From positions 22,225 through 86,224 of the forward strand of contig JAHLWP010000015.1 in the NCBI GenBank assembly GCA_019057865.1: DNA of 64,000 nt. Direction: 5' to 3'. Every line of letters begins with the position of its first letter. Position 1 is the stretch's first letter. This document shows positions 1-64,000 of the stretch, in pieces. The notes under the pieces are model-generated. The model was not told the origin of the DNA and did no database searches. It worked only from the letters and a program-made list of their open reading frames with translations. The position numbers and the translations under genes are program-made. The stretch is from Promethearchaeota archaeon (lineage in GTDB: Archaea; Asgardarchaeota; Lokiarchaeia; Sigyniarchaeales; SOKP01).

Positions 1-107
1 TTTTGAATACAGTTTATGATACCATCAATAATGCCTCAGCCTGTACAATACTGTTCTGTTTCATGTTCTGTGCTGTCTAATTTATTTTTCCATCCAGACA
101 TATTCAT
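1..107 (-). CDS. Possible 5' end of a CxxU selenoprotein running off the window (MNMSGWKNKLDSTEHETEQYCTG-TGA-GIIDGIINCIQ...)
   Basis: ATG at 107/101, in-frame TGA at 38-36 directly after Y-C-T-G; the frame stays open to the window edge. Not in the ORF track. Confidence 0.3.
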
Positions 108-261
108 CCATTGCTTCAAATATCTTTTAATTTAAAATATTAATAAGAAAATAAATAGATTGTTGTTTTAAATAATAAGATTTTGAGAGAAGAATAAAAA
201 AAAAGATAATATAACAATAAATATTTAAATTAATTAAAAAAAACGGTTGAAATATTGAAAA

Positions 262-540
262 ATGGGTAGTATTAAAGATTTAAAGAATGAGCTTTCAGAA
301 ATGAGAAAAAGTATGGAAAAAATGACAGCTGAATTACATGAAACAAATTTGGTTATCCGCGACTCGTTAAAATTAACTTCAGAAACTATTAAAGAAATGA
401 GTGAAAATTTCACTAAAGCATTAGAAGATGTTTTGAATCAGATGTCTGATTTAACAATTCAGATGAATATAAAAGATACAATTCTTAAAACGCTGGGAAT
501 TGATGGTATGATTCCAGATTTTTTAAAAAAAAAAAAATAA
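262..540 (+). CDS. Small coiled-coil hypothetical protein
   Basis: 92 aa, heptad-like L/M periodicity, basic C-terminus. Confidence 0.7.
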   Translation: MGSIKDLKNELSEMRKSMEKMTAELHETNLVIRDSLKLTSETIKEMSENFTKALEDVLNQMSDLTIQMNIKDTILKTLGIDGMIPDFLKKKK

Positions 541-549
541 CAAAAAGAA

Positions 550-756
550 TTACTTATTTGATATTTTTGCTTCCTTTTGCCAGTTTTTAATAACAAAATA
601 CATTATTATAAGAGATATCACATAAACAACAGTAATTAATGACCATAACATAACTTCATTAGGGTTTTTTGAAAATGATGCATCTATTGCCTTGTATATG
701 AAGAAAATACTAAGGAGTAATAATAGTTGAATTCGAAATCTCAGTTTATTATCCAT
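550..756 (-). CDS. Small 2-TM membrane protein
   Basis: 68 aa with two hydrophobic stretches. Confidence 0.65.
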   Translation of the reverse strand: MDNKLRFRIQLLLLLSIFFIYKAIDASFSKNPNEVMLWSLITVVYVISLIIMYFVIKNWQKEAKISNK

Positions 757-856
757 TTTTCTGAAAATTTTTTATTTAATAATTAAAATATTATATTACT
801 TAGAATTAAAAGTATAAGTATAAAAAAGAATTAAATATAATTGTTTACTAGAAAAA

Positions 857-1060
857 ATGACAGAAAGGGCTCCTCCCTTATGTTATATATGTGGTAAAAG
901 CTGTACAGATTCAGTAGAAGATTTATATTATTGTATTTGTGATGCTGCTATTTGCCATAGTTGCATAAATACTGTCAAAAAAAATGATAAAACTTGGGTT
1001 TGTCCACATTGTAAGGAAGCCAATGATTTAGAAAAAAGCAAGTTATTTAGATTAACTTGA
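857..1060 (+). CDS. Stand-alone C4C4 RING-type zinc finger
   Basis: C-x2-C-x13-C-x-C-x4-C-x2-C-x12-C-x2-C. Confidence 0.75.
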   Translation: MTERAPPLCYICGKSCTDSVEDLYYCICDAAICHSCINTVKKNDKTWVCPHCKEANDLEKSKLFRLT

Positions 1061-1276
1061 TCTAATTTTCTTTATTAACTAAATTTAGAGAATCTAAGAA
1101 TTAATCTGATTTCAATAATTGCCTATGATGAAAATAATTATATTATGATTTAAAATCCTTAAAAATGAATAAATTGAGGAAGTCTGAGGCATTATTCATT
1201 TATAATATAAGAATTATTAAATGGTTTCAAAATTTTAATTATTTAAATAGTCAAGAATAAAAAGTTGATTTTACTA

Positions 1277-1768
1277 ATGAGTGCTAATATTATAACGAAA
1301 GTCTTAGAAATTAATAATTGTGATAAAGAAACTCTTATTAGAGCTTTATATAAAGCAGAATTTTGGGAAGCTATTAAACCCACAAAAAAATTAGAAGCTA
1401 AGTTTATAGCTCCAAATGTTTTATATAGTAAAATGTATGATGAAATGGATTTGATTAAAGTTCCTATTGAAATGGAAGGTGAATTAGTTCTCACAGATAA
1501 AGGAGAGCAAGAAGAAAAAGGACGATTAATCGAATTAAATGTTCGAAATAATAAGGACGTTAGAAACTTAGAGGGAAGGTTAAGAATAAAAGAAATTACT
1601 CCTAATAAAACCAAACTCGGTGTTTATATAACTAAGTTTACATTAAGCAGTGATTTTTTGAATTTGATAGGAAAGAGTGCTGCATACGTTTTGAGACGTA
1701 AAATAAGTGATATAACAAGGAATTTAGAAAATTTTTGTAAAACGAACTCATTGAGTAGTCTATTATAA
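1277..1768 (+). CDS. Hypothetical protein, possibly SRPBCC/START-like fold
   Basis: ~163 aa ORF (ATG 1277 preferred over TTG 1265); the fold guess rests only on the strand/helix pattern. Confidence 0.55.
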   Translation: MSANIITKVLEINNCDKETLIRALYKAEFWEAIKPTKKLEAKFIAPNVLYSKMYDEMDLIKVPIEMEGELVLTDKGEQEEKGRLIELNVRNNKDVRNLEGRLRIKEITPNKTKLGVYITKFTLSSDFLNLIGKSAAYVLRRKISDITRNLENFCKTNSLSSLL

Positions 1769-1857
1769 AATCACTTTATATTTTCCTTTTCAAAAGTAAT
1801 ATATTTCTGAAATTTTATTATATAAATAAGAGATATTTTGATGTCAAGGGTTAAAAT

Positions 1858-2703
1858 ATGAATATCTGGATTATGGAGAGTGACTCAGGAATCACACTCT
1901 TGTACAAGCCGTACATGAATTTTTCTGTGAACGAGGATTTAGTATCTGGTCTCCTCACAGCTTTAAATCAATTTACAATAGTTGAATTTAAACAAGGAAT
2001 CGACTCAATTGAAATGGGAGGACTAAGATGGGTTTATATACAAGATAAAGAATCTAATTTATTATTCATCGCTGCTGATACTAAAGATGTAAGTGCAGAT
2101 ATGTTAAGATCCCGTTTGGATGTTATACGTAATACTTTTATAGAGCAATACTTGAATGACAAAGCCTATTGGTTAAATAGATGGAACGGGAATGTTGAAA
2201 TTTATAGACCTTTTGAGAAAACAATCGATGAATTTTATACTCAATGGAAGCAAGCAGAACACATAACCACAGTAGCTGAGTTCTTTGATATTTTAGGAAT
2301 ATTCCAGCAAATTCTAAATTTGGTCATCAACGTAATCGAAAGTCATTTATTGCCAGAGAAGAAAGAAATTATCTATAATCGTATTGAAGAAATGTTTGAA
2401 CATTATGCAGGTCATGATTATGTAAGAAATAATCCTGAATTGAGCAAAATAACTTTCAATAGAGAATCAGGGATCAATATTATTAATATTAATCCAACTA
2501 ATTGTGATATGTTTGTTGTTGAGAAACAAATAATAAATTTAATTAGACGAATTGTAGATATTATTAAAAGTGAAGAAGATTTTTATTCAAGTTTGAAATA
2601 TTTTATTGATGAGAATATTTTTGATTATCTTATCTCAAACTTTTCTTTATTGAATGAATTAAACTTGTTCAGGTTCTTATTACAACTTTTTTTATCAAAA
2701 TAA
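1858..2703 (+). CDS. Longin-domain protein (Asgard-type) with helical C-terminal domain
   Basis: N-terminal IWIM..SGITLLY...DLVSGLLTALNQF..E....IDSIEMG...LLFIA pattern typical of Asgard longin domains. Confidence 0.7.
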   Translation: MNIWIMESDSGITLLYKPYMNFSVNEDLVSGLLTALNQFTIVEFKQGIDSIEMGGLRWVYIQDKESNLLFIAADTKDVSADMLRSRLDVIRNTFIEQYLNDKAYWLNRWNGNVEIYRPFEKTIDEFYTQWKQAEHITTVAEFFDILGIFQQILNLVINVIESHLLPEKKEIIYNRIEEMFEHYAGHDYVRNNPELSKITFNRESGINIININPTNCDMFVVEKQIINLIRRIVDIIKSEEDFYSSLKYFIDENIFDYLISNFSLLNELNLFRFLLQLFLSK

Positions 2704-2879
2704 TTAAGGTTCAGGCAAACATTTGATTGAAGATTCGATTTAAATAGAAATTCAAAACAGGATCTTCAAAATCTTTAAATTCTCTGAGCTAAATTTAAGA
2801 ACGATTAATTTCAAATAGATTTATTAAACTCTATTTATTTAATTTATTATTAATTTCAAGTAATTGATCCAACTAAATT

Positions 2880-4178
2880 ATGGAGCCATATCTTCTTTTA
2901 ATAATTTTCATATTGTTTGCTCTAATAATTTTAAGTTATTCAAAATCAAATTTGGATTTTGTAGCAATTTCCTTATTATGTTGTTTTACAGCAGCATCAA
3001 TTACATCTTTAGTAGTTGGTACTACATTTAATGATTTCATTGTTGGGATTCAATGGCAAGCAATTATTGTAATATTATGTATGAGTTTAATTACAAAAAT
3101 CGCCCAAGATTCAAATATCTTGGAATTTTTGGCTGTAAAACTCTTTAAAGTTTCTAGAGGCAACCAAAGAATATTTTTTTGGCTTCTTTGTACAATCACA
3201 ACACTTTTAGCCGCAGTTATTAGTGATATAGTTGTCGTTTTGATATTAGCACCAATCGTTATTCGGTTATGCCATTTTTTAAGAATAAGATCGGGGACAT
3301 ATCTTTTAGGGATGACCATTTGTATTAATATTGGCTCTATAATAACTCCTTTTTCAAGTGGGGAAAATATTATCATATCCACTGAATTTGAACTTAATAC
3401 ATTTTATTTTATTCAAAATTTTTGGATCTTTTCATTTTTCTTGTTATTTTTAACAATATACTTACTAGATAGATTTCTTTTATCAAAAGAACCTAAGATT
3501 GATGAAGAACAGAAAAAGTTTGTTATTGACTTAGTAGATACTGATATTATGATAAAAAATAAGAAAATGTTCTATTTTAACAGTATTGCGATAATATTTA
3601 TTTTTGTTTTATTCGCCATATTACCTTTATTATATTTAACAGCAGCAATGTCCGCTTTAATTTTGGTACTAGTTAATAGAAAATTTACTAAAAAACCAAT
3701 GGGTGAACTTTTAAAAGATATTGAATGGGAAATTATCTTCTTTTTCATTTCGTTATACGTAGTTATTAAATGTCTTTTAGATGCTGGATTAGAAGAACTT
3801 TTCACTTCGATTCCATTTGAAACATTCAATCCAATTCTCTTATCTTTTTTAATTCTAATAATTGTTAGTGCAGTCAGTGGATTTATTGCTAATACTCCAA
3901 CTGCATTAATTTTTAATGTAATAATTCAAACTTTAATAATCCAGTTTGAATTTGTTCCATTACCTCTTTTATTTGCCTTTATCATTGCAATTAATCTTGG
4001 GGGTAATTTTATACCTCAAGGAGCTGCATGTGATATGATGACATTAAAAATAGCAAGAGATTCGGGGGTAGATAATTTAAGTTATAGAAGATTACTAATT
4101 ACTGGCGCTACTTTTGCCTTAATACATATAGGAATTTCAGCCATTTACTTAACAATATTTACAGTAATATTTGGCTAA
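2880..4178 (+). CDS. ArsB/NhaD (IT superfamily) anion/cation permease
   Basis: Many TM helices, NIGSIITPFSSGENIII and NLGGNFIPQGAACD hairpin motifs, SGFIANTP. Confidence 0.8.
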   Translation: MEPYLLLIIFILFALIILSYSKSNLDFVAISLLCCFTAASITSLVVGTTFNDFIVGIQWQAIIVILCMSLITKIAQDSNILEFLAVKLFKVSRGNQRIFFWLLCTITTLLAAVISDIVVVLILAPIVIRLCHFLRIRSGTYLLGMTICINIGSIITPFSSGENIIISTEFELNTFYFIQNFWIFSFFLLFLTIYLLDRFLLSKEPKIDEEQKKFVIDLVDTDIMIKNKKMFYFNSIAIIFIFVLFAILPLLYLTAAMSALILVLVNRKFTKKPMGELLKDIEWEIIFFFISLYVVIKCLLDAGLEELFTSIPFETFNPILLSFLILIIVSAVSGFIANTPTALIFNVIIQTLIIQFEFVPLPLLFAFIIAINLGGNFIPQGAACDMMTLKIARDSGVDNLSYRRLLITGATFALIHIGISAIYLTIFTVIFG

Positions 4179-4263
4179 ACCTAAATTATACTATTTCATT
4201 ATCAATTAAAGTATAAGAAAAATAAAGAAATTATTAAATTTAACTTCCTTCAGCGAGTTTGGA

Positions 4264-4389
4264 TTACAACCACAATCTGAGTCGCATCGAATCAATAACT
4301 CTTTCAATTGAAATCATTAATACTCCCATTCTATTATGAGTATTATATTTTTTAGCTTGATCTAAAGTTGAGTGATATGCTTTTGTCAT
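4264..4389 (-). pseudogene. 41-aa ORF homologous to the C-terminal helices of glutamate dehydrogenase (remnant of a fourth gdh, or a microprotein)
   Basis: MTKAYHSTLDQAKKYNTHNRMGVLMISIERVIDSMRLRLWL aligns without gaps to MTKAYRSTVDKAKEYNTHNRMGAYIIAVGRVVDAMQLRGWL of the 7157-8422 GDH. Confidence 0.8.
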
Positions 4390-4451
4390 TATCCAATCTT
4401 ATACTTAAAAAATTTAAAATTAAAAAAAGATTTTAATAATATATTATTCAA

Positions 4452-5702
4452 TTATGGAAAAATACCTCTTAATTCAACAGCTTTTGCTACTCGAGAAAGA
4501 GCAATAATATAAGCGGCTGTCCTTAAGATTAAATTCTTCTCTTTTGAGATTTTGTACACGTTTTCAAATGCATCTACAATAATTTTTTTTAATTCTTTAT
4601 TGACACGATCTAAACTCCAAAAGTAACTGTGTATATCTTGAATATATTCAAAATAAGATACGCAAACACCACCCGCATTAGCCAAAATATCTGGAATCAC
4701 AAAGATTCCTTTATTATGTAGAATTTTATCTGCTTCTGGAGTTGTTGGACCATTTGCACCTTCTAAAATAATCTTACAATTTATTTTATCAGCATTAATA
4801 TTAGTTATTTGATTCTCCAAAGCTGCTGGAACCAACACGTCGCATTTTGTAGTAAGTAATTCTTCGTTTGAAATATGCTTATAATTATTTTTGTTAAAGT
4901 CTCTTAAAAATTTTCCTTGATCTCTCCATTCTAATAATTCTTTAATGTTTAAACCTTTTTCTGAATAAATTCCACCGAAGATATCTGAAACTGCAAATAT
5001 TTTACTACCATAGTTATATAATATGTTAGCAATCCATCCTCCAACATTCCCAAATCCTTGAATTATAATGCTCATGGATTTCAAATCGTAATTTAATTTA
5101 TTACATAATGCTTCAAGCACATAAAACATGCCCATACCAGTAGCACTATCTCTACCCACAGATCCTCCTATTTCTATTGGTTTTCCAGTAACAACTCCAG
5201 GTATAGTTCGTCCTTTTTGCATGCTATATACGTCCATGATCCATGCCATGATTTGTGCATTAGTATTAACATCTGGTGCAGGGATATCGATATCTGGACC
5301 AATAAAATTTATAATTTCAGCTGTATATCTTCTCGTAAGTCTTTCTAACTCTTTTTTAGATAATTTTAAAGGATCTACGAATATACCTCCTTTTGCTCCT
5401 CCAAAAGGTAAATTCAAGAGACTACTTTTCCAAGTCATCCATATTGCTAAAGCCTTTACTTCATCAAGAGTAACATTTAGAGAATATCGTATACCTCCTT
5501 TCCCAGGTCCTCTAATTGTTGAATGATGAACTCTATATCCTTCAAAAATTTTCAACTTACCATCATCCATCATAATCGGAATAGAAACAATTAGGGAGCG
5601 TTCTATCCGCTTTAAATATGGAACAATATTTGAGTCCAAATCCATAACTTCTGCTACAATATCTATCTGTTTTTTTGCCATTTCATAAGGATTTATAGCT
5701 AT
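4452..5702 (-). CDS. gdhA: Glu/Leu/Phe/Val dehydrogenase (glutamate dehydrogenase); probable ATA start at 5702 (first ATG 5681)
   Basis: KGGIRY, MTWK, GGAKGG, DIPAPD, GFGNVG, EGANGP, NAGGV; the conserved NPYE motif lies upstream of the first ATG. Confidence 0.92.
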   Translation of the reverse strand: MAINPYEMAKKQIDIVAEVMDLDSNIVPYLKRIERSLIVSIPIMMDDGKLKIFEGYRVHHSTIRGPGKGGIRYSLNVTLDEVKALAIWMTWKSSLLNLPFGGAKGGIFVDPLKLSKKELERLTRRYTAEIINFIGPDIDIPAPDVNTNAQIMAWIMDVYSMQKGRTIPGVVTGKPIEIGGSVGRDSATGMGMFYVLEALCNKLNYDLKSMSIIIQGFGNVGGWIANILYNYGSKIFAVSDIFGGIYSEKGLNIKELLEWRDQGKFLRDFNKNNYKHISNEELLTTKCDVLVPAALENQITNINADKINCKIILEGANGPTTPEADKILHNKGIFVIPDILANAGGVCVSYFEYIQDIHSYFWSLDRVNKELKKIIVDAFENVYKISKEKNLILRTAAYIIALSRVAKAVELRGIFP

Positions 5703-5749
5703 TTTATTTCACCTTAAGATTTTTTCATAATAAATTAAAATTTAAGCAA

Positions 5750-7000
5750 TTAGGGAAATAATCCTCTTAATTCATGTGCTTTAGCTAATCTTTTTGCGCC
5801 AATAGCGAATGCTGCTATCCTAAGTGAAGTATTCATTTTTTTTGATAAATTATATACATCCTCAAAAGTTTTAATAATAATATTTTTCATTTCTCTATTA
5901 ACACGATCTAATCCCCAGAAATAACTGTGTATATCTTGAATATATTCAAAATATGAAACACATACTCCCCCGCTATTTGCAAGAATATCTGGAACGATAA
6001 TTACGCCCTTCTCATTCAAGATGGCGTCCGCTTGGGAAGTTGTTGGACTATTTGCGCCTTCCAATATGATTTTACAATCTATATTATCAGCATTTTTACT
6101 GTAAATTTGATTCTCAACCGCAGCAGGGATCAAGACATCACATTTTAAACTAAGTAATTCATCATTGGTTATAGTACTAATATTTTTTCCATTATAATCT
6201 TTAAGTGAATTCCCTTGTTGCTTCCATTTAATTATTTCGTTAATATCTAATCCGTCTGGTGAGTATATCCCTCCTTGTTTTTCAGAAACTGCAATGACAT
6301 TACATGAAATTTCACATAACTGTTTAGCAACAACCGATCCCACTTTTCCAAATCCTTGAATCACAATTTTCATTTTTTTTAAATCAAAATTTAGTTTCTG
6401 GCAAATGTGTTTAAGTAGATAACCCATTCCAGTTCCAGGGGCTTCAAGTCTTCCAACAGAACCCCCTATTTCAATTGGTTTACCAGTTACTACGCTTGGG
6501 ATAGTTCGACCCTTTTGCATACTATATGTATCCATGATCCAAGCCATTGTGGTTGAATCAGTATACATATCTGGTGCTGGAATATCTATATCTGGGCCAA
6601 TCATACTTATGATTTCAGCAGTATATCTTCTAGTCAATCGTTCTAATTCTTTTTTCGATAATTCTTTAGTATCTACGCAAACTCCCCCTTTAGATCCTCC
6701 TAAAGGTAAATTTAAAAGACTTGTCTTAAATGTCATTAAAAACGCTAAAGCTTTAATTTCGTCAAGAGTAACATCTGGAGAATATCTTAAACCTCCTTTT
6801 GCTGGACCTCGTAAAGTTGAATGATGAACTCTGTAACCTTCAAAAATTTTAAGAAAACCATCATCCATAACTATAGGGATGGAAACTATTAGTGAACGTT
6901 CAACCTTTTTTAGATATTCTAAAGTATTTGGATTTAAATTTATTAGTTCCGCAGCAATATCAAGTTTCTTTTTAGCACTTTCAAACGGATTTATTATCAA
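5750..7000 (-). CDS. gdhA: Glutamate dehydrogenase paralogue
   Basis: KGGLRY, MTFK, GGSKGG, DIPAPD, GFGKVG; start TTG 7000 (or 7018). Confidence 0.9.
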   Translation of the reverse strand: MIINPFESAKKKLDIAAELINLNPNTLEYLKKVERSLIVSIPIVMDDGFLKIFEGYRVHHSTLRGPAKGGLRYSPDVTLDEIKALAFLMTFKTSLLNLPLGGSKGGVCVDTKELSKKELERLTRRYTAEIISMIGPDIDIPAPDMYTDSTTMAWIMDTYSMQKGRTIPSVVTGKPIEIGGSVGRLEAPGTGMGYLLKHICQKLNFDLKKMKIVIQGFGKVGSVVAKQLCEISCNVIAVSEKQGGIYSPDGLDINEIIKWKQQGNSLKDYNGKNISTITNDELLSLKCDVLIPAAVENQIYSKNADNIDCKIILEGANSPTTSQADAILNEKGVIIVPDILANSGGVCVSYFEYIQDIHSYFWGLDRVNREMKNIIIKTFEDVYNLSKKMNTSLRIAAFAIGAKRLAKAHELRGLFP

Positions 7001-7156
7001 TATTTTCACAATATACAATTATTTTTATGATAATTAACTTAAATTGTGATCAATATTTAAAATTAAATTTTTTTTAAAAAAATTAGGATTTATTTGTAGA
7101 GAATATGTTTTTGTTTAATAAATTCTTAAAATTTATAAAAAATTTTCATCTAAAAA

Positions 7157-8422
7157 TTATAACCAACCACGTAATTGCATAGCATCTACAACCCTCCCAA
7201 CTGCTATTATATAAGCACCCATTCGATTGTGAGTATTATATTCTTTTGCTTTATCAACTGTAGAACGATATGCCTTAGTCATCACACGATCCAAAGCTGT
7301 AAATACTTCCTTTTCATCCCAGAAATATTGATAATATCCTTGGACCATTTCGAAATATGAAACAGTAACTCCTCCCGCATTACATAAAAAGTCAGGAATC
7401 ACGAAAATTTCATTCTTAGATAAAATTTGATCTCCTGCAGGTGTAGTTGGTCCATTTGCAAGTTCTGCAACAATCTTACAATTTAATTTTTCTGCATTCT
7501 TTCGTGTTATAACATTTTCAAGTGCAGCAGGAATTAAAATATCACATTCTAATTCTAATAATTCTTCATTGGTTATCATTTGAGCATCTTTTAGACCTAC
7601 CAATGTTGATGTTTTTTCCTTTTGAACCAAAGCCTTGTTAGGATCGATACCATCCTTATTATATATTCCACCCTTGGAATCAGATATTGCAATAATTTTA
7701 CAATTAAAATCTTGCGTTAAGATTTTAGAAGCCCAAGATCCGGCATTTCCAAATCCTTGTATAACTACCTTTGCACCATTTAGATTTAATTCGATATCTT
7801 TTGCAGCTTCTCTAATACAAAACGCGCCACCTTTAGCTGTCGAGATTAGACGTCCAGCACTTCCACCTAAAGGCAAAGGTTTTCCAGTAATTACAGCAGG
7901 TGCATGTTTACGCATAATTGTTTCGTATTCATCCATCATCCACGCCATAATCTGAGGGTTAGTATAAACATCAGGTGCAGGTACATCAATTGAAGGTCCA
8001 ATTATATCAGCTAATTTTCTAATATAATTTCTTGCAAGTATTTCAAGTTCTCTATTACTCATCTCTTTAGGAGTACAAATAATTCCTCCTTTAGCACCTC
8101 CTAATGGAATATCCACACAGGCACATTTCCAAGTCATCCAAGCAGATAGAGCTTTAACAAGAGCAGCACTTTCATCGGGATGCCATCTAATTCCCCCTTT
8201 CATTGGCCCTCTCGCTGAGTTATATTGACTCCTAAAACCCTTAAATGTTTGCAAAGATCCATTGTCCATTCTCATAGTTATTTTTATTTCGACAAATCTT
8301 TCTGGCTGATTCAAAGCCTTATAAATTTCTCTATCACAACTCATTAACTTACAGGCTGTGTAAAGCTGAATTTGAGAAATCTGAAAAGGATCTAAATTTT
8401 CACTATCTTTTAACTTTTCCAT
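7157..8422 (-). CDS. gdhA: Glutamate dehydrogenase (archaeal type)
   Basis: GPMKGGIRWHP, MTWKC, GGAKGG, DVPAPDV, GFGNAG, ELANGP, C-terminal LRGWL. Confidence 0.93.
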   Translation of the reverse strand: MEKLKDSENLDPFQISQIQLYTACKLMSCDREIYKALNQPERFVEIKITMRMDNGSLQTFKGFRSQYNSARGPMKGGIRWHPDESAALVKALSAWMTWKCACVDIPLGGAKGGIICTPKEMSNRELEILARNYIRKLADIIGPSIDVPAPDVYTNPQIMAWMMDEYETIMRKHAPAVITGKPLPLGGSAGRLISTAKGGAFCIREAAKDIELNLNGAKVVIQGFGNAGSWASKILTQDFNCKIIAISDSKGGIYNKDGIDPNKALVQKEKTSTLVGLKDAQMITNEELLELECDILIPAALENVITRKNAEKLNCKIVAELANGPTTPAGDQILSKNEIFVIPDFLCNAGGVTVSYFEMVQGYYQYFWDEKEVFTALDRVMTKAYRSTVDKAKEYNTHNRMGAYIIAVGRVVDAMQLRGWL

Positions 8423-8429
8423 AATTTAG

Positions 8430-11162
8430 CTATGATTTTTTTTTAGAAATTTTATTAGTTAAATAATTGTCTATTTCTTTAGCAGCTCTCTTTCCTGCAC
8501 CCATAGCAGATATAACAGTAGCACTTCCAGTAACTATATCTCCACCAGCAAATACTCCCTCTATATTAGTCTGTCCATTTTCATTCGTATTAATATATCC
8601 CCATTTGGTCAATTTTAATTCTGGAATTGATTTTGTAAGGATAGGATTTGCTCGTGCACCTATGGCTATGATAATGGTATCAGTGTCTATTAAATATTCC
8701 GAATTTTCAATACGAATTGGTCTTCTACGTCCAGATTCGTCAGGTTCTCCTAATTTCATTTTAATAACCTCCATTTGCTTGACGTTTTCATTTTCATCCC
8801 CTATAAATCTCACTGGGTTTGTTAAGAATTGAAATTTAATGCCTTCTTCTATAGCATGATGATATTCTTCCCTTCTTGCAGGCATTTCTACCTCCGACCT
8901 TCTATATACGACTATAACCTTCTCCGCACCTAACCTTAGTGCTGTTCTGGCTGAATCTAAAACAACGTTACCTCCTCCAATAACAGTTACGATTTTTCCA
9001 ATTTTAATGGGTGTATCATAATCAGGAAATCTGTAAGCTTTCATTAAATTTGATCGTGTTAGGAACTCATTAGCAGTTAGAACTCCATTTAAGTTCAGTC
9101 CGGTTACTTTAAGAAATATGGGAAGTCCCGCGCCAACTCCAATGAAAAAGGCTTTGAATCCCATCTTCTTTAACTCATCAAGAGTTAGGGTTTTTCCAAT
9201 AATTGTATTATACTCTATTTTTACATTTAGCATCTTCAATGTCTCAATTTCATCTTTAACAATTTCTTTTGGCAACCTAAACTCTGGAATTCCGTATGTA
9301 AGGACACCCCCTCCAGCATGGAATGCCTCGAAAATAGTAACATCATAACCCCTCATTGCTAATTCTCCAGCAGCTGCTAACCCGGCAGGTCCTGAACCTA
9401 TAACAGCAACTTTAATACCTTTAGGAGCTGCACATTCGGGACATTCTTTTAATTTGTTTTTTCTTTCCCAATCAGCAATAAATCTTTCTAAATAACCAAT
9501 TGCAATTGGTTCTCCAAGAGAGTTTAATAAGCATGTTTTTTCACATTGCATTTCTTGTGGACATACTCTTCCACAAATGGCAGGTAATAAATTATCTGTT
9601 TTGATTTTATAGAGAGCCTCAATAAATTTTTCCTGTTTTAAAAGTTTTATAAATTCAGGGATTCTAATATCTACAGGACAACCAGTAACACAGAGCGGCA
9701 ATCCACATTGTAAGCATCTTTGAGTTTCTAGTTTGACTAATTCAGTTGTTAATCCTTTTGGTACTTCTTCAAAATTAGTTGTTCTTATTTTTGGATCTTG
9801 TTCAATCATCTTCACTGGATATTGATCAATATAATTTTTTAACTTAGACTTAGCGATTCTACTTAATTCATTATAACTTCTGCTATCTCCTTTTATATCT
9901 TCTTTAATAATCTTATTAAGGTCTAATGCTTTTTGAAAAAACTCAGCACCTTGTTTAGTACGTATAATTACTGTTGACCAACCAGGTTCAGAACCAATTG
10001 ATCCTACTGAAATATCTGCATGTTCAGCTGTTAAATCATCACAGAAAAAACAACCAAATCTCCCATATTTCTTAATTCTTTTTATTGGAATATCAGAAAT
10101 TTTACTATCTTGATCATAAATGATAAATCTTCCCTTATCTATATCCATCTTTTTAACATCAGAAGGATAAACTTGAAACTCATTCTTCAAAAGTTCAATA
10201 ATTTTATTATAATCAAAGGACTCCATGCAAAAGACTCCAATTTTTAGCACTATATTATCATAAAATGGCTTATTTAAAGGATAAAAAGAGATTTTTTTAA
10301 GAGCTTTCATAATACAAGGTGTGCCAACTACTGCAATTTTATCATGATCCTTGGCATCGTGAAAAATTTTTAATACTGGGGTATTTGTATACTTTGTACC
10401 TGCAGTCATTAGGAGTTCTTCATCATTTTCAACTAAAATTGGTAATGGTTTTAGAGGTTCATCTCCTACAGTAACAGCAAAAGAACCATCAATAAACCCT
10501 TGTTCAAATGCGGTTTTAAGTAATGTAGTAACTATTCCTCCATCTTGTGCTACTTTCTTTATACGCGGATAGGTTGTCTGAGCTGTATAAATATCCCGAT
10601 AATAATTGAACTGTTCTAAGAATTTGATATTAGGAGTGTGATTTTCTTCATGATTTTCTAATACTTTTGGAAAAAAGGATCTGGGACAACATGAATAACA
10701 TAATCCACATTCAATACATGACTCATCATCAATCTCAAATGTCCCTTCAGAATAATCAATTGCATTAACAGGGCAGATTGTAACACATAAACCACAACCA
10801 CAACAAAGGTTCGTCTCTTTAATTATGGTGGTATTAGGAAAAACTCCCTTTTTTTCAGACTTTTCAATTATATCTTGAAAAAATCTAGGTTTCTCCCCTA
10901 CAAATCCTAGTAATCCTAATTCTTTTAAATATTCGATATTAGCGAATATATTTGTGTCTGATAAGTTTAATTCCTCTTGTAATCTCTGAATATCAGTAGT
11001 ACCTAATTCTTCAATTTTTTTTAAAATTCTTTGCCTGTCACTTTCTGCAATAGATAAAGAATTAATCAATTGTTCAAATTCTAGTTTATTATATTTTCCA
11101 ATTTTTAGGATTTTATCCTTATTATTTAGTAATGTATCAATTAAGGGGGATTGTACTTCCAT
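8430..11162 (-). CDS. Fusion protein: N-terminal wHTH-like domain + 2x[4Fe-4S] + FrhB/FpoF F420-binding domain + NfnL (NfnB/SudA/GltD-like) flavoprotein
   Basis: CCGCGLCVTICP/CIECGLCYSCCP; FrhB motifs AQDGGIVT, AGTKY, VGTPC, IGVFCMESF, GCFFCDD...ADISVGSIGS..GWSTVIIRT; NfnL motifs RCLQC..CVTGCP, GRVCPQE.QCE, GSGPAG, GGGNV, YRRS, GGDIVTG. ATG 11162 lies behind a GAGGT RBS. Confidence 0.88.
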   Translation of the reverse strand: MEVQSPLIDTLLNNKDKILKIGKYNKLEFEQLINSLSIAESDRQRILKKIEELGTTDIQRLQEELNLSDTNIFANIEYLKELGLLGFVGEKPRFFQDIIEKSEKKGVFPNTTIIKETNLCCGCGLCVTICPVNAIDYSEGTFEIDDESCIECGLCYSCCPRSFFPKVLENHEENHTPNIKFLEQFNYYRDIYTAQTTYPRIKKVAQDGGIVTTLLKTAFEQGFIDGSFAVTVGDEPLKPLPILVENDEELLMTAGTKYTNTPVLKIFHDAKDHDKIAVVGTPCIMKALKKISFYPLNKPFYDNIVLKIGVFCMESFDYNKIIELLKNEFQVYPSDVKKMDIDKGRFIIYDQDSKISDIPIKRIKKYGRFGCFFCDDLTAEHADISVGSIGSEPGWSTVIIRTKQGAEFFQKALDLNKIIKEDIKGDSRSYNELSRIAKSKLKNYIDQYPVKMIEQDPKIRTTNFEEVPKGLTTELVKLETQRCLQCGLPLCVTGCPVDIRIPEFIKLLKQEKFIEALYKIKTDNLLPAICGRVCPQEMQCEKTCLLNSLGEPIAIGYLERFIADWERKNKLKECPECAAPKGIKVAVIGSGPAGLAAAGELAMRGYDVTIFEAFHAGGGVLTYGIPEFRLPKEIVKDEIETLKMLNVKIEYNTIIGKTLTLDELKKMGFKAFFIGVGAGLPIFLKVTGLNLNGVLTANEFLTRSNLMKAYRFPDYDTPIKIGKIVTVIGGGNVVLDSARTALRLGAEKVIVVYRRSEVEMPARREEYHHAIEEGIKFQFLTNPVRFIGDENENVKQMEVIKMKLGEPDESGRRRPIRIENSEYLIDTDTIIIAIGARANPILTKSIPELKLTKWGYINTNENGQTNIEGVFAGGDIVTGSATVISAMGAGKRAAKEIDNYLTNKISKKKS

Positions 11163-11163
11163 C

Positions 11164-12048
11164 CTATGATACCTCACGTTCATATTTTTCTAAAGCTCTA
11201 CATTCCTCCTCATAACATTCTAAAGATTCTTTTTCTTGAGCAAGAAATCTATTAGCGCGTTTTAGTAGATTATCAAAATTAACAATATGTCCATCAACAT
11301 CAGGACCATCTACACACGCAAATTGGATATCTCCATCAATAGTGGAAAAACGACAACCTCCACACATTCCAGTTCCATCAATCATAATAGTATTCAAAGA
11401 AACATAAGTCTTTACTTTAGGTAAATCACCAGATCCATTAGTAGTAAGAGCGACAAATTTCATCATGATTAGAGGTCCAATCGCAATTACAATACTAATT
11501 TTCTCTCTTTTTAGTATATCTTTAAGTGGTTCAGTAACAACTCCCTTCCTTCCTTCAGTCCCATCATCAGTACAAATGATTAATTCATCACTTACAGAAC
11601 GCATTTTTTCTCTCCAAAATAGTAAACTTGTGTTTCTTGCACCCATTATTGTAATTATTTTATTTCCTGCTTCCTTTAATTCTTTCACTTGAGGATAACA
11701 TGGAGCAATTCCAACACCACCCCCAATTATTATTACAGGAAATTCATACTTTTGAATGTGAATTCTATTTCCTAAAGGTCCAACAACATCAAGGATCTTA
11801 TCACCTACATTTTGATGAGACAATAATTTAGTACTTTTCCCGATAACCTGAAAAACAATAGTTATTATTCCTTTTTCTCTGTTATAATCTGCGATTGTTA
11901 ATGGAAATCTTTCACCAGTTTCATTTATTCTTAATAATATGAAATTTCCAGCATATGCTTTTTGAGCGATTAGTGGAGTGTGAAGAACCATTTCGAATAG
12001 TAATCCACTAGTCCCAAATTCCCTTTTCTCTAATATTTCATATGGCAA
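11164..12048 (-). CDS. nfnA: NfnS (NfnA/SudB-like) FAD/[2Fe-2S] subunit of NADH-dependent ferredoxin:NADP+ oxidoreductase
   Basis: GERFPLTIAD, GPLG, GGGVGIAP, TDDG, DGTGMCGGCR, CVDGP. Confidence 0.88.
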   Translation of the reverse strand: MPYEILEKREFGTSGLLFEMVLHTPLIAQKAYAGNFILLRINETGERFPLTIADYNREKGIITIVFQVIGKSTKLLSHQNVGDKILDVVGPLGNRIHIQKYEFPVIIIGGGVGIAPCYPQVKELKEAGNKIITIMGARNTSLLFWREKMRSVSDELIICTDDGTEGRKGVVTEPLKDILKREKISIVIAIGPLIMMKFVALTTNGSGDLPKVKTYVSLNTIMIDGTGMCGGCRFSTIDGDIQFACVDGPDVDGHIVNFDNLLKRANRFLAQEKESLECYEEECRALEKYEREVS

Positions 12049-12242
12049 TTTTACTACATTTAGTTTGGTAAATTAACGGTTTAAATTCCTTTCTTAAAAT
12101 TTAAGAATTAATTAAATTTTTTTAAATTATTGATTATGAAAAAGAGGAAACCATTTGGTTAAAAATTATTTACAGAATATAAGTTTTAAATATTTAAAAT
12201 ATTAAAAAAAATTGAAATTTTAAAAAGAAAAATAGTACATAT

Positions 12243-12450
12243 TTAATTTAGGAAAAATAATTCTCCAATAAAAATAGTTAAACCTATAGTTTTAATTCTA
12301 TCTTTTAATACCTTATATTCATTCAAATAGCAATTGAAATGAGCTAAGCTCTTCGGGCAACTAACAGTCATGTATTTTGCACCACTTTTTATAGCTTCTT
12401 TAATCTGATTTCTTTGAATTATTTTAGAATAATCAGTATAGATTAAATAA
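12243..12450 (-). pseudogene. C-terminal fragment of a CCG-domain (HdrD/GlpC-type) Fe-S oxidoreductase
   Basis: IKEAIKSGAKYMTVSCPKSLAHFNCYL resembles the CCG EA...GA...VT.CP.C motif; no N-terminal part, second Cys replaced. Confidence 0.55.
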
Positions 12451-12640
12451 ACAAACACTCTGCAACTATTTTTTAATCCTTTCAGAATTGAGAAGATAAT
12501 GGTTGTAAAATTAAACTTGATCAAAAGATCCAATGTGTTATAGAAATTTCTAAGTTTTTATGGAAAAGTTAATTTGGTTAGAAAAATTTATAGAGAATAA
12601 GAACTAATTCAAATGCCTATAGATTCTGCTAATAATTGAT

Positions 12641-14194
12641 ATGATTATTGTCTTAGATTTTGGGGGTCAATATTGCCATTTAATTGCAAGAAGAATTAGA
12701 GAGTTAGGAGTATATTCCGAGATTTTACCTTATGATATTGATTTAAATAAAATTAAAGAAATAAATCCAAATGGGATTATTTTATCTGGAGGACCTGGAA
12801 GTGTATATGATAAAGGCAGTCCGCAATTATCAAAAGAATTTTATGATTATGTAAGAGGAAATAAAATTGCTGTTCTCGGAATTTGTTATGGTCTTCATTT
12901 ACTTATTCATCAACTTGGTGGAAAAATTGAACCGCATGTTCAGAAAGAATATGGCCGGACAGAAATAAATATCATAAAACCAGAAGGACTGCTTGATTCT
13001 TTAAAAAAAAGAGAAATAGTATGGATGTCTCATGGAGACCAAGTAAAAGAAATGCCTGATGGCTTTCAAATATTAGCTAAAACAGACACATGCCCTATAG
13101 CTGCTTATCAAAATAAAAAACTAAAAATATATGGGGTCCAATTTCATCCTGAAGTTATACATACGCCAAATGGAAACATCATACTCAATAATTTTATTAG
13201 TAAAATCGCAAATGCGAAGAAAGAATGGAAATTAGAGGATTGGATACAAAAAACGATCAAAGAGGTTCAACAAGAAATAGGTCCGAATAAAAGAGCTATT
13301 TTAGGTCTTAGTGGAGGTGTAGATTCATCTGTTACTGCCTTATTGATTCAAAAAGCAATTGGTGATAGACTACATTGTATCTTTGTAAATAATGGACTAT
13401 TGAGAAAAAATGAAGAAATAGAGGTTCAAAAGACATTTAAAGAAAATTTAAAATTCAAAAACTTTCATTATGTGGATGCTGAAGATCTTTTTCTGGATAA
13501 GCTTAAGGAAGTTGAAGATCCAGAGGAAAAACGTCGAATTATAGGACACACTTTTATTGAAGTATTTGAGAATAAGACTATTCAATTAGAAAAAGCGTAT
13601 CCTAATATAAAATACCTTGCCCAAGGTACAATATATCCAGATAGAGTGGAGACAAGTGCTACAAGTAATGCATCAGCGAAAATTAAATCACATCATAATC
13701 TTACCCTGCCTGATGATATGACATTGGAAATTATTGAACCATTGAGGGACTTGTATAAAGATGAAGTTAGAAAAATTGGAATTAAATTAGGCTTGCCAAA
13801 AGAAATAATTCATAGGCACCCATTCCCAGGACCAGGATTAGCTGTCAGAATTATTGGCGTCATAGACAAAGAGAAACTTGATATTTTGAGAGAGGCAGAT
13901 GAGATTCTAATTGATGGATTAAAAAAGGCAGGAATTTATGAAAGTCTATGGCAAGCATTTTGCGTGTTTTTGCCCTTAAAGACTGTCGGAATTATGGGTG
14001 ATTATCGAACTTATGAGTATATATGCGCAATAAGAGCAGTCGAATCTCTTGATGCAATGACTGCAAATTTCGCTAAATTAGATCTGGATTTATTGGAAAA
14101 AATTGGTACAAGAATCATTAATGAAGTAAAAGGAATAAATCGAGTAGTATATGATATCACCAATAAACCCCCAGGTACAATTGAATATGAATAA
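12641..14194 (+). CDS. guaA: GMP synthase, fused glutamine amidotransferase + synthetase
   Basis: LDFGGQY, SGGP, GICYG, QFHPEV, SGGVDS, QGTIYPD, IKSHHN, RHPFPGPGL, KPPGTIEYE. Confidence 0.97.
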   Translation: MIIVLDFGGQYCHLIARRIRELGVYSEILPYDIDLNKIKEINPNGIILSGGPGSVYDKGSPQLSKEFYDYVRGNKIAVLGICYGLHLLIHQLGGKIEPHVQKEYGRTEINIIKPEGLLDSLKKREIVWMSHGDQVKEMPDGFQILAKTDTCPIAAYQNKKLKIYGVQFHPEVIHTPNGNIILNNFISKIANAKKEWKLEDWIQKTIKEVQQEIGPNKRAILGLSGGVDSSVTALLIQKAIGDRLHCIFVNNGLLRKNEEIEVQKTFKENLKFKNFHYVDAEDLFLDKLKEVEDPEEKRRIIGHTFIEVFENKTIQLEKAYPNIKYLAQGTIYPDRVETSATSNASAKIKSHHNLTLPDDMTLEIIEPLRDLYKDEVRKIGIKLGLPKEIIHRHPFPGPGLAVRIIGVIDKEKLDILREADEILIDGLKKAGIYESLWQAFCVFLPLKTVGIMGDYRTYEYICAIRAVESLDAMTANFAKLDLDLLEKIGTRIINEVKGINRVVYDITNKPPGTIEYE

Positions 14195-14205
14195 ATATTA
14201 CCCAA

Positions 14206-14910
14206 TCATGCTAGATTTGAAACTATACCCTCTTTTTCTATTGTCCAAGCACCATAACCATGGATAAATAAACATATAGCAAATGTGTATAATACGATTT
14301 TTTGACCCGTTACTTGAATTATTAGTCCACTAGTTGTTTCTATGCTCGGTCCTGCAAATAGTAATACTAAATATAATGCTAAAATCACTGAAAACACCAT
14401 AAGATTATATCCATATTTTTTTGGGTAAGTTTTATCAAGAAAAATAGAGATTAAATATAAAAAGGAGGCAAAGAATCCTATTAGAAACCCTGCATAGACA
14501 AAAAGTATGTGTGCAGCCCGATGAATATCTGACGGTGCAAAAGTTATAGCAGAAAAACAAAACGCAGAGAATATTCCGAGAATAGACCCTCCAAGACTAA
14601 TCCAATGTTCTATACTCCCTTTATCGAAAAAATGTGGAAAAGCTAAAAATGATGGTATTAATAAGATACCCACGAAAAAAAATGCCGTGCTAAAAAAAAC
14701 AAATGCCACGAAATTAGACTCTCCTGAGTGTGATACCGTCCGACCTATATCACTAAAAAAATTTAAAAAGAAAGAATATCCTGGAATAGTATGGTCGTTA
14801 TATGTACCTCCCGTATAGAGTAACATTCCTATAAATGTGAAGAGGATAAATTGAGCACATCCAACCATATTCAAAATGTACGCCCATTTTTTCCAATTTG
14901 TAAGATTCAC
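14206..14910 (-). CDS. Multi-pass membrane protein (DUF998-like)
   Basis: ~6 TM segments, GYSFFLNFFSDIG motif. Confidence 0.65.
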   Translation of the reverse strand: MNLTNWKKWAYILNMVGCAQFILFTFIGMLLYTGGTYNDHTIPGYSFFLNFFSDIGRTVSHSGESNFVAFVFFSTAFFFVGILLIPSFLAFPHFFDKGSIEHWISLGGSILGIFSAFCFSAITFAPSDIHRAAHILFVYAGFLIGFFASFLYLISIFLDKTYPKKYGYNLMVFSVILALYLVLLFAGPSIETTSGLIIQVTGQKIVLYTFAICLFIHGYGAWTIEKEGIVSNLA

Positions 14911-15052
14911 TCTAATTCTCCCTAGAAAGGATTAAAAATTAAATTAATATCAATTTGAAATTATAAAAAACTATTGCCTTTTCTACTTCAAGACAAAAAC
15001 TTTTAATTTGGTAAATATTTTTTAATATCCAATTTTTAACATCTTGATTATA

Positions 15053-16843
15053 ATGACTGAAAAAGAAATTGCATGGGATTTAACTGAAATTTTTTCTGGG
15101 TCTGATGATACTAAAATAACTGCAACTATGGACAACTTATTGAAAAAAGCTGATGGATTCATAAATGACTATAAAGGAAAAATCATTACACCTGATTTTA
15201 ATTCCCAAAAATTGCTAGAACTGTTCAAAAAACAAGAGGAGTTTCAAGCAGATCTAGCTGAATTAAATCTCTATACAAATAGATTATATAGTGGGAATAT
15301 GACAATTCCAGAAAGCGAGGCTTTGAAAAATCGAGTTGAAGATTTTGGAACAAAAATATCAAAAGATTTAGCATTTTTGGAGTTAGATACAGCAAAATTT
15401 GTGAATAACAATCCTGATCTTGTTAATGATCCAATTTTATCTAATTATAAGCATATTTTAGAAACGATTCAAAGAGCATTTCCTCATTATTTATCTGAGG
15501 TGGAAGAGCAACTAATCCTTGAAAAAGATCAATATGGGATTAGGGCCTGGAGTAATTTACAGTCTAAATGGTTAAATACAAGAAAAATAATAGTAAGTGT
15601 TGAGGGTAAAGAGAAAGAGTTATCATATGGCGAAGCAAATGCTTTACTTACACATCCAGATAGGAATACTCGAATATCAGCAAATAAATCTATTTATGGT
15701 TTGCTAGAGAAGGAAGAGTATGTGTTTTCATCAGCACTACGGAGTGTTTGTGGAGATTGGGTAAAAAATTCTCAAAGACGAAAATATGATACCCCAATGC
15801 ACAATAGTCTTATAGTAAATGATACAAATCAAGAAATTATTGATAATTTAATGAAAGCAATAGAAGAAGGGGTAGAAGTATATCGCAAATATCTAAGCCT
15901 AAAAATTAAAATATTAGATCTTCCTAAGTTAAATTGTGCAGATGTTCGAGCTCCGCTCCCAATGGCGCCTCACAAAAAATATTCATGGGAAGAAGCAAAA
16001 CAATTGGCAATTCAAGCCTATGAAAAATTTGATCCTGAATTTGCTAAAATTGTAAAAGATATGTTTACTCGAAATCATATTGATGCGAGTCCTAGAAAGG
16101 GTAAAAGAAATGGAGCAAATTGTGCTTCATGGTATAAAGGTAAATCTGCTTATATTCTTATGACTTATACTGGAGAAATCAATGAAATTTTTACGCTTAT
16201 TCACGAGCTTGGACATGCCATCCATGGTTATTTGGCTATTGCTGAACAAACCTACTTTAATATTCATCCTGGTTACACCGTAGCAGAAACCGCATCAACC
16301 TTCGGGGAATTATTAATAACCGATCTCCTCCTTGAAAAGGCAGGTTCAGATGAAGAAAAAATGGCGATATTAGCGCATGTATTGGATGATGCTGGGCAAG
16401 CTGCTTTTCAAGTGAGTGCTAGAGTCTGGTTTGAACAGGATCTCTATAAGGCTATTGAAAGTGGTGAAAATTTGGATGGAAAAACGATTTCAAAGTATTG
16501 GTGTGCTGGTAGAGACAAAATTTATGGAGATTCTGTAGAATGGTTTGATGAAATGGATTGGGAGTGGACAATGAAACCACATTACTTTATACCAAATTTT
16601 CGTTTCTACAATTATCCATATGTTTATGCTCAATTGTTTGTTTATGCCTTATATAAAACGTATAAACAAGAGGGAAAAGAATTTGTCCATAAGTTCAAAA
16701 AACTTCTCGCTGTGGGGGGTAGTTTGTCTCCAGAAGACCTTGGTAAAATTGTAGGATTAGATGTCACAAAAAAAGATTTTTGGAAGTTAGGAATTAAACA
16801 ATATGAAGATTTCGTAAATCAGTTAGAAAAACTTATGAATTAA
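15053..16843 (+). CDS. pepF: Oligoendopeptidase F (M3B)
   Basis: WDLTEI, PRKGKRNGA, HELGH zinc motif, AETASTF, FYNYPY. Confidence 0.92.
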   Translation: MTEKEIAWDLTEIFSGSDDTKITATMDNLLKKADGFINDYKGKIITPDFNSQKLLELFKKQEEFQADLAELNLYTNRLYSGNMTIPESEALKNRVEDFGTKISKDLAFLELDTAKFVNNNPDLVNDPILSNYKHILETIQRAFPHYLSEVEEQLILEKDQYGIRAWSNLQSKWLNTRKIIVSVEGKEKELSYGEANALLTHPDRNTRISANKSIYGLLEKEEYVFSSALRSVCGDWVKNSQRRKYDTPMHNSLIVNDTNQEIIDNLMKAIEEGVEVYRKYLSLKIKILDLPKLNCADVRAPLPMAPHKKYSWEEAKQLAIQAYEKFDPEFAKIVKDMFTRNHIDASPRKGKRNGANCASWYKGKSAYILMTYTGEINEIFTLIHELGHAIHGYLAIAEQTYFNIHPGYTVAETASTFGELLITDLLLEKAGSDEEKMAILAHVLDDAGQAAFQVSARVWFEQDLYKAIESGENLDGKTISKYWCAGRDKIYGDSVEWFDEMDWEWTMKPHYFIPNFRFYNYPYVYAQLFVYALYKTYKQEGKEFVHKFKKLLAVGGSLSPEDLGKIVGLDVTKKDFWKLGIKQYEDFVNQLEKLMN

Positions 16844-17101
16844 TTGACTTCATTTGTTATTCTGCCTTCAATTGTCTTGGTTAGATTGGAGGGTCTATTT
16901 TTTTTTTAAATATCCATATATCCAACGACCAATTCTCCTAAATAAGGTGTAGGAATTGATCCTTCATTCATCCTACTCACTGGACTCTTGCTTGTACCGC
17001 TGCCAGTACCATCGAAGGTCATTCCATCCACCTTTCCTTCTTGCATATAGGCCAAATTTTCCTATAACATGAAAATCTTTTTAACATCACCTCCTTATCT
17101 T

Positions 17102-17356
17102 TTACAAGGCCTCATATTGACGTGGTCTACGATTATAATATATTTTTAATCTTTCTGGTGCTTTTATGTTAATTCTTCGGATTACTTTAGAGAGAGAGTT
17201 GGGATTTGAATATCCCATCGCCGCAGACCATTCTGCTGCTGTGGATCTTCCTAATTCTCTTAATTTTTCTAAACATATTTGCTCGTATGTTCTTGTCTCT
17301 TTTTCTATCGTCTTTAACTTCTCCTGAAATTTATATCTAAATTGTTTTAATGACAT
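17102..17356 (-). CDS. Small basic winged-HTH-like DNA-binding protein
   Basis: LEKLRELGRSTAAEWSAAMGYSNPNSLSKVIRRI HTH pattern. Confidence 0.6.
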   Translation of the reverse strand: MSLKQFRYKFQEKLKTIEKETRTYEQICLEKLRELGRSTAAEWSAAMGYSNPNSLSKVIRRINIKAPERLKIYYNRRPRQYEAL

Positions 17357-17390
17357 CTTAATTCTGGGTAAAGCATCATTTCATTTTATG

Positions 17391-17406
17391 TGGGAATGCT
17401 TTCCCA
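17391..17406. promoter_or_regulatory. Palindrome TGGGAA-TGCT-TTCCCA, candidate operator upstream of the small HTH gene
   Basis: Perfect 6-bp inverted repeat; related half-site TGGGTAAAGCAT at 17365-17376. Confidence 0.4.
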
Positions 17407-17740
17407 TTACTTACTTAAATAATAATACACGCGGTCATATATAAATCTTCGGATTGTGATTAAACAATTCTATAATATTTCATCAAATTATTAAATAACT
17501 CGACAAAAATAATAAAACAGAATGAACAAAGCACCTAGATCGAGTAAATATTATGAACTATTTTCAATACTATATAGTCATATATTTTAAATTAATGGTT
17601 AATTATTGAAAAATTTTTAATTTAGTAGATGTATTTTTATAGAGCTAACAAAATAAGTGTTAAATATCTTAGTATCAATATACAACTTAATCCAATATTT
17701 TCATTTTAATATATATATAAAAAAATAGAATTGATTTAAA

Positions 17741-18283
17741 ATGAGTTTAAAGTGTTATTATCATCCTGAAAGAGAATCTATTACCAAATGTGAAACCTGT
17801 GGGAGATTAATTTGTGTAGCGTGTAAAACAGTTGTTCATAGAACACATGGAACTAACGAAGATAGATATTCTACCCGTCATGAAGTTTGTGTTCCATGTA
17901 AACTCGATGAAGAGCTACAAAAATTCAGTATGACCCGAATTATTGCTACTTTTTCTATTTTCTTTATTTTCATAATTATATTCATATCTATAACTACTGT
18001 TACCAATACTCAGATGAGAGATCCTATTTTGAGATTTCTTCCTATTATAGGTATTGTAGCATTAATTATTATCACCATAGGCTATCTTATTTGGATGATA
18101 TTTAAACGGCCTAAAGAAATAGCAAAGATTAAAATTCAGAAAGAAGAATTCTTAAAAAGTATAAAAGTTCCAACAAGTATTAAAGAAGAGGAAATAATAA
18201 CAAAGTTTTGTCCTGAATGTGGTACTCGAGTTGAACCCGATACTTCAGTTTGTAGCTATTGTGGCTTTATTATTAAAGAATAA
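17741..18283 (+). CDS. B-box-like zinc finger + 2 TM + C-terminal zinc ribbon protein
   Basis: CYYHP..CETC...ICVAC...CVPC, two hydrophobic helices, CPECG...CSYCG. Confidence 0.75.
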   Translation: MSLKCYYHPERESITKCETCGRLICVACKTVVHRTHGTNEDRYSTRHEVCVPCKLDEELQKFSMTRIIATFSIFFIFIIIFISITTVTNTQMRDPILRFLPIIGIVALIIITIGYLIWMIFKRPKEIAKIKIQKEEFLKSIKVPTSIKEEEIITKFCPECGTRVEPDTSVCSYCGFIIKE

Positions 18284-18312
18284 TTTGAATAATTCCTATT
18301 TCCAATTTTAAT

Positions 18313-18804
18313 TTATTCTTCTTCTTTTTCTTCTTTTTTTAATATTTTTACAAGAGAACTACCTTCTTTTATGACATTTAAGACTAAGTGAGTATTAGTA
18401 CTTTCCACATATTCAGATGTATGAATTTTTTTAATCATCACACTAAGCTCTTTTCTAGTCTTAAATCTTACGAAGATGAGGGCATCGTAGGTTCCTGTAA
18501 TATCATAAACTCCAAACACATTCGGATTTTCAGCAATCATTCCCTCCACCTCAAGCATTTTACCTTTTGAAACAGTAATTTCAATAATCGCTATAATATC
18601 ATAACCTAATTTTTCATAATCAAGTTGAGCTCCGTAGGATTTTATTTTTCCTTCCCTTTCTAATTCTTCAACATGACTTTTAATGGTTACAGGAGATTTA
18701 CTTAATTCCTGTGCTATTTTTCTATAGGATTCACGGCCATCTTCACTTAAAATTTTTAATATTTCAAGATCTACATCTTTTGAGAGGATTTCTTCATCAT
18801 TCAT
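18313..18804 (-). CDS. Lrp/AsnC family transcriptional regulator, divergent from glnA
   Basis: DLEILKILSEDGRESYRKIA HTH; YDITGTYD RAM domain. Confidence 0.92.
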   Translation of the reverse strand: MNDEEILSKDVDLEILKILSEDGRESYRKIAQELSKSPVTIKSHVEELEREGKIKSYGAQLDYEKLGYDIIAIIEITVSKGKMLEVEGMIAENPNVFGVYDITGTYDALIFVRFKTRKELSVMIKKIHTSEYVESTNTHLVLNVIKEGSSLVKILKKEEKEEE

Positions 18805-19005
18805 ATTTAAACCTACTTTCTTAAATCATTAATATTAGATCACAATAAAAAAATATCTTGGGATTTAATATTTTAATTATTAATATATTATTATTTGTTT
18901 AAAAATTTGTCGGATTTCTGGACGTTTGATATAATTATAAGCAATATTTTTATATCTTTGATCATATATTTATATATAAATTGGAAATTAGGATTTTGAT
19001 ATTAT

Positions 19006-20364
19006 ATGATAGAAAAAAATCATCCTAAAAGAAAAGAGTTATGTGAAAAAGTAATCGAAAAAGTTAAGGAAAATGATATTAAATTCATCTATCTTCAATT
19101 TACAGACATGCATGGCATTATTAAGTCGTTTGAAATTAATTCAAAGCGAATAGAGGATTTTTTTGAAATAGGTGAGAGTTTTGATGGAAGTTCTATAACT
19201 GGTTATGGAGCGATTGAGGAATCAGATAAAGTTGCTCTTCCAGATCCATCAACATTTTACATTATACCTTGGAGAAATGATAATAGAAAAGTTGCTCGAG
19301 TATTTTGTGATATCTACAACCCTAATGGCTCAAGATACGATGGGGATCCGCGATATATACTTCAAAAAGCTGCGAAGAAAGCAGAAGACCATGGATATAC
19401 TTATTATTGTGCTCCAGAAATGGAATTCTTTATTTTAGAGAAAAGTACTAAAGCAGAGGTATTTAATCCATCAGATATGAGAGGATATTTCGATTATGAC
19501 CCATATGATATTAATGAGAAAGTGCGCTATACTATTGCTGAGTATTGTGATATAATGGGAATCGAAATAGAAGCTTTACACCATGAGGTAGCGCTTGGAC
19601 AACATGAAGTTGATTTTCGTTATGATGAAGCAGTTAATACAGCTGATAATACAAATACAATTAAAATGATAATTAAGACTGTAGCTGCCAAAAATAATAT
19701 GACTGCTACATTTATGCCCAAACCTTTCGCGGGTATTAATGGTTCAGGGATGCACGTACATCAATCATTATGGGAAGGGCAAAATAATGTTTTTTATGAC
19801 GAATCTGATAAAGATAATATTTCAATTATGATGAGGAAGTGGATAGCTGGTCAATTAAAACATGCAAGAGCAATGTGTGCTGTTCTAAGTAGTTGGCCTA
19901 ACTCTTATAAAAGGCTTGTGCCTGGCTATGAAGCACCTGTTTATATAGCTTGGGGATTCAGGAATAGATCTCCCTTAATTAGAGTACCAGATTTTCATGG
20001 TAAACCAAATGCTGCTCGATGTGAGATTCGATGCCCCGATCCTGCTGGAAATCCATATCTACAATTCGCTGTACTCTTGTCAGCAGGGTTAGATGGAATT
20101 TTATCTGAGGATATTGAGATTCCAGAATCTCGAGATGAGAATGTATATAAGCTTACAACAAAAGAAATGGAAAAAGCTGGAATTGTTGCATTACCTGGAA
20201 GCCTATCTGAAGCATTGAAGGAATTTAGAAATTCAGAATTCATGAAGGAAGTCTTTGGAGAGCAACCCTTCAAGAACTTTTACTATGCAAAATTAGAAGA
20301 AAACGATGCATATCGAGTTGTTGTAAGTGAATGGGAGAGAACTCGATATATAACACGCTTATAG
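19006..20364 (+). CDS. glnA: Glutamine synthetase type I
   Basis: FDGSSI, HHEVALGQHE, ATFMPKP, NGSGMHVHQS, SYKRLVPGYEAP, NRS..IRVP, EIRCPDP..NPYL. Confidence 0.96.
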   Translation: MIEKNHPKRKELCEKVIEKVKENDIKFIYLQFTDMHGIIKSFEINSKRIEDFFEIGESFDGSSITGYGAIEESDKVALPDPSTFYIIPWRNDNRKVARVFCDIYNPNGSRYDGDPRYILQKAAKKAEDHGYTYYCAPEMEFFILEKSTKAEVFNPSDMRGYFDYDPYDINEKVRYTIAEYCDIMGIEIEALHHEVALGQHEVDFRYDEAVNTADNTNTIKMIIKTVAAKNNMTATFMPKPFAGINGSGMHVHQSLWEGQNNVFYDESDKDNISIMMRKWIAGQLKHARAMCAVLSSWPNSYKRLVPGYEAPVYIAWGFRNRSPLIRVPDFHGKPNAARCEIRCPDPAGNPYLQFAVLLSAGLDGILSEDIEIPESRDENVYKLTTKEMEKAGIVALPGSLSEALKEFRNSEFMKEVFGEQPFKNFYYAKLEENDAYRVVVSEWERTRYITRL

Positions 20365-20524
20365 GTAAATTTTCAACTCAAATTTCTTTTTATGATCCGA
20401 TTTACATAAATGTAAAATTTCATGGAATGAAAATTTTCATCAAAAGCAGGCATTTCCAAACCTTTAATTTGCATAGCAAAATAGATATAGGTTGATAAAG
20501 GTTAGTTACAAGAAAGATTATTAA

Positions 20525-22333
20525 TTATACTAATTCTTTCATTTTCTCTATATATTCTAGTGATTGGTGGCGGAAATAAGTGTTATAAAGCTCAGCATAC
20601 ATTCCACCTTTAGCTATTAACTCATCATGATTACCCTCTTCCATAATTTTCCCATGATCGAGCACAACAATCCTGTCTACGTGGCGTACTGTCCAGAGAC
20701 GATGAGCAATTATGATTGATGTACGACCTTCAATTGTCTTCTGTAAGGCATCTTGAATCCGAGTTTCTGTGAAAGGATCAACTGAAGCTGTTGCTTCATC
20801 TAAAATAAGTATAGAAGGGTTTTCTAAGAGAACGCGCGCAAAAACTACTAATTGACGCTGACCCATTGAAATTAAACTACCTCTTTCACCAGTTTTAGTT
20901 CCTAATCCCCTTGATAGATCTTTTACCCAATCAGACCCACTTGTAGTATTCAATGCGTTATAAACATCCCTTCTTGACGCTTTTCTATTCCCATATTTTA
21001 TATTATTTTCAATTGTATCTGCCCAAAGGAATGGAGTTTGAGGAATGATTCCTACTTGTTTACGGTAATCCATAAGATCATAATTTCTTATGCTTATCCC
21101 ATCTATTAAAATATCTCCTTCTTGAAATTCATAAAATCTCGCTAAGAGTTTTGCTAAACTTGATTTGCCAGCACCAGTATGACCAACAATAGCAAGAGAT
21201 TCTCCAGGTTTAATTTTTAGATTAAATCTCTCAAAAACTTCTTTGGATTCTTCATACTTGAAGGAAAGATTTCTGAATTCAATTTCACCATTAAGTTTGG
21301 ATGGTTTTACGTTATCTTTTTGAATCACTAAAGGTAAGGTATCTATGAGCGCAAATATTCTTTCTGATGCTGCCATACCAGTCTGAAAAGTAGGCCAAAA
21401 AGAAGCTAATGTTAATAATGGAAAGAACAGATATATTAAACCTTGTATGAATAGACTTAATTCTCCCACACTTATATTATTTCCTAAAACACTACTTCCA
21501 CCATAAAAAATTAACAACGTTAAGACTATTCCTTGGATAATACCTAATGAAGGAAATATAGCATTCAGTACAAAGGCTCTTCGTAAATTAACTTTATAAG
21601 ATGTAGTATTTACTTCATTAAAATTATTATATAATTTCTCCTCCTGTCGAAATGTTTTTGCAATTTGAATACCAGAAAAACTTTCTTTAACATATGCATT
21701 GACAGAAGCTAAGGCTCTTTGACCTAATAATGTTTTTGAACGGGCTAATTTTCTAAAGGATAATGCTAATACAAAGAACAGTGGAAAAGTGATGATAGTA
21801 ATTAATGCTAGTGTAAGATTGATAAAGGACATAATAATTAGTAGAAAGATAATAACAAATAATGAAGAAATTAATTGAAAGGTTAAATCTACTGTCTGTC
21901 CCCAATCCCTAGAATCAGTATTAATTCGGCTAACGATTTTTCCAATGGGGTTTCGATCAAAAAATGAGAGATCATGATTTAAAACGGCTGTTCCCGCATC
22001 TTTTCTTAAATCTAAAACAACATTTCCGATTACTTGCGAAGAATATCTTATAGTAAAATAATTAAAAACCCATGAAAGTAGATTTAATATTAAGATTATG
22101 GTTAATAAGAAAAAGAGGTATGAAATATTTCTATTTGTTTCTAAACTATTAATTGCTATACTAACAAGAATAGGTACAAAGGCATAAGTGAGTGTAGAAA
22201 TCGTTAAAAAGAGAATCACAATTGCCATTAACCGTTTATACGGACTGAAATAGTGAAATATGCGTTTTAGTAATATTTTATCACGAAACTCTCTGTCATA
22301 CTCTTCAGCTTCAAGTCCCACGTACATCCCCAT
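20525..22333 (-). CDS. ABC exporter half-transporter (TMD-NBD), consensus Walker B
   Basis: GHTGAGKS, degenerate signature ISMGQ, LDEA, AHR. Confidence 0.92.
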   Translation of the reverse strand: MGMYVGLEAEEYDREFRDKILLKRIFHYFSPYKRLMAIVILFLTISTLTYAFVPILVSIAINSLETNRNISYLFFLLTIILILNLLSWVFNYFTIRYSSQVIGNVVLDLRKDAGTAVLNHDLSFFDRNPIGKIVSRINTDSRDWGQTVDLTFQLISSLFVIIFLLIIMSFINLTLALITIITFPLFFVLALSFRKLARSKTLLGQRALASVNAYVKESFSGIQIAKTFRQEEKLYNNFNEVNTTSYKVNLRRAFVLNAIFPSLGIIQGIVLTLLIFYGGSSVLGNNISVGELSLFIQGLIYLFFPLLTLASFWPTFQTGMAASERIFALIDTLPLVIQKDNVKPSKLNGEIEFRNLSFKYEESKEVFERFNLKIKPGESLAIVGHTGAGKSSLAKLLARFYEFQEGDILIDGISIRNYDLMDYRKQVGIIPQTPFLWADTIENNIKYGNRKASRRDVYNALNTTSGSDWVKDLSRGLGTKTGERGSLISMGQRQLVVFARVLLENPSILILDEATASVDPFTETRIQDALQKTIEGRTSIIIAHRLWTVRHVDRIVVLDHGKIMEEGNHDELIAKGGMYAELYNTYFRHQSLEYIEKMKELV

Positions 22334-24148
22334 CTAAGAGTCCTCCTTTTGGCTAATTAATTGTCCAATATCAATATCAAACTTTTTTATAAATATTTTT
22401 TGATATTCTTCGGATGATTTCAAAAGATCTTCGTGAGTGCCTATAGTAGAAATTTCACCTTTTTTCAGTACAATTATTAAGTCTGCCCATCGAATTTGTG
22501 AAAGTCTATGAGTTATAAGAATTGTAGTTCTATCTTTAAGGATATTTTGAATTGCTCTTTGTATTTTATCCTCGGTATTTGAATCAATTGCTGAAGTTGA
22601 ATCATCTAAGATAAGAATTTTAGGATCAGAGAGAAAAGCACGAGCAATTGCTATTCTTTGTCTTTCACCTCCACTTAGTTGAACACCTCTTTCACCTACT
22701 TCTGATTCATATTGATTTGGAAAATCTCTAATAAAATCATTAGCTTGGGCTTCTTTAGCAACTTGAATAATTTCATTCATTGAGGAGGTTCTCCCAAATG
22801 ATATATTGTTGAAAATTGTATCAGAGAATAAGAAAACATCTTGCTCAATAAATGAGATCTGGTTTCTTAATGATTCTAAAGCATATTCTCGAATATCAAT
22901 ATTATCAATTAAAATTCTTCCTTCATTCACATCATACAAGCGGGAAATCAATTTAGTAAGAGTAGATTTTCCAGATCCAGTAGTTCCAACAATGGCTACC
23001 GTTTGACCAGGGTGAACAGTAAAGCTGACATTCTTTATTACAGGTTTTTTACTCTCAGGATAAGTAAACGACACTCCTTCAAATTTAATTTCGCCTTCTA
23101 TTGCTTTTTTAATCCCTTCTATATTTTCATCAATTTCAGTTTCTCTATTCATTAACTCAAGTAGTCTATCAGAGCTTGTAATTGCTAGTCGTACAATTGC
23201 AAATACAAATATAGATATGAAGGTTGGAAAACGTAATTGCACGATTAGTCCATAATATGCAATAATTTCTCCTATACTCATCAAATTTTGAAAATTCAAA
23301 ATTATTGCATGAGCAAATCCTAAGGTCATCGATATTGATAAAAATAATATTGGAAGATACTTTGCTTGAATTTTTCCTTGATCTATGTATGCATTTCGAT
23401 ACCATTCAGCCTTTGAATAATATTTTTCCATTTCTCTAGCTTCTTGAACGGTAGCTTTAACCACTTCTATTCCAGTAAGAGTTTCATTTAAAGTGGCATT
23501 CATCATTCCAAAAGATCCTCTCAATCTTCCTGTGATTGGACCCAATTTACGGACATATGATCTTAAGGAGAATAAAAAGAGGATAGAAAATAATATAGGA
23601 GCAAATATTAACTGAGGTGGATAAAAAATGACTATATATATAAGAGGTACAATTAATGCTGTAAATGATTCAAAAATTAGAGAGAGTGCTGGACTTATTA
23701 AGAAATTAAGCATGCGAACATCATCTGTTACTCTCGCCATAAGATCTCCAATCTTTTGTTGCTCATGAAAAGACTGACTTTTTCCTAAGAGATTTGTATA
23801 AAATTCCCTCCTACAATCTCTCTCCATTCTTTGTGCTATTACTTCCCGTAACATATAATTTATTAATCTCATTATTGGTGTTCCTACACCTAATGACAAG
23901 ATAATAATAGTATAGAAAATTAACTTAGAATCATTCCCGATTAAAAAATCAGATATAGCATTTCCTATAATTATAAAAATAATAGAAGATAAATTTGAAG
24001 CAACTATAGTTGTAATTAAAACAATGATAAATAGAATCTTATTAGAACCATGAAAAACATGTTTTAATATCCATCTTCGAGATCCTTTACGTCTAGCTTT
24101 CTCAAAAGGATCTTTACCAGGTGAAAACTCTACTTTACTATTCTGCAT
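22334..24148 (-). CDS. ABC exporter half-transporter (TMD-NBD), degenerate Walker B; heterodimer partner
   Basis: GTTGSGKS, LSGGE, LDDS (E to D); abuts the partner gene. Confidence 0.92.
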   Translation of the reverse strand: MQNSKVEFSPGKDPFEKARRKGSRRWILKHVFHGSNKILFIIVLITTIVASNLSSIIFIIIGNAISDFLIGNDSKLIFYTIIILSLGVGTPIMRLINYMLREVIAQRMERDCRREFYTNLLGKSQSFHEQQKIGDLMARVTDDVRMLNFLISPALSLIFESFTALIVPLIYIVIFYPPQLIFAPILFSILFLFSLRSYVRKLGPITGRLRGSFGMMNATLNETLTGIEVVKATVQEAREMEKYYSKAEWYRNAYIDQGKIQAKYLPILFLSISMTLGFAHAIILNFQNLMSIGEIIAYYGLIVQLRFPTFISIFVFAIVRLAITSSDRLLELMNRETEIDENIEGIKKAIEGEIKFEGVSFTYPESKKPVIKNVSFTVHPGQTVAIVGTTGSGKSTLTKLISRLYDVNEGRILIDNIDIREYALESLRNQISFIEQDVFLFSDTIFNNISFGRTSSMNEIIQVAKEAQANDFIRDFPNQYESEVGERGVQLSGGERQRIAIARAFLSDPKILILDDSTSAIDSNTEDKIQRAIQNILKDRTTILITHRLSQIRWADLIIVLKKGEISTIGTHEDLLKSSEEYQKIFIKKFDIDIGQLISQKEDS

Positions 24149-24364
24149 TGATTAATTCAATCTAATTTAGAAAAAAATATAATTCTCGAGTTATTATTCT
24201 TGAAATGTTCGATTCTTAATAGATTTTTTACAATTAAATTATAAATTCTAATTCTTGATAATCCTTACATTAAATCTATTAAATTATTAACGGGTTAATA
24301 ATGAAACTGAACTATTTATTCTATTAAGGATCCATTTAAATAGAATAAACATTATTTATCAATT

Positions 24365-24508
24365 ATGTCGGATAAAGAAATAATGTACGACATTAGGTTG
24401 GAAGAACAGCTAGATGAATTAAAACTTGAAATATGGATGAATGAAGAATTACAGATTCAACCTAAACAACTCCATCCATTAATTTTGAAGCTCATTAGTA
24501 ATAACTAG
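24365..24508 (+). CDS. 47-aa small acidic protein (MSDKEIMYDIRLEEQLDELKLEIWMNEELQIQPKQLHPLILKLISNN)
   Basis: ATG...TAG ORF with coding-like composition inside an AT-rich spacer; below the ORF-track cutoff. Confidence 0.5.
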   Translation: MSDKEIMYDIRLEEQLDELKLEIWMNEELQIQPKQLHPLILKLISNN

Positions 24509-24607
24509 GCTTTACTTCTTCATTAATTCATTTTTGAGTTAATCTTAATTTTATTTATTTTATGGAATCTTGTTTCTCTTTTATAAGAATAATAGGAGAT
24601 ATATATT

Positions 24608-24627
24608 TCTATATAGAATATATAGAT
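24608..24627. promoter_or_regulatory. Candidate phosphate-regulon operator TCTATATAGAATATATAGAT (copy 1)
   Basis: Identical 20-mer at 27517-27536. Confidence 0.6.
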
Positions 24628-24843
24628 TAATATTAATACATTTTATTTTTTTTTTAATTCAATTATATTAATCTAATTTAGAAAAAATGGATTAATATTC
24701 TCTAAATAAAATATTTATAGAATAATAATTAAAACATAAAATTAAATTTAGTATGGAAATTATCTAGAAATATAACTTGGTGCTAAGAATAGATTGCAAA
24801 TCGGAGTTAAAAAATTATTAATACACTTTAAAAGGATTTTAAA

Positions 24844-25521
24844 ATGAGTGAAAATAATCAGATTGAAATTGATGAAAAAGTCCTCAAAAAATTAAATATC
24901 GATGAATTAACGCATCTTTTTATGGATAATATAAATGAACAAAATTTAAAATTAATTGAGGGAATTGAATCTCTTGTAGAAGAAAATTTTGAGAAATTTA
25001 AAAATAATATGAAATACGTCATAAAAACTAATACTGAAGTCCAAATCAAGAAACAATTTGAATCTAAAATATTCAAATCAAAACTTATGTTTTCTAAAGC
25101 AGATAGGCTGAAATTATTCACAAAAATTAATGATATCAAAAATATAGGAGAATTTATAGCAAACAAGATGCTTCTTTATAGAGCTGTTTTCCCTGATGAG
25201 GAATTTAAAATTCATATTCGGAATATTCTCAAATCTTTAAAAATTATTTCTAATAAATTATCCAATGCAGTGAAATTAATAGGATCTGATCTAAGCATAG
25301 CTCGCGATGTTTGTGAGGAGATTAAAGAAGAAAGAAGAAAAATGAGAAAAGAAGAATGGAACTTACTTAATCGTCTTTATAATTATGATATGGATTATTT
25401 ATCAAGAACATTCTTATATCTAAAAGAATTGATTGATAATGTAATGATGTTGGCTGATCATATTAAATCCTTCTCTGAATATATTCAGTTTCTTGCAACT
25501 AAATATTTAATTTTTGATTAA
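24844..25521 (+). CDS. PhoU-like/DUF47 phosphate transport regulator
   Basis: All-helical, ADRLKL...D and LKELID....LADHI repeats; adjacent to PiT. Confidence 0.7.
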   Translation: MSENNQIEIDEKVLKKLNIDELTHLFMDNINEQNLKLIEGIESLVEENFEKFKNNMKYVIKTNTEVQIKKQFESKIFKSKLMFSKADRLKLFTKINDIKNIGEFIANKMLLYRAVFPDEEFKIHIRNILKSLKIISNKLSNAVKLIGSDLSIARDVCEEIKEERRKMRKEEWNLLNRLYNYDMDYLSRTFLYLKELIDNVMMLADHIKSFSEYIQFLATKYLIFD

Positions 25522-25543
25522 AAGAAAAAAGTTAAGATCTGAT

Positions 25544-26575
25544 ATGGCTGACGATTTAACTTCAATCTTAGTTATTGTATTAATAGTAATGGCTATTGCT
25601 CTTGCTTTTTCTATTGGAGCTAATGATGAGACTTTATCGGCATTAGTAGGGGCAGGAGTCTTAAAATTCAAACTTGCACTATTTATAGGTGGTGTAGCTA
25701 TAGGGGCGGGGATGATATTTTTCAGTGGTGGATTTGTAGCAAAAACAGTCGGATCTGATATTTTAGGAGAAGGTATAACATATACAACTATCATGCTATT
25801 AACAGTGTTAATAAGTAGCATACTTTGGTTAGTTGTTGGAAGTTTTGCAGGGATACCTTTAAGTAGTACACACTCTTTGGTGGGAAGTGTGGTTGGAGTT
25901 TTAATAGTCTATGCAATTTTTCAAGGGGGTGTTAATCCTGATACTGCCTTAAATTGGACTAAGTTAGGAAATGTAGTGCTTAGTTGGTTTTTGTCACCCC
26001 TGTTTGGCTTGATAATCACTTTTTTGTTATTTAAATTAATTGCAAAACTATATTTATCCCGCTTAAAAGGCTTAAATCAAATCGAATTATCAGAAAAACA
26101 TTTCAAGTGGCTTTTACTTGTTGGTGTAATTTTTGCTGAAATATGGGTAGGAGCTAATTCTGGCGAAGCTTTAGGAATCCTTTATGGTCTCTTGGATAAT
26201 GGCTCATTAAATTTAACACAATATTTTACATATTCAATTATTTGTGGTATTTTTGCCTGCGTTGGAATATATTTTGCTGCTCGTTATGTTATCAGAAATC
26301 TAGCATCTCACATGGTAGATTCACGACCAAGTGAAGGACTTATTATTCAAATGAGTTCTGCAATAATTTTAATGGTAGCGACGATTCTTGGTCTACCTAT
26401 TTCACATAGTCATGTAATAGTTTTCTGTATAATAGGAATGAGCATGGCTCAAAAAAAAGAGGTTGATTACAAAGCTCTAAGGAAGATGGGAATATATTGG
26501 TTTTTAACCTTCCCTGTTGCAGCTCTTCTAGCGGGTATTATTTATTTAGGTTTCTTTTCATTTGGATTTTCTTGA
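25544..26575 (+). CDS. pit: Inorganic phosphate transporter, PiT family
   Basis: GANDE, GIPLSSTHS.VG, GANS, GLPISHSH signature motifs; ATG 25544. Confidence 0.9.
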   Translation: MADDLTSILVIVLIVMAIALAFSIGANDETLSALVGAGVLKFKLALFIGGVAIGAGMIFFSGGFVAKTVGSDILGEGITYTTIMLLTVLISSILWLVVGSFAGIPLSSTHSLVGSVVGVLIVYAIFQGGVNPDTALNWTKLGNVVLSWFLSPLFGLIITFLLFKLIAKLYLSRLKGLNQIELSEKHFKWLLLVGVIFAEIWVGANSGEALGILYGLLDNGSLNLTQYFTYSIICGIFACVGIYFAARYVIRNLASHMVDSRPSEGLIIQMSSAIILMVATILGLPISHSHVIVFCIIGMSMAQKKEVDYKALRKMGIYWFLTFPVAALLAGIIYLGFFSFGFS

Positions 26576-26660
26576 TAATTTAATAATTTTAAAAAATATA
26601 TATAAATTTCGATATACTCTATATAATGTTTAAGAATAAGATAGAAATGATGTGATAAGA

Positions 26661-27344
26661 ATGGGTTCTTTAATTGAATATTTAAAACGAGAAACAGCTT
26701 TAAATGCCTTAGAAAAAACTATCAAACATGCTCAAAAAGTACAAGAGTGTGTAAAAACATTAGATATTGGATTACAAATGCTTTTAAAAGAAAAAGATTA
26801 TGATAAAACGCATGATATTTTCCATAAAGTTGATCTTTTAGAAGCAGAAGCTGATAATTTAAGACGAGAACTTCAGATGGATGTTTCAAGAGGAGAGCTA
26901 GATCCCAGTGTTAGACAAAATTTGTCTCATTTAATTAAGAGAATAGATGATGTTGCTAATTGTTGTACTGGTGTCGCCCGAAGAATTGATACAGTACCTA
27001 TAAAATTTTGGGAGCAAAGTAGTGATGAGACTATAAATTTAGTTAGTGAAATTATAAAAACAACTGTAGATTGTGCTCAATTTTTAGACAAAATTGTTAT
27101 AAATTTAGTAGAAGATAGGAAGAATGTAAAAGAAATTGCAAAACAAATTAACTATTATGAGCATGAAGTTGATCTATTGAATATAAAGTTAAGAAGGAGT
27201 CTTCAAAAAACAGATTATCACGTTAATTTTTTTACAATTTTCACAATAGGAAATATATTTGATATCCTTGAAGCTATTTCAGATTCAATTGAAGAAGTCG
27301 CAGATTATATAATGGTTCTGTTAACTAGTTCTGAACGTCTTTAA
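26661..27344 (+). CDS. DUF47 / PhoU-like phosphate transport regulator
   Basis: LEAEADNLRR, IDDVAN, YEHEVD, LEAISDSIEEVAD; ATG 26661. Confidence 0.85.
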   Translation: MGSLIEYLKRETALNALEKTIKHAQKVQECVKTLDIGLQMLLKEKDYDKTHDIFHKVDLLEAEADNLRRELQMDVSRGELDPSVRQNLSHLIKRIDDVANCCTGVARRIDTVPIKFWEQSSDETINLVSEIIKTTVDCAQFLDKIVINLVEDRKNVKEIAKQINYYEHEVDLLNIKLRRSLQKTDYHVNFFTIFTIGNIFDILEAISDSIEEVADYIMVLLTSSERL

Positions 27345-27451
27345 TATATTAATAATTCTGAATTCATAATTCTGAAAAAATAAATTTTTCCTATATTAAA
27401 AATTTATTAAAAGTTAATTGATATTTTGAATAATTAGAAAAGACAGGTTAA

Positions 27452-27536
27452 ATCTATATAGATGATTTATCCATTATTTGAAAGTTTTGGAAATTATTAT
27501 CATAATTATTTTAAAGTCTATATAGAATATATAGAT
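27452..27536. promoter_or_regulatory. Operator-like boxes upstream of the PhoU regulator: palindrome ATCTATATAGAT (27452-27463) and 20-mer TCTATATAGAATATATAGAT (27517-27536)
   Basis: Exact repeat of 24608-24627 plus a perfect 12-bp palindrome. Confidence 0.6.
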
Positions 27537-27585
27537 CAGAGTTTAAATATATTGATTATTTGTTTTATATAATAGAGTTATTTAA

Positions 27586-28608
27586 ATGAAATATGTGTTA
27601 TTTATGACACTTCATATAGAAACAAGAAAAGTGCAAAAAACAGGTGGATCAAGTTATATTATTTCATTACCAAAAGTTTGGATAGAAAAACATGGTATTG
27701 AAAAAAAAGATACTTTAGGTATCCTTAGTCAACCCGATGGGAATTTATTAATTACTCCTAATATAAACTCGGAAGAATATATAAAGAGCAAGAATTTTGA
27801 TGTAGATGGCATAACTGATCCCCCATATCTATTTCGACTTTTAATTGGAGCATATATTATGGGATATACGATCATTACGATTACATCTAGTAAAAGGTTC
27901 GAGCCAATCATAAGAGATTGTATAAGAAATTTTACTAAAATAGCTATTGGACCAGAAATAATAGAAGAAACAAATCAAAGAATATTAATAAAGGATTTGC
28001 TCAATCCCAAAGAGATGCCATTCGAAAGAACGATAAAAAGAATGTATATTTTAGCTCAAACTATGCATGAAGATGCTATAAGGGCTTTAGAGACTGGTGA
28101 TAAAGAATTAGCAAAAGAAGTTATTGAAAGAGATAATGAAATTGATAGATTACATTGGTTAGTAGGTCGTCAATCGCATATCGTACTTCGAGATATAATA
28201 TTATGTCAAAAAATGGGTATTACATTAGAAGATGCCAGTCATTATCAGTTTATGAGTAAATTTTTAGAGCGTATTGGAGATCACGCAGTTAATATAGCAA
28301 AAAATTTATTATTAATTGATTATAAAAAAGTTGACAAGAAATTATTAGAAAATATTTCAAATGTTAGTAAATTTTCCTTAGAATTGCTCGATGTCAGTTT
28401 GGATGCTTGGCAACAAAAAAATATTAAAATTGCAAATGAAAATATAGAGAAAATTAAGAATTTAACAGATGAATGTGAAAAAATCATAACTACAACAGAA
28501 AATAATGTAGAAATATCAGTTCCACTTGGATATATAATTGAAAGTATTAGAAGAACCGGAGAATATTCTGCTGATATATCAGAAATTATTATAAATAATC
28601 TAATCTGA
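27586..28608 (+). CDS. phoU: Archaeal phosphate uptake regulator (AbrB-like DNA-binding domain + PhoU domains)
   Basis: ETRKVQKTGGSSYIISLPK.W, YIMGY, DNEIDRL, LERIGDH, ESIRRTGEY. Confidence 0.9.
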   Translation: MKYVLFMTLHIETRKVQKTGGSSYIISLPKVWIEKHGIEKKDTLGILSQPDGNLLITPNINSEEYIKSKNFDVDGITDPPYLFRLLIGAYIMGYTIITITSSKRFEPIIRDCIRNFTKIAIGPEIIEETNQRILIKDLLNPKEMPFERTIKRMYILAQTMHEDAIRALETGDKELAKEVIERDNEIDRLHWLVGRQSHIVLRDIILCQKMGITLEDASHYQFMSKFLERIGDHAVNIAKNLLLIDYKKVDKKLLENISNVSKFSLELLDVSLDAWQQKNIKIANENIEKIKNLTDECEKIITTTENNVEISVPLGYIIESIRRTGEYSADISEIIINNLI

Positions 28609-28648
28609 ATTATTTAATCTCAAATTTGAAAGTAATTTATATTAAGAA

Positions 28649-28933
28649 TTAGAGTTGATAGTCTCTTCTTAACCCAATAAGGGTTGTTGTTGCTTCAGTC
28701 CATTGTTGTAACTCCTCATCACTTCTAAAAAAAGAGATAATTTTTTCCATATCTTCTAGGTTATTAATAACACATTCTACTAACAAATCCCACGCTCCGT
28801 ATAATGGGGTTGCGTATGTAATTTTCCAATCCTCATCCGAGCTAATCGGTCTTAATTGCTGTATTTTTTCAATAACTTTCAGCTGAGTCCCAATTATTTT
28901 TAGCCGGATTAGAATATATCCACGAAAATAAAT
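28649..28933 (-). CDS. Stand-alone Lrp/AsnC ligand-binding (RAM) domain protein, 94 aa, ATT start; missing from the ORF track
   Basis: (M)YFRGYILIRL...YATPLYGAWDLLVEC...TEATTTLI; in-frame TAA 8 codons upstream; GGTG 8 nt before ATT. Confidence 0.8.
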   Translation of the reverse strand: MYFRGYILIRLKIIGTQLKVIEKIQQLRPISSDEDWKITYATPLYGAWDLLVECVINNLEDMEKIISFFRSDEELQQWTEATTTLIGLRRDYQL

Positions 28934-29036
28934 TTTAAGAGCACCGTGATTGTTTTACGTAGAATATTAATATATTAGTTTTAATCTTAATTAATAATTT
29001 TTTAATAAGCACTTAAATTTGGTTTTTCATAATGAT

Positions 29037-32000
29037 CTACCAATAAATTTCTTTTAATGAATCATGATATTCATTAAGAGATTTAATTTCTATTTTTTTC
29101 TTACGAACATTTTCAATTGCTTCTACAATTGCTTTAGCTAACTGTAAATTAATAATAACCGGGATATTATAATCTACTGCCATCCTTCTAATTTGATACT
29201 CATCTTCTATTACTTGTCGGAACTTTTCTTCTATGGTTGTTGGTAGGGGGATATTGATCACCATATCGATTCTCCCATCTACCATGCACTCCTTTATATT
29301 TGGTTCCATTCCACGATCGCTTACTTTATATAGTTTTACAGCAGGAATTCCCTTTTCTTTAAGCGATTTTGCCGTGTGTTCTGTAGCAAAAATGGTGAAT
29401 CCTAAGGTTATGAGCTTTTTAGCGATTGGTATAATTTGTGTCTTTAATTCGTCTCCACCAACCGAGATTAAAACATTACCACCATCCACTGGAATGTACT
29501 GTTCTGCGGCCTCTAACGCTTTCATCAGAGCATCGGGGAGGTCTTCACCTATACATGCAACCTCTCCCGTAGAATTCATTTCTACAGAGAGAATTGGATC
29601 TGCGTTGTCTAAACGCATGAAAGAAAACATTGGGGATTTTACTGCGACAAAATCTCCATAAGGTAGATTTAATAACCTTTCGGGGATTTTTTCGCCCATT
29701 ATAACTTCAGCAGCTAATTTCATCAAATTAATTCCTCTCACTTTAGAGACATAAGGCATGCTTCTACTCGAACGTAGATTCATTTCGATTACAAATACTC
29801 CCTCATTTTTAACCAAGTATTGAATGTTAAAAGGTCCCATGACTTTTAGCGCTAAAGCAATTCTTCTAGTATAATCTTCTATAGTTTCTTTTACTTTATC
29901 AGAGATCGTGATAGGAGGGATTGACATTGTTGCATCACCTGAATGGACGCCCGCATTCTCAATATGTTCTACTATCGCTCCAATAAGAACTCTATCTCCA
30001 TCACATATTCCATCACACTCTACTTCTCGAGAATCTGTAAAAAATTTCGTAATTACTACGGGATATTCTCTTGAAACTGCTGCCGCTAAATCTAATGTGT
30101 CTATCAACGTTTTTTCATCATAAGAAACCCTCATTGCTGCACCACTTAATACATAAGAAGGTCTTACAAGAACTGGATATCCAACCTTTCTAGCAAATGT
30201 CAGAGCTTCATCTGGAGTTGTTAACATAGCCCACTCAGGTTGCTTTATACCTAATTGATCTAATAAACTACTGAACTTTGCTCTATCTTCTGCCATATCT
30301 ACTCGGGAGCCATGAGTCCCCAAGATATTAATACCAGCTTTACGATAGGATTCAGAATACTTAGCAAATTTAGCAGCAAGGTTTTGAGCAATTTGGCCTC
30401 CAGCGTTTAAAACGATGCCTTGAGCTTTTTCAAGTTCAGCAATATCTAGAACTCTTTCACCAGAAAGTTCTTCGAAATAAAGACGGTCAACTAAGTCATA
30501 ATCAGTGCTAACTGTTTCTGGATTATAATTTATCATAATTGCTTTATCTACTCCCAATTTCTGGAGGCCCCATAAGCAATTAACGCTTCCCCAGTCGAAT
30601 TCACAACTACTACCGATTCTATATGTACCACAACCTAAAACTATTACCTTTTTTAGATTATCTTTTGTTTCTTGTTCATAATCGATGTCGTGTTTATTAC
30701 CCCAATAAGTAAGATATAGGTACTGTCTTGTAGGAACAACTTGACCTGCTAGAGTATCAATTTGTTTTACATATGGAACTATGTTGTATCTCTTTCTAAG
30801 TCTCCTTATCGTTGGACTGTCAGTCCCTAAAATGTGAGCAATCTGTCCGTCAGAAAAACCATATTTCTTTGCTCTCAATATCCAATATTGCTTCTTATCA
30901 TCAGAAGATTCTAGTAAATTTAATTTTTTAAGCTGTTCTTCTATGCTAACAATATTTTTTAACTTATAAAGAAACCACTTATCAACCTTCGATCTTTCAT
31001 AAATTTCATCAATACTTATTTCCCTTTTAATAGCTTCTCCAATTCTTATGAATCTTAGATCTGTGGGATTTCTTAGCTCGTATTTCAATTCATTAATATC
31101 ATCAATTGGTTTAATATCATTACCTACAAAACCTCGCAGTCCGATGTCAAGCATACGGATTGCTTTTTGGCAAACTTCTTCAAAATTACGCCCTATACTC
31201 ATGCATTCCCCAACGCCTTTCATTTGTGGACCGATTCGACGGTCTACATTCTTAAATTTTGTCAGATCCCACCGGGGATATTTCATAACCATATAATCTG
31301 TTGCAGGCTCAAAATTTGCAGTAGTTTTAAGAGTGATTTGATTCAATAACTCAGGTATGTTATAACCAATTGCGATTTTCGCCGCTATATATGCCAATGG
31401 ATAACCAGTAGCTTTTGATGCAAGTGCGGAAGACCTTGATAATCGGGCATTAATCTCAATTGCTCTATGCTCCTTTGAAAAGGGATCAAGAGCCCATTGA
31501 ATATTGCACTCTCCACATACTCCTACTCCCTTTGTCGCTCTAATCGATGCTGACCTTAGCATTTGTAGTTCTTCATCTGGAAGGGTTTGAGCTGGAGCAA
31601 CTACAATACTATCTCCTGTGTGAATCCCACAGGGATCTATATTTTCCATACTGCAGTTAATAAAACAATTATCTTCGGCATCTCGAAGAATTTCAAATTC
31701 GATTTCCTTCCATCCCCAGACACTTTCCTCAATTAAGATTTGATTAATTCTTGATTGAGCAAGCCCTCTTTTAGCTAATCTTTCAAATTTGTCCCAATTA
31801 TAAATAAATGCAGAGCCTTGACCTCCCAATACATATCCAACCCTCAACATTATAGGAAATCCAATTTCTTTTGCAGCTTTTACAGCATCTTTATAACTAT
31901 TTACTGCAACACTTCTACAAACAGGGCAATCTGCATCATTCATTGCTTTGACAAACAAATTTCTGTCTTCTGTTGCTTCTATAGCTTCTACAGGAGTTCC

Positions 32001-32348
32001 ACATACTTTCACATCATATTTCTCCAAAATTCCAGCTTCATTTAGTTCTACGCCTACATTAAGACCTGTTTGCCCTCCAAAGGCTAAGCAAATTCCATCG
32101 GGTCTTTCTTTTTTAATTATTTCTTCGACGTATTTAACATTAATCGGGAGTAAATAAACGCGATGGCTCATATGAGGGTCTGTTTGTATTGTAGCAATAT
32201 TTGGGTTGACGAGGATTGTTTTTATGTCTTCTTCATTCAATGCCTTTAAGACTTGAGAACCGCTATAATCGAATTCTCCTGCTTGTCCGATCCTCACAGC
32301 TCCAGAACCTAATATTATAACTTTCTTTAATGATTCATCTAATGGCAC
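29037..32348 (-). CDS. carB: Carbamoyl-phosphate synthase large subunit
   Basis: IGQAGEFDYSG, NPNIATIQTD, GIHTGDS, SRSSALASKATGYP, NPETVSTDYD, RPSYVLSG, HSGDA, C-terminal MGS domain. Confidence 0.97.
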   Translation of the reverse strand: MPLDESLKKVIILGSGAVRIGQAGEFDYSGSQVLKALNEEDIKTILVNPNIATIQTDPHMSHRVYLLPINVKYVEEIIKKERPDGICLAFGGQTGLNVGVELNEAGILEKYDVKVCGTPVEAIEATEDRNLFVKAMNDADCPVCRSVAVNSYKDAVKAAKEIGFPIMLRVGYVLGGQGSAFIYNWDKFERLAKRGLAQSRINQILIEESVWGWKEIEFEILRDAEDNCFINCSMENIDPCGIHTGDSIVVAPAQTLPDEELQMLRSASIRATKGVGVCGECNIQWALDPFSKEHRAIEINARLSRSSALASKATGYPLAYIAAKIAIGYNIPELLNQITLKTTANFEPATDYMVMKYPRWDLTKFKNVDRRIGPQMKGVGECMSIGRNFEEVCQKAIRMLDIGLRGFVGNDIKPIDDINELKYELRNPTDLRFIRIGEAIKREISIDEIYERSKVDKWFLYKLKNIVSIEEQLKKLNLLESSDDKKQYWILRAKKYGFSDGQIAHILGTDSPTIRRLRKRYNIVPYVKQIDTLAGQVVPTRQYLYLTYWGNKHDIDYEQETKDNLKKVIVLGCGTYRIGSSCEFDWGSVNCLWGLQKLGVDKAIMINYNPETVSTDYDLVDRLYFEELSGERVLDIAELEKAQGIVLNAGGQIAQNLAAKFAKYSESYRKAGINILGTHGSRVDMAEDRAKFSSLLDQLGIKQPEWAMLTTPDEALTFARKVGYPVLVRPSYVLSGAAMRVSYDEKTLIDTLDLAAAVSREYPVVITKFFTDSREVECDGICDGDRVLIGAIVEHIENAGVHSGDATMSIPPITISDKVKETIEDYTRRIALALKVMGPFNIQYLVKNEGVFVIEMNLRSSRSMPYVSKVRGINLMKLAAEVIMGEKIPERLLNLPYGDFVAVKSPMFSFMRLDNADPILSVEMNSTGEVACIGEDLPDALMKALEAAEQYIPVDGGNVLISVGGDELKTQIIPIAKKLITLGFTIFATEHTAKSLKEKGIPAVKLYKVSDRGMEPNIKECMVDGRIDMVINIPLPTTIEEKFRQVIEDEYQIRRMAVDYNIPVIINLQLAKAIVEAIENVRKKKIEIKSLNEYHDSLKEIYW

Positions 32349-32353
32349 GCTTT

Positions 32354-33487
32354 TTACACATCCATAAGTTCAATAAATTTATTAAATATTTGTTCTTTCA
32401 TATCTAATGCACCTGGAGATGCTTCAGGGTTAAATGCTACCGAAAATATCGGTTTGCTCTCGTGGATGAGTCCTTCATTTGTATTATCATCTTTATCATG
32501 GAAGAATTGCTTAAAACCATCTTTTTCAACATCCTTTAAGCAAAAAACGTGATTTTGAAAAGTAATATAACAATTTTCTGTCCCACTCTCAACTGTTGTT
32601 CTACCGCCTCGATGTTCAGCAGTTAATTTATAACAAGTAGCTCCGGAAGCAAGCCCCATAATAAAATTTCCCATTCCAATTCCCATTGTAGGAACTGAAT
32701 TCTTTATTAAATTCTTTACAACTTCAATAGGTTCGTTATAGATATTAGGATTTCCAGGACCGTTTGTTATTAATACACCATTAGGTTTGAGTTCCATTAT
32801 TTTATCATAAGAATAATTATAAGGAACTACAACTACCTCAATGTTTTTGGATAGTAAAGTTCTTAAAATATTATTTTTAACACCTAAATCTAAAACTACA
32901 ACAGAACCTTTTGGATTATTAAGCGTGATCGTTTTAACTTCTTTAATAGATACAGTATCTATAAGATTTGTATTAATTGGATCTTCAATATTTTGAACCT
33001 CTGCTTTTAACGCATCAATATTTGGTTTCTGACCTTCCTTTAAAACTTGAATTAATCCTAATTTACTACCACTTACGACAAATTCTTGAGTAATCCTTCT
33101 AGTATCGATCCATTGGATACCAGGAATATTTTCTTCAATTAACCATTCTTCTAGAGTCCTAACACTTTCATAATGACTTGGATCAACACAGTATTCATTG
33201 ACAATCAAACCCTTTATTTTGATAGAATCTGATTCAAACTGTTTAAGTATTCCAAACTCGTCTTCTACCTTATCTGGAACTCCATAATTGCCTATAGAAG
33301 GATATGTAAAGAGCACAATCTGATCTTTATAGGTTGGATCTGTAAGAATCTCTACATATCCTGATCCTGGAATAGTCGAAAATGTTATTTCACCGGAAAC
33401 TTTTTCATTAGCACCAAAACCTAACCCTTCAAAATAGGTTCCATCTTGGAACATTAAAATAGCGGGTCTTTCTTTTTTATAAAGCAT
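32354..33487 (-). CDS. carA: Carbamoyl-phosphate synthase small subunit with degenerate glutaminase site
   Basis: LTDPTY..QIV, YPSIGNYG, DTR, DLGVK.NI, NGPGNP, PEASPG; GIGMG replaces GICLG and FNPE replaces FHPE. Confidence 0.92.
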   Translation of the reverse strand: MLYKKERPAILMFQDGTYFEGLGFGANEKVSGEITFSTIPGSGYVEILTDPTYKDQIVLFTYPSIGNYGVPDKVEDEFGILKQFESDSIKIKGLIVNEYCVDPSHYESVRTLEEWLIEENIPGIQWIDTRRITQEFVVSGSKLGLIQVLKEGQKPNIDALKAEVQNIEDPINTNLIDTVSIKEVKTITLNNPKGSVVVLDLGVKNNILRTLLSKNIEVVVVPYNYSYDKIMELKPNGVLITNGPGNPNIYNEPIEVVKNLIKNSVPTMGIGMGNFIMGLASGATCYKLTAEHRGGRTTVESGTENCYITFQNHVFCLKDVEKDGFKQFFHDKDDNTNEGLIHESKPIFSVAFNPEASPGALDMKEQIFNKFIELMDV

Positions 33488-33587
33488 CTTAAAATAAAGA
33501 TAACTATTATTTTTTTTTAAAATTGATTATTAATGTGTTAAATAAAAAATAAAAAGAATAATCTCAATGAAAAAGAAATCTAACAGA

Positions 33588-34625
33588 TTATTGTTTGCTA
33601 ATTGAAAAATAATACTCTTTATAAGTGATTTTAATAGCTTGAAAAATTGATTCTAAATCTATATCTTCAAAATTAGACCACCACGAATAAATTTTGGTGT
33701 CAGATTTTTCTAAATCTTTAGATTCTTGTATAGATATTACATTTTGATCAATTAAAAAAGAGGGATTCAATATATCCTCAGCACCTTCTTCTAAATCTAC
33801 TAAGTTTTGAAGCATACATTCAAGTAAATCATCATAAAATAGAATGGGGATATATTTTTTTTCTCTAGGTCTCAATTCATTTAATAGAATATTCTGTTCG
33901 TCTTTATTTGTGGGAAAGCCCCTCTCATGAAGGTTAAAAACTTCTATATCTATAATTTCAGGATGATATTGAGTCTGTTTTACTTTTTCCCTCTTCTGAC
34001 GGATCATTACTTCTTTTACTTGGAAAAGTAAAACATTTCTTTGCCTTCCTCTTATCTCAACAAGAATTGAATTTTCATCAATTCTTTTATTACAAATGTC
34101 TGTAATTATTTGGCAATATTCGGTAGCAGCTTTCACAAGATCCTCTTCATCTAACTTTGCTTTTAACATTGTATTCAAATAAGCTCTTAAAAAAGCTGAA
34201 AAATCTTCTTCTAAACGGTATAAATTTCCATAAAGATACCTAGTGGAATTCCACCACTTAATTGCCCGTTCGATTGAAAGAGGAGTAAAGAAATTTTCTC
34301 GAGCTCTAACCTCAGTGAAATATAATAATTTTTCTATTCCAAGCTGAATAAATGGATTTGGGTTGATTGCTGCTGCCAGATCTTCCCCGATCGTAATAGA
34401 TATCGGTTCCCTTGGTCGAATTAGAATTGAATTTTCAGCATTATAAACACGATCAACTCTCATTGGTAAAGGCATTATTGGATTGGATTTAATAGATTTT
34501 ATTATCTCGACATATTGAGGTTGTTTTAAACCTGAAGTATCTGCTTGGAACACATCAACAAAAAAGAAAAACGGTGCAGCGTCATATTTGTAAGTTTTAA
34601 ATTTATGTATACTTATAAGGTTCAC
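33588..34625 (-). CDS. Hypothetical protein
   Basis: 345-aa ORF; start GTG 34625, or ATA 34616 behind GGTGA. Confidence 0.75.
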   Translation of the reverse strand: MNLISIHKFKTYKYDAAPFFFFVDVFQADTSGLKQPQYVEIIKSIKSNPIMPLPMRVDRVYNAENSILIRPREPISITIGEDLAAAINPNPFIQLGIEKLLYFTEVRARENFFTPLSIERAIKWWNSTRYLYGNLYRLEEDFSAFLRAYLNTMLKAKLDEEDLVKAATEYCQIITDICNKRIDENSILVEIRGRQRNVLLFQVKEVMIRQKREKVKQTQYHPEIIDIEVFNLHERGFPTNKDEQNILLNELRPREKKYIPILFYDDLLECMLQNLVDLEEGAEDILNPSFLIDQNVISIQESKDLEKSDTKIYSWWSNFEDIDLESIFQAIKITYKEYYFSISKQ

Positions 34626-34683
34626 CAGAACATAATTAATAAAAAAATAATTCTATTTAGAAAATTAAAAAAAAGAAATAAAG

Positions 34684-35850
34684 TTATTTCATATCTACAA
34701 AATTTCCACTTTTAAATAAATCACATGGTTTTAGGTATTCACTCCCAATCTCTTCAGAAATATTTATCAATCTCTTAAGATATTTCTCATAATTTTTTAT
34801 CCCTTCGCCAAAAGGACCGGGAAAATTCATACCAGCCATATTGGCATCATCAATAACTTTCCAACCACTTGCGATGCCTTCTTCCAATATTCGACATCCT
34901 TCATTGAGGCGAATGGCAAGAATCACATCATGATCAACCAATCCTGCTTTTTGAATTTTAGAAAAATCTGGTTTTGGTCTTCCTTTTGACCAATCATAAA
35001 ATCCGAGTCCTGTTTTTCTGCCTAATTTTCCTTCATTAAACATTTTGGTTAATGCTTTTCCTGGTCTGAAATCCTCGTGCAATGTTTCAGCATAATAATT
35101 TCGTCCATGGTATGCGGTATCAATACCAGTATAATCAATTAAAACGAGAGGAGACATTGGTCCTCCGCTCCCATAATCTGCATCTAAAGACTCAAATGGA
35201 ATTCCTTTTTCAAAACAAGTATCAAGAAGATAATTAAAATATATTGAACCTGGTGCATTGAGTCTGTTTACAATAAATCCCGGTCTATCTTTTAATACTT
35301 TTGCTATATATCGTTCTCCTCTAAGGCATGGTAAACTTTTGCTTACTTCTATTCCTATTTCCATGGATTCTTCAGAAGATTTTTCACCTGCTATAACTTC
35401 AATTAATTTCATTAGCGGAGCTGGATTAAAGAAATGCATACCGATACATTTATCTTCTCTATTAGTTACAGTTGCCATTTCTGTTACAGACATAGTTGAA
35501 GTATTTGAAGCAATTATACAGTGCAAGGGAGCATTATTATCGCAAATTTTGAAAATCTCTTTCTTAACATCCATTTTTTCAACTACGGCTTCAATGATAT
35601 AGTCTGCATTTTTTACGGCATAAGATAAATCTAATGTAGTGTTTAATCGTGCCATATTTTCTGCTAATGATAACTTTCCTTTAGCTTCAAGTCTTTTCAA
35701 CCCATCTTCAATGCTAGCAACACCTTTATCGATAAATTCTTGCTTTATATCCACCACAGTAACGTTATATCCTGCCATTAGAGAAATCTGAGCTATACCA
35801 GAACCCATTAACCCAACACCAATAACTACAATATTCTTAACATCACTCAT
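34684..35850 (-). CDS. 3-hydroxyacyl-CoA dehydrogenase (duplicated C-terminal domain)
   Basis: GVGLMGSGIA, EAVVE, SNTST, GMHFFNP, PGFIVNR, GRKTG.GFY. Confidence 0.93.
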   Translation of the reverse strand: MSDVKNIVVIGVGLMGSGIAQISLMAGYNVTVVDIKQEFIDKGVASIEDGLKRLEAKGKLSLAENMARLNTTLDLSYAVKNADYIIEAVVEKMDVKKEIFKICDNNAPLHCIIASNTSTMSVTEMATVTNREDKCIGMHFFNPAPLMKLIEVIAGEKSSEESMEIGIEVSKSLPCLRGERYIAKVLKDRPGFIVNRLNAPGSIYFNYLLDTCFEKGIPFESLDADYGSGGPMSPLVLIDYTGIDTAYHGRNYYAETLHEDFRPGKALTKMFNEGKLGRKTGLGFYDWSKGRPKPDFSKIQKAGLVDHDVILAIRLNEGCRILEEGIASGWKVIDDANMAGMNFPGPFGEGIKNYEKYLKRLINISEEIGSEYLKPCDLFKSGNFVDMK

Positions 35851-35918
35851 CTTAATCTAAACCAACTTTTTAAAGATTTTTACCATAATAAATGCTTATT
35901 TGCAATAAAATCTATTGA

Positions 35919-36809
35919 TTATGGATTTTTTTTAATGAAATCGACTATAAGTTCAGCTAGCTCAGAACCTTTATCTTCTTGTACAAAATGACCTGCACCT
36001 TTAATCGTTGTGTGATTTTGCCCTTGACATCCTGGAACAATCTTCTGCCAAAATCTCTCTCCACCTCTGGTGATTGGATCACTATCAGAAAATGCTGTCA
36101 AAAATGGCTTGCTCCATTTACTAAATTTTTCTATAGCATTTTTATTTGCTTTATGTTCTGGGTCATCTTTACTAATCGGGACTAATGAGGGCATAATTCG
36201 AGCACCAGCTTTGAAAGAGTCATCAGGAAATGGATCATCATATCCTCTTAAAATGTCATCTGATAATTGAGTTGTTGTACCTCCCTGAATGATTGCTTTT
36301 ATATCAAAAACAGGAGAACTTCTTGAAAATTCTCGCCATTTTAAAAAGGCATTGGACATTCTTTGCTCTCCCGTGGGAAGTCCACCATTAGACAAAACAA
36401 TTCTCTTAAAACGATCTTGATTTTCTATAGCTACCCGTAATCCTATTAATGATCCCCAATCTTGACAAAACAAGGTGATATTACGAAGTTTAAGTAGTTT
36501 CACCCATTCTGTAATCCATTCTACATGCTTACGATAAGTATGGTCACTTTTTTCTGTTGGTTTATCAGATTTACCAAATCCTACTAAATCTGGTGCTAAT
36601 ATCCTATAGCCAGCATTTATAAAAACAGGAATCATATGTCTATATAAAAAACACCAGGAAGGTTCTCCATGCATCAGTAAAATACATTCTGTATTTGATC
36701 CTTCATCTAAATAATGAATTCTGATACCATCAACATCGATATAATTAGGCTTATAGGGAAATTTAGGAAGATTTTCAAATCTTTCTTCTGGTGTACGTAA
36801 TAATTTCAT
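35919..36809 (-). CDS. Haloalkane dehalogenase (alpha/beta hydrolase, HLD-I-like)
   Basis: LRTPEERF, HGEPSW, PDLVGFGKSDKP, QDWG nucleophile, GHFVQED; ATG ~36809 preferred. Confidence 0.88.
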   Translation of the reverse strand: MKLLRTPEERFENLPKFPYKPNYIDVDGIRIHYLDEGSNTECILLMHGEPSWCFLYRHMIPVFINAGYRILAPDLVGFGKSDKPTEKSDHTYRKHVEWITEWVKLLKLRNITLFCQDWGSLIGLRVAIENQDRFKRIVLSNGGLPTGEQRMSNAFLKWREFSRSSPVFDIKAIIQGGTTTQLSDDILRGYDDPFPDDSFKAGARIMPSLVPISKDDPEHKANKNAIEKFSKWSKPFLTAFSDSDPITRGGERFWQKIVPGCQGQNHTTIKGAGHFVQEDKGSELAELIVDFIKKNP

Positions 36810-36904
36810 ACTTTTTACCTTTTCATTCTTTAATTCTTGGTGGAACATAACCTATTTTATATCCACCTAATTTATTTTATTAAACTGTGAGCTTTTATAA
36901 GCTT

Positions 36905-37459
36905 TTATTTTTTTGGTTTGAAAATTATTGCCGGTTTAGTTCTCTCAGAATAAGTAAAATTATCTGCTTCTTTAATGTCGCCATATTTTGCTTTAAGTTC
37001 TTCTAAATTACCGGCATAGAGAGCTCTAGGTCGGCATGTCTGAACACATACTGGTATTTTATTTTCTAAGTTTCTATCTAAACAAAAAGTGCACTTTCGC
37101 ATCTTCGCTCCTTTTTGGGGTCCAAATTGTGGCGCATCGTAAGGACATGCCTTTAAGCATTTAGAATCACATTCCTCATTACCTAAGCATTTAATGCTAT
37201 CCACAATTACTATTCCATCTTCTCCTCTTTTTGTTATAGCATTAACAGGACAAACAGGGATGCAGACAGGATCTTCGCAATGATAACATGGTCTTATTAA
37301 ATAACTTACAAAAACATTTGGAGTCTTTCCTTTTTCGTTATATAGTACGTTCATCCAAAATTCTGGTCCTGCCGTAACGTCATTCCAATCTTTGCAGGCG
37401 ACTATGCATGCAGCACATCCTGTACATCGCGTTTGATCAAAATAGAAACCAATCTGCAT
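36905..37459 (-). CDS. DmsB-like 4x[4Fe-4S] electron-transfer subunit
   Basis: FDQTRCTGCAACIVACKDWN, CYHCEDPVC..VCP, CLKACPY, KCTFC, CVQTC. Confidence 0.9.
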   Translation of the reverse strand: MQIGFYFDQTRCTGCAACIVACKDWNDVTAGPEFWMNVLYNEKGKTPNVFVSYLIRPCYHCEDPVCIPVCPVNAITKRGEDGIVIVDSIKCLGNEECDSKCLKACPYDAPQFGPQKGAKMRKCTFCLDRNLENKIPVCVQTCRPRALYAGNLEELKAKYGDIKEADNFTYSERTKPAIIFKPKK

Positions 37460-37460
37460 T

Positions 37461-39710
37461 TTATTTCACCTCCGGTTTATCTTTGCTTACTTGAACAAGA
37501 CAAGTTTTTAAACAACAAGCCCCATCAGGAGCATAAGCATTTTTAGTCAAAGTATTGGGACAGCCACCTCTATCAATCCCTTCCTCATCGGGAGTATACC
37601 ATGCACCTTCATGGATGACTATAACTCCAGGAATAATCCGTTCCGTAACCCATGCTTCAATTGATAAAATCCCTCTATCATTATAAACATATATTAAATC
37701 TCCTGTCTTAATATCCCTAGGTTCAGCATCAATGGAATTAATCCAACACCTATGATGATCAACCTCTTTAAGCCATTCAACATGGTATAATTCGGAATGA
37801 ACTCTATTCTTAGGGTGCGGAGAAAGCATTTGTAATGGATATTTTTCAATTAATGAATCAAATCTATCTTCCCAAGTACTTAAATATTTAGGAATAGGGG
37901 GTAAATTGGGATCATTTATATCAGCTACTCGTTGTGAAAAGATTTCAATCTTTCCTGAAGGCGTCTTGAAAGGATTGTTTTCAGGGTCTTCTATTTGTTT
38001 TTTAAACGCCACATAGGGTTCGTCTAATTTTACTCTCCAAATTCCATCTTCTTTATATTTATCGTAATCGGTGACATGCTCTTTAATATCTTTGGTCCCT
38101 CTCCAAAACCTTTTTAATTGCCTAGTTTCATCATAATGTTTAAAATCTTCAATACCTAACCTTACTGCGAGTTCCTCAGCAATAGTTATATCATGCTTGC
38201 ACTCTCCTACTAGTTCAATAGCTTTATTCATGTATCCAAAATATGGTCCAGATGGCCAAGGTCGAGTTAAATCAGATCTTTCTGCCATACTAGTTGTTGG
38301 TAATACGATGTCTGCATACCTGGCTGTTGGTGTCATGAATTTTTCAACACTAACCATATATTCGAGCTTTTTTAATGCTTCTGCATTGTGATTAGTATTA
38401 CCTAACTGATTTAAAAAATTATTACCGCAAAACCATCCAAATTTGATGTCGTATGGATAACCACCTTCCTTACCTTCTAAAATCTGATCAAACATCTTAT
38501 TAGTATGAACCCTTGTGCGTAAGCGATGTTTTAAGTTCACTGATCCTCGTACTGAAATTCTATCAGGATGGTTTTCTTCAACCGGATTCCTACTTGGAGG
38601 TAAAATGAATGGTCCAAAAAACATGTGAGCTATTGGAATACCCATTAATCCTCCACAAGCAGCACCACCTTTTCGTCCAACATTTCCAGTCATTGCAGAT
38701 AATGTCATAGCAGCTCTATTATATTGTCCACCCATTGCACTGCGTGCTGGACCTTGACAGTCCATTAACGCCGCTGGTTTAGTGGTTGCATATTCACGAG
38801 CTAATTCTCTGATCGTTTCTGCTAGTACGTTGCAGATCTTTTCAGCCCATTCAGGTGTTTTTTCAACATCGTCTTCTTCTCCCATTACATATTCCTTAAA
38901 TTTCTCAAATCCAACCGTATATTTATCCAAGAACAATTGGTCATGAAGATTTTCTTTTATCATTACATTAGCCATGGCAACCATCATTGTCACATCAGTA
39001 CCTGGTACAATAGGAATCCATTTGTCAGCTACAACAACATCTGTATCTGAGTATTTAGGATTAATACTTATAACTTTAGCACCTTTTTCATGTGCTTTTA
39101 TAAGATAATACAAAGCATCTGTTCCTGAATTCATTCTCGCTGGATTCCAGCCCCATAATATAATTAATTTTGAATTTAACATATCTTCCCGGCTATGACC
39201 CACAAAAGGAGATGCATATTGAGTCATTGTCGCCCAAACAGCACCCTCAGAGGATACATTTCCATGATGCGTGGAGAAACCACCAAAATGGGTAAATAAT
39301 CTAATCATTGCGAGTATAGGATGATGATATGCGCCGATATAACCACCACCCATAGGAAGAAATATTGCTTCATTACCATATTTTTCTTTAGTATATTTAA
39401 GTTTTTCAGCTATTTCAACCAATGCTTCATCCCATGAAATGCGTTTAAACTTACCCTCTCCTTTTAGTCCGACTCTCTTCAGTGGATACTTAAGCCTTTC
39501 TGGATGGTAAATCTCTTTTCGAAGAGCGCGACATTTTAAGCAGGTCCTAAGTTGGTTTTCTTCATCAGCTAAGTCATCCCCCTCAACACGGATAATTTTA
39601 CCATTCTTTACATGAAATTTAATAGGACAACGTCCTCCACAATCGAATGCTGATGTAGTCCTTATAAACTTAATTTCATTAGCTTCCTGTTGTTCTTTTT
39701 GATTTTCCAT
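37461..39710 (-). CDS. DMSO-reductase-family molybdopterin oxidoreductase (DmsA-like, no Tat signal)
   Basis: DCGGRC, RLKYPLKR, ISWDEA, WGWNP, PGTD, TARYADIVLP, TPSGKIEI. Confidence 0.92.
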   Translation of the reverse strand: MENQKEQQEANEIKFIRTTSAFDCGGRCPIKFHVKNGKIIRVEGDDLADEENQLRTCLKCRALRKEIYHPERLKYPLKRVGLKGEGKFKRISWDEALVEIAEKLKYTKEKYGNEAIFLPMGGGYIGAYHHPILAMIRLFTHFGGFSTHHGNVSSEGAVWATMTQYASPFVGHSREDMLNSKLIILWGWNPARMNSGTDALYYLIKAHEKGAKVISINPKYSDTDVVVADKWIPIVPGTDVTMMVAMANVMIKENLHDQLFLDKYTVGFEKFKEYVMGEEDDVEKTPEWAEKICNVLAETIRELAREYATTKPAALMDCQGPARSAMGGQYNRAAMTLSAMTGNVGRKGGAACGGLMGIPIAHMFFGPFILPPSRNPVEENHPDRISVRGSVNLKHRLRTRVHTNKMFDQILEGKEGGYPYDIKFGWFCGNNFLNQLGNTNHNAEALKKLEYMVSVEKFMTPTARYADIVLPTTSMAERSDLTRPWPSGPYFGYMNKAIELVGECKHDITIAEELAVRLGIEDFKHYDETRQLKRFWRGTKDIKEHVTDYDKYKEDGIWRVKLDEPYVAFKKQIEDPENNPFKTPSGKIEIFSQRVADINDPNLPPIPKYLSTWEDRFDSLIEKYPLQMLSPHPKNRVHSELYHVEWLKEVDHHRCWINSIDAEPRDIKTGDLIYVYNDRGILSIEAWVTERIIPGVIVIHEGAWYTPDEEGIDRGGCPNTLTKNAYAPDGACCLKTCLVQVSKDKPEVK

Positions 39711-39821
39711 AAAATCATCTTGTATATAATTGTAATATTTTTAGATGTATTAGTTATTAAATTTTTATAATTACATGTAAGTTAACCCTGTAATTACTAT
39801 TATTATTTTTAATGAGCTAAT

Positions 39822-39845
39822 ATGTATCTTATATACGAGATACAT
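39822..39845. promoter_or_regulatory. Inverted repeat ATGTATCT-N8-AGATACAT in the divergent promoter of the two molybdoenzyme operons
   Basis: Perfect 8-bp arms, roughly central in the spacer. Confidence 0.45.
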
Positions 39846-39942
39846 TCATTAAGAATAATTATTTCATAAAAATTATTTAAAAACTGTATATTTTTTCTAG
39901 TTAAAATTTATCTTAAAATAAAAAAAATTAAGTGAAATAAAA

Positions 39943-42207
39943 ATAAAAGAGAATAACATCAATATAATTAAAACTGGTTGTTGTCATGACTGTGGTGGAC
40001 GATGTGTTCTTAGAGTACATGTTAAAGATGGTAAAATCATAAGAATTGAAACTGACAATGGAGAAGAACCTCAATTAAGAGCCTGTGTACGTGGAAGAGC
40101 CTATAGACAAAGAGTTTATTCCCCAGATAGACTAAGATATCCTCTGCGCCGTAGTGGTGAACGAGGTGAAGATAAATTTGAACGGATTTCATGGGATGAA
40201 GCTCTTGAAATAGTCGCTTCCAAACTTATAGAAATTAAGGAAAAATATGGTAATTCCGCTATACTATTGGTTCCAGGTGGTGGAAACCAGGGGATGATTC
40301 ATGGAATCATACCAATTGCTATAATGTTACATCAAATTGGAGGATATACTAGAATGTGGGGAGCTCCTTCATATGAAGGGGCATTATTTGCCTCGATGGC
40401 GACTTATGGAACAATGATGACTGGTAATGCGCGTGAAGATCTATTAAATTCAAAACTCATTATTATGTGGGGCTGGAATCCTGCTAACACAATTTGGGAA
40501 CCTGGAACAAGTCTAATGTTAGCTAAAACTAAAGAGAAAGGAATTAAAATAATAGCTATAGATCCTATCTTTACAGATTCAGCGGCAATACTTGCTAATC
40601 AATGGATTCCAATTCGACCAGGTACTGATACGGCAATATTAATTGCGATGGCTTACACAATTATTAAAGAAAATCTTCAGGATCAAGCCTTTTTAGATAA
40701 ATATACTGTTGGATTTGATAAATTCAAGGAATATGTAATGGGAGAAGAAGACGGTGTTGAAAAAACACCACAATGGGCAGAGAAAATTACATCTGTACCT
40801 TCAGAGGTTATTGAAGACTTAGCACGGGAATATGCCACTTCTAAACCAGCGGCTCTTATAGCAGGGTGGGGTCCTGCGAGAACTGCCTTTGGAGAACAAT
40901 ATTCCCGCGCTGCTAATGTGCTTTGTGCTATTACAGGGAACATTGGAATTAATGGGGGTTATGCCTCTGGTTTTATGAGAGCATATTATAGTCGTGAGCG
41001 GATAGTACCTGGAGGGAAAAAAACGAGAGATATTTCTACTATAGAAGAAATGCCAAAAAAACCAAGATTACAAGATAATCCGGTTGATTTTAGGGCTCCA
41101 CCTCGTAAAGATGCTTTATATAAAATAAAAGGTGGGACAAATCCTGCAAACACTAGAATTCACTATAATGATTATTATGAAGCAATTCTACAAGGAAAAA
41201 AAGCAGGTTACCCTGCTGATATTAAAATGGCTTATATTGCAGGAACAAACCGATTAAACCAGTTTAGTAATGTAAATAAAGGTGTTAAAGCTTTTAAATC
41301 ACTTGAATTTATAGTTATTCATGAACAATTTTTGACACCTACAGCGAAATTTGCTGACATTATTTTGCCAGTAAATACTTTCATGGAACGTAATGATGCT
41401 GCTGTCCCTTGGCTTGGTTCTCCTTATTATATTTATTTGAATAAAGCTATTGATTCCATGTATGAATCAAAATCTGATCTAGAAATATGCCGGGAGCTTT
41501 TAAAAAGAATGGGTATTAAATCAAGTCTTTTAGATCTGAATGAGGATCAAATATTAAGGCTATTTATAGCTCCACGAAAGGACATTAAAAATTATAATAA
41601 AATGAGAAGAGATGGTTATTATAAAGTTAAAGTTGAGGAGCCATTTGTAGCATTTAAAGATCAAATAGAGGATCCTGAGAACAAACCCTTTCCTACTTTA
41701 TCAGGCAAAATTGAAATATATTGTGAACATATAGCAGAAAAAAATATTCCCTTAATGCCACCAATTCCAAAATATTTTAGTCATGATGAACATTATGACT
41801 CTCCAAAAGCTAATAAATATCCTTTACAACTTATTACACCTCATAATAAAAGGAGAACCCATTCAACATTAAATATGATCCCATGGTTGGAAGAAATAGA
41901 ACCACATGCGGTTTGGATTAATCCAGAGGATGCAAAACCAAGAAAAATCAATGAAGGAGATTTAGTAGACATTTATAATGATAGAGGTAGAATTCGAATT
42001 CCTGCTAAAGTTACAGAGAGGGTAATACCTGGAGTTGTAGTAGTATATCAAGGGAGCTGGTATAATCCTAATAAGGAGGGAGTGGATCTTGGAGGGTGTG
42101 CTAATGTATTAACAAACGATGTTCACTCTCCGGGTGGGGCTTTTCCAATGAATAGTAATCTTGTGCAAGTAGAATTATACGTAAAAAAACAAGCTGAGGG
42201 ATTGTAA
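39943..42207 (+). CDS. Second DmsA-like molybdopterin oxidoreductase; N-terminal Fe-S domain lies upstream of the first standard start codon (probable ATA start)
   Basis: Frame open from 39922 encodes KTGCCHDCGGRCVLRVHVKDGKI...RACVRG...DRLRYPLRR...ISWDEA; no ATG/GTG/TTG before 40267. Confidence 0.88.
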   Translation: MKENNINIIKTGCCHDCGGRCVLRVHVKDGKIIRIETDNGEEPQLRACVRGRAYRQRVYSPDRLRYPLRRSGERGEDKFERISWDEALEIVASKLIEIKEKYGNSAILLVPGGGNQGMIHGIIPIAIMLHQIGGYTRMWGAPSYEGALFASMATYGTMMTGNAREDLLNSKLIIMWGWNPANTIWEPGTSLMLAKTKEKGIKIIAIDPIFTDSAAILANQWIPIRPGTDTAILIAMAYTIIKENLQDQAFLDKYTVGFDKFKEYVMGEEDGVEKTPQWAEKITSVPSEVIEDLAREYATSKPAALIAGWGPARTAFGEQYSRAANVLCAITGNIGINGGYASGFMRAYYSRERIVPGGKKTRDISTIEEMPKKPRLQDNPVDFRAPPRKDALYKIKGGTNPANTRIHYNDYYEAILQGKKAGYPADIKMAYIAGTNRLNQFSNVNKGVKAFKSLEFIVIHEQFLTPTAKFADIILPVNTFMERNDAAVPWLGSPYYIYLNKAIDSMYESKSDLEICRELLKRMGIKSSLLDLNEDQILRLFIAPRKDIKNYNKMRRDGYYKVKVEEPFVAFKDQIEDPENKPFPTLSGKIEIYCEHIAEKNIPLMPPIPKYFSHDEHYDSPKANKYPLQLITPHNKRRTHSTLNMIPWLEEIEPHAVWINPEDAKPRKINEGDLVDIYNDRGRIRIPAKVTERVIPGVVVVYQGSWYNPNKEGVDLGGCANVLTNDVHSPGGAFPMNSNLVQVELYVKKQAEGL

Positions 42208-42776
42208 TGCCACAAATGGGTTTTTATTTTGATCAAACTCGCTGTACTGGTTGCTTCGCGTGTGCCGTTGCCTGTAAAGATTGGCATGATATCCCAGCTG
42301 GTCCAATTAATTGGTTAAGAATTAAAGAAATTGAAAAAGGAAAATATCCAAAACTATTTTTAACTTACCTTGTTCAAGCATGTAATCACTGTACTGATCC
42401 TCCATGTATAAAGGCATGTCCCGTTAATGCAATAATAAAAAGAGAGTCTGATGGTGTTGTAGTAGTAAATCAAAAAATTTGTATAGGCAAGAACGAATGT
42501 GGATTTAAATGCCTAAAAGTATGTCCTTGGGATGCCCCTCAATTTGGGTTAGAGGAAAATGCTAAAATGCAAAAGTGTGATCTATGTCTAGAACGTTTAA
42601 AACATGGTCAACAAACTATATGTGTTGAAGCTTGTCCTATGTATGCTTTGGATGTAGGTCCTATGAATAAGCTTCGTGAAAAATACGGTAATAATGTTGA
42701 TGCTGAAGGTTTTAACTATTCAGAAAAATATAAACCTTCAATAGTGTTTAAACCAAGATTTTATGATAAAAAATAG
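42207..42776 (+). CDS. DmsB-like 4x[4Fe-4S] subunit
   Basis: FDQTRCTGCFACAVACKDWH, CNHCTDPPC, KCDLC, CVEACP; start overlaps the dmsA-like stop codon. Confidence 0.9.
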   Translation: MPQMGFYFDQTRCTGCFACAVACKDWHDIPAGPINWLRIKEIEKGKYPKLFLTYLVQACNHCTDPPCIKACPVNAIIKRESDGVVVVNQKICIGKNECGFKCLKVCPWDAPQFGLEENAKMQKCDLCLERLKHGQQTICVEACPMYALDVGPMNKLREKYGNNVDAEGFNYSEKYKPSIVFKPRFYDKK

Positions 42777-42866
42777 ATTAAGTTTTTCTCTAATTCTGTT
42801 TTATTTAACAAATTAATAGATTTGAAAAATTAAATTTAAATCAAACTAAAAGGTGATTATTAAAAA

Positions 42867-43694
42867 ATGTCTGAAGAAAAAAGGTACGAACATATTAAAA
42901 TAGAAAAAGTTGCTGATAGCAACTATGCTGTAATCATTATAAATCGACCTGATAAATTGAATGCTCTTCAAAATCAAACATTGAGGGAAATTGCTGAATC
43001 TTTACAATCTATGGATACAGATCAAGACATACGATGTGTAGTATTACGAGGGACAAAAGAATTCACTAAAAAAAGAGCCTTTTCCGCAGGAGCAGATCTC
43101 TCTGATAGAGGAAGTGGTGATCTTGATCCTGATAATTTAAGACATCAAAGTCATGCTATGTACAGAAGACAAAAATACTATGATTTAATTGAAGAATTCC
43201 CAAAACCTTTAATTGCTGCTATAGATGGTTATGCTTTGGGTGGTGGATTTGAATTAGTTCTGGTTTGTGATATCTCTATCGCTTCTAAACGTTCAATATT
43301 TGGATTTCCTGAAATTCAACGAGGTATTTTTCCTGCTAATGGTGGAACTCAAAGATTAATTAGAAACCTTGGTAAAATGAGAGTGAAGAGAATGATGTTT
43401 TTTGGTGAACATTATACTGCTGAGCAAATGTTTGAATGGGGAGTTATTTCTTTTGTGGTTGATGACGATAATTTTGAGGATTTTGTTCATGAAAGGGCAA
43501 CATGGTTAGGGAGTGCTGCGACAAATAGTCTATTTTTGATTAAAAAGTCTATTGACTATGGAACTCAGATACCCCTAAGAATAGGCTTACAATTTGAGCA
43601 AATGGGTTATGCGATTAATTCTCGGAGTAAGGATGTTACTGAAGGAGTTAGTGCCTTCCTAGAAAAAAGAAAACCTAAATTTCAAGGTAAATAG
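42867..43694 (+). CDS. Enoyl-CoA hydratase (crotonase)
   Basis: RPDKLNAL, FSAGADL, GYALGGGFEL, FPEIQRG (both catalytic Glu present). Confidence 0.92.
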   Translation: MSEEKRYEHIKIEKVADSNYAVIIINRPDKLNALQNQTLREIAESLQSMDTDQDIRCVVLRGTKEFTKKRAFSAGADLSDRGSGDLDPDNLRHQSHAMYRRQKYYDLIEEFPKPLIAAIDGYALGGGFELVLVCDISIASKRSIFGFPEIQRGIFPANGGTQRLIRNLGKMRVKRMMFFGEHYTAEQMFEWGVISFVVDDDNFEDFVHERATWLGSAATNSLFLIKKSIDYGTQIPLRIGLQFEQMGYAINSRSKDVTEGVSAFLEKRKPKFQGK

Positions 43695-43837
43695 AGAGAA
43701 TTTTGTTATAAATTCTTCATTTTTTTTCTCAATTGAAAACATTAAAAAGGATGTTAAATAAATTTTTTTATCAAATTTGCTAACTTGGTAAATTTTAAAA
43801 TAAATGAAGTTTTTTACAATAAAAAATATCATAAAAA

Positions 43838-45133
43838 TTGAGTGAAAATAGATTGAATTTAAAAGAAGTCTGGTTAGTTGATTACGCTCGAACACCTTTT
43901 TCGCGTTCCAGACCACAACAGCCTGAAAGGGATGTTTTTGGAGAAATTCGTGGTGACGAATTACTTGCGAATTTATTAATAAAGTTTTTTGACGAAAAAT
44001 TAGCTGATAAAGGTATAACTAAAAAAGAAATTGAGGAAGTTTCAATAGGTATTGCTTCTGGTGTTTTAGAAAATTGGACTTATGGTGGAAAAATTCCTCT
44101 CTTTTTATCAGGATTTCCAAATGAAGTGTCTTCATTTATGATAGATAAACAATGTGCTTCAGCAGGTGCTGGAATGCATGCATTGATAATGCATATTATG
44201 ACGGGAAATAGCAAAGTGGTTTTAGCGACTGGTATGGAACATATGACAAGAGTTCGGAGGGTCGGAATTGCACCTGAGTGGGAACGATTTTCTAACGAGA
44301 AAAGCAAATTTTATAACCCCGATATTGATATAATGAATTCGACTAATATGTTACAAACTGCTCAAAGATTATATGAAGAAGAAGTACCACGATTTACAAA
44401 AGAAGATTTAGACAAGTTTGGTGTAAGGAGTCATAATTTAACAGTTAAAAACCAAGAAGCTGGATGGTTTAAAGGTGAAATAATTCCGATTGAAGGTCAT
44501 ATTGAGGGAAATGTTGATGAGCCAATGATGGTTGATAGAGATATGGCAGCAAGAAAATCTACTTTAGAAGGAGTCGCAGGATTACGTAGAATATCTATAC
44601 CATTCTATTTAGAAAAAAATGGTGGCAAACAGGGGTATATTGATAGAGAAGGAACGGAGGAAGGTGTAATAACAGCGGCAAATTCATCTCCTTTAAATGC
44701 AGGAGCTACAGCAGCAGTTCTTATGGAGGCTGAAGAGGCAAGAAAAAGAAGATTAGAGCCAATGGCACGAATTGTATCAATTGGTTGGGCAGCAGTAGAT
44801 CCAAGAGTTATGGGACGAGGACCAGTTCCGGCTACTCGTAAAGCATTAGAATATGCTGGATTACAGGCAGATGATATTGATTACTGGGAAATAAATGAGG
44901 CCTTTTGTATAGTTGCTTTGAATTGTATGGACAAATTCAACATTCCGGAAGAAAAGGTTAATATTATGGGAGGTTCTACTGCAATAGGTCATCCTTTAGG
45001 ATCAACGGTGATTCGTCTCACTGGGACATTAGCACGCATATTAAAAGATAAGAAAGCAAAATATGGTGTAGCTAATGCGTGTGTGGGAGGAGGACAAGGA
45101 TTAGCAACCATAATTGAAAATCTAGATGTTTAA
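43838..45133 (+). CDS. Acetyl-CoA C-acyltransferase (thiolase)
   Basis: QCASA, NEAF, GHPLG, CVGGGQG. Confidence 0.93.
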   Translation: MSENRLNLKEVWLVDYARTPFSRSRPQQPERDVFGEIRGDELLANLLIKFFDEKLADKGITKKEIEEVSIGIASGVLENWTYGGKIPLFLSGFPNEVSSFMIDKQCASAGAGMHALIMHIMTGNSKVVLATGMEHMTRVRRVGIAPEWERFSNEKSKFYNPDIDIMNSTNMLQTAQRLYEEEVPRFTKEDLDKFGVRSHNLTVKNQEAGWFKGEIIPIEGHIEGNVDEPMMVDRDMAARKSTLEGVAGLRRISIPFYLEKNGGKQGYIDREGTEEGVITAANSSPLNAGATAAVLMEAEEARKRRLEPMARIVSIGWAAVDPRVMGRGPVPATRKALEYAGLQADDIDYWEINEAFCIVALNCMDKFNIPEEKVNIMGGSTAIGHPLGSTVIRLTGTLARILKDKKAKYGVANACVGGGQGLATIIENLDV

Positions 45134-45212
45134 AATCATTTATAAATACAATATTTTTTATCTTTTTCATGTTACTATCTATTATTATTAATTTAGGAAA
45201 ATCTAAGAAAAC

Positions 45213-46106
45213 GTGAATACATTGGTCTTTATAAATAAAGAAGGAAAGTTTAATGATAATACTTGGTTGATTGATGGAAATTTATTCGGAGGGAAGGGAA
45301 ATTTATCAATTTATATTATTGAAAATAATGGCATTCGAATTATGATTGATACTTCTGAAAAAGCAGCAGTACCCAAAATTATTGAAAAGTTGAAAGAATT
45401 TAAAATTTATCCCATACATAAGATCTTCCTTACGCATTCCCATTTTGATCATGTAGATGGGGTCCATGAATTACAGAAATCAATGAAGGATATAAAGATT
45501 GAAGTTTTAGCGTCGGAAAATGCAATAGAGAACTTAAAAAATCCCCATAACATGAATGATGTATTTGCAACCAAAATGGAACCAATAGAAGATGTTATAC
45601 CTTTAAAAGATAATGAAACTATTGATTTAAATGGTTTAGAATTAAAAGTCCTGAATGTTTACGGTCATACTATGGATTGTATTGCGCTATTTGACAAAAA
45701 AAATAAGAATATATTCACTGGTGATGCAATTATCGATAAATCTAGTATTTATTATTTCCAACCTACTTTTATGCCACCAGATTTTCATGAAACGGAATTA
45801 TTAAAAACATTTCAGAGACTTAGGAATATAAAAGATGAATTAACTTCAATATCATTAGCCCATTATGGTGTATGGACAGAGGAAGATTTCAAACAAATAA
45901 TAAATAATATGGAAGAATTACATTTCGCCACAAAAGATTCAATTATTAAGTGGTATAAAGAAAATCCTTCATTTAATTACTTAGCTCTCAAGTTTCATGA
46001 AACCTTCACACCCAAATCTAAGATTATCAAATACGGAAATATAGGATTTTTAGAAAGACAAATGGAATTTTTTGTTGATAGTTTAAAGAGAAGTGGATTT
46101 ATTTAA
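45213..46106 (+). CDS. MBL-fold metallohydrolase
   Basis: THSHFDH, GHT, TGDA, AHYG. Confidence 0.88.
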   Translation: MNTLVFINKEGKFNDNTWLIDGNLFGGKGNLSIYIIENNGIRIMIDTSEKAAVPKIIEKLKEFKIYPIHKIFLTHSHFDHVDGVHELQKSMKDIKIEVLASENAIENLKNPHNMNDVFATKMEPIEDVIPLKDNETIDLNGLELKVLNVYGHTMDCIALFDKKNKNIFTGDAIIDKSSIYYFQPTFMPPDFHETELLKTFQRLRNIKDELTSISLAHYGVWTEEDFKQIINNMEELHFATKDSIIKWYKENPSFNYLALKFHETFTPKSKIIKYGNIGFLERQMEFFVDSLKRSGFI

Positions 46107-46168
46107 TATAAAAAATTGATATTCAATATGAAAAATAAATAAATTATTTTGTTAAAGGTGATAAAATA

Positions 46169-47008
46169 ATGTCTGGATTAGATCTTGATGTGATAGGTAA
46201 AAAATTTCCAGAGGTGACTTTTAAATATAATTGGAAAGATGTAGTACTTTATGCTTTAGGGATTGGGGCTCAAGTTGATGAGTTACAGTTTTTATATGAA
46301 GGGGTCTCTGGAGGATTAAAAATTTTCCCCAGTTACGCTTGTATAGTGGGAGGGGCAGGTCTTCAGCTTAATAGGCTTGGTAAAATAGCTTTTTCGCACT
46401 TTGTTCATGGGGAACAATCAATTAAGATTCATAAATCATTTTCTTCGTCAGGTGAAATAATTTGTCAAGGTGAAGTTGAAAATATCTTTGATAAAGGAAA
46501 AGCTGCTGTTATCCACATGAAAGTTTCAGGTCATAAGACAGGAGGTGAACCTATATTTGATACAAAATGGGTATTTTTTTATCTTAAGGGAGGAGGATTT
46601 GGAGGGGACCCAGGTCCTAAAACTGAACCATTAGATCCTCCTGAAGGGGTAGAACCAGATTTTAGTATATCCTATAAAACTAATGAAAATCAAGCTGCTT
46701 TGTATAGACTTAACGGAGATTTAAATCCTTTACATATAGATCCTGAATTTGCCAGTAGAAGTGGGAGATTTAAGGGACCAATCCTCCATGGATTATGTAC
46801 ATATGGTTTTGCAACACGTGCTATAATTTATGGTGCTTGTAATGGAGAGGTGGAACGATTTAAAGAATTCAAAGCACGATTTACAAGCGAAGTATATCCT
46901 GGAGAAACTCTAACCACGGAAGGCTGGAAAGATAATGGCCATTATTTAATTCAGGTTCGAACAGAAAGAGCTGTTGTTCTTGGAAACGCATATGCTATCG
47001 TAGAATGA
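46169..47008 (+). CDS. MaoC-like double hot-dog (R)-specific enoyl-CoA hydratase 2 (MFE-2-like)
   Basis: LYALGIGA, HGEQ, DKGKAA, YRLNGDLNPLHIDP, ILHGLCTYG, VYPGE. Confidence 0.9.
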   Translation: MSGLDLDVIGKKFPEVTFKYNWKDVVLYALGIGAQVDELQFLYEGVSGGLKIFPSYACIVGGAGLQLNRLGKIAFSHFVHGEQSIKIHKSFSSSGEIICQGEVENIFDKGKAAVIHMKVSGHKTGGEPIFDTKWVFFYLKGGGFGGDPGPKTEPLDPPEGVEPDFSISYKTNENQAALYRLNGDLNPLHIDPEFASRSGRFKGPILHGLCTYGFATRAIIYGACNGEVERFKEFKARFTSEVYPGETLTTEGWKDNGHYLIQVRTERAVVLGNAYAIVE

Positions 47009-47034
47009 AATTAAAAGAATAAAAAATATTTATT

Positions 47035-48180
47035 TTAATTTTTCCGATGTGGAAGCATTCTAACCATTCTCATGCCTTCAATCATGGAAATAGCATTTTC
47101 AGGACAAAAGTAAGCACAAACTCCACAACCTATACAAAATTCCCCGATTATTTCAGCTTTATTGTCATCATTTAAGAATATTGCACTATTATGACATTTT
47201 TCGACACAAGTTCCACATCCTAAACATAAATCCAGATTAATCTGTGCTAAATAAAATGTTGCATTAACTACAGCGTTAGTTTGCACATTTCTGCTATTTG
47301 GACAACAACATGAGCAACAGTTACATATTGCTACTTCTTCTCTTGAAATATCTGAATGCAAATGATAAGCCTTATGAACTAATCCATCTTGTTCAGACTG
47401 TTTTAATATTTGCAGTGCTTCTTCCTTGGTTACTTTTCTAGCAAATCCTTGAGTTGATGTATGTCTAGCACTTTTTCCTAATGTAACGCAATTTTCTCTT
47501 ATATCTGTAGTTTTACACGGATCTCCTAGCATATCTTTATGTTGACGGCAAAAGCAATTGCCTACTGCAATATCATCGAATTTATCGATAATTTCTTTTA
47601 CTGTTTGAACTGGTAAAACCATTTCTGTAGGGACTTCTAATTTTTTTTCAACAATTATTTCAATTTCATCGCCTTCTTCATTAATTAAATGAGGTACTGT
47701 TCTATCTAATGGTAACCTCTTTTCTATAGAAGAGGCAATAAAATCATAATTATTTTGAACTGAAGTCTCTACTTCTTCATCAAGTTTAGCATAGAGAGTT
47801 GCTAATTTACTAAACTCTTGTGTATTTTCAAGTTTTTTCATAAAAGTATACTCAAACTGCCTTGCAATTGGTAACAACCGATAAACCATTAAACCTGTGC
47901 GACTAGGTTGATTAAAAATCACACCTTTCTTTGCCAGAGCATCAACCTTTTGCAAAATGTCTTCCTCAGGTAAGCCACAACTAGCTTTTAACTGTTCCAT
48001 TGTCTGAGAACTGTTTTTCTCAAAAGCCATAATAAAGTCTAAGTTTTCCTCTTTTATGTTATGCTTTAATATTTCAATTAGTGTGTCGGTTACAAGATAA
48101 GGGAACTGTCCAGCTTTATTAATTATGTTTGCTGCTTTCCTATATTTCATATCTATATTTTTATCTTTTACTTTCGACAT
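47035..48180 (-). CDS. 4Fe-4S dicluster protein with N-terminal HTH-like region
   Basis: CFCR, ICNCCSCCC, CLGCGTCVEKC, CIGCGVCAYFCP. Confidence 0.8.
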   Translation of the reverse strand: MSKVKDKNIDMKYRKAANIINKAGQFPYLVTDTLIEILKHNIKEENLDFIMAFEKNSSQTMEQLKASCGLPEEDILQKVDALAKKGVIFNQPSRTGLMVYRLLPIARQFEYTFMKKLENTQEFSKLATLYAKLDEEVETSVQNNYDFIASSIEKRLPLDRTVPHLINEEGDEIEIIVEKKLEVPTEMVLPVQTVKEIIDKFDDIAVGNCFCRQHKDMLGDPCKTTDIRENCVTLGKSARHTSTQGFARKVTKEEALQILKQSEQDGLVHKAYHLHSDISREEVAICNCCSCCCPNSRNVQTNAVVNATFYLAQINLDLCLGCGTCVEKCHNSAIFLNDDNKAEIIGEFCIGCGVCAYFCPENAISMIEGMRMVRMLPHRKN

Positions 48181-48471
48181 ATTCTTTCAATTTTTTCTTT
48201 GATATTTTTTCATAAAGTAAAATAATGTTAAATTAAATATATTCATAACCTTCTTTTTGGTATTGGAGGATTATAATATATTAACGGGTTCTGTTCCCTC
48301 TTCAAGCTTAAGTTGAAAAAGTTTCTTCTTAGAAAACTTCCTAAAGGTCCTAATACTGAATTTTTTAAAAGAAGAATGGGAAAATGAAAAATCAAGAAAT
48401 AGAACTTGGGATGCCAAAATAAGAGATTTTATAAAATAAGAATAACTATAAAAAAATTTTATAATAGAAAT

Positions 48472-49527
48472 TTAAATTAATTGTTGTACAAATTGACCAA
48501 TTTTTCTCATAGCATCTTCTGATTCTGGTAAGTCAAACTGTTGAAATACATGTAATGTATCATTCCAAACTTGCATAGTTATATCAACACCAAACTTTTT
48601 AGCACAATCTAAAAACCTTTTTGAATCATCAAAGAGCATTTCACTGGCACTCACTTGAAGTAAAATTGGAGGTAATCCTGTTAAATCTGCATAGAGTGGT
48701 GAAACTGAAGGATCAAATGGATCAATTCCTGCGAGATGAGATTCAATCCACCAGAAGTACCCTACATTTGCTAAGATAGGATCAGTGGAACTATTTATGA
48801 TACGAGATTCACCAGATTGTGCCATATCAGTGGAAGTTGAAATACAAATACACCCCGCAGGTAAAGGTAATCCCTCATCTCGTATTTTCAGGAGTGTTAA
48901 AAGCGCTAAATAACCTCCAGCAGACTCTCCCGCAATGATAATATTTTGAGGTTTGATTCCATTTGATCTTAACCAATTATATGAAATAATACAGTCTTCT
49001 AACGCTGCAGGATGTGGATGTTCCGGTGCTAGACGATAATTTATACTTAAAACACGCATTTTTGTAACAATCCCTAATTTAGCAGTAAGAACTTTAATAT
49101 AATCAATAGAGCCTAAAATATGACCTCCACCATGGAAGAATAAAAAAATTTTATCTTTAACTGCTCCAAGAACGGTTTGCCATTCAGCTGGCACACCACC
49201 AGCATCCACGGATTCTATTTTTAATCCTTCTAAGATAGGATTTCCTTTTTGAAATAATTTCTCTCTGTACTCAACAGCAAAGCGATGTTGCTTTGCTAAA
49301 AAAATCATTTCTTCATATGTTAACTTACCTCCTACATCTTCTCCTCTAAGCCAACGAACATTTAATTCTGAGACTTTATTCCAGAGAGTTTGAAATTTAG
49401 AAATTAGTTCCTCATTATCTTTGAAGTATTCTGTAAAAGCTTGATTTCGCAATCTTTCTCGCTTATCCATAATCTTGAGGATTTCAGGACGTATTTTTGA
49501 CTTATCCCATACAGACATTTTCTTCAC
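48472..49527 (-). CDS. HSL-family esterase/lipase
   Basis: HGGG, YRLAPEHP, GESAG, HVF. Confidence 0.9.
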   Translation of the reverse strand: MKKMSVWDKSKIRPEILKIMDKRERLRNQAFTEYFKDNEELISKFQTLWNKVSELNVRWLRGEDVGGKLTYEEMIFLAKQHRFAVEYREKLFQKGNPILEGLKIESVDAGGVPAEWQTVLGAVKDKIFLFFHGGGHILGSIDYIKVLTAKLGIVTKMRVLSINYRLAPEHPHPAALEDCIISYNWLRSNGIKPQNIIIAGESAGGYLALLTLLKIRDEGLPLPAGCICISTSTDMAQSGESRIINSSTDPILANVGYFWWIESHLAGIDPFDPSVSPLYADLTGLPPILLQVSASEMLFDDSKRFLDCAKKFGVDITMQVWNDTLHVFQQFDLPESEDAMRKIGQFVQQLI

Positions 49528-49541
49528 AACATAGAAAAATC

Positions 49542-51203
49542 TTATTTTTTCGTGTAAATATCACAATATTCCATTCGGATAGTTTTTTTATTAAGCTTAC
49601 CAACACTGGTTCTTGGAATTGTATCTACGAACAATATTTCATCTGGTAATTGCCATTTGGAAAATTTATTAGACAGATGTTTATGAATTTCTTCCTTACT
49701 CACAGATTTAAATTCTTCCCGCAGAACCACTAAAGCTAAAGGTCTTTCATCCCATTTTGGATGTGGAATCCCAACAACAGCCGCCTCAAGAACCCCTGGA
49801 TGTGATATTAAAGAGTTCTCCATATCTATGGAACTGATCCATTCACCGCCACTCTTGATAACATCCTTGATTCTATCTGTTATCTTGAGATACCCCTCGG
49901 AATCAAGGGATCCAGCATCTCCAGTTTTAAAATATCCATCTTCAGTAAAACTTTCTTTTGTTTCTGGTGCGTTATAATAACTCCTAGTTATCCAAGGTCC
50001 TCGTAGAAGAATTTCTCCAGAAGAATTTCCATCTTGAGGAAGTTCAATGCCGTTCTCATCTACTATTATTATATCTAATCCTGACACAATAGTTCCTTGT
50101 TTCTTCTTAAGATTCCAAAGTTCTACTTCTGAGAGTTCCTCCTCAAGCCAAGGTTTTAATATATTTAATGTAGTTATTGCCATAGCTTCTGTAGAACCAT
50201 AAGAATGAATGATTTCACCTCCGGTTTCATCCCTAAATCCGCGCATCAAAGCAATTGGAGGTTCAGATCCCCCACATATCAAACGAGCACCTGTAAGATC
50301 TGGTTTTTGTTCCATTTTCCTTATAAATTCAAGCATCGTCATGAACACAGCAGGTACTGCACCAGAAACAGATACTCTTTCTTGGACCATAATACTTGTA
50401 AGTTCTTCAAGATCATCCAAAGACCATCGTCCAGAAAAAACAAGTTTAGCACCGACATAAGTTGCTGCTTGTGGTTTACTCCACCCGAGCACATGGAACA
50501 TCGGAACCATTTGGAATACAACATCATTAACATTCATGCTGAATTGAGCAGCAAACATCATTGCTTGAATATATGTATTACGGTGTGAATAATAAACTCC
50601 TTTAGGCTTTCCAGTAGTGCCTGTTGTATAACAAGCAGCATACGCTGAATTTTCATCTAGATTAGGCCATTCATATTTTGGTGATGCTTTACTTAAGAGA
50701 TCTTCATAACTATAAATTGGACTGAGCTTTGTCTCTATTTCATTTATATTTTTATCGGTTATGATAATATAAGCTTTAACTTTTTTACACAATGGAGCAA
50801 TAGTCTCGGCTATTTGGATTAAATCTTCATCAACTATAATAAAACTCGCACCAGAGTGATTTACCACATATGCTAAATCTTGTTTAGCAAGACGCATATT
50901 CATCGATACCATAACAGCTCCTATTCCAGGAAGTCCATAATATATTTCAAAATGTTGATACGTATTCCATGCTAAGACTCCTACTCTATCGCCTATTTTT
51001 ACGCCAATTGACTCTAAAGAATTAGCTAATTGTTGCATTCTTTCATATGAGTCCCTATAACTATATCGGAATAAATTTCCATCCAAATTCCTGCTAACTA
51101 TTTCTTGTCTACTAAAATTTCTTACGGCATGTTTAATCAGACTTATAACATTAAGTTGATAATTACCATTAGATTCCGCAGGAAATCCTTTAATTGTTTT
51201 CAT
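49542..51203 (-). CDS. Medium/long-chain acyl-CoA ligase
   Basis: YTTGTTGKPKG, YGSTE, TGD, DRIKDVIKSGGEW, HPKWDERP, VGK. Confidence 0.92.
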   Translation of the reverse strand: MKTIKGFPAESNGNYQLNVISLIKHAVRNFSRQEIVSRNLDGNLFRYSYRDSYERMQQLANSLESIGVKIGDRVGVLAWNTYQHFEIYYGLPGIGAVMVSMNMRLAKQDLAYVVNHSGASFIIVDEDLIQIAETIAPLCKKVKAYIIITDKNINEIETKLSPIYSYEDLLSKASPKYEWPNLDENSAYAACYTTGTTGKPKGVYYSHRNTYIQAMMFAAQFSMNVNDVVFQMVPMFHVLGWSKPQAATYVGAKLVFSGRWSLDDLEELTSIMVQERVSVSGAVPAVFMTMLEFIRKMEQKPDLTGARLICGGSEPPIALMRGFRDETGGEIIHSYGSTEAMAITTLNILKPWLEEELSEVELWNLKKKQGTIVSGLDIIIVDENGIELPQDGNSSGEILLRGPWITRSYYNAPETKESFTEDGYFKTGDAGSLDSEGYLKITDRIKDVIKSGGEWISSIDMENSLISHPGVLEAAVVGIPHPKWDERPLALVVLREEFKSVSKEEIHKHLSNKFSKWQLPDEILFVDTIPRTSVGKLNKKTIRMEYCDIYTKK

Positions 51204-51429
51204 AATTTTTCCTTTATAATGATTTTATCATTAATTTCAATATTGAATTTGATAAGTTAATATAATTTATCCTATTATCATTAATTTATTAAAAATTACA
51301 ATTTAGTAATACAAAATAATGATGATAAAGAAAAAAAAAAAATAAAATTTTATAATTAGATAACATAAAATAAATCATCAATAAAATAATTTTAATAAAA
51401 TATAAGAAAGAAGTAGGTTGAAATTTAAA

Positions 51430-51855
51430 ATGGTTGATGAAAGTTTAATTAAAGAATTAAAAGAATTAAGAGAAAAAGGCCCAAAGCAACCTTCAGATGC
51501 TCTTAAAACCTATGAGTTTGTAAAACAATTTGCTGAAGAAAACGAAGAATTAAAGGAAGAATTAGAAGATATCGATCCTATGGTTGTTCAACTAGTAATT
51601 ACTGATGTAGATTATAAATATTGGGTTAAAATTGGGGAAGGTAAGTTAGATTATGGTGAAGGTGAGGGTGAAGATCCAAGTGTTACCATGTCAGCAACTG
51701 GAGCAACGTGGACAGGATTAACCTCAGGTGAAATTGATTCGACTTCAGCATACATGTCTGGGGATCTTGTTATAGAAGGTAATCTTCAAGATGCAATTGC
51801 ATATGGTGAGGTCCTGGGATTAGCACAGGAATTAGGCGCAGATTATTTTGAGTAA
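51430..51855 (+). CDS. SCP2 sterol/lipid-binding domain protein
   Basis: PSVTMS...SGEIDSTSAYMSGDLVIEGNL SCP2 signature. Confidence 0.88.
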   Translation: MVDESLIKELKELREKGPKQPSDALKTYEFVKQFAEENEELKEELEDIDPMVVQLVITDVDYKYWVKIGEGKLDYGEGEGEDPSVTMSATGATWTGLTSGEIDSTSAYMSGDLVIEGNLQDAIAYGEVLGLAQELGADYFE

Positions 51856-51911
51856 AAATATAAGCATTATTAAAAAATTTTTTAAATATCTTTTTCTTTT
51901 CTTTTGAAGTC

Positions 51912-53591
51912 TTATTTTGACTTAATACAAGCAATACATGCTTTTATGAATTCAAAATAAAGAGGAGAAGGTTTATAAGGTCTAGATTTAAATTCTGGAT
52001 GAAATTGGACGCCGACAATCCAATGGTCTTTCCTATTTAATTCTATACTGTTAATTATTTTTCCAGATTTATCCCGACTAGAGACTAATAGACCTTTATT
52101 TTTCGCTTCTTCAGTTATGAATCGTTCTTGTATGTGATATCTATGTCTAAATCTTTCAAATATCTCTTTTTGTTTATAAGCATTATATAGTTTGGTGTCC
52201 TTTTCAACAATAATTTTTTGAGCTCCAAGCCTCATAGTACCTCCTTTTTCAGAAATTTCTTTCTGACTTTCTAAAAGATCCACTACTGGATAGGGCGTTT
52301 TAGAGTCAATTTCTGTTGAATTTGCTCTATTCAAACCAAGATATTTTCTACAGAAAGCTATGTAGAATAATTGTGCCCCAAAGCATATTCCAAGAAAAGG
52401 GATTTTATTTTCCATAGCATATTCAGCAGATTTTATCATTCCTTCTACAGCTCTTTCCCCAAAGCCAGGTGTGAGTAAAATCCCATCACAATCTTTTAAC
52501 TGTTCTTCAATTTTTGTATTTTCATCAATATTTATCATTTTTAATTCTGTCTTATATCCTTGATGTGCAGCAGCATCTTCTATAGCAACGTTTATGGATA
52601 TGTAAGAATCAGAAATATTAAAATACTTACCAGGCATTCCGATTCTAATGTTCTTTTTAGCATCTTTGAATAATTCAACCATTTTTACCCATTCTGAGTA
52701 GTTGGTTACCTCATTATAGGACACTAATTTTGCTTTTAAATCTATAAGCTCACAGATCAAATCACCTAAACCTTGCTCTTCAAATAATAGAGGTAGTTCA
52801 TATACAACTTCTAAATCCGGATTTGATATCACAGCATTTTCAGGTACGTTAGAGTATAAGGAAATTTTTCTTTTAATATCATGATCTAAGGGTTTTTCAC
52901 TTCTGCCTATTATTATATCAGGCTGTAATCCTAGACTTTGTAGCATTTTGACAGAATGTTGTGTTGGTTTTGATTTTTGTTGTCCTACAGCACGAGAATA
53001 AGGTATAAGAGTCACATGGACAAATGCAGTGCGCTTAGGGTATTCTAACTTTATTTGCCTGAATGCTTCCAAAAAGATACTTGACTCTAAATCACCCACA
53101 GTTCCTCCACATTCAATTAATAAAACATCTAATTCTTCGTATTCTGCAATTTCCATTAACCTTTCTTTTATGATGTCTGTTACATGAGGGATCAATTGAA
53201 CTGTTTTGCCTAAAAACCTTCCCTTCCTTTCACTCAGGATTGTGGAGAGATAGATTTGTCCAGAGGTTATATTGTGTGAAGGATGCATTTCAATTCCTAG
53301 AATTCTGGAATATGTACCAAAATCTTGATCTATTTCTGAAATTCTATAAGATCTTTCATCAGATTCAAGAACAGGCTGAAAATCCCAGACATCCTCCGTA
53401 ATAAAGCATTCACCATGCTCAATAGGATTAAGTGTGCCTGGATCTACATTTAAGTAAGGGTCTATTTTAACTACTGATACTTTGAAACCCCGAAATTGAA
53501 GAACTTTTCCAATACTTGCAGTGGCAACACCTTTACCTATACCTGACATAACTCCGCCTGTTACAAATACAAACTTGCACATAGAGCTCAT
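51912..53591 (-). CDS. pyrG: CTP synthase
   Basis: TGGVMSGIGKG, KIDPYLNVDPG, GGTVGD, KSKPTQHS, PGFG, GICFG, RHRY, QFHPE. Confidence 0.95.
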   Translation of the reverse strand: MSSMCKFVFVTGGVMSGIGKGVATASIGKVLQFRGFKVSVVKIDPYLNVDPGTLNPIEHGECFITEDVWDFQPVLESDERSYRISEIDQDFGTYSRILGIEMHPSHNITSGQIYLSTILSERKGRFLGKTVQLIPHVTDIIKERLMEIAEYEELDVLLIECGGTVGDLESSIFLEAFRQIKLEYPKRTAFVHVTLIPYSRAVGQQKSKPTQHSVKMLQSLGLQPDIIIGRSEKPLDHDIKRKISLYSNVPENAVISNPDLEVVYELPLLFEEQGLGDLICELIDLKAKLVSYNEVTNYSEWVKMVELFKDAKKNIRIGMPGKYFNISDSYISINVAIEDAAAHQGYKTELKMINIDENTKIEEQLKDCDGILLTPGFGERAVEGMIKSAEYAMENKIPFLGICFGAQLFYIAFCRKYLGLNRANSTEIDSKTPYPVVDLLESQKEISEKGGTMRLGAQKIIVEKDTKLYNAYKQKEIFERFRHRYHIQERFITEEAKNKGLLVSSRDKSGKIINSIELNRKDHWIVGVQFHPEFKSRPYKPSPLYFEFIKACIACIKSK

Positions 53592-53721
53592 AATTACAAC
53601 TTTAATAATATAAATTTCTAATATAATAATTTCAAAATAAAATATTAAATATTAACCACATTTAATAAGAGTTTCGATGATAATAAAAAATAATTTTATT
53701 AATTTTATAATATCAAATAAC

Positions 53722-54543
53722 TTATTTTCCTTTAAAAACTGGCTCTCTTTTTTGAATTAATGATTTCAACGATTCTCTGAAATCATGTGTTTTAAATAAC
53801 TCTCTGAGTCCTTCATTTTCAAGATCTAAAGTTTTCAATATAATATCTTTAAAATAATCATGCATGGTTTTTTTCATTAACTTAATTGATAAGCTAGGTC
53901 CTTTTGGAGGTATTAACCGTAATACTTGTTCCCTAGAATATGGTATTAAATCTTCAGATGGTACAACCTTATTAACTAAACCAAGTTTTTCAGCTTCAAT
54001 AGCACTAATTCTTTCACCAAAGTATACAATTTCTTTTGCCTTTTGAAAGCCTACGTAAAATGGAAGTAAGAAACTAGCACTAAATTCAGCTATAACAGAA
54101 CGTTTAACGAAAGATAAACCAATCCACGCATCTTCTGCCATATAAATTAAATCAGCTCCAGCTAATGGCATTGTAAATCCTGCGCCTACCGCTAAACCAT
54201 TAATTGCTGCAATAACAGGCTTAGAAAAATTCCAAAACTTTATACACAACCTTTTTTGAGCAATGTCCATTAAATCTATATCTTTCATAATTTCTGGAGG
54301 GATAGAAGCATACATTTTCATATTAAAATAACCTCCAGAAGAGAATGCATTCGCATCAGGATTTCCTGTAATTATTAGAACTTTAGCGTTTTTGTCTTCT
54401 TCCATATCAGCTAGCACTGTTTCAATTTCTAGAAAAGTTATGTATGACATTGCATTTTTTCTTTTAGGCGTATTAAGTGTTATTGTACATATTCCATTTA
54501 TTTCCTTTTCATATGTTATGTCTTTAATATCTTCAATGTTCAT
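53722..54543 (-). CDS. Crotonase-family enoyl-CoA isomerase (ECI2/Eci1-like catalytic Glu position)
   Basis: AAINGLAVGAG.T...D.IY......SF......AEFSAS. Confidence 0.8.
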   Translation of the reverse strand: MNIEDIKDITYEKEINGICTITLNTPKRKNAMSYITFLEIETVLADMEEDKNAKVLIITGNPDANAFSSGGYFNMKMYASIPPEIMKDIDLMDIAQKRLCIKFWNFSKPVIAAINGLAVGAGFTMPLAGADLIYMAEDAWIGLSFVKRSVIAEFSASFLLPFYVGFQKAKEIVYFGERISAIEAEKLGLVNKVVPSEDLIPYSREQVLRLIPPKGPSLSIKLMKKTMHDYFKDIILKTLDLENEGLRELFKTHDFRESLKSLIQKREPVFKGK

Positions 54544-54586
54544 AGTTACATTTTCAACCTGCTCTTAATTAAAAATTAAATTTAAT

Positions 54587-55867
54587 TTATAATAGCTTGA
54601 ATAATCGTCTTAAAGCCAAACTCATTATGTATTGCTGTATTTGCCGTGTTCCACCTCCCATCTCCTGGATTCTTGAGATTCCTAAGAGATCATGCATCAA
54701 GGTATTATCACAAGCTCCAGCACCCCCCATGAGGTTTGCGCATTCATAACACACTCTTTCACTTAGCTTTGCTGACTGAGATTTCAATTGTGAAGCAGTT
54801 GCTACAAGTGTTAAGTTGAATTCTTTTGGAAGTGTTCCTAATTTCTCCAATTTATCATCTATAATTTGACAAATATGCAATGTTGCTAATGTTAAACTCA
54901 TTGTTTGAGCCCACTGATCTGATAAGGGAAACCCAACGCCTTGAAATTTTAATATTTCTTGATCAAATTGCTTTCTCATATTCGCATAAATTACTGCATG
55001 TGATAAGGCATTCCAAGCTTCTGCAACATTAAGAAATACAATTCCTAAACGTTCTAAATTTAATCCTTCAAATAGATGAGATCGTCCTTGTCCTGTTGGA
55101 CCTAATACATATTCTGGAGGAACTTTTAAATTCGTGAATGTTTCTTTACCGACATGCATTCTTGGAGTCCAGGGTATATTTAATCTTTCAGCTTCCCAAC
55201 CCTCCCATGATGTATCTACTAAGAATTGTGCCATTGTATTACCATTATTTTTTTCAGCAACAGCATAAATTACTGCCCAATCAGCTCTAGACCCATTAGT
55301 TTGATAAATTTTTACCCCATTGATAAGATAACTTCCATCATCCTGCTCATCACAGGTTGTTAACATATGGACAGCATCTGAACCTCTCTCTGGTTCTGTT
55401 ATACATAAACATCCTATTTTTTCTCCCATTACCATTTCTTTTAAAGCTTTTAAACGTTCATCCACATCTTCGTGATGGAGCATTATGGGATTTATAACTA
55501 ATACTGTAGCACCCATTCCCATTGCAAGTTGAGGGTCAAAGAAATCAGTAGCTAACATCCTCATGAATTCAGCGGTCATTCCAAATGGCTCAAAATTTAA
55601 ACCTAGATCATCAAAATTATGAACACGAGTAATTAAACCCTCTTTTCCAATCTCTGGTATCCAATCATAAAAATCCTCGTTATGTGTAATATTATACTTT
55701 TCTTCAAATCGGATAAAAAATTTTTGACTTTTACGTAAAAAACTAAAATGTTCTGGTTTCAATATACTCATTAGATTCGTATTTAGAAATTTATAACGGT
55801 TCTTTAAAGAGAGCTTTTCAAGTATGCTATCCTCAATACACTGAACCTTTCCTTTTTTGCCAACCAT
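54587..55867 (-). CDS. Acyl-CoA dehydrogenase
   Basis: CITEPERGSD, INGVKIYQTNG, RKQF, MGGAG, GGTRQIQ. Confidence 0.88.
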   Translation of the reverse strand: MVGKKGKVQCIEDSILEKLSLKNRYKFLNTNLMSILKPEHFSFLRKSQKFFIRFEEKYNITHNEDFYDWIPEIGKEGLITRVHNFDDLGLNFEPFGMTAEFMRMLATDFFDPQLAMGMGATVLVINPIMLHHEDVDERLKALKEMVMGEKIGCLCITEPERGSDAVHMLTTCDEQDDGSYLINGVKIYQTNGSRADWAVIYAVAEKNNGNTMAQFLVDTSWEGWEAERLNIPWTPRMHVGKETFTNLKVPPEYVLGPTGQGRSHLFEGLNLERLGIVFLNVAEAWNALSHAVIYANMRKQFDQEILKFQGVGFPLSDQWAQTMSLTLATLHICQIIDDKLEKLGTLPKEFNLTLVATASQLKSQSAKLSERVCYECANLMGGAGACDNTLMHDLLGISRIQEMGGGTRQIQQYIMSLALRRLFKLL

Positions 55868-55956
55868 TATATTAACCCTTAGTTTATTTAAATTTTCAAT
55901 TATAAGTAGTATTAACCTAAATTCTTAAAATAATTTTAGGAATAGGAAAAAAACCT

Positions 55957-57168
55957 TTAATCATATTCAAAAACTACTTTGATTGAATTGTATTTATCTT
56001 TCTCTGAAGCGACTTTTAATGCTTCTTTATAATCATCTAATGCAAATTTATGGGTAACAAAACCTGAAACATCAATTTTACCAGAAGAGATCAAATCTAA
56101 AGCAATCTGCATTGTTCTTTTCTTCTCTGTATCAATCTTTTCAATACCAAAAGTATTTGAAGCAATACTAGTTATTTCCTTAACAAATAATGGAGTCCAA
56201 TCGATTTCTAAGTTAGCAGGCTGTCCTATTAATATGAGAGTCCCTTTCGGTTTTACTAATTTAAAACTCGTTGTCAATGATGATGGGATTCCTACGCAAT
56301 CAAAAACGATATCTGCCCCACCGCCTACGAGTATCGGATCCAGAAATGGAGGTGAAACTGTTCTTGCTCCTAAATATCTCGCAAATTTTCTAATATATGT
56401 GCTTTTACTTGCTAAAAATACTTCATCAACACCTAATTTTATCGCTAAATCAAGTTGTTGTTGTCTTGTATCAATAGCAATGATCGTACATTTAGAAAAT
56501 ACCTTTAAAGCTAGTATAACAGATAATCCCATAACTCCACATCCAACAACAGCTACATTATCAGTATCTTTTGGAAGATACTTAAAAACACCATGAATTG
56601 AACCCGATAGTGGTTCAACCATCAATGCCTCTTCAAAAGAAACTGTATTTGGAATCTTGAAAACTTGGCTTTTATGCGCAATAACATATTCACCCCAACC
56701 ACCACCAGTATCTTTACATAAACCTATCATAAATCCTGGCGCAATATCGCCTTTGTCGAAATTATAACATAAGCTAAAATCTCCTTCTTTACAAGCATCA
56801 CATAATTCAAGACCTCTTACTTCACAACTAAGAACCTCGTCAATTAATACTCTATCTCCCACAGAAAAATTTTTCACATTTGCACCTACTTCTATTATAG
56901 TCCCTACAATTTCATGACCCGGTACTGCTGGAGTCGAAACAAAATTAAGTTGATATGTAGATTGCTTAATCTCTAAAATATGAATATCTGTTCCGCAAAT
57001 TCCCCCTAATTTAACTTTTATTTTAAGCCAGTTTTCATTAATTATTTCTGGCTCAGGGACATCTTTATATGAAACTAATTCAAAAATTTCCGGTGTAAAA
57101 GCGGGGTCTTCGATTTTTTTTTGTAATAGTTCAAGAAATTTTTCAGCTTTTAAGATTAATGCTTTCAT
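55957..57168 (-). CDS. Zn-dependent alcohol dehydrogenase (MDR family)
   Basis: GICGTD, GHE, structural Zn cysteines, GCGVMG. Confidence 0.9.
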   Translation of the reverse strand: MKALILKAEKFLELLQKKIEDPAFTPEIFELVSYKDVPEPEIINENWLKIKVKLGGICGTDIHILEIKQSTYQLNFVSTPAVPGHEIVGTIIEVGANVKNFSVGDRVLIDEVLSCEVRGLELCDACKEGDFSLCYNFDKGDIAPGFMIGLCKDTGGGWGEYVIAHKSQVFKIPNTVSFEEALMVEPLSGSIHGVFKYLPKDTDNVAVVGCGVMGLSVILALKVFSKCTIIAIDTRQQQLDLAIKLGVDEVFLASKSTYIRKFARYLGARTVSPPFLDPILVGGGADIVFDCVGIPSSLTTSFKLVKPKGTLILIGQPANLEIDWTPLFVKEITSIASNTFGIEKIDTEKKRTMQIALDLISSGKIDVSGFVTHKFALDDYKEALKVASEKDKYNSIKVVFEYD

Positions 57169-57228
57169 AATACAAATTTCATTCTAATTCCAATTAAATA
57201 TTAACAATAATAAAAAGAAAGAAAATAA

Positions 57229-58941
57229 TTATAAAACTCCCATTGAACCCATTAATTTCGTGGTATCTGGGGTATCGAAATCTATTTTGATATCTAAAAC
57301 TGCTGGTTTACCAGAATTTTTAGCTCGTTCGAACGCTGGTTTAATTTCATTAGGCTCAGTAACAACTTCGCCGTAACAACCAAAACCTTCTGCACATTTG
57401 GCATAATTGAATTCAGGAAGATCAACATCAATATATCGTTTACCCATAAATAATTTCTGACCTGACTTGATCATCCCCCATGCATTATTATTTCCTACGA
57501 CATATATAAGGTTTTTTAAGTTTAATCTAACGGCAGTTTCTAAATCTTGAACATTAATCATAAAAGCACCATCTCCAGCTATAGCAACTACTTGTTTATC
57601 TGGTTTTGCTAGTTTTGCCCCAATTCCATAAGGAACAGCAGTACCTAACTGCCCCATTCCAACAGCACTGAGTGTTGAAAGTGGTGGACGTATTTTATAC
57701 CAATCTATTTGCTCGACAGTAGAAACTGCAATATCTCCACCGTCTAATATAAGGATAGCATCATCATCTATAGATTCTAAGATATCCTTAATCAATCTCT
57801 TTGTTATAATAGGTATTTTGTCTTTTGATACCTTTTTGTTTATTTTGTTAATTGTATTCTGCCGAGTTTGAACAAGTTCCTCTAACCAATCTCTTTTATC
57901 TACTTTTTTAGACTTTTTAACTTCATTAAGTATTTGAATTAAAAATTGTTTGCAATCTCCAACTATACCTAAAGTAATTGGTTTTGAACGTCCGATTATT
58001 GAGGGATCAATATCTACTTGTATTAATTTTTGTGAGTTTTTCCAAAATGGTTCTTCTCCATGTCCTAAAGTATATGAAAATTTACATCCTAATGCTAATA
58101 TAACATCTGCTTCTGGGGCAATTTTTAAACCAGGACCAGCTACTGCAGCACCCATTAAACATTTTGATTCATTTGTGATAGTTCCAATACCCATAACTGT
58201 AGTTATTACTGGAATTTGCAGGTATTCAGCAAATCCTTGTAATTCTTTCCAAGATTCTGATCTCGCAACACCTCCTCCAGATAAAATGAGTGGTTTTTCT
58301 GCTTTCGAAATTAGATCTAATGCACTTTTTATTAACTCATGATTTATTGCTGGTTTTTCAATAGAGCGATATCTTTTTAAGTCAAAGAATTGTATTTTCT
58401 CCTCTTCAATTTCTTCTAAAAATGCATCTTCAAAAATTTCTAGCAATACAGGTTGTGGTCGACCTCCTATAGCTTCTCGAAATACTTTGTGAACAGCATC
58501 AGGAATTTCTTCAATTTTTCGAATGCTTTTTTGATATTTTGTAACTGGTTTATACATTGTTATTTGATCAAGATTTCCTTGCAAAGTAAAAGAATCTTGA
58601 AATTTAGAAATCACCTGAGGTACTATTGTAATTACTGGTATATTATCTGCCCAGGCAGCACCTACCCCCGAAATTAAATTTAATGCTCCAGGACCAACTG
58701 TTCCAAAACATATACCGGGATTATTTGTTACTCTAGCCCATGCATCAGCAGCATGAGCAGCAGCAGCTTCATGTCTAAATAATACAGTTTCTATACCTTG
58801 TTCCCTTCCCCATCGGTATATAGCATCATACATATTTAAAAATTGACCCCCAGGAATGCCAAACATATACTTAACATTTTCTTTTTGGAGACATTTTACC
58901 AAAACATCTCCACCATTAATTATCTTTTTTTCTTCTCCCAC
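57229..58941 (-). CDS. Thiamine-diphosphate-dependent enzyme (ALS/2-hydroxyacyl-CoA lyase superfamily)
   Basis: FGIPGG, RHE, GPG..N, GDGAF...NNNAWG ThDP motif. Confidence 0.88.
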   Translation of the reverse strand: MGEEKKIINGGDVLVKCLQKENVKYMFGIPGGQFLNMYDAIYRWGREQGIETVLFRHEAAAAHAADAWARVTNNPGICFGTVGPGALNLISGVGAAWADNIPVITIVPQVISKFQDSFTLQGNLDQITMYKPVTKYQKSIRKIEEIPDAVHKVFREAIGGRPQPVLLEIFEDAFLEEIEEEKIQFFDLKRYRSIEKPAINHELIKSALDLISKAEKPLILSGGGVARSESWKELQGFAEYLQIPVITTVMGIGTITNESKCLMGAAVAGPGLKIAPEADVILALGCKFSYTLGHGEEPFWKNSQKLIQVDIDPSIIGRSKPITLGIVGDCKQFLIQILNEVKKSKKVDKRDWLEELVQTRQNTINKINKKVSKDKIPIITKRLIKDILESIDDDAILILDGGDIAVSTVEQIDWYKIRPPLSTLSAVGMGQLGTAVPYGIGAKLAKPDKQVVAIAGDGAFMINVQDLETAVRLNLKNLIYVVGNNNAWGMIKSGQKLFMGKRYIDVDLPEFNYAKCAEGFGCYGEVVTEPNEIKPAFERAKNSGKPAVLDIKIDFDTPDTTKLMGSMGVL

Positions 58942-59089
58942 TTGTTACACCTTTTTAAAAAATATAAAGCATTTTATACAATATTTTTTTATTTAAATAA
59001 ATTATAAATTATTTAACTATTAAAAATAAAGAATTATGAATTTTAAATGTTCCAAAGAGTGTTTTAAAAATTTCCAATAATTTCTAAGA

Positions 59090-60076
59090 TTAATATCTGA
59101 AAACCTTTAAAGAATCCAAAAATGATTTCAGCGAATTAGGAACTTTAAGAACTTTATTATGTATAAAATTTAAAGTCTTAAGTGAATTAAGTGAGCCGAT
59201 TATTTGAGGAATTTCTTCAAATTTATTATAACTCAAATCCAATACTTCAAGATAATTTAGTCTTCCTAGTGATTCTGGAATATTTTTTAGTTTACTTCGC
59301 CTTAAAATTAATTTTTTGAGGTGAGTTAACACTCCAATTGATTCCGGAATTTCTTGAATTTGATTATAACCAAAATTATATTTATTGATTGAATTGAAAT
59401 ATATATCTAAATATTTTAATTTGTAAAGAGAATTGACAATATCAGGATTTTCTTTAACCCATTTCCAATTATAATAATTGAAATTCAAAATTTTAACATG
59501 TTTGTTTCTAATGACTAACCATGGCTCACCTCCCTTTACATCACTTAAATTTTGAAAAAATTTAAAACTATCAGGATTAATTTCATAGTTCTTTTTACCT
59601 TTCGCAATTAGAGCTTCAATATCCAAAAAGAATCTCAATTCTTCAGGAATAATACCTAAATTCTTTGAAAATTTAATACTCCAATGTTTTAGTTTATGTT
59701 TAATTGATTTGAATTCTTGGTTATTTGAATTTTTAAAATAATCAAAAATTATTTTCAGAACTAAAGGAGATTTATCATGTTCAACGACCCACTCTAACAG
59801 AGATAACCCGTTATCAATAAAATTGTGAATAACTCCTTTTACTGCTGAAGTCCTCACTATTGCATTTTCATCTGAGACAAGACAGTTCTCAAGAATTTTA
59901 AAGATTTTATTCCCTGTGCACCCTATTTTATCTAATGTTTCTATAGATTCTGATCTAATTTTAGCATCATCGCTACTCTCGATTAATGATAGTAAAAGTT
60001 CTAAAGCTTTTTTTTTACTTAATTCTCCAACGTGAAAAGATTTGTTAATTATTTTTGGTGATAAAGGCTCTCTCAT
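59090..60076 (-). CDS. HEAT-repeat + leucine-rich-repeat protein
   Basis: N-terminal D..IR/DEN..VR HEAT motifs; C-terminal IPESIG.L..LK.L.L LRRs. Confidence 0.8.
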   Translation of the reverse strand: MREPLSPKIINKSFHVGELSKKKALELLLSLIESSDDAKIRSESIETLDKIGCTGNKIFKILENCLVSDENAIVRTSAVKGVIHNFIDNGLSLLEWVVEHDKSPLVLKIIFDYFKNSNNQEFKSIKHKLKHWSIKFSKNLGIIPEELRFFLDIEALIAKGKKNYEINPDSFKFFQNLSDVKGGEPWLVIRNKHVKILNFNYYNWKWVKENPDIVNSLYKLKYLDIYFNSINKYNFGYNQIQEIPESIGVLTHLKKLILRRSKLKNIPESLGRLNYLEVLDLSYNKFEEIPQIIGSLNSLKTLNFIHNKVLKVPNSLKSFLDSLKVFRY

Positions 60077-60502
60077 CTATAACCTTAATTCTAGTGAAAT
60101 TATTTAATATTACAACATTAATTTAAAAATTTTTATAAGTTTCCAAATCTAATTATGAAAAAATGGGAAGTAGTAAAAAAGATTATTTTTTTGTTAAAAC
60201 CTTTGAGTCAATTTTTTTAAACTTTTTATCTTTTTGCAGCTTTGCTGATTTAAAATATTGATCGATATAATTTTCTTGAGACATTATTATAACAATTTTT
60301 TTTTGAGATATGAGCAAATAAATAAGGTTATAAATAGCATACATTGTTTAGAATTTCTTTTAAACTTCTTTAAAAATTAAATCTTTTACTTGTTTTTAGG
60401 AAAAATGTTAAAATAAAAAATAGGGTGTTAACTAATATTATTGTATTAATTTCAAATTTGAAAATACATAAAAATTTTAAATAAAAGATTTGGTGGATAG
60501 AA

Positions 60503-62038
60503 ATTCGTACTTATGAGCAATATATTGAAGATTTGAAGAAAATGAAACCCAATATATACATAGGGGATGAAAAAGTTGATCGCCAGGATTACAGGCTTAA
60601 GGGAGGCATGCGAATAATGAAAGAGACTTTTGACAGAGCCCATGATCCTGAATGGGAGGATTTATGTACAGCAACTTCACATATAACAGGAAAAAAGATT
60701 AACCGATTTACCCATATACATCAAAGTGAAGATGATCTACTAAAAAAGCAACTTATGACTCGCCGACTCTGTCATCGGACTGGAGGATGCATTCAGAGGT
60801 GTATGGGTATTGATGCTTTAAATGCTCTCTCGGTTATAACCTATGAACTCGATGAAGCATTAGGAACTGATCATTATCAGCGATTTTTAAAATATTTGGA
60901 ATATTTCCAAGAAAATGATCTTGTTGCAAGTTGTGCTCAAACTGATGCAAAGGGAGATCGATTAAAACGACCGCACCAACAAGAGGATCCCGATCAATAT
61001 CTTCGTGTAATTGAATCAAGAGAAGATGGCATAGTTGTTAGGGGATGTAAACTTAATATTACTAATACTCCATATGCGGATGAATTTGTGGTTGTTCCAT
61101 GCAGATATATGGGTCCAGAAGATAAGGATTATGCTGTTGCTTTTGCTTTACCATCAGATTGGGAGGGTGTCAAACTCTTAACAAGACCTGCATATATTAA
61201 AGAACCCAAACATTTAGAAATTCCCCACTCTGCACTTGGAGATGCTGAAACGTTCATTATTTTTGATGACGTATTTGTCCCGAAAGAGAGAGTATTTCTT
61301 AATGGTCACGGAGATCCCAGACAAACACCTTATGCTGGATTTTTAGCACTTATGTTTGCTCATTATCATAGACACAGTTATACTGGTTGCAAACCTGCTA
61401 TGTCAGAAGTTATAGGAAGTGCAGCAGCATTAGTTGCGGAATATAATGGTATAGAAAACACTTCTCATGTGCGAGATAAACTTTCACACATAATTGGTAC
61501 TGCAGAATTAGTTTTTGCTGCTGGAGAGTCAAGTGCTAAGCATTCAGAAAAAGCACCTTCAGGAACACAAGTACCTGATGAGATTTTAACTAATGCTGGA
61601 AGAAGGCTTGCTGGGGAAATGATATATGAAGAATATAAGATATTAGCTGATCTTTCTGGAGGCTTAATTGCAACATTACCCTTTGAAGATTCCTTCTTTA
61701 ATGAAGAAGTTGGAGAGCTTGCTATGAAATATTTAACGAGAAATCCTCGTGTTAAACCAGAAAATATTTACAGATGCTTTAAAGGTATTGAAAATCTTGC
61801 AGTATCAGATTTAGCAGGATTAATGCAAGTAGCAGGACTTCATGGTGGAGGAAGCCCTCAAATGGAAACTATAACTATGATGATGAGATATGATGTTGAA
61901 AGACTTAAGGATATCGCTAAATATCTCTTCGGAATTAAATCTAAACTTAAACCTTATGAAAGACCAACTGTGACTCCCCGAAAACAACTTGAAAAGTTTA
62001 GAGCAGCAATGTTAAGAAAGAAGGAACAGAATCTTTAA
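60503..62038 (+). CDS. 4-hydroxybutyryl-CoA dehydratase-like flavo-Fe-S enzyme (AbfD/HpaB family); probable ATT start
   Basis: GGCIQRCMG.DA and HRHSYTGCK Fe-S ligand motifs, TDAKGDR, HGGGSP; N-terminus (M)RTYEQYIEDLKKM. Confidence 0.88.
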   Translation: MRTYEQYIEDLKKMKPNIYIGDEKVDRQDYRLKGGMRIMKETFDRAHDPEWEDLCTATSHITGKKINRFTHIHQSEDDLLKKQLMTRRLCHRTGGCIQRCMGIDALNALSVITYELDEALGTDHYQRFLKYLEYFQENDLVASCAQTDAKGDRLKRPHQQEDPDQYLRVIESREDGIVVRGCKLNITNTPYADEFVVVPCRYMGPEDKDYAVAFALPSDWEGVKLLTRPAYIKEPKHLEIPHSALGDAETFIIFDDVFVPKERVFLNGHGDPRQTPYAGFLALMFAHYHRHSYTGCKPAMSEVIGSAAALVAEYNGIENTSHVRDKLSHIIGTAELVFAAGESSAKHSEKAPSGTQVPDEILTNAGRRLAGEMIYEEYKILADLSGGLIATLPFEDSFFNEEVGELAMKYLTRNPRVKPENIYRCFKGIENLAVSDLAGLMQVAGLHGGGSPQMETITMMMRYDVERLKDIAKYLFGIKSKLKPYERPTVTPRKQLEKFRAAMLRKKEQNL

Positions 62039-62103
62039 ATTCAATTTAAGTAATTTTTTTATTTTTTAATTGAAATGCTATGTTAATTAACTATTGAATA
62101 TCA

Positions 62104-63066
62104 TTATAATACACACAATACAAAAGTTTGACTTTCTGTAAGTAAATTAAGAGTTATTTTCTTATCCTTTTTTATGAACTGATTAATTGGAATTCCTTTT
62201 TCATAGATTTCTCTAAATTTATCATTAAAAATTTGATAAATATTTTTATTTCTAGAAATATAAGCCCCAATTAAAATATTAGTTGGATCAAAACTGGGTT
62301 GGATAAGTTCATTATCAGTTAAACTAAAATTGCTGAAATTCTCATCAGTTACATGAATATCAAATGTTTTGAATTCTAAATGGAAATTTTCCACATGTTT
62401 TGATAAAATTTCGAATTCTTTGCTCTCTAATAGCTCCTTTACTACCTCTGAATTGAAAATAACCTGTATCTCTATGTTTTTAAGGTTTTCCTTAATTCTT
62501 TTCATTCCTGTAGCCATATCATCTTTAATATCATCAGGAATCCCCTTAATTTGATGTTTTTGAATTAAGGAAATTAATGGATTATCATACCTAATTCCAA
62601 CTGCAATTTTACATAATTTTGGTGCTAAAAATGAGTAGTATGTTTCAGCAAAATTTTTAATATTATAATTTATAAACTCAACAGGTTCTTGAACAACTTG
62701 TTCTTCTAGATTATACTTTCTTATGAATTCTTCAATGGAAGTTTCACATTTACTTTGCTTTTCAAGAAATTGATTTTGAAGTGCTTCAATTCTTTTATTG
62801 ATCAATTTTTGCCAAAGTGTAAGCACTGGAGTTGCTATATGGACTTTCATAGGGCGATCATAAGTCTGAACAAGTTCCAAATCATTTAATACCGAACAAA
62901 TTTTATAACCTCTTTTTAAGGAGAGATTAAATTGATTACATACTTGCTTTAAATCATCAATTCTCTTATTCAGTAATAGATAGTGGTAAATCCTCTCTAT
63001 TCCCTTTTCGATAATGCCAATTGAATCGAATAATTGGCTCAGAGTTAAAAATTCGGTATCTTCCAT
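62104..63066 (-). CDS. TrmB-like transcriptional regulator (N-terminal wHTH)
   Basis: IG.....ERIYHYLL...LKRGYKICSVL..LELV....RPMK wHTH; coiled coil; C-terminal PLD-like effector region. Confidence 0.6.
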   Translation of the reverse strand: MEDTEFLTLSQLFDSIGIIEKGIERIYHYLLLNKRIDDLKQVCNQFNLSLKRGYKICSVLNDLELVQTYDRPMKVHIATPVLTLWQKLINKRIEALQNQFLEKQSKCETSIEEFIRKYNLEEQVVQEPVEFINYNIKNFAETYYSFLAPKLCKIAVGIRYDNPLISLIQKHQIKGIPDDIKDDMATGMKRIKENLKNIEIQVIFNSEVVKELLESKEFEILSKHVENFHLEFKTFDIHVTDENFSNFSLTDNELIQPSFDPTNILIGAYISRNKNIYQIFNDKFREIYEKGIPINQFIKKDKKITLNLLTESQTFVLCVL

Positions 63067-63070
63067 TTAA

Positions 63071-63601
63071 TCACCTATTACCAGTTCGTTCTAAAGTTAG
63101 TTCAGTCAGGACATTAAAAGACTTCTCAACATTTAGATTTTCTTTAGCGGAGATTTCAGCATAACTCGCCATTTTATTTTTTTCAGCAATTTGAATACCA
63201 TATTCTCTTGGAACTTGGCGTTGGGTATTTTCAAGATCTATTTTCGAGCCAACTAGCATAATAGGTATAGGACCTCCTTTTTGTCTCACAATTGTAATCC
63301 ATTCAGAGATATTATCTAACGTAGATGGTCTTGTAATATCATATAAGAGAAATGCAGCATTTGCCCCTAGACAGTAGGTTGGTAAAAGGAATCGAAACCT
63401 TTCTTCTCCCCCCACATCCCAAATTTGGAGCTTTATCTTTTTACCCATGAGATCAATTGTTTTTACATGGAAATCCACTCCAATAGTTAACCGCTCAGAG
63501 GGATTAAAAATATTATAACAATACCTCTTGGTAAATGAAGTCTTTCCAACGCTAGCATCTCCTAACAAAAGAATTTTAAAAGTATAATCATAATTTGAAA
63601 T
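63071..63601 (-). CDS. Rab-like small GTPase; probable ATT start
   Basis: (M)SNYDYTFKILLLGDASVGKT, TIGVDF, KLQIWD, RFR, YDIT, SKID, EISAK. Confidence 0.92.
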   Translation of the reverse strand: MSNYDYTFKILLLGDASVGKTSFTKRYCYNIFNPSERLTIGVDFHVKTIDLMGKKIKLQIWDVGGEERFRFLLPTYCLGANAAFLLYDITRPSTLDNISEWITIVRQKGGPIPIMLVGSKIDLENTQRQVPREYGIQIAEKNKMASYAEISAKENLNVEKSFNVLTELTLERTGNR

Positions 63602-64000
63602 TTTTATACACCCAAGTTATAATTTAGTTATATTTTTTGATAAAATTTAATTTTCTGTCAATTTCACTAAAATTTTGTTTTCGTTTAATTAATATTTCAA
63701 TTAATGTATTTTTATGTTATTATACCACTCTTGTATATCTTTAATAAAGTGCACATTTTTAAATATAGTTTGAAAAATTTTTGTACAGATTTTCAGCACA
63801 TATATTGTTTAAGATCTCAATTTAAAAAATTTTTCATATGGATAAGATTTTACTTTAAATCCTTCAGTTAAATGTCTATAGTATTATTAATATTACGTAA
63901 AATCTGATAATATTAAATTAAAATAAAGAATAAAATAAAAAATTCGGGTATAATACCTTTTAGGTCATGGTGAAAAATAAACTTTTAGTCAAACGCACTC

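Follow-up and report, generated by a model that had tools for sequence, protein, structure and literature searches.

Our analysis identified a locus encoding both subunits of an NfnSL-type flavin/iron-sulfur complex, in which the large subunit has gained an N-terminal module of the F420-reductase type. The reading that accounts best for this complex, and which we favor with moderate confidence, is an F420-coupled Nfn, an enzyme in which coenzyme F420 probably takes the part usually played by ferredoxin. Nfn is the principal connection among the NADH, NADPH, and ferredoxin pools of anaerobes and, to our knowledge, every characterized form of it uses ferredoxin. The locus lies within a window of 64,000 nucleotides (contig JAHLWP010000015.1, positions 22,225-86,224 of the forward strand) from a Promethearchaeota archaeon of the Lokiarchaeia (Sigyniarchaeales; SOKP01; assembly GCA_019057865.1). 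A search of the literature on Nfn, F420, FrhB, and Lokiarchaeia found no description of this fusion.

Gene layout and domain architecture

All genes of the locus are encoded on the minus strand. The small subunit gene nfnS (12048-11164) has a TTG start and encodes a 294 amino acid NfnA/NfnS protein. Its TAG stop codon (11166-11164) is separated by a single base from the ATG (11162) of the fused large subunit gene (11162-8430), with a GAGGT sequence just upstream of this ATG. The fused gene comprises 910 codons, the same length as the database copy P0006, and its stop codon (8432-8430) is followed, after a 7-nt spacer, by the ATG (8422) of gdh1 (7157-8422; 421 amino acids). Two further glutamate dehydrogenase genes lie downstream, gdh2 (5750-7018; about 410-422 amino acids, as its start is uncertain) and gdh3 (4452-5681; 409 amino acids). 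Each of the three encoded proteins harbors full ELFV_dehydrog_N and ELFV_dehydrog domains (Pfam); gdh2 is of a different GDH type from gdh1, with 40% identity to it and 67% identity to gdh3. Beyond gdh3 there is a relic of 41 codons (4264-4389, minus strand) that derives from the C-terminus of a gdh1-type gene and is 66% identical to the final 41 residues of gdh1. The surroundings form a glutamate/nitrogen gene island that includes glnA, an Lrp/AsnC regulator, guaA, pepF, and a CitMHS carrier.

These ORFs and junctions agree with the initial annotation, which had also proposed that nfnS and the fused gene are co-transcribed with all three gdh genes. The gaps along the series nfnS, fused gene, gdh1, gdh2, and gdh3 measure 1, 7, 138, and 68 nt. 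A single transcript is plausible only as far as gdh1, whose stop codon is followed by T-runs. Among sequencing runs listed as containing this stretch there was none of RNA, and the contigs of other studies attest continuity of the DNA only.

The same annotation had described the large subunit as a wHTH-like domain joined to a 2x[4Fe-4S] ferredoxin, a complete FrhB domain, and a complete NfnL, and our Pfam/HMM scan matched the last three, FrhB and NfnL over nearly the whole of their profiles (Pfam positions are given as residues of a 917 amino acid reading of the fused ORF). The ferredoxin domain (10674-10832, minus strand, as for all domains below) contains two CxxCxxCxxxC motifs with eight invariant cysteines and is covered by two Fer4 matches (residues 118-170). 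It is followed by the FrhB-family domain (9894-10592), predicted to bind FAD and one [4Fe-4S] cluster and to provide a putative F420 site, which matches both FrhB_N (PF04422; residues 198-273, profile positions 1-76 of 78, 72.3 bits against a cut-off of 22) and FrhB_C (PF04432; residues 281-430, profile positions 2-147 of 150, 148.1 bits against a cut-off of 23.3). A linker of low pLDDT (9786-9893) corresponds to the fusion junction between FrhB and NfnL. Within the NfnL half, the Fer4_20 domain (9453-9785; PF14691, residues 467-577, profile positions 1-112 of 113, 132 bits) is predicted to carry both [4Fe-4S] clusters of the low-potential branch, with the Cys/Glu ligands of Thermotoga maritima NfnB (4YLF_B), and the FAD/NADPH-binding domains (8493-9413; PF07992, Pyr_redox_2, residues 591-897, profile positions 2-291 of 291, 134 bits) correspond to the part of canonical Nfn that houses the bifurcating FAD. 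In addition, the NCBIfam model TIGR01316 ("gltA") matches the fused protein over profile positions 2-449 of 449 with 583.5 bits, against a cut-off of 471.75.

Support for a wHTH-like N-terminus is weak. This helical, acidic domain of about 105 amino acids (10848-11162; AF2 pLDDT 86, median pI 5.2) was matched by VIA to the wHTH folds of Lrp/AsnC, ROK, and Z-alpha proteins (Z 6.9, rmsd 1.8 A over 50 residues, 38-90), but its matches to Pfam HTH families are weak (E 0.003-0.01) and Foldseek returned no match at E <= 0.001 (best E at least 1.5).

The likeness to canonical Nfn (4YLF_B, 5JCA_L) extends to the completeness of both subunits, the nfnS-nfnL gene order, the cluster ligands, and the NADPH motif. 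The NfnL half scores 557 bits against T. maritima NfnB (4YLF_B), with which it shares the cluster ligands and the YRR NADPH motif, and 512 bits against P. furiosus NfnI (5JCA_L); it is about 60% alike to the structurally defined NfnB. NfnS matches NF004862 (356 bits against a cut-off of 220), PF10418, and PF00175, and bears an FAD/NAD(H) site and the [2Fe-2S] motif D-x4-C-x2-C...C. An alignment of 32 homologues showed that all cluster cysteines of the fused protein are invariant, as is the Cys/Glu pattern of the NfnL cluster ligands; the FAD/NADPH Rossmann motifs are present. By sequence, both Nfn subunits are complete, and the cluster ligands are conserved throughout, as are the FAD motifs. 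What sets the fused subunit apart from the canonical one is its approximately 440 additional N-terminal residues (wHTH-like, 2x[4Fe-4S], FrhB), and F420 probably takes the place of free ferredoxin here or acts beside it. The initial annotation had placed an FpoF-like module where free ferredoxin would dock, in keeping with which the module lies N-terminal to the two NfnL [4Fe-4S] clusters, the point of electron exchange with ferredoxin in canonical Nfn. The predicted model of the fused protein has a pTM of 0.61, so that its inter-domain geometry is uncertain, and docking of the ferredoxin and FrhB module against the NfnL half scored 0.00, below the mark, a result that weighs neither way.

Distribution and origin of the fusion

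A search for the same architecture identified it, at about 905-935 amino acids, in approximately 100 protein clusters at 90% identity (NCBI, JGI, ENA, and Logan). Carriers were met in a single Lokiarchaeial family, where about 36 of the 69 sampled genomes have it. The fusion is real and conserved, but less singular than had been implied, as it is common within this family. Every relative examined has nfnS immediately 5' of the fused gene. The genome under study is an 87-contig draft (estimated 99.7% complete with 5.15% contamination), which would speak for an assembly or gene-calling artefact; this explanation is hardly credible against the roughly 100 clusters, the 36 genomes, and the contigs of three other, independent studies that span the junction, and the assembly chimera, raised earlier as a possible refutation, was ruled out on the same evidence.

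A single clade (SH-aLRT 100) unites the fused genes, which occur in five genera and are duplicated in some genomes; such persistence implies selection. Two members of this clade lack the module, having lost it, which indicates that it is dispensable. On this phylogeny, the fusion originated a single time from an NfnL of the family itself and was subsequently lost at least once. We found no separate FrhB gene beside an unfused nfnL: in five congeners the N-terminal half has a best match of no more than 45% identity, encoded elsewhere, and in two genomes (G162 and G261) no gene stands between nfnS and a 490 amino acid nfnL. The congener G204 has a canonical nfnS-nfnL-gdh arrangement at the orthologous guaA/pepF locus, where the gdh is the orthologue of gdh1 (74% identity), suggesting that the fused form fills the metabolic place of Nfn. 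This pairing of a fused and a plain form at the same locus in close relatives offers a natural pair for biochemical comparison. The fused protein is the sole true NfnL in this genome (the next best is 45% identical), and the neighboring genes in relatives encode NAD(P)-linked dehydrogenases (GDH, Iso_dh).

The FrhB module and its electron partner

The best PDB matches of the FrhB half are the F420-reductase subunits CODH zeta (8RIU_B, 1e-55) and FwdI (8RJA_E, 2e-51), with which the fused module shares the order of a ferredoxin followed by FrhB, and then FrhB itself (6QII_B, 2e-50) and Fsr (3e-42); the non-F420 relative HCAR follows at 3e-4. In Ca. Ethanoperedens thermophilum, F420 coupling of the CODH and Fwd subunits has been assayed and replaces ferredoxin coupling (PMC11493965). 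Like FrhB, FpoF, and FdhB of methanogens, the module contains full FrhB_N and FrhB_C domains and the QDGG, G-T-K-Y, and G-T-P-C motifs. These loops (QDGG, GTKYT with G-x-K-Y, and GTPC) correspond to FAD-binding loops described for FrhB and are, together with the four [4Fe-4S] cysteines, invariant or nearly so. Unlike FrhB and FpoF, the module scores under the NCBIfam equivalog cut-offs, both for FrhB (PRK09325, 254 bits against 269; TIGR03289, 225 against 331.5) and for FpoF (NF040616, 160 against 475), and no hydrogenase, Fdh, or Fpo partner genes were found near the locus. The papers on Fsr, Frh, and CODH/Fwd yielded neither a residue-level F420 signature nor a substrate-bound FrhB structure; F420 specificity is not readable from sequence, and the FrhB family includes non-F420 members.

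The initial annotation had proposed a check for F420 biosynthesis genes, and this genome encodes CofG (372 bits), CofH (456 bits), CofD (310 bits), and CofE (257 bits), each above its curated cut-off; CofC scores 75 bits against a cut-off of 105, yet its match is full-length. CofH was detected above cut-off in 57 of 71 genomes of the family, whereas in one carrier of the fusion (G153, 95% complete) neither CofH nor CofD was found.

The existence of HCAR and other non-F420 enzymes in the FrhB family, together with the scores below the equivalog cut-offs, would be compatible with a module that works without F420, acting on another substrate or as an FAD/FeS relay to another partner, with ferredoxin, flavodoxin, or an Hdr-like Fer4+GltD-like+CCG protein as candidates. 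We regard this as unlikely, although not negligibly so. In several other genera an intact gene of about 918 amino acids with this last architecture lies directly upstream of nfnS, and here a CCG-domain relic of it remains (12243-12533, minus strand; tblastn, 44% identity over residues 813-917, E 2e-24), in which the cysteines are lost in part. The module also has stand-alone paralogues of about 500 amino acids that adjoin polyferredoxin and HdrA/HdrD-like genes. On the other hand, the near relatives of known function are all F420-dependent and lie 40-50 orders of E-value ahead of HCAR, and the F420 pathway is encoded. Moreover, the CCG gene has decayed here and the nfnS/fused pair is intact, so the pair has no need of it.

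If F420 is the substrate, the complex could still be a plain, non-bifurcating F420H2:NAD(P)+ oxidoreductase that stands in for an absent Fno, with no obligatory coupling of three substrates; such coupling would be unneeded because F420, NAD, and NADP lie close to one another in potential. None of the 71 family genomes encodes an Fno above cut-off, as this explanation would have it, but a sub-threshold Fno-like gene exists whose presence tracks genus and not fusion status, and no complementary distribution of Fno and fusion was seen. Retention of the whole two-subunit Nfn machinery, with NfnS translationally coupled through the 1-nt gap and present in all relatives, and conservation in NfnL of the bifurcating enzyme's typical cluster ligands make this explanation quite improbable. 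Far less credible still is a GltD-like small subunit belonging to a glutamate synthase that depends on F420 or NADPH, despite the public annotation as "NADPH-dependent glutamate synthase", the historical name carried by TIGR01316, and the nitrogen-metabolism neighbors. Putative F420-dependent glutamate synthases with FrhB homologues have been discussed in methanogens and ANME (PMC9012536). However, no GltB large subunit was found in this genome, where the best PF01645 match is partial and reaches 25.5 bits; the partner gene is NfnS rather than GltB, and the NfnL half resembles NfnB of the solved structure.

A candidate electron route and related enzymes

In the F420-coupled Nfn that we favor, NADPH would react at the FAD of NfnL. 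One branch would then lead through the [2Fe-2S] cluster and FAD of NfnS to NAD+. The other would start with the two [4Fe-4S] clusters of NfnL, cross the tethered ferredoxin domain, and reach the FAD of FrhB by way of the cluster in FrhB; this FAD would exchange hydride with F420, replacing the reduction of free ferredoxin or taking place alongside it. The net reaction would be 2 NADPH + NAD+ + F420 <-> 2 NADP+ + NADH + F420H2, for which we infer F420 use, bifurcation, and direction of operation alike. Such a complex would serve the adjacent gdh1 within the glutamate/nitrogen island, more likely by oxidizing NADPH in amino acid catabolism to yield F420H2 and NADH; the alternative direction would be assimilatory and NADPH-supplying. 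Because the standard potentials of the three couples differ little, the complex would connect the NADPH, NADH, and F420 pools close to equilibrium, and the energetic reason for bifurcation would be weaker than with ferredoxin. F420 has a potential of about -340 mV, and in the place of ferredoxin it would bring little energetic gain from bifurcation. In addition, the NfnL clusters have very low potentials in NfnI, and the passage of electrons from F420H2 into the NfnL clusters would be steeply uphill.

We propose more tentatively, as a possibility that we hold somewhat less probable than F420 coupling itself, that the complex represents a new bifurcating class with F420, not ferredoxin, as the third partner of Nfn (NADPH/NAD+/F420), a hub joining the three hydride carriers of one Lokiarchaeial family. 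It might have arisen by a single fusion of a pre-existing stand-alone wHTH-ferredoxin-FrhB protein onto the family NfnL, followed by movement of the cassette into a canonical nfnSL-gdh locus. A natural Nfn wired to an F420-type module would be the first with deazaflavin coupling and would extend the re-wiring of ferredoxin enzymes (CODH, Fwd) to F420 by FrhB modules. It would also alter how metabolism is reconstructed for the Lokiarchaeia, which are the cultivable relatives of the eukaryotic ancestor; in such reconstructions the gene is annotated as "glutamate synthase" or counted as an ordinary NfnAB.

Among known systems, CODH zeta and FwdI embody the same design idea, a ferredoxin-coupled enzyme re-wired to F420, but as separate subunits with assayed coupling, whereas the module described here is known from sequence, is fused to NfnL, and has an additional wHTH-like domain. 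Fsr (7NP8, 7NPA) likewise fuses an FpoF/FrhB-like N-terminal half and a ferredoxin domain to a catalytic C-terminal half through a [4Fe-4S] relay that hinges on oligomerization (PMC10229431), but its C-terminal half is a siroheme sulfite reductase in place of the flavin NADPH site found here. Fno may do the same job of exchanging reducing power between F420 and NADP, but it is of an unrelated type, a small Rossmann protein in which hydride passes directly, with neither FeS clusters nor flavin. Finally, the HdrA-NfnB fusions of ANME-1 are another natural case of an anaerobic archaeon in which an NfnB module has been joined to a further redox module; they have NfnB inserted within HdrA and involve no FrhB, whereas here FrhB is joined to NfnB and NfnS is retained (PMC9012536).

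Gene order and domain anatomy of the nfn-gdh locus

The minus strand of positions 4264-12048 carries, in order, nfnS (12048-11164; TTG start, 294 aa), the fused gene (11162-8430; ATG at 11162, 910 codons, the same length as in the database copy), and three glutamate dehydrogenase genes, gdh1 (8422-7157), gdh2 (7018-5750), and gdh3 (5681-4452). The TAG stop of nfnS ends at 11164, a single base before the ATG of the fused gene, which is preceded immediately 5' by GAGGT, and the stop of the fused gene lies 7 nt from the ATG of gdh1. Only these short spacers, of 1 nt and 7 nt, favor coupled expression of nfnS with the fused gene and of the fused gene with gdh1. The initial annotation had extended co-transcription to all three gdh genes; against this stand the T-runs straight after the gdh1 stop, the AT-rich 138-nt gap between gdh1 and gdh2 (7019-7156), and the 68-nt spacing between gdh2 and gdh3. 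No ATG was seen near the point where gdh2 begins to align with gdh3, and because the listed TTG start brings in about 13 residues that do not align with gdh3, the true start of gdh2 may be non-canonical. A 41-codon minus-strand ORF (4264-4389) is 66% identical to the last 41 residues of gdh1, as against 26-28% for gdh2 and gdh3, and is, by its sequence, a remnant of a fourth, gdh1-type copy.

The surrounding genes (2880-4178 and 12641-20364) encode a CitMHS-type carrier, GuaA, PepF, an Lrp/AsnC regulator, and GlnA, and together form an island of genes for glutamate and nitrogen metabolism. A comparable set (AsnC, glnA, GDH, nfnS, and the fused gene) occurs in another genus (locus L022), and the CitMHS carrier was also found in the congener G204 and at locus L024.

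Pfam analysis of the fused protein (residue positions refer to a 917-aa reading) identified two Fer4 domains (118-170), FrhB_N (198-273), FrhB_C (281-430), Fer4_20 (467-577), and Pyr_redox_2 (591-897), every match covering its profile essentially end to end. The C-terminal half exceeds the NCBIfam cut-off of TIGR01316, which describes an NfnB/SudA-type protein under the misleading name "NADPH-dependent glutamate synthase", and the upstream gene exceeds that of the NfnS-type family NF004862. These matches bear out the anatomy first described, with nfnS, a single ORF joining ferredoxin, FrhB, and NfnL, and gdh. The NfnL half scored 557 bits to Thermotoga maritima NfnB (4YLF_B), with which its cluster ligands and its NADPH motif (YRR) align, and 512 bits to Pyrococcus furiosus NfnI. 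Conservation across 32 homologues with the fusion is complete or nearly complete at all eight cysteines of the ferredoxin domain, at the cysteines of the FrhB cluster, at the ligands in NfnL, and in the FAD loops of FrhB (QDGG, G-T-K-Y, and G-T-P-C, as described in PMC3930138).

Distribution and history of the fusion

An assembly artefact was rejected, as the architecture (~905-935 aa) is common to ~100 protein clusters (90% identity) from NCBI, JGI, ENA, and Logan, at 58-100% identity and labeled Lokiarchaeota or Promethearchaeota by their submitters, and the FrhB-NfnL junction (~9786-9893) is crossed by contigs of three independent studies besides the likely source. Near-identical DNA was present in marine-sediment metagenomes of eight studies. 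The search across Asgard genomes suggested in the initial annotation (301 genomes) recovered full-length matches only in the window's own family, in 36 of 69 sampled genomes and five genera, with two fused copies in some; the remaining 29 Asgard families yielded the NfnL half alone. Among 1.84 billion 50%-identity representatives, one covered a junction-spanning query end to end. Two unlinked fused copies each were observed in G213, G273, G077, and G141. At locus L056 (G279:C211:62000-75000), the 918-aa GltD-like/CCG gene comes first, then a single nfnS, then two FrhB-NfnL fusions in tandem, of 913 and 906 aa.

Maximum-likelihood analysis of the NfnL portion grouped 23 of 24 fused sequences in a single clade, with SH-aLRT support of 100, that lies within the plain NfnLs of the family, which lack the ferredoxin and FrhB part; one long-branched fused sequence had no settled place. 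Two plain 490-aa proteins (G162 and G261) fall inside the fused clade, which indicates secondary loss of the module. Both forms coexist in G138, and strict equivalence between them is thus unlikely.

At the same guaA/pepF locus, G204 encodes a plain nfnS (289 aa), nfnL (467 aa), and gdh, its gdh and guaA being 74% identical to gdh1 and to the window's guaA, respectively; no fused copy was found in this genome. In other genera, a ~918-aa Fer4+GltD-like+CCG gene precedes the fused pair. The 96-codon ORF upstream of nfnS (12243-12533, minus strand; 44% identical, E 2e-24, several cysteines lost) is a decayed copy of the C-terminal CCG domain of such a protein, and we infer that a cassette with the fused pair recombined into a canonical nfnSL-gdh locus.

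No description of an FrhB-NfnL fusion was found in the full-text literature searched. New here are its confinement to one family, its apparent single origin with later loss, the putative locus swap with canonical Nfn and its CCG relic, and a host genome with no other NfnL, Fno, or GltB.

The FrhB-type module and its proposed coupling to F420

The closest PDB matches of the N-terminal half are F420-reductase subunits of Ca. Ethanoperedens CO dehydrogenase (8RIU_B, 1e-55) and formylmethanofuran dehydrogenase (8RJA_E, 2e-51), followed by FrhB of three methanogens and Fsr; HCAR, a non-F420 relative, gave only 3e-4. The Ethanoperedens subunits share the ferredoxin-domain-then-FrhB order of the fused protein, and assay and crystal structure have established that they link normally ferredoxin-coupled enzymes to F420 (PMC11493965). 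The fused protein scores below the NCBIfam equivalog models of FrhB and FpoF, and the module is an FrhB-family member but neither subunit itself. The FrhB/Fsr/CODH-type structural literature searched gave no definition of F420-contact residues, so F420 binding is not readable from sequence.

The cof genes of F420 biosynthesis, a check named in the initial annotation, are present in the window's own genome (G000; 4.26 Mb, 99.7% complete), where CofG, CofH, CofD, and CofE exceed curated cut-offs and CofC has a full-length match yet under cut-off. CofH passed its cut-off in 57 of the 71 genomes of the family; of the five genomes that carry the fusion and gave no CofH match, four have CofD. Fno was not found over the NCBIfam cut-off in G000 or in the 71 family genomes; an Fno-like gene under threshold (~215-247 aa, 64-97 bits) was seen mainly in the window's own genus. 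GltB was not found in the G000 assembly, which removes the "glutamate synthase" reading of the fused gene. The fused gene is the sole true NfnL gene of G000 (next best matches, 45% and 39% identical), alongside a decayed duplicate on another contig (G000:C15:9889-10238), a stop-interrupted fragment that matches the fused protein over residues 774-914 at 84-85% identity.

In canonical Nfn, two NfnL [4Fe-4S] clusters run from the bifurcating FAD to ferredoxin, and in FrhB-type modules an FAD links clusters that pass one electron at a time with the transfer of a hydride to F420. The locus encodes a complete NfnS/NfnL pair and a complete ferredoxin-FrhB module with all cofactor ligands conserved; the module would carry the low-potential branch on to a further flavin, at which F420 reacts, giving the net reaction 2 NADPH + NAD+ + F420 <-> 2 NADP+ + NADH + F420H2. 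Since the NADPH, NADH, and F420 couples lie within ~20 mV at standard conditions, this reaction would be near equilibrium, with pool ratios setting its direction. Judging by NfnI potentials, the NfnL clusters are so negative that F420H2 should reduce them less readily than ferredoxin does, and we therefore somewhat favor the direction in which NADPH is oxidized as amino acids are catabolized. The three gdh copies, pepF, and Iso_dh or GDH neighbors in relatives provide context for this direction, and cultured relatives ferment amino acids (bioRxiv 10.1101/726976). Supply of NADPH is the less favored but still plausible direction, given the neighboring glnA and Lrp genes and a genome without GOGAT. 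The fused Nfn is a real, conserved Nfn variant, for which putative F420 coupling is the best-supported explanation.

The N-terminal domain and stand-alone modules

Residues 1-105 are predicted to fold confidently (pLDDT 86) into helices including a long central one. The top structural matches, over residues 38-90, are all winged-helix (Lrp/AsnC, ROK, Z-alpha, and FtsK-gamma), with a Z of only 6.9; Foldseek returned no significant match, and Pfam HTH families reached E 0.003-0.01. The domain is acidic (median pI 5.2), and we interpret it as serving structure or protein contacts, not DNA binding.

Stand-alone ~500-aa proteins with the same three-part module (36-45% identical) are encoded in G000 and its congeners beside polyferredoxin, HdrD-like, and HdrA-like genes; the fused part probably derives from one of these proteins. 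One cluster (L077, G000:C37:8960-17861) comprises a polyferredoxin, a 501-aa wHTH-like+ferredoxin+FrhB protein, a 368-aa FrhB paralogue, an HdrD-like CCG protein, and a 1031-aa HdrA-like flavoprotein, and may encode a complex of the Hdr type that is linked to F420, in an organism that is not a methanogen. In total, G000 holds twelve FrhB-family genes.

Follow-up and report, generated by a model that had tools for sequence, protein, structure and literature searches.

Five intact genes in the window, the whole 64,000-nucleotide stretch of Promethearchaeota DNA analysed here, and approximately 60–150 genes genome-wide most likely start at ATT, ATA or ATC codons (collectively ATH) located 5–8 nt after a ribosome-binding site. 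The initial annotation had proposed that ATT/ATA starts behind Shine-Dalgarno (SD) motifs recur in this lineage, and the proposal held. The support at hand comprises the position of the ATH codon in the first-methionine (Met1) column of homologues, the lack of a canonical alternative, conservation across orthologue alignments, enrichment at SD distance, the substitution pattern and covariation with the SD, and all five proposed sites and SD motifs match the sequence base for base. Near-cognate initiation at ATT, ATA or ATC behind an SD very probably explains these genes.

Table 1. Coordinates of the genes read from ATT or ATA, their SD motifs and the aIF1 gene.
Feature	Position	Strand	Remarks
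gdh, ELFV_dehydrog_N + ELFV_dehydrog (Pfam)	4452..5702	-	read from ATA 5702-5700
gdh SD GGTGA	5709..5713	-	6-nt spacer, then ATA 5702
AsnC-like small conserved gene, 94 aa	28649..28933	-	read from ATT 28933-28931
AsnC-like SD GGTG	28942..28945	-	8 nt 5′ of ATT 28933
DmsA-like molybdopterin oxidoreductase	39943..42207	+	read from ATA 39943; alternative ATT 39967
dmsA-like SD AGTGA	39931-39935	+	7 nt 5′ of ATA 39943
AbfD/HpaB-family gene	60503..62038	+	read from ATT 60503; first canonical codon TTG 60533
abfD-like SD GGTGG	60492..60496	+	6 nt 5′ of ATT 60503; TAA 60482-60484
Rab/Ras-family small GTPase	63071..63601	-	read from ATT 63601-63599; first canonical codon TTG 63568
Rab SD GGGTG	63609..63613	-	7 nt 5′ of ATT 63601; TAA 63619-63617
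aIF1 gene, SUI1 domain	G000 C77:24514-24729	-	

The SD spacing amounts to 6–8 nt at all five sites. Canonical starts had been claimed to share this geometry, and the three used for comparison indeed show spacers of 6–7 nt: 46169 (GGTGA-7-ATG), 37459 (GGAGGTGA-6-ATG) and 58941 (AGGTG-6-GTG). For gdh, SD and spacer together (GGTGA-AATAAA) are identical to those of ATG 37459, an in-frame TGA within the SD closes the upstream frame, and the first canonical ATG is found at 5681. The AsnC-like gene has a TAA 8 codons 5′ of its ATT and the next canonical codon 49 codons 3′, whereas the dmsA-like frame opens after TAA 39919-39921 and runs through 108 codons lacking ATG, GTG or TTG, up to TTG 40267. 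A suitable canonical start is missing at all five sites, with gdh being the weakest case.

When compared with homologous genes, the ATH codons of abfD, Rab, gdh and the AsnC-like gene fell into the Met1 column, whereas dmsA has TTA there. The gdh ATA column is occupied by ATG or TTG in paralogues and in orthologues bearing AGGTGA-N6, and the closest orthologue carries TTG one codon upstream and lacks the downstream ATG. For abfD, the start column is ATT in 13/13 same-genus orthologues and ATG in paralogues and other genera; an in-frame stop lies 2–3 codons upstream in two of the orthologues and within 5 codons in three more, and their SDs read GAGTGG, GAGTGA or AAGTGA at unchanged distance. 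For Rab, 14 orthologues have ATG or TTG in the ATT column or one codon upstream of it. Pfam profile matches begin close to the proposed N-termini, with HpaB_N starting at residue 3 of the AbfD-like protein, Ras at residue 9 of the Rab protein and, in the DmsA-like protein read from ATA 39943, Fe4S4 spanning residues 10–60 and the Molybdopterin domain following from residue 63. Judged from these predicted domain borders, canonical starts would cut into Pfam domains. Apparent internal stops in HpaB paralogues were discarded, as the translations had run past the genuine stop codon at the C-terminus.

Which codon starts the dmsA-like gene, ATA 39943 or ATT 39967, is uncertain because the ancestral ATG has been lost and is now TTA. 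This codon (39928-39930) stands where the closest relatives have Met1, their N-terminus reading MSEFKIE..., such that ATA 39943 lies 5–6 codons downstream of that column, and ATH codons at 39937, 39943, 39964 and 39967 compete for the role. Six of the 11 same-genus orthologues likewise lack a canonical start.

The AsnC-like gene could be followed over 38 loci from different MAGs, in which the start column reads ATT (20), ATC (7), ATA (1) or ATG (10), with a stop codon 1–2 codons upstream in 22/38 and two codons upstream in 20. A GGTG motif 4–9 nt upstream, usually at 6 nt, accompanies 27/28 ATH loci compared to 0/10 ATG loci (p = 2e-8). We rejected counting these loci as 38 independent cases: the tree of the family contains a single transition, and the SD/ATH split therefore counts as one event. 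The earlier label of an AsnC domain did not stand up, as the match to PF01037 is weak (E = 0.067, 13.5 bits at a cut-off of 25) and no Pfam match is significant; the 94-aa gene resembles Lrp/AsnC-RAM proteins by eye only.

For 3070 long ORFs, we extended the analysis to the region 5′ of each first canonical start, scoring 5-mer SDs with spacers of 5–8 nt. Behind such motifs, ATT, ATA and ATC were enriched in genome G000 with odds ratios of 3.7, 2.6 and 3.0 (p = 6e-10, 2e-4 and 8e-3, respectively), and none of the three was enriched at control spacers of 13–16 and 0–3 nt. CTG was likewise over-represented (7/111 compared to a background of 0.74%, p = 2.5e-5), such that ATT, ATA, ATC and CTG all occur in approximately 3–4-fold excess 5–8 nt behind a strong SD. 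The effect was replicated in G006, a second genome of the genus, where the odds ratio for ATT was 3.9 (p = 1e-8). The ATH excess corresponds to 60–66 genes, as compared to 237 first canonical starts bearing the same SD, and we estimate that ATH starts serve about 2–5% of genes and roughly every fifth gene led by a strong SD. The previously stated frequency of one gene in ten is thus correct for the window (5 of ~55 genes), but too high for the genome.

Mechanistically, we propose that the ordinary initiator tRNA would decode AUU, AUA and AUC as Met despite a third-base mismatch, with the SD-anti-SD duplex 5–8 nt upstream setting the near-cognate codon in the P site and aIF1 start-codon proofreading being set permissively. 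ATH starts would then represent a regular, heritable initiation mode in this Promethearchaeota genus, the DNA of which is AT-rich (29% GC), and start-codon discrimination appears loosened in an organism closely related to eukaryotes. In the course of evolution, the strength of the SD and the type of start codon should compensate each other, with ATH being paired with a strong SD and the other species usually having no SD where it has ATG or GTG at the ATH column. The initial annotation had called for a comparison of SD strength with start-codon type, and this comparison was positive: in 16 clean orthologue pairs, each from a different gene and with ATH facing a canonical start, the SD was present on the ATH side in 9/16 and on the canonical side in 1/16 (p = 0.006). 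Of 19 ATH codons in G000 that align with an ATG in G006, 13 were discarded because a canonical codon lay no more than a few codons away, leaving 6 clean cases.

The ATH codons could be true starts and yet be read cognately, by a C34-modified initiator tRNA or a second initiator-like tRNA, as animal mitochondria do with a modified tRNA-Met for AUA/AUU/AUC. The joint enrichment of ATT, ATA and ATC would fit this reading, and so would the poor recovery of the tRNA set, in which ARAGORN predicted 30 tRNAs, none with a CAU anticodon, the Rfam tRNA model gave 28 matches, and pattern searches for the anticodon stem and acceptor yielded no convincing initiator tRNA. However, the enrichment of CTG, a first-position mismatch, fits general near-cognate tolerance better than expanded wobble, and the strong SD dependence suggests a weak codon in need of help. 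We therefore consider cognate reading improbable.

Initiation at the first downstream canonical codon, with the upstream part being an untranslated remnant of a longer gene or a conserved leader, is quite improbable as well. The gdh ATG, just 7 codons 3′ of the ATA, could serve in this way, and most apparent extensions of 5–19 codons genome-wide display a non-coding, UTR-like pattern with a synonymous ratio of 0.24–0.26, such that naive counts overstate the ATH frequency. A first naive count, in which 22% of orthologue pairs showed homology for at least 5 codons 5′ of the first canonical start, was discarded, being inflated by antisense 'shadow' ORFs and conserved AT-rich leaders. Long extensions behave differently from UTRs. 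Among 1222 orthologue pairs (the G006 comparative counts cover 2.4 of 3.34 Mb, 72%), 20 genes carry 20 or more conserved codons 5′ of any canonical start in both genomes. In these extensions the third-position share is 0.57, equal to gene bodies and compared to 0.33 in UTRs, with the synonymous ratio being 0.39. With such coding-type substitutions, the long extensions look like protein-coding sequence. Moreover, a start at TTG 40267 would strip the DmsA-like protein of 108 aa, including its Fe4S4 domain and 46 catalytic-domain residues, a canonical start would cost the AsnC-like gene half its length, codon +10 of the abfD orthologues is TTA or CTT, not TTG, and downstream initiation does not predict an ATH enrichment at the exact SD distance.

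A decay of these genes into pseudogenes, with start codons lost through AT mutation pressure, would accord with the 29% GC genome and with the TTA that dmsA carries where its closest relatives have ATG. Nevertheless, all five frames are intact (750, 511, 416, 176 and 94 codons), substitution patterns point to purifying selection, and ATH is retained in 13–28 independent assemblies, with ATT, ATC and ATA replacing one another and no other codon appearing, rendering decay highly unlikely. An AUG supplied post-transcriptionally, either by RNA editing or by splicing in which removal of a tRNA-type BHB intron joins a mini-exon from further upstream, is similarly remote, as ATH sits in the homologues' Met1 column and therefore no upstream residues are missing, stops lie 1–2 codons upstream, within the SD spacer, and splicing leaves the enrichment at SD distance and the SD covariation unexpected.

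Returning to near-cognate initiation, the aIF1 gene itself deserves attention: its frame opens after a TGA, contains no ATG, GTG or TTG 5′ of the SUI1 domain and has ATT as its 4th codon. A tentative and rather unlikely elaboration would be a two-state regulated initiation code, in which messages carry either AUG with little or no SD or an SD-anchored AUH/CUG, and in which an AUU-started aIF1 would maintain the permissive set-point.

Starts of the AUU/AUA/AUC type behind an SD are known from bacteria, as in infC and pcnB of E. coli, and these codons are listed initiators in NCBI table 11. The codon set observed here (ATT, ATA, ATC, CTG) is exactly the minor set of that table. A further bacterial near-cognate start behind an SD has been described for Enterococcus faecalis ebpA (PMC4447247), and mRNAs with an AUG, GUG, UUG, AUU or AUA start have been compared in vitro (PMC5499595). 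The bacterial SD-led starts share with ours the near-cognate codon, the normal SD spacing, the first Met and an efficiency below that of AUG. Whereas bacteria use a handful of such genes per genome, policed by IF3, we are dealing with archaeal aIF1/aIF1A/aIF2 machinery, about 2–5% of genes, about 20% of the SD-led ones, cross-species conservation and SD covariation. The infC gene, encoding IF3, is subject to AUU-based autoregulation. Eukaryotic eIF1 autoregulates via a poor start context (PMC4705826). As in these systems, the gene of the proofreading factor, aIF1, lacks a canonical start, whereas the five genes of the window serve metabolism or encode a GTPase and are not fidelity factors.

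In animal mitochondria (NCBI tables 2 and 5), ATA, ATT and ATC starts are common and tRNA-Met carries the f5C34 modification. The AT-rich genome and the frequent ATH starts are shared features; however, mitochondria have no SD, employ a single modified tRNA-Met and read internal AUA as Met, whereas here internal ATA and ATT stay Ile and the starts depend on the SD. Non-canonical starts were also detected by proteogenomics in Deinococcus deserti (PMC2830850), and ribosome profiling of Haloferax volcanii revealed near-cognate alternative initiation sites (PMC7261190). Both cases show that more start codons are in use than gene callers permit, but are limited to a few genes or were disregarded as potentially false positives, and lineage-wide conserved use was not reported. 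In the literature on Asgard and other archaea, we found no systematic report and one single-gene remark, in which a 'rare ATT start codon' was inferred for the AtubA gene of a Heimdall-group Asgard archaeon (PMC13394414). There too, the deposited protein was too short and an upstream ATT at plausible ribosome-binding-site distance restored the first beta strand; unlike the present analysis, it is a methods remark on one gene, without statistics, conservation analysis or frequency estimate.

Archaeal reviews give AUG, GUG and UUG as start codons (PMC7531240). If near-cognate initiation is true, eukaryote-type aIF1/aIF2 machinery would tolerate a far more permissive set-point, providing a natural system for how start-codon stringency is set, which is central to eIF1/eIF5 biology, as well as a clean case in which two initiation signals evolve to compensate each other while mutation pressure drives towards AT. 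Prodigal-type callers accept ATG, GTG and TTG only, and several per cent of the proteins of these Asgard MAGs should therefore be deposited truncated or missed. Asgard MAGs are much studied, and the affected proteins include small GTPases and other eukaryote-like proteins. Truncation by gene callers had been predicted, and it is evident for the DmsA-like protein, the public version of which is the 646-aa TTG form lacking the Fe4S4 domain. One dmsA orthologue is given an ATT start in the NCBI annotation.

The genome that contains the window (4.26 Mb in 87 contigs, 29% GC) has relatives on deposit as Promethearchaeota (Lokiarchaeia) MAGs. The initial annotation had proposed that five genes in the window start at ATT or ATA behind a Shine-Dalgarno (SD) motif, and all five sites read as described: ATT or ATA comes 6-8 nt after a GGTG(A)- or AGTGA-like motif, the frame is closed by a stop close upstream, and conserved sequence is reached without any ATG, GTG or TTG (canonical starts). 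The same geometry was present at the three canonical starts used for comparison, and GGTGA-AATAAA (SD plus spacer) is common to the ATA site of gdh and the ATG at 37459. Pfam searches confirmed four gene identities; for the 94-aa gene, they did not support the label 'AsnC' (E = 0.067). With a canonical start, the dmsA-like protein would lack the Fe4S4 domain (residues 10-60) and 46 residues of the Molybdopterin domain, the abfD-like protein the first eight HpaB_N positions, and Rab the beginning of the Ras fold. The observation being confirmed, its reading as initiation at ATT and ATA is supported by sequence comparisons, which point to a lineage-wide usage at a lower frequency than first proposed.

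Proposed ATT/ATA starts and paralogous gene groups in the window
Feature	Window position	Strand or orientation	Remark
gdh	5702	-	ATA
94-aa gene	28933	-	ATT
dmsA-like	39943	+	ATA
abfD-like	60503	+	ATT
Rab	63601	-	ATT
Glutamate-dehydrogenase tandem paralogues	4452-5702, 5750-7018, 7157-8422	-	three copies
Two DmsA-like molybdopterin oxidoreductase paralogues	37461-42207	head to head	50% identity

The second and third glutamate-dehydrogenase paralogues are 67% and 44% identical to the first, and the same array occurs in relatives. A 230-bp AT-rich spacer separates the two DmsA-like paralogues; several relatives carry the same head-to-head pair, with an HpaB/AbfD paralogue nearby.

Each of the five proteins was searched against 30 relatives, 18 of them from this genus, and the codons were then aligned. 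For abfD, ATT occupies the start column in all 13 same-genus orthologues, 6 nt behind GAGTGG, GAGTGA or AAGTGA; an in-frame stop lies 2-3 codons upstream in two of them and within five in three more, and paralogues and other genera have ATG in this column (MRT.EEY). The 94-aa gene begins with ATT or ATC at 29 of 30 same-genus loci. Across its 38 loci in named MAGs, the start column reads ATT in 20, ATC in 7, ATA in 1 and ATG in 10, with a stop two codons upstream, within the spacer (GGTG-TAAGAA-ATT), in 20 of the 38. For Rab, 14 orthologues have ATG or TTG in the column of the window's ATT or in the codon before it, and AGGTGA-6-ATA is present in a Rab from another family. In some ten paralogues and orthologues of gdh, the column of the ATA holds ATG or TTG preceded by AGGTGA-N6; in the closest orthologue, TTG stands one codon upstream, and there is neither an SD nor a downstream ATG. 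Because ATH (ATT, ATA or ATC) sits in the alignment column of the homologues' first residue in these four cases, neither an upstream exon nor an edited start is needed.

The dmsA-like gene is more complicated than the other four. Its closest relatives start MSEFKIE..., and their ATG column reads TTA in the window; 6 of 11 same-genus orthologues have no canonical start at all and retain frames of 750 codons. A conserved ATA, at window position 39943, stands 7 nt behind (A/T)GTGA. An alternative is the ATT right before KTGCC, window position 39967, at which the NCBI annotation of one orthologue begins (L309:151-153 on JBHLMQ010000018.1, GCA_048938005.1; protein MKTGCCH...). The NCBI pipeline is already calling some ATH starts, at a different ATH than the SD spacing favours. 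Public gene calls for dmsA-like genes are inconsistent: the window's protein is on record in a shortened 646-aa form, bearing out the expectation that gene callers would truncate it, and those of relatives are recorded with 707-730 aa and lack the Fe4S4 domain. ATT, ATA, ATC and CTG are minor initiators in translation table 11. A few bacterial genes use such initiators (infC, pcnB, ebpA; PMC4447247, PMC5499595), archaeal reviews name only AUG, GUG and UUG as start codons (PMC7531240), and near-cognate sites were set aside in Haloferax ribosome profiling (PMC7261190). The only Asgard mention found in our literature search was one 'rare ATT start codon' in a Heimdall tubulin (PMC13394414).

For a genome-wide SD test, we used non-overlapped ORFs with 150 codons or more. 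Every codon was considered that follows the upstream stop and precedes the first canonical start by at least six codons; an SD was scored as a 5-mer of GGAGGTGAT ending 5-8 nt upstream. In the window's own genome (G000), such an SD preceded 3.0% of ATT, 2.3% of ATA and 2.8% of ATC codons, compared to 0.1-0.7% of AAA, AAT, TTA, TTT and TAT codons, with odds ratios of 3.7 for ATT (p = 6e-10), 2.6 for ATA (p = 2e-4) and 3.0 for ATC (p = 8e-3). At control spacers of 13-16 and 0-3 nt, ATH was not enriched behind the SD. The enrichment was replicated in 2.4 Mb of the closed same-genus genome G006 (CP070831; ATT odds ratio 3.9, p = 1e-8). CTG was likewise enriched (7/111 in the two genomes vs a background of 0.74%, p = 2.5e-5), and enrichment of ACG is uncertain. 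Among the 3628 ORFs with 100 codons or more, the ATH excess over background amounts to 60-66 genes, and the same SD stands at 237 first canonical starts; therefore, about one in five strongly SD-led genes would start at ATH. A small basic ribosomal-protein-like gene of G000 (contig C27:41966-42292, minus strand) reads AGGTG-7-CTG, aligned to AGGTG-7-ATC in G006.

SD strength also differed by start-codon type. We compared 16 clean pairs, all from different genes, with ATH in one genome and ATG or GTG at the aligned column in the other. In 9 of them the ATH has a 4-mer SD 5-9 nt upstream, and in 1 the canonical start does (p = 0.006); canonical-canonical pairs give a baseline of 25%. The gdh orthologue pair shows the same split, as does the 94-aa family, with GGTG in 27 of 28 ATH loci and none of 10 ATG loci, which on the tree represent one event. 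A strong SD thus accompanies weak start codons, and ATG does without it.

In the simplest reading, the SD duplex would fix the mRNA and so let the initiator Met-tRNA tolerate a third-position mismatch (a first-position one for CTG), aIF1 proofreading may be set permissively, and AT mutation pressure would turn an SD-led ATG into ATH at small cost. The sole SUI1-family (aIF1) gene in G000 (C77:24514-24729, minus strand) has no ATG, GTG or TTG before the domain; its frame, with ~85 nt upstream covered, opens after a TGA with AAA GAG AGT ATT, ATT being the fourth codon. The initiator tRNA was searched for in G000 and not found: ARAGORN, run on the whole genome, returned no more than 30 tRNA genes, and no CAU anticodon was among them; the Rfam tRNA model returned 28. 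Evidently, introns conceal the tRNA set or the assembly lacks it. That ATH is instead read by a modified or second initiator tRNA seems to us improbable.

Frequency was estimated from G000-G006 reciprocal best hits, of which 1222 pairs were left after removal of antisense shadow ORFs. In 20 genes, at least 20 aligned codons precede any canonical start in both genomes, and these extensions follow the substitution pattern of gene bodies (third-position share 0.57, synonymous ratio 0.39; UTRs 0.33 and 0.26). A few of the 20 are other things, such as a probable selenocysteine TGA that opens an HdrA-like frame. Extensions of 5-19 codons, found in 119 pairs, are mostly conserved leaders rather than coding sequence, and for this reason a first figure of 15-22% was far too high. 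Among 374 confident ATG starts of G006, the aligned G000 codon was ATG in 249, TTG in 19, ATA in 10 and ATT in 9; six clean ATH cases were left once those with a canonical codon nearby were dropped. Taking these figures together, about 2-5% of genes would start at ATH, and the proposed one gene in ten holds within the window, a rich patch (5 of ~55), but not genome-wide.

In the 119 pairs, stretches of 15-60 nt before the first canonical start align at ~50% 'amino-acid' identity, but their substitutions follow a non-coding pattern. They represent leaders or promoters that are AT-rich and conserved, and can pass for N-terminal extensions. Two conserved G000 frames, C23:7755-8306 (minus strand) and C30:71516-72490 (plus strand), open right after an in-frame TGA common to both genomes. 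Upstream of both, the sequence is conserved and coding-like, one reading ...RIGVYVC-TGA-GVNIGA (HdrA-like), and both TGAs are taken as candidate codons for selenocysteine rather than as signs of a missing start.

What the first reader, a model, noticed from the sequence alone, without database searches (positions are those of the whole stretch)
32354..33487. CarA lacks both catalytic Cys and His: an ammonia-only carbamoyl-phosphate synthase
Seen: the nucleophile motif reads GIGMGNF (Gly codon at 32677-32675) instead of GICLGHQ, and AFNPEASPG (Asn at 32431-32429) replaces QFHPEASPG, yet the gene is full length and 5 nt from carB. GuaA and PyrG in the same window keep intact triads. Established: vertebrate CPS I has an inactivated glutaminase domain and uses free ammonia. 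Inference: this is an archaeal parallel in which CarA is structural, fitting an amino-acid fermenter with three GDHs releasing ammonia.
Basis: partly seen in the sequence, partly recalled or inferred. Interest (0 to 1): 0.72.

Follow-up and report, generated by a model that had tools for sequence, protein, structure and literature searches.

The report
Glutaminase-dead CarA in sole carbamoyl-phosphate synthase
This Loki-type Asgard archaeon has one carbamoyl-phosphate synthase, and its small subunit has lost the residues that split glutamine; the pair is a conserved old duplicate that most likely runs on free ammonia, as vertebrate CPS I does.

Summary
CarA (32354-33487, minus strand, 377 aa) has Gly271 where E. 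coli has Cys269, and Asn353 where E. coli has His353. Glu355 is kept. The gene is full length and ends 5 nt before an intact carB.

It is not a decayed copy of the usual gene. It belongs to a distinct second pair, carA2-carB2, which lies directly behind a normal carA1-carB1 in at least eight related genomes. All 105 CarA2 sequences examined carry Gly and Asn and form one clade, and CarB2 forms a matching clade.

- **Selection:** dN/dS is 0.09-0.13 in both CarA2 domains and 0.04 in CarB2.
- **CarB2:** it keeps every catalytic and gate residue I checked.
- **This genome:** at 99.7% completeness it holds only the dead pair. Three congeners are the same, and 38 others hold only the live pair.
- **Consumers of the product:** pyrB and an ornithine carbamoyltransferase are present. 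Carbamate kinase is also present, so CPS is not the only possible source of carbamoyl phosphate.

The best reading is a CPS that uses free ammonia, convergent with vertebrate CPS I rather than related to it. This is inferred, not assayed. The scan had already noted the same paralogue in other Asgard genomes. New here are its sole-CPS status, the selection and co-evolution data, and the family-wide tally.

The parts
32354..33487 (-). carA2: small subunit of carbamoyl-phosphate synthase with a dead glutaminase site (377 aa, P0001)
   Evidence: TIGR01368 346.8 bits; AF2 model pLDDT 93.6, TM 0.90 to E. coli CarA 1a9x_B
32675..32677 (-). Gly271 codon (GGA) at the position of the nucleophile Cys269 of E. 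coli CarA
   Evidence: Gly in 105 of 105 clade members, Cys in 62 of 62 sequences of the live sister group
32429..32431 (-). Asn353 codon (AAC) at the position of the triad His353
   Evidence: Asn in 105 of 105 clade members, His in 62 of 62 live sequences
29037..32348 (-). carB2: large (synthetase) subunit, 1103 aa, GTG start 5 nt after the carA stop
   Evidence: TIGR01369 1374.6 bits against a cut-off of 1027. All checked residues of both ATP sites and the gate Cys232/Ala251/Ala314 are conserved. dN/dS 0.04. It is the only carB in the assembly.
33588..34625 (-). Gene of unknown function (345 aa, P0272) directly upstream; a conserved neighbour of carA2 in the four genomes that hold only the dead pair
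   Evidence: 53-57% identical homologue at the same position in G001, G020 and G067, and none in the fetched tandem stretches. No Pfam or NCBIfam hit. That it belongs to the system is not shown.

Best explanation
carA2-carB2 encodes a working carbamoyl-phosphate synthase whose small subunit is a pseudo-glutaminase. CarB2 carries out the normal chemistry: bicarbonate plus ATP gives carboxyphosphate, ammonia converts it to carbamate, and a second ATP gives carbamoyl phosphate. CarA2 cannot hydrolyse glutamine because the nucleophile Cys and the general-base His are gone and the glutamine-binding residues have been replaced. The nitrogen must therefore come from free ammonia. CarA2 is kept as the structural partner of CarB2. 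The start of the old ammonia tunnel is remodelled, and ammonia enters either through the emptied pocket or by a side path like the one proposed for CPS1. The pair arose by duplication of the whole carAB operon near the base of one Lokiarchaeial family. Most carriers have both pairs in tandem, and this lineage kept only the ammonia-type pair. Using ammonia directly would save the ATP that glutamine synthetase spends, which suits an energy-limited amino-acid fermenter that releases ammonia. Shown here: residue loss, paralogy, purifying selection and an intact CarB2. Inferred: ammonia as substrate, the entry route, and the energetic rationale.
For: - **Triad and glutamine pocket.** Cys to Gly and His to Asn are fixed in 105 of 105 clade members. 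Other sites changed as well (E. coli numbering): Ser47 to Thr/Ala, Gln273 to Met/Asn/Val/Ile, Gln351 to Ala/Gly/Leu, and GPGD to GPGN.
- **Paralogy.** The order carA1(live)-carB1-carA2(dead)-carB2 is seen in eight genomes, L062-L069.
- **Phylogeny.** The CarA2 clade has 100% support in FastTree and IQ-TREE, and CarB2 forms an independent clade at 100%.
- **Selection.** dN/dS is 0.09-0.13 in both CarA2 domains and 0.04 in carB2. Across the same eight genomes CarB2 is as conserved as CarB1 (0.826 against 0.815 mean pairwise identity). CarA2 is less conserved than CarA1 but still constrained (0.608 against 0.777).
- **CarB2 residues.** All checked catalytic, tunnel and gate residues are kept. Of the 34 fixed CarB1/CarB2 differences, 21 lie in residues 1-403, the domain that binds CarA and holds the ammonia tunnel (p = 0.0036).
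- **Fold.** The model is confident (pLDDT 93.6) and matches E. coli CarA and the CPS1 N-terminal moiety at TM 0.89-0.90.
- **Sole CPS.** One carA and one carB were found in the 99.7%-complete assembly, with pyrB and OTC present as consumers.
- **Literature.** CPS1 cannot use glutamine because its catalytic Cys is Ser. An engineered block of the E. coli tunnel abolishes glutamine use but not ammonia use (PMC4655335 and its reference list).
- **Own knowledge, not checked here.** E. coli C269G/S and H353N mutants lose glutamine-dependent activity but keep ammonia-dependent activity (Rubino et al. 1986; Miran et al. 1991).
Against: - No enzyme assay exists.
- E. coli CPS has a poor Km for ammonia, so real use of ammonia needs adaptation that I cannot show.
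- The genome has two glutamine synthetases, so glutamine is available.
- It also has carbamate kinase and OTC, so carbamoyl phosphate could come from citrulline or arginine breakdown, and CPS activity is not strictly required.
- Twelve of 54 species in the genus lack carAB altogether yet keep pyrB.
- No Amt ammonium transporter was found.
- I could not inspect model coordinates, so the state of the tunnel is unknown.
Confidence: 0.75

Rival explanations
1. The enzyme still depends on glutamine. Ammonia would be delivered by another amidotransferase docking on CarB2, or CarA2 would hydrolyse glutamine with a non-canonical nucleophile.
For: Glu355, the oxyanion-region Gly243/Gly245, Asn312/His313 and the Pro358-Gly359 tunnel loop are kept. 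Glutamine synthetase is present. In most carriers a live CarA1 is encoded next door.
Against: This genome has no CarA1. The residues that bind glutamine (Ser47, Gln273, Gln351) are replaced, and Gln273 is replaced by variable hydrophobic residues, which points to a relaxed pocket. No new conserved Cys or Ser appears near the site; Cys306 and Cys316 are shared with the live paralogue. Only GuaA, PyrG and other weak GATase hits exist elsewhere in the genome.
Confidence: 0.07
2. CarA2B2 has changed role. It would no longer serve mainly as an anabolic CPS, and might work as a regulator or run the partial back-reaction (ATP from carbamoyl phosphate plus ADP) in arginine or citrulline fermentation.
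For: The genome has a catabolic OTC, carbamate kinase and ornithine aminotransferase cluster. Congeners without any carAB still keep pyrB, so this group has other sources of carbamoyl phosphate. Own knowledge: ATP synthesis from carbamoyl phosphate is a known partial reaction of CPS.
Against: Both ATP-grasp sites, the carbamate tunnel glutamates and the ammonia gate are all conserved at dN/dS 0.04. That is not expected if only one half-reaction mattered. Carbamate kinase already does the catabolic job. There are no fixed changes in the allosteric domain.
Confidence: 0.1
3. It is a decaying pseudogene, a sequencing error, or a contig from a contaminant.
For: The bin has 5.15% estimated contamination. 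CarA2 evolves about 1.8 times faster than CarA1.
Against: The frame is open. Identical substitutions occur in 12 near-identical variants from other assemblies and in 105 clade members. dN/dS is about 0.1. Flanking genes are syntenic in three congeners. The fold prediction is confident.
Confidence: 0.02

Closest known systems
Vertebrate mitochondrial carbamoyl-phosphate synthetase I (human CPS1, PDB 5DOT/5DOU/6UEL)
   Same: A CPS with a retained but catalytically dead glutaminase domain that uses free ammonia. It exists beside a glutamine-dependent paralogue (CPS II/CAD), as CarA2B2 exists beside CarA1B1 in most carriers. It is the best PDB sequence hit (E 2e-74) and the fold matches at TM 0.89.
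   Different: CPS1 is one fused 1500-residue chain; here there are two genes. CPS1 has Cys to Ser and keeps His; here Cys is Gly and His is Asn. CPS1 needs N-acetylglutamate, which is unknown here, and there is no fixed change in the allosteric domain. There is no special kinship: the live Loki CarA scores higher to CPS1 (292 against 254 bits), and the dead clade nests inside one Lokiarchaeial family.
E. coli CarAB (type II glutamine-dependent CPS) and its small-subunit mutants (PDB 1C30 C269S, 1M6V G359F)
   Same: The same heterodimeric gene pair, domain order and fold (TM 0.90). The natural Gly271 and Asn353 sit at the positions mutated in the laboratory. From my own knowledge, C269G and H353N abolish glutamine use but not ammonia use.
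   Different: The natural protein carries 35 clade-fixed differences from its live paralogue, not one. These include a one-residue deletion in the loop that holds Gly293 and a Phe at the Ala309 position. Its partner CarB2 has 34 fixed differences of its own.
Prokaryotes with two CPS enzymes (for example the arginine-specific and pyrimidine-specific CarAB and PyrAA/AB of Bacillus subtilis; own knowledge)
   Same: Two complete carAB-type pairs in one genome after duplication.
   Different: In those bacteria both small subunits keep the triad and both enzymes use glutamine. Here one pair is glutaminase-dead, and in this genome it is the only pair left.
Carbamate-kinase-like 'CPS' of Pyrococcus, and the arginine synthetase/OTC route of Thermococcus (PMC13260591)
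   Same: Archaeal ways of making carbamoyl phosphate without hydrolysing glutamine. This genome also encodes carbamate kinase and OTC.
   Different: Those are unrelated enzymes that use one ATP or none. CarA2B2 is a true CPS with two ATP-grasp sites.

Membership tests
CarA, CPS small subunit (TIGR01368; PF00988 + PF00117) | Two-domain architecture: N-terminal CPSase_sm domain plus class I GATase domain, at full length | tested here: met
   PF00988 residues 11-146 (131.8 bits), PF00117 residues 197-373 (119 bits), TIGR01368 346.8 bits against a cut-off of 307.35; TM 0.90 to 1a9x_B
CarA, CPS small subunit (TIGR01368; PF00988 + PF00117) | Cys-His-Glu catalytic triad (E. coli Cys269, His353, Glu355), needed for the name 'glutamine-hydrolyzing' | tested here: not met
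   Gly271, Asn353, Glu355. It is a homologue of the family but not a member of the functional class.
CarA, CPS small subunit (TIGR01368; PF00988 + PF00117) | Encoded next to, and paired with, a CarB large subunit | tested here: met
   carB starts 5 nt downstream. CarA2 and CarB2 co-occur in all 13 loci examined, and their trees match. Physical binding was not tested.
CarB, CPS large subunit (TIGR01369) | Two ATP-grasp halves with catalytic residues, carbamate tunnel, ammonia gate, and C-terminal MGS-like allosteric domain | tested here: met
   TIGR01369 1374.6 bits against a cut-off of 1027; PF02786 twice, PF02787, PF02142. In E. coli numbering, R129, R169, E215, Q285, E299, N301, R303, R715, Q829, E841, N843, R845 and C232/A251/A314 are all conserved.
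CPS I (ammonia-dependent, EC 6.3.4.16) | Glutaminase domain present but inactive | tested here: met
   CPS1 has Ser294 in place of the Cys (PMC4655335).
CPS I (ammonia-dependent, EC 6.3.4.16) | Uses free ammonia and not glutamine | not testable with these tools
   Needs an enzyme assay; here it is inferred from the loss of the triad.
CPS I (ammonia-dependent, EC 6.3.4.16) | Single fused polypeptide and obligate activation by N-acetylglutamate | tested here: not met
   There are two separate genes. NAG dependence cannot be tested. There is no fixed CarB1/CarB2 difference in the allosteric domain.
CPS I (ammonia-dependent, EC 6.3.4.16) | Descent from the metazoan CPS I/III lineage | tested here: not met
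   The dead clade nests within one Lokiarchaeial family, and the live paralogue is closer to CPS1 than the dead one. It works like CPS I but is not a member.

The most novel reading that the evidence does not exclude
A Lokiarchaeial family evolved, by carAB operon duplication, a dedicated ammonia-dependent CPS with a pseudo-glutaminase subunit and a co-adapted synthetase subunit. This would be a prokaryotic, two-subunit counterpart of vertebrate CPS I. In this lineage it has fully replaced the glutamine-dependent enzyme, so all CPS-made carbamoyl phosphate for pyrimidines and arginine would come from free ammonia. The fixed new residues around the old pocket and tunnel (Glu291, Arg296, Phe310, Asp331, and Val at CarB position 18) would then mark a rebuilt route for ammonia entry.
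Probability: 0.6. Interest if true: 0.72.

Novelty: new variant of a known kind. Interest (0 to 1): 0.62.

Why it matters
As far as I know, textbooks treat prokaryotic CarAB as glutamine-dependent and confine ammonia-dependent CPS I to ureotelic animals. Here an archaeal family carries a second, strongly conserved CPS whose glutaminase is dead, and one lineage relies on it alone.

If it uses ammonia, several things follow:
- It would be a natural, independent repeat of the step from CPS II to CPS I.
- It would give a clean paired system (CarA1B1 against CarA2B2 from one genome) for asking how a tunnel enzyme is re-plumbed for external ammonia.
- It would change nitrogen and ATP budgets in metabolic models of Asgard archaea.

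Public records name these proteins 'glutamine-hydrolyzing', which is probably wrong. My searches of the held literature found no description of this.

Tried and rejected
- **Special kinship with CPS1.** The better PDB score to CPS1 than to E. coli looked like a link. I rejected it because the live paralogue scores higher to both.
- **Trait of the whole genus.** Rejected. Only 4 of the 42 carA-bearing species of the genus have the dead type.
- **Disproportionate relaxation of the GATase domain.** Rejected. The ratio of C-domain to N-domain divergence is 1.12 in the dead clade and 1.31 in the live one, and dN/dS is equal in both domains.
- **Broken dead copy in G104.** Rejected. The gap is 100 N of scaffolding.
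- **Same paralogue in Helarchaeota and other dead forms.** P0123, P0128, P0131 and P0135 fall outside the clade on long branches, so they look like separate losses. Their placement is unsure.
- **Tunnel residue list.** Fan et al. 2009 (PMC2748306) is not held. The list of tunnel-lining residues, apart from the gate (PMC8674909), therefore rests on my memory.
- **Literature searches.** No search found an Asgard or prokaryotic dead CarA.
- **Not done.** I did not run complex prediction, because a textbook pair would pass by likeness alone.

Full report
**1. Observation**

The ORF at 32354-33487 on the minus strand is open and encodes 377 residues. GIGMGNF occupies residues 269-275, with Gly271 encoded by GGA at 32677-32675. 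AFNPEASPG occupies residues 351-359, with Asn353 encoded by AAC at 32431-32429.

Aligned with E. coli K-12 CarA (locus L061), these positions are Cys269 and His353, and Glu355 is kept. Both Pfam domains are full length, and the protein passes the NCBIfam CarA cut-off. The stop codon is followed by 5 nt and then the GTG start of a 1103-residue CarB (TIGR01369, 1374.6 bits).

GuaA and PyrG in the window keep their Cys and HPE motifs. Three tandem glutamate dehydrogenase genes lie at 4452-8422.

**2. Not an artefact and not private to this assembly**

The 90%-identity cluster of this protein has 23 members from NCBI, JGI, ENA and Logan assemblies. The 12 other full-length members read, at 98-99.7% identity, all have Gly and Asn. 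Among the 120 best 90%-clusters, 101 carry Gly and Asn together, down to about 54% identity. The other 19 keep GICLGNQ and QFHPE.

**3. What it is: the second pair of a duplicated operon**

A search of all 154 species genomes of the order showed many genomes with two carA genes 4.6-6 kb apart. Fetching these loci showed the order carA1-carB1-carA2-carB2 in eight genomes, L062-L069. A ninth, L070, is cut off by a contig end. In every case the upstream CarA has GICLGNQ and QFHPE, and the downstream one has GIG.G and FNPE.

The phylogenies agree:
- The dead CarAs form one clade: 105 rows at FastTree 100%, and 28 rows at IQ-TREE SH-aLRT 100%.
- This clade sits inside the clade of one family. The other families of the order hold a single live copy.
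- The first 470 residues of CarB give the same picture independently. CarB2 is one clade at 100% inside the family clade at 97%.

The whole operon therefore duplicated near the base of this family, and the triad was lost once. I checked the motif in every carA hit of the order. The tally for the family's 135 genomes is below.

| State in the family (135 genomes) | Genomes |
|---|---|
| Dead type present, in 8 of 13 genera | 20 |
| Dead and live types together | 16 |
| Dead type only (G000, G001, G020, G067, all in the window's genus) | 4 |
| Live type only | 87 |
| No carA at E <= 1e-40 | 28 |

- The four dead-only genomes share flanking genes: an unknown 345-residue gene upstream, and in two of them an ABC-like pair downstream.
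- Within the genus of 54 species, 38 have only the live pair and 12 have none.
- The own assembly, 99.67% complete in 87 contigs, holds exactly one carA and one carB.

**4. Is the dead subunit maintained?**

Yes. Between the window and its relatives (dS 0.5-0.8 for carA), dN/dS is 0.11-0.13 for carA2. It is 0.09-0.13 for the dead GATase domain alone and 0.04 for carB2.

Across the same eight tandem genomes, mean pairwise identities are:

| Protein | Mean pairwise identity |
|---|---|
| CarA1 | 0.777 |
| CarA2 | 0.608 |
| CarB1 | 0.815 |
| CarB2 | 0.826 |

- CarA2 evolves faster than CarA1 but remains constrained.
- CarB2 is as constrained as the canonical synthetase.
- The speed-up affects both CarA domains equally.
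- AlphaFold2 gives a confident full-length model (pLDDT 93.6, pTM 0.92). It superposes on E. coli CarA (TM 0.90) and on the CPS1 N-terminal moiety (TM 0.89). Only the Ser-Pro-Gly-Ala loop at 357-360 has low confidence.

**5. What changed**

The dead clade has 35 differences from its live sister that are fixed or nearly so. They fall into three groups, given here in E. coli numbering:
- **Glutamine pocket:** Ser47 to Thr/Ala, Cys269 to Gly, Gln273 to variable Met/Asn/Val/Ile, Gln351 to Ala/Gly/Leu, and His353 to Asn. GPGD becomes GPGN.
- **Positions I recall as lining the small-subunit part of the ammonia tunnel:** the Ser35 position goes from Thr to Pro, and the Ala309 position goes from Ser to Phe/Tyr. 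The loop holding Gly293 changes from YGHRGGNK to AEHRGG-R, losing one residue.
- **Kept residues:** Gly293, Asn311, His312, Pro358, Gly359 and Glu355.

Gly271 and Asn353 are invariant rather than drifting. This suggests a new structural constraint, not mere neglect.

CarB2 keeps all residues I checked in both ATP sites, the carbamate-tunnel glutamates, and the gate Cys232/Ala251/Ala314 named in PMC8674909. It has 34 fixed differences from CarB1, and 21 of them lie in residues 1-403. That is the carboxyphosphate domain, which binds CarA and holds the ammonia tunnel (binomial p = 0.0036). Several sit next to tunnel or gate residues (positions 17, 18, 218, 220, 221, 233, 253). None is in the allosteric domain. 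This looks like co-adaptation of the two subunits around the ammonia path.

**6. Mechanism proposed**

CarB2 is a complete CPS synthetase. CarA2 cannot make ammonia from glutamine, so the enzyme must use free ammonia, with CarA2 serving as its structural partner. Support from known systems:
- Human CPS1 cannot use glutamine because the catalytic Cys is Ser. It is thought to take up external ammonia by a path that bypasses the old site (PMC4655335).
- From my own knowledge, E. coli C269G/S and H353N enzymes keep ammonia-dependent activity.

Whether Phe310 plugs the disused tunnel, or the emptied pocket serves as an entry port, cannot be decided without coordinates.

A plausible benefit is the saving of the ATP that glutamine synthetase spends per glutamine. 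This would matter in an ammonia-rich, energy-poor fermentative life. The three GDH genes fit that picture, and no Amt transporter was found. This rationale is inference.

**7. Context that tempers the reading**

- The genome has two glutamine synthetases, one of them in the window at 19006-20364. Glutamine is therefore not lacking.
- It has pyrB at 369.9 bits. It also has a cluster of ornithine carbamoyltransferase (355.7 bits), carbamate kinase (386 bits) and ornithine aminotransferase. Carbamoyl phosphate thus has consumers, but it also has a possible second source from citrulline or arginine, as shown for Thermococcus (PMC13260591).
- Congeners without any carAB still keep pyrB.
- So this is the sole CPS, but not necessarily the sole source of carbamoyl phosphate.

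**8. Relation to known systems**

It works like CPS I but is not a member of that lineage. It consists of two genes and has different substitutions. The live paralogue is more similar to CPS1 than the dead one is (292 against 254 bits). The resemblance is therefore convergent.

Other CarA sequences without the Cys appear among the 150 best 50%-cluster representatives, about 25 of them. They include one named Helarchaeota and one from a rotifer. Four tested ones fall outside this clade on long branches.

**9. Earlier notes of this scan**

These were consulted after I had found the tandem pairs. They report the same Loki-type second pair in other genomes, and dead CarAs in several bacterial groups. 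My results agree with them. They also add the following:
- the sole-CPS state of this genome;
- the family-wide tally;
- the same-genome rate comparison;
- dN/dS by domain;
- the CarB2 co-variation.

Searches of the held literature found no description of a prokaryotic or Asgard dead CarA. NCBI names clade members 'glutamine-hydrolyzing'.

**10. Verdict**

This is a new variant of a known kind. Confidence in the ammonia-dependent CPS reading is 0.75, and interest is 0.62.

Noticed in passing
Genus-wide; e.g. G012, G053, G065: Twelve of 54 species of the genus have no carA, several at 97-99% completeness, yet keep pyrB. G012, G053 and G065 also lack carbamate kinase, so their source of carbamoyl phosphate is unexplained. 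An arginine/OTC route as in Thermococcus is possible.
   Followed up: partly
L086 (G000 contig C14:3000-14000): 4029-4961, 6469-7386, 7427-8689: A cluster of ornithine carbamoyltransferase, an unknown 327-aa gene, carbamate kinase and ornithine aminotransferase. It looks like a catabolic route from citrulline or arginine to ATP in the same genome.
   Followed up: partly
window 4452-5681, 5750-7018, 7157-8422 (all minus strand): Three tandem glutamate dehydrogenase genes (PF00208, 250-270 bits). They share the contig with GlnA (19006-20364), GuaA, PyrG and carAB, forming a neighbourhood of nitrogen metabolism.
   Followed up: partly
whole genome G000: No Amt-type ammonium transporter (PF00909) was found in the 99.7%-complete assembly, although all 14 control genomes have one.
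   Followed up: no
window 33588-34625 (-), P0272: A 345-aa protein with no Pfam or NCBIfam hit. It is conserved at 53-57% identity directly upstream of carA2 in all four dead-only genomes and is absent from the fetched tandem stretches.
   Followed up: partly
P0123, P0128, P0131, P0135, P0133: Other CarA homologues that lack the Cys or the His: Asp/Phe, Gly/Asn (named Helarchaeota), Glu/His, Gly/Asp, and a 909-aa rotifer protein with Gly/Asn. The four archaeal ones fall outside the clade on long branches, so the triad seems to have been lost repeatedly.
   Followed up: partly
P0286 (NVM35078.1), P0128 (NVM02689.1): Public records name members of the dead clade 'glutamine-hydrolyzing carbamoyl-phosphate synthase small subunit'. 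Given the missing Cys and His, this is probably a misannotation.
   Followed up: no
CarA and CarB trees: The window's CarA2 and CarB2 group with those of G102 and G099, which belong to another genus, more closely than with G067 of its own genus. Either the dead pair moved between genera or the gene tree and the genus assignment disagree.
   Followed up: no
window 27586-28608 (+) and 26652-27344 (+): A PhoU-like protein (TIGR02135, 67 bits, below cut-off) and a TIGR00153-family protein lie downstream of carB on the opposite strand.
   Followed up: no
P0001 residues 357-360: The only low-confidence segment of the AF2 model (pLDDT below 50) is the Ser-Pro-Gly-Ala loop. It corresponds to the E. 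coli Pro358-Gly359 loop, whose G359F mutant has a solved structure (PDB 1M6V).
   Followed up: no
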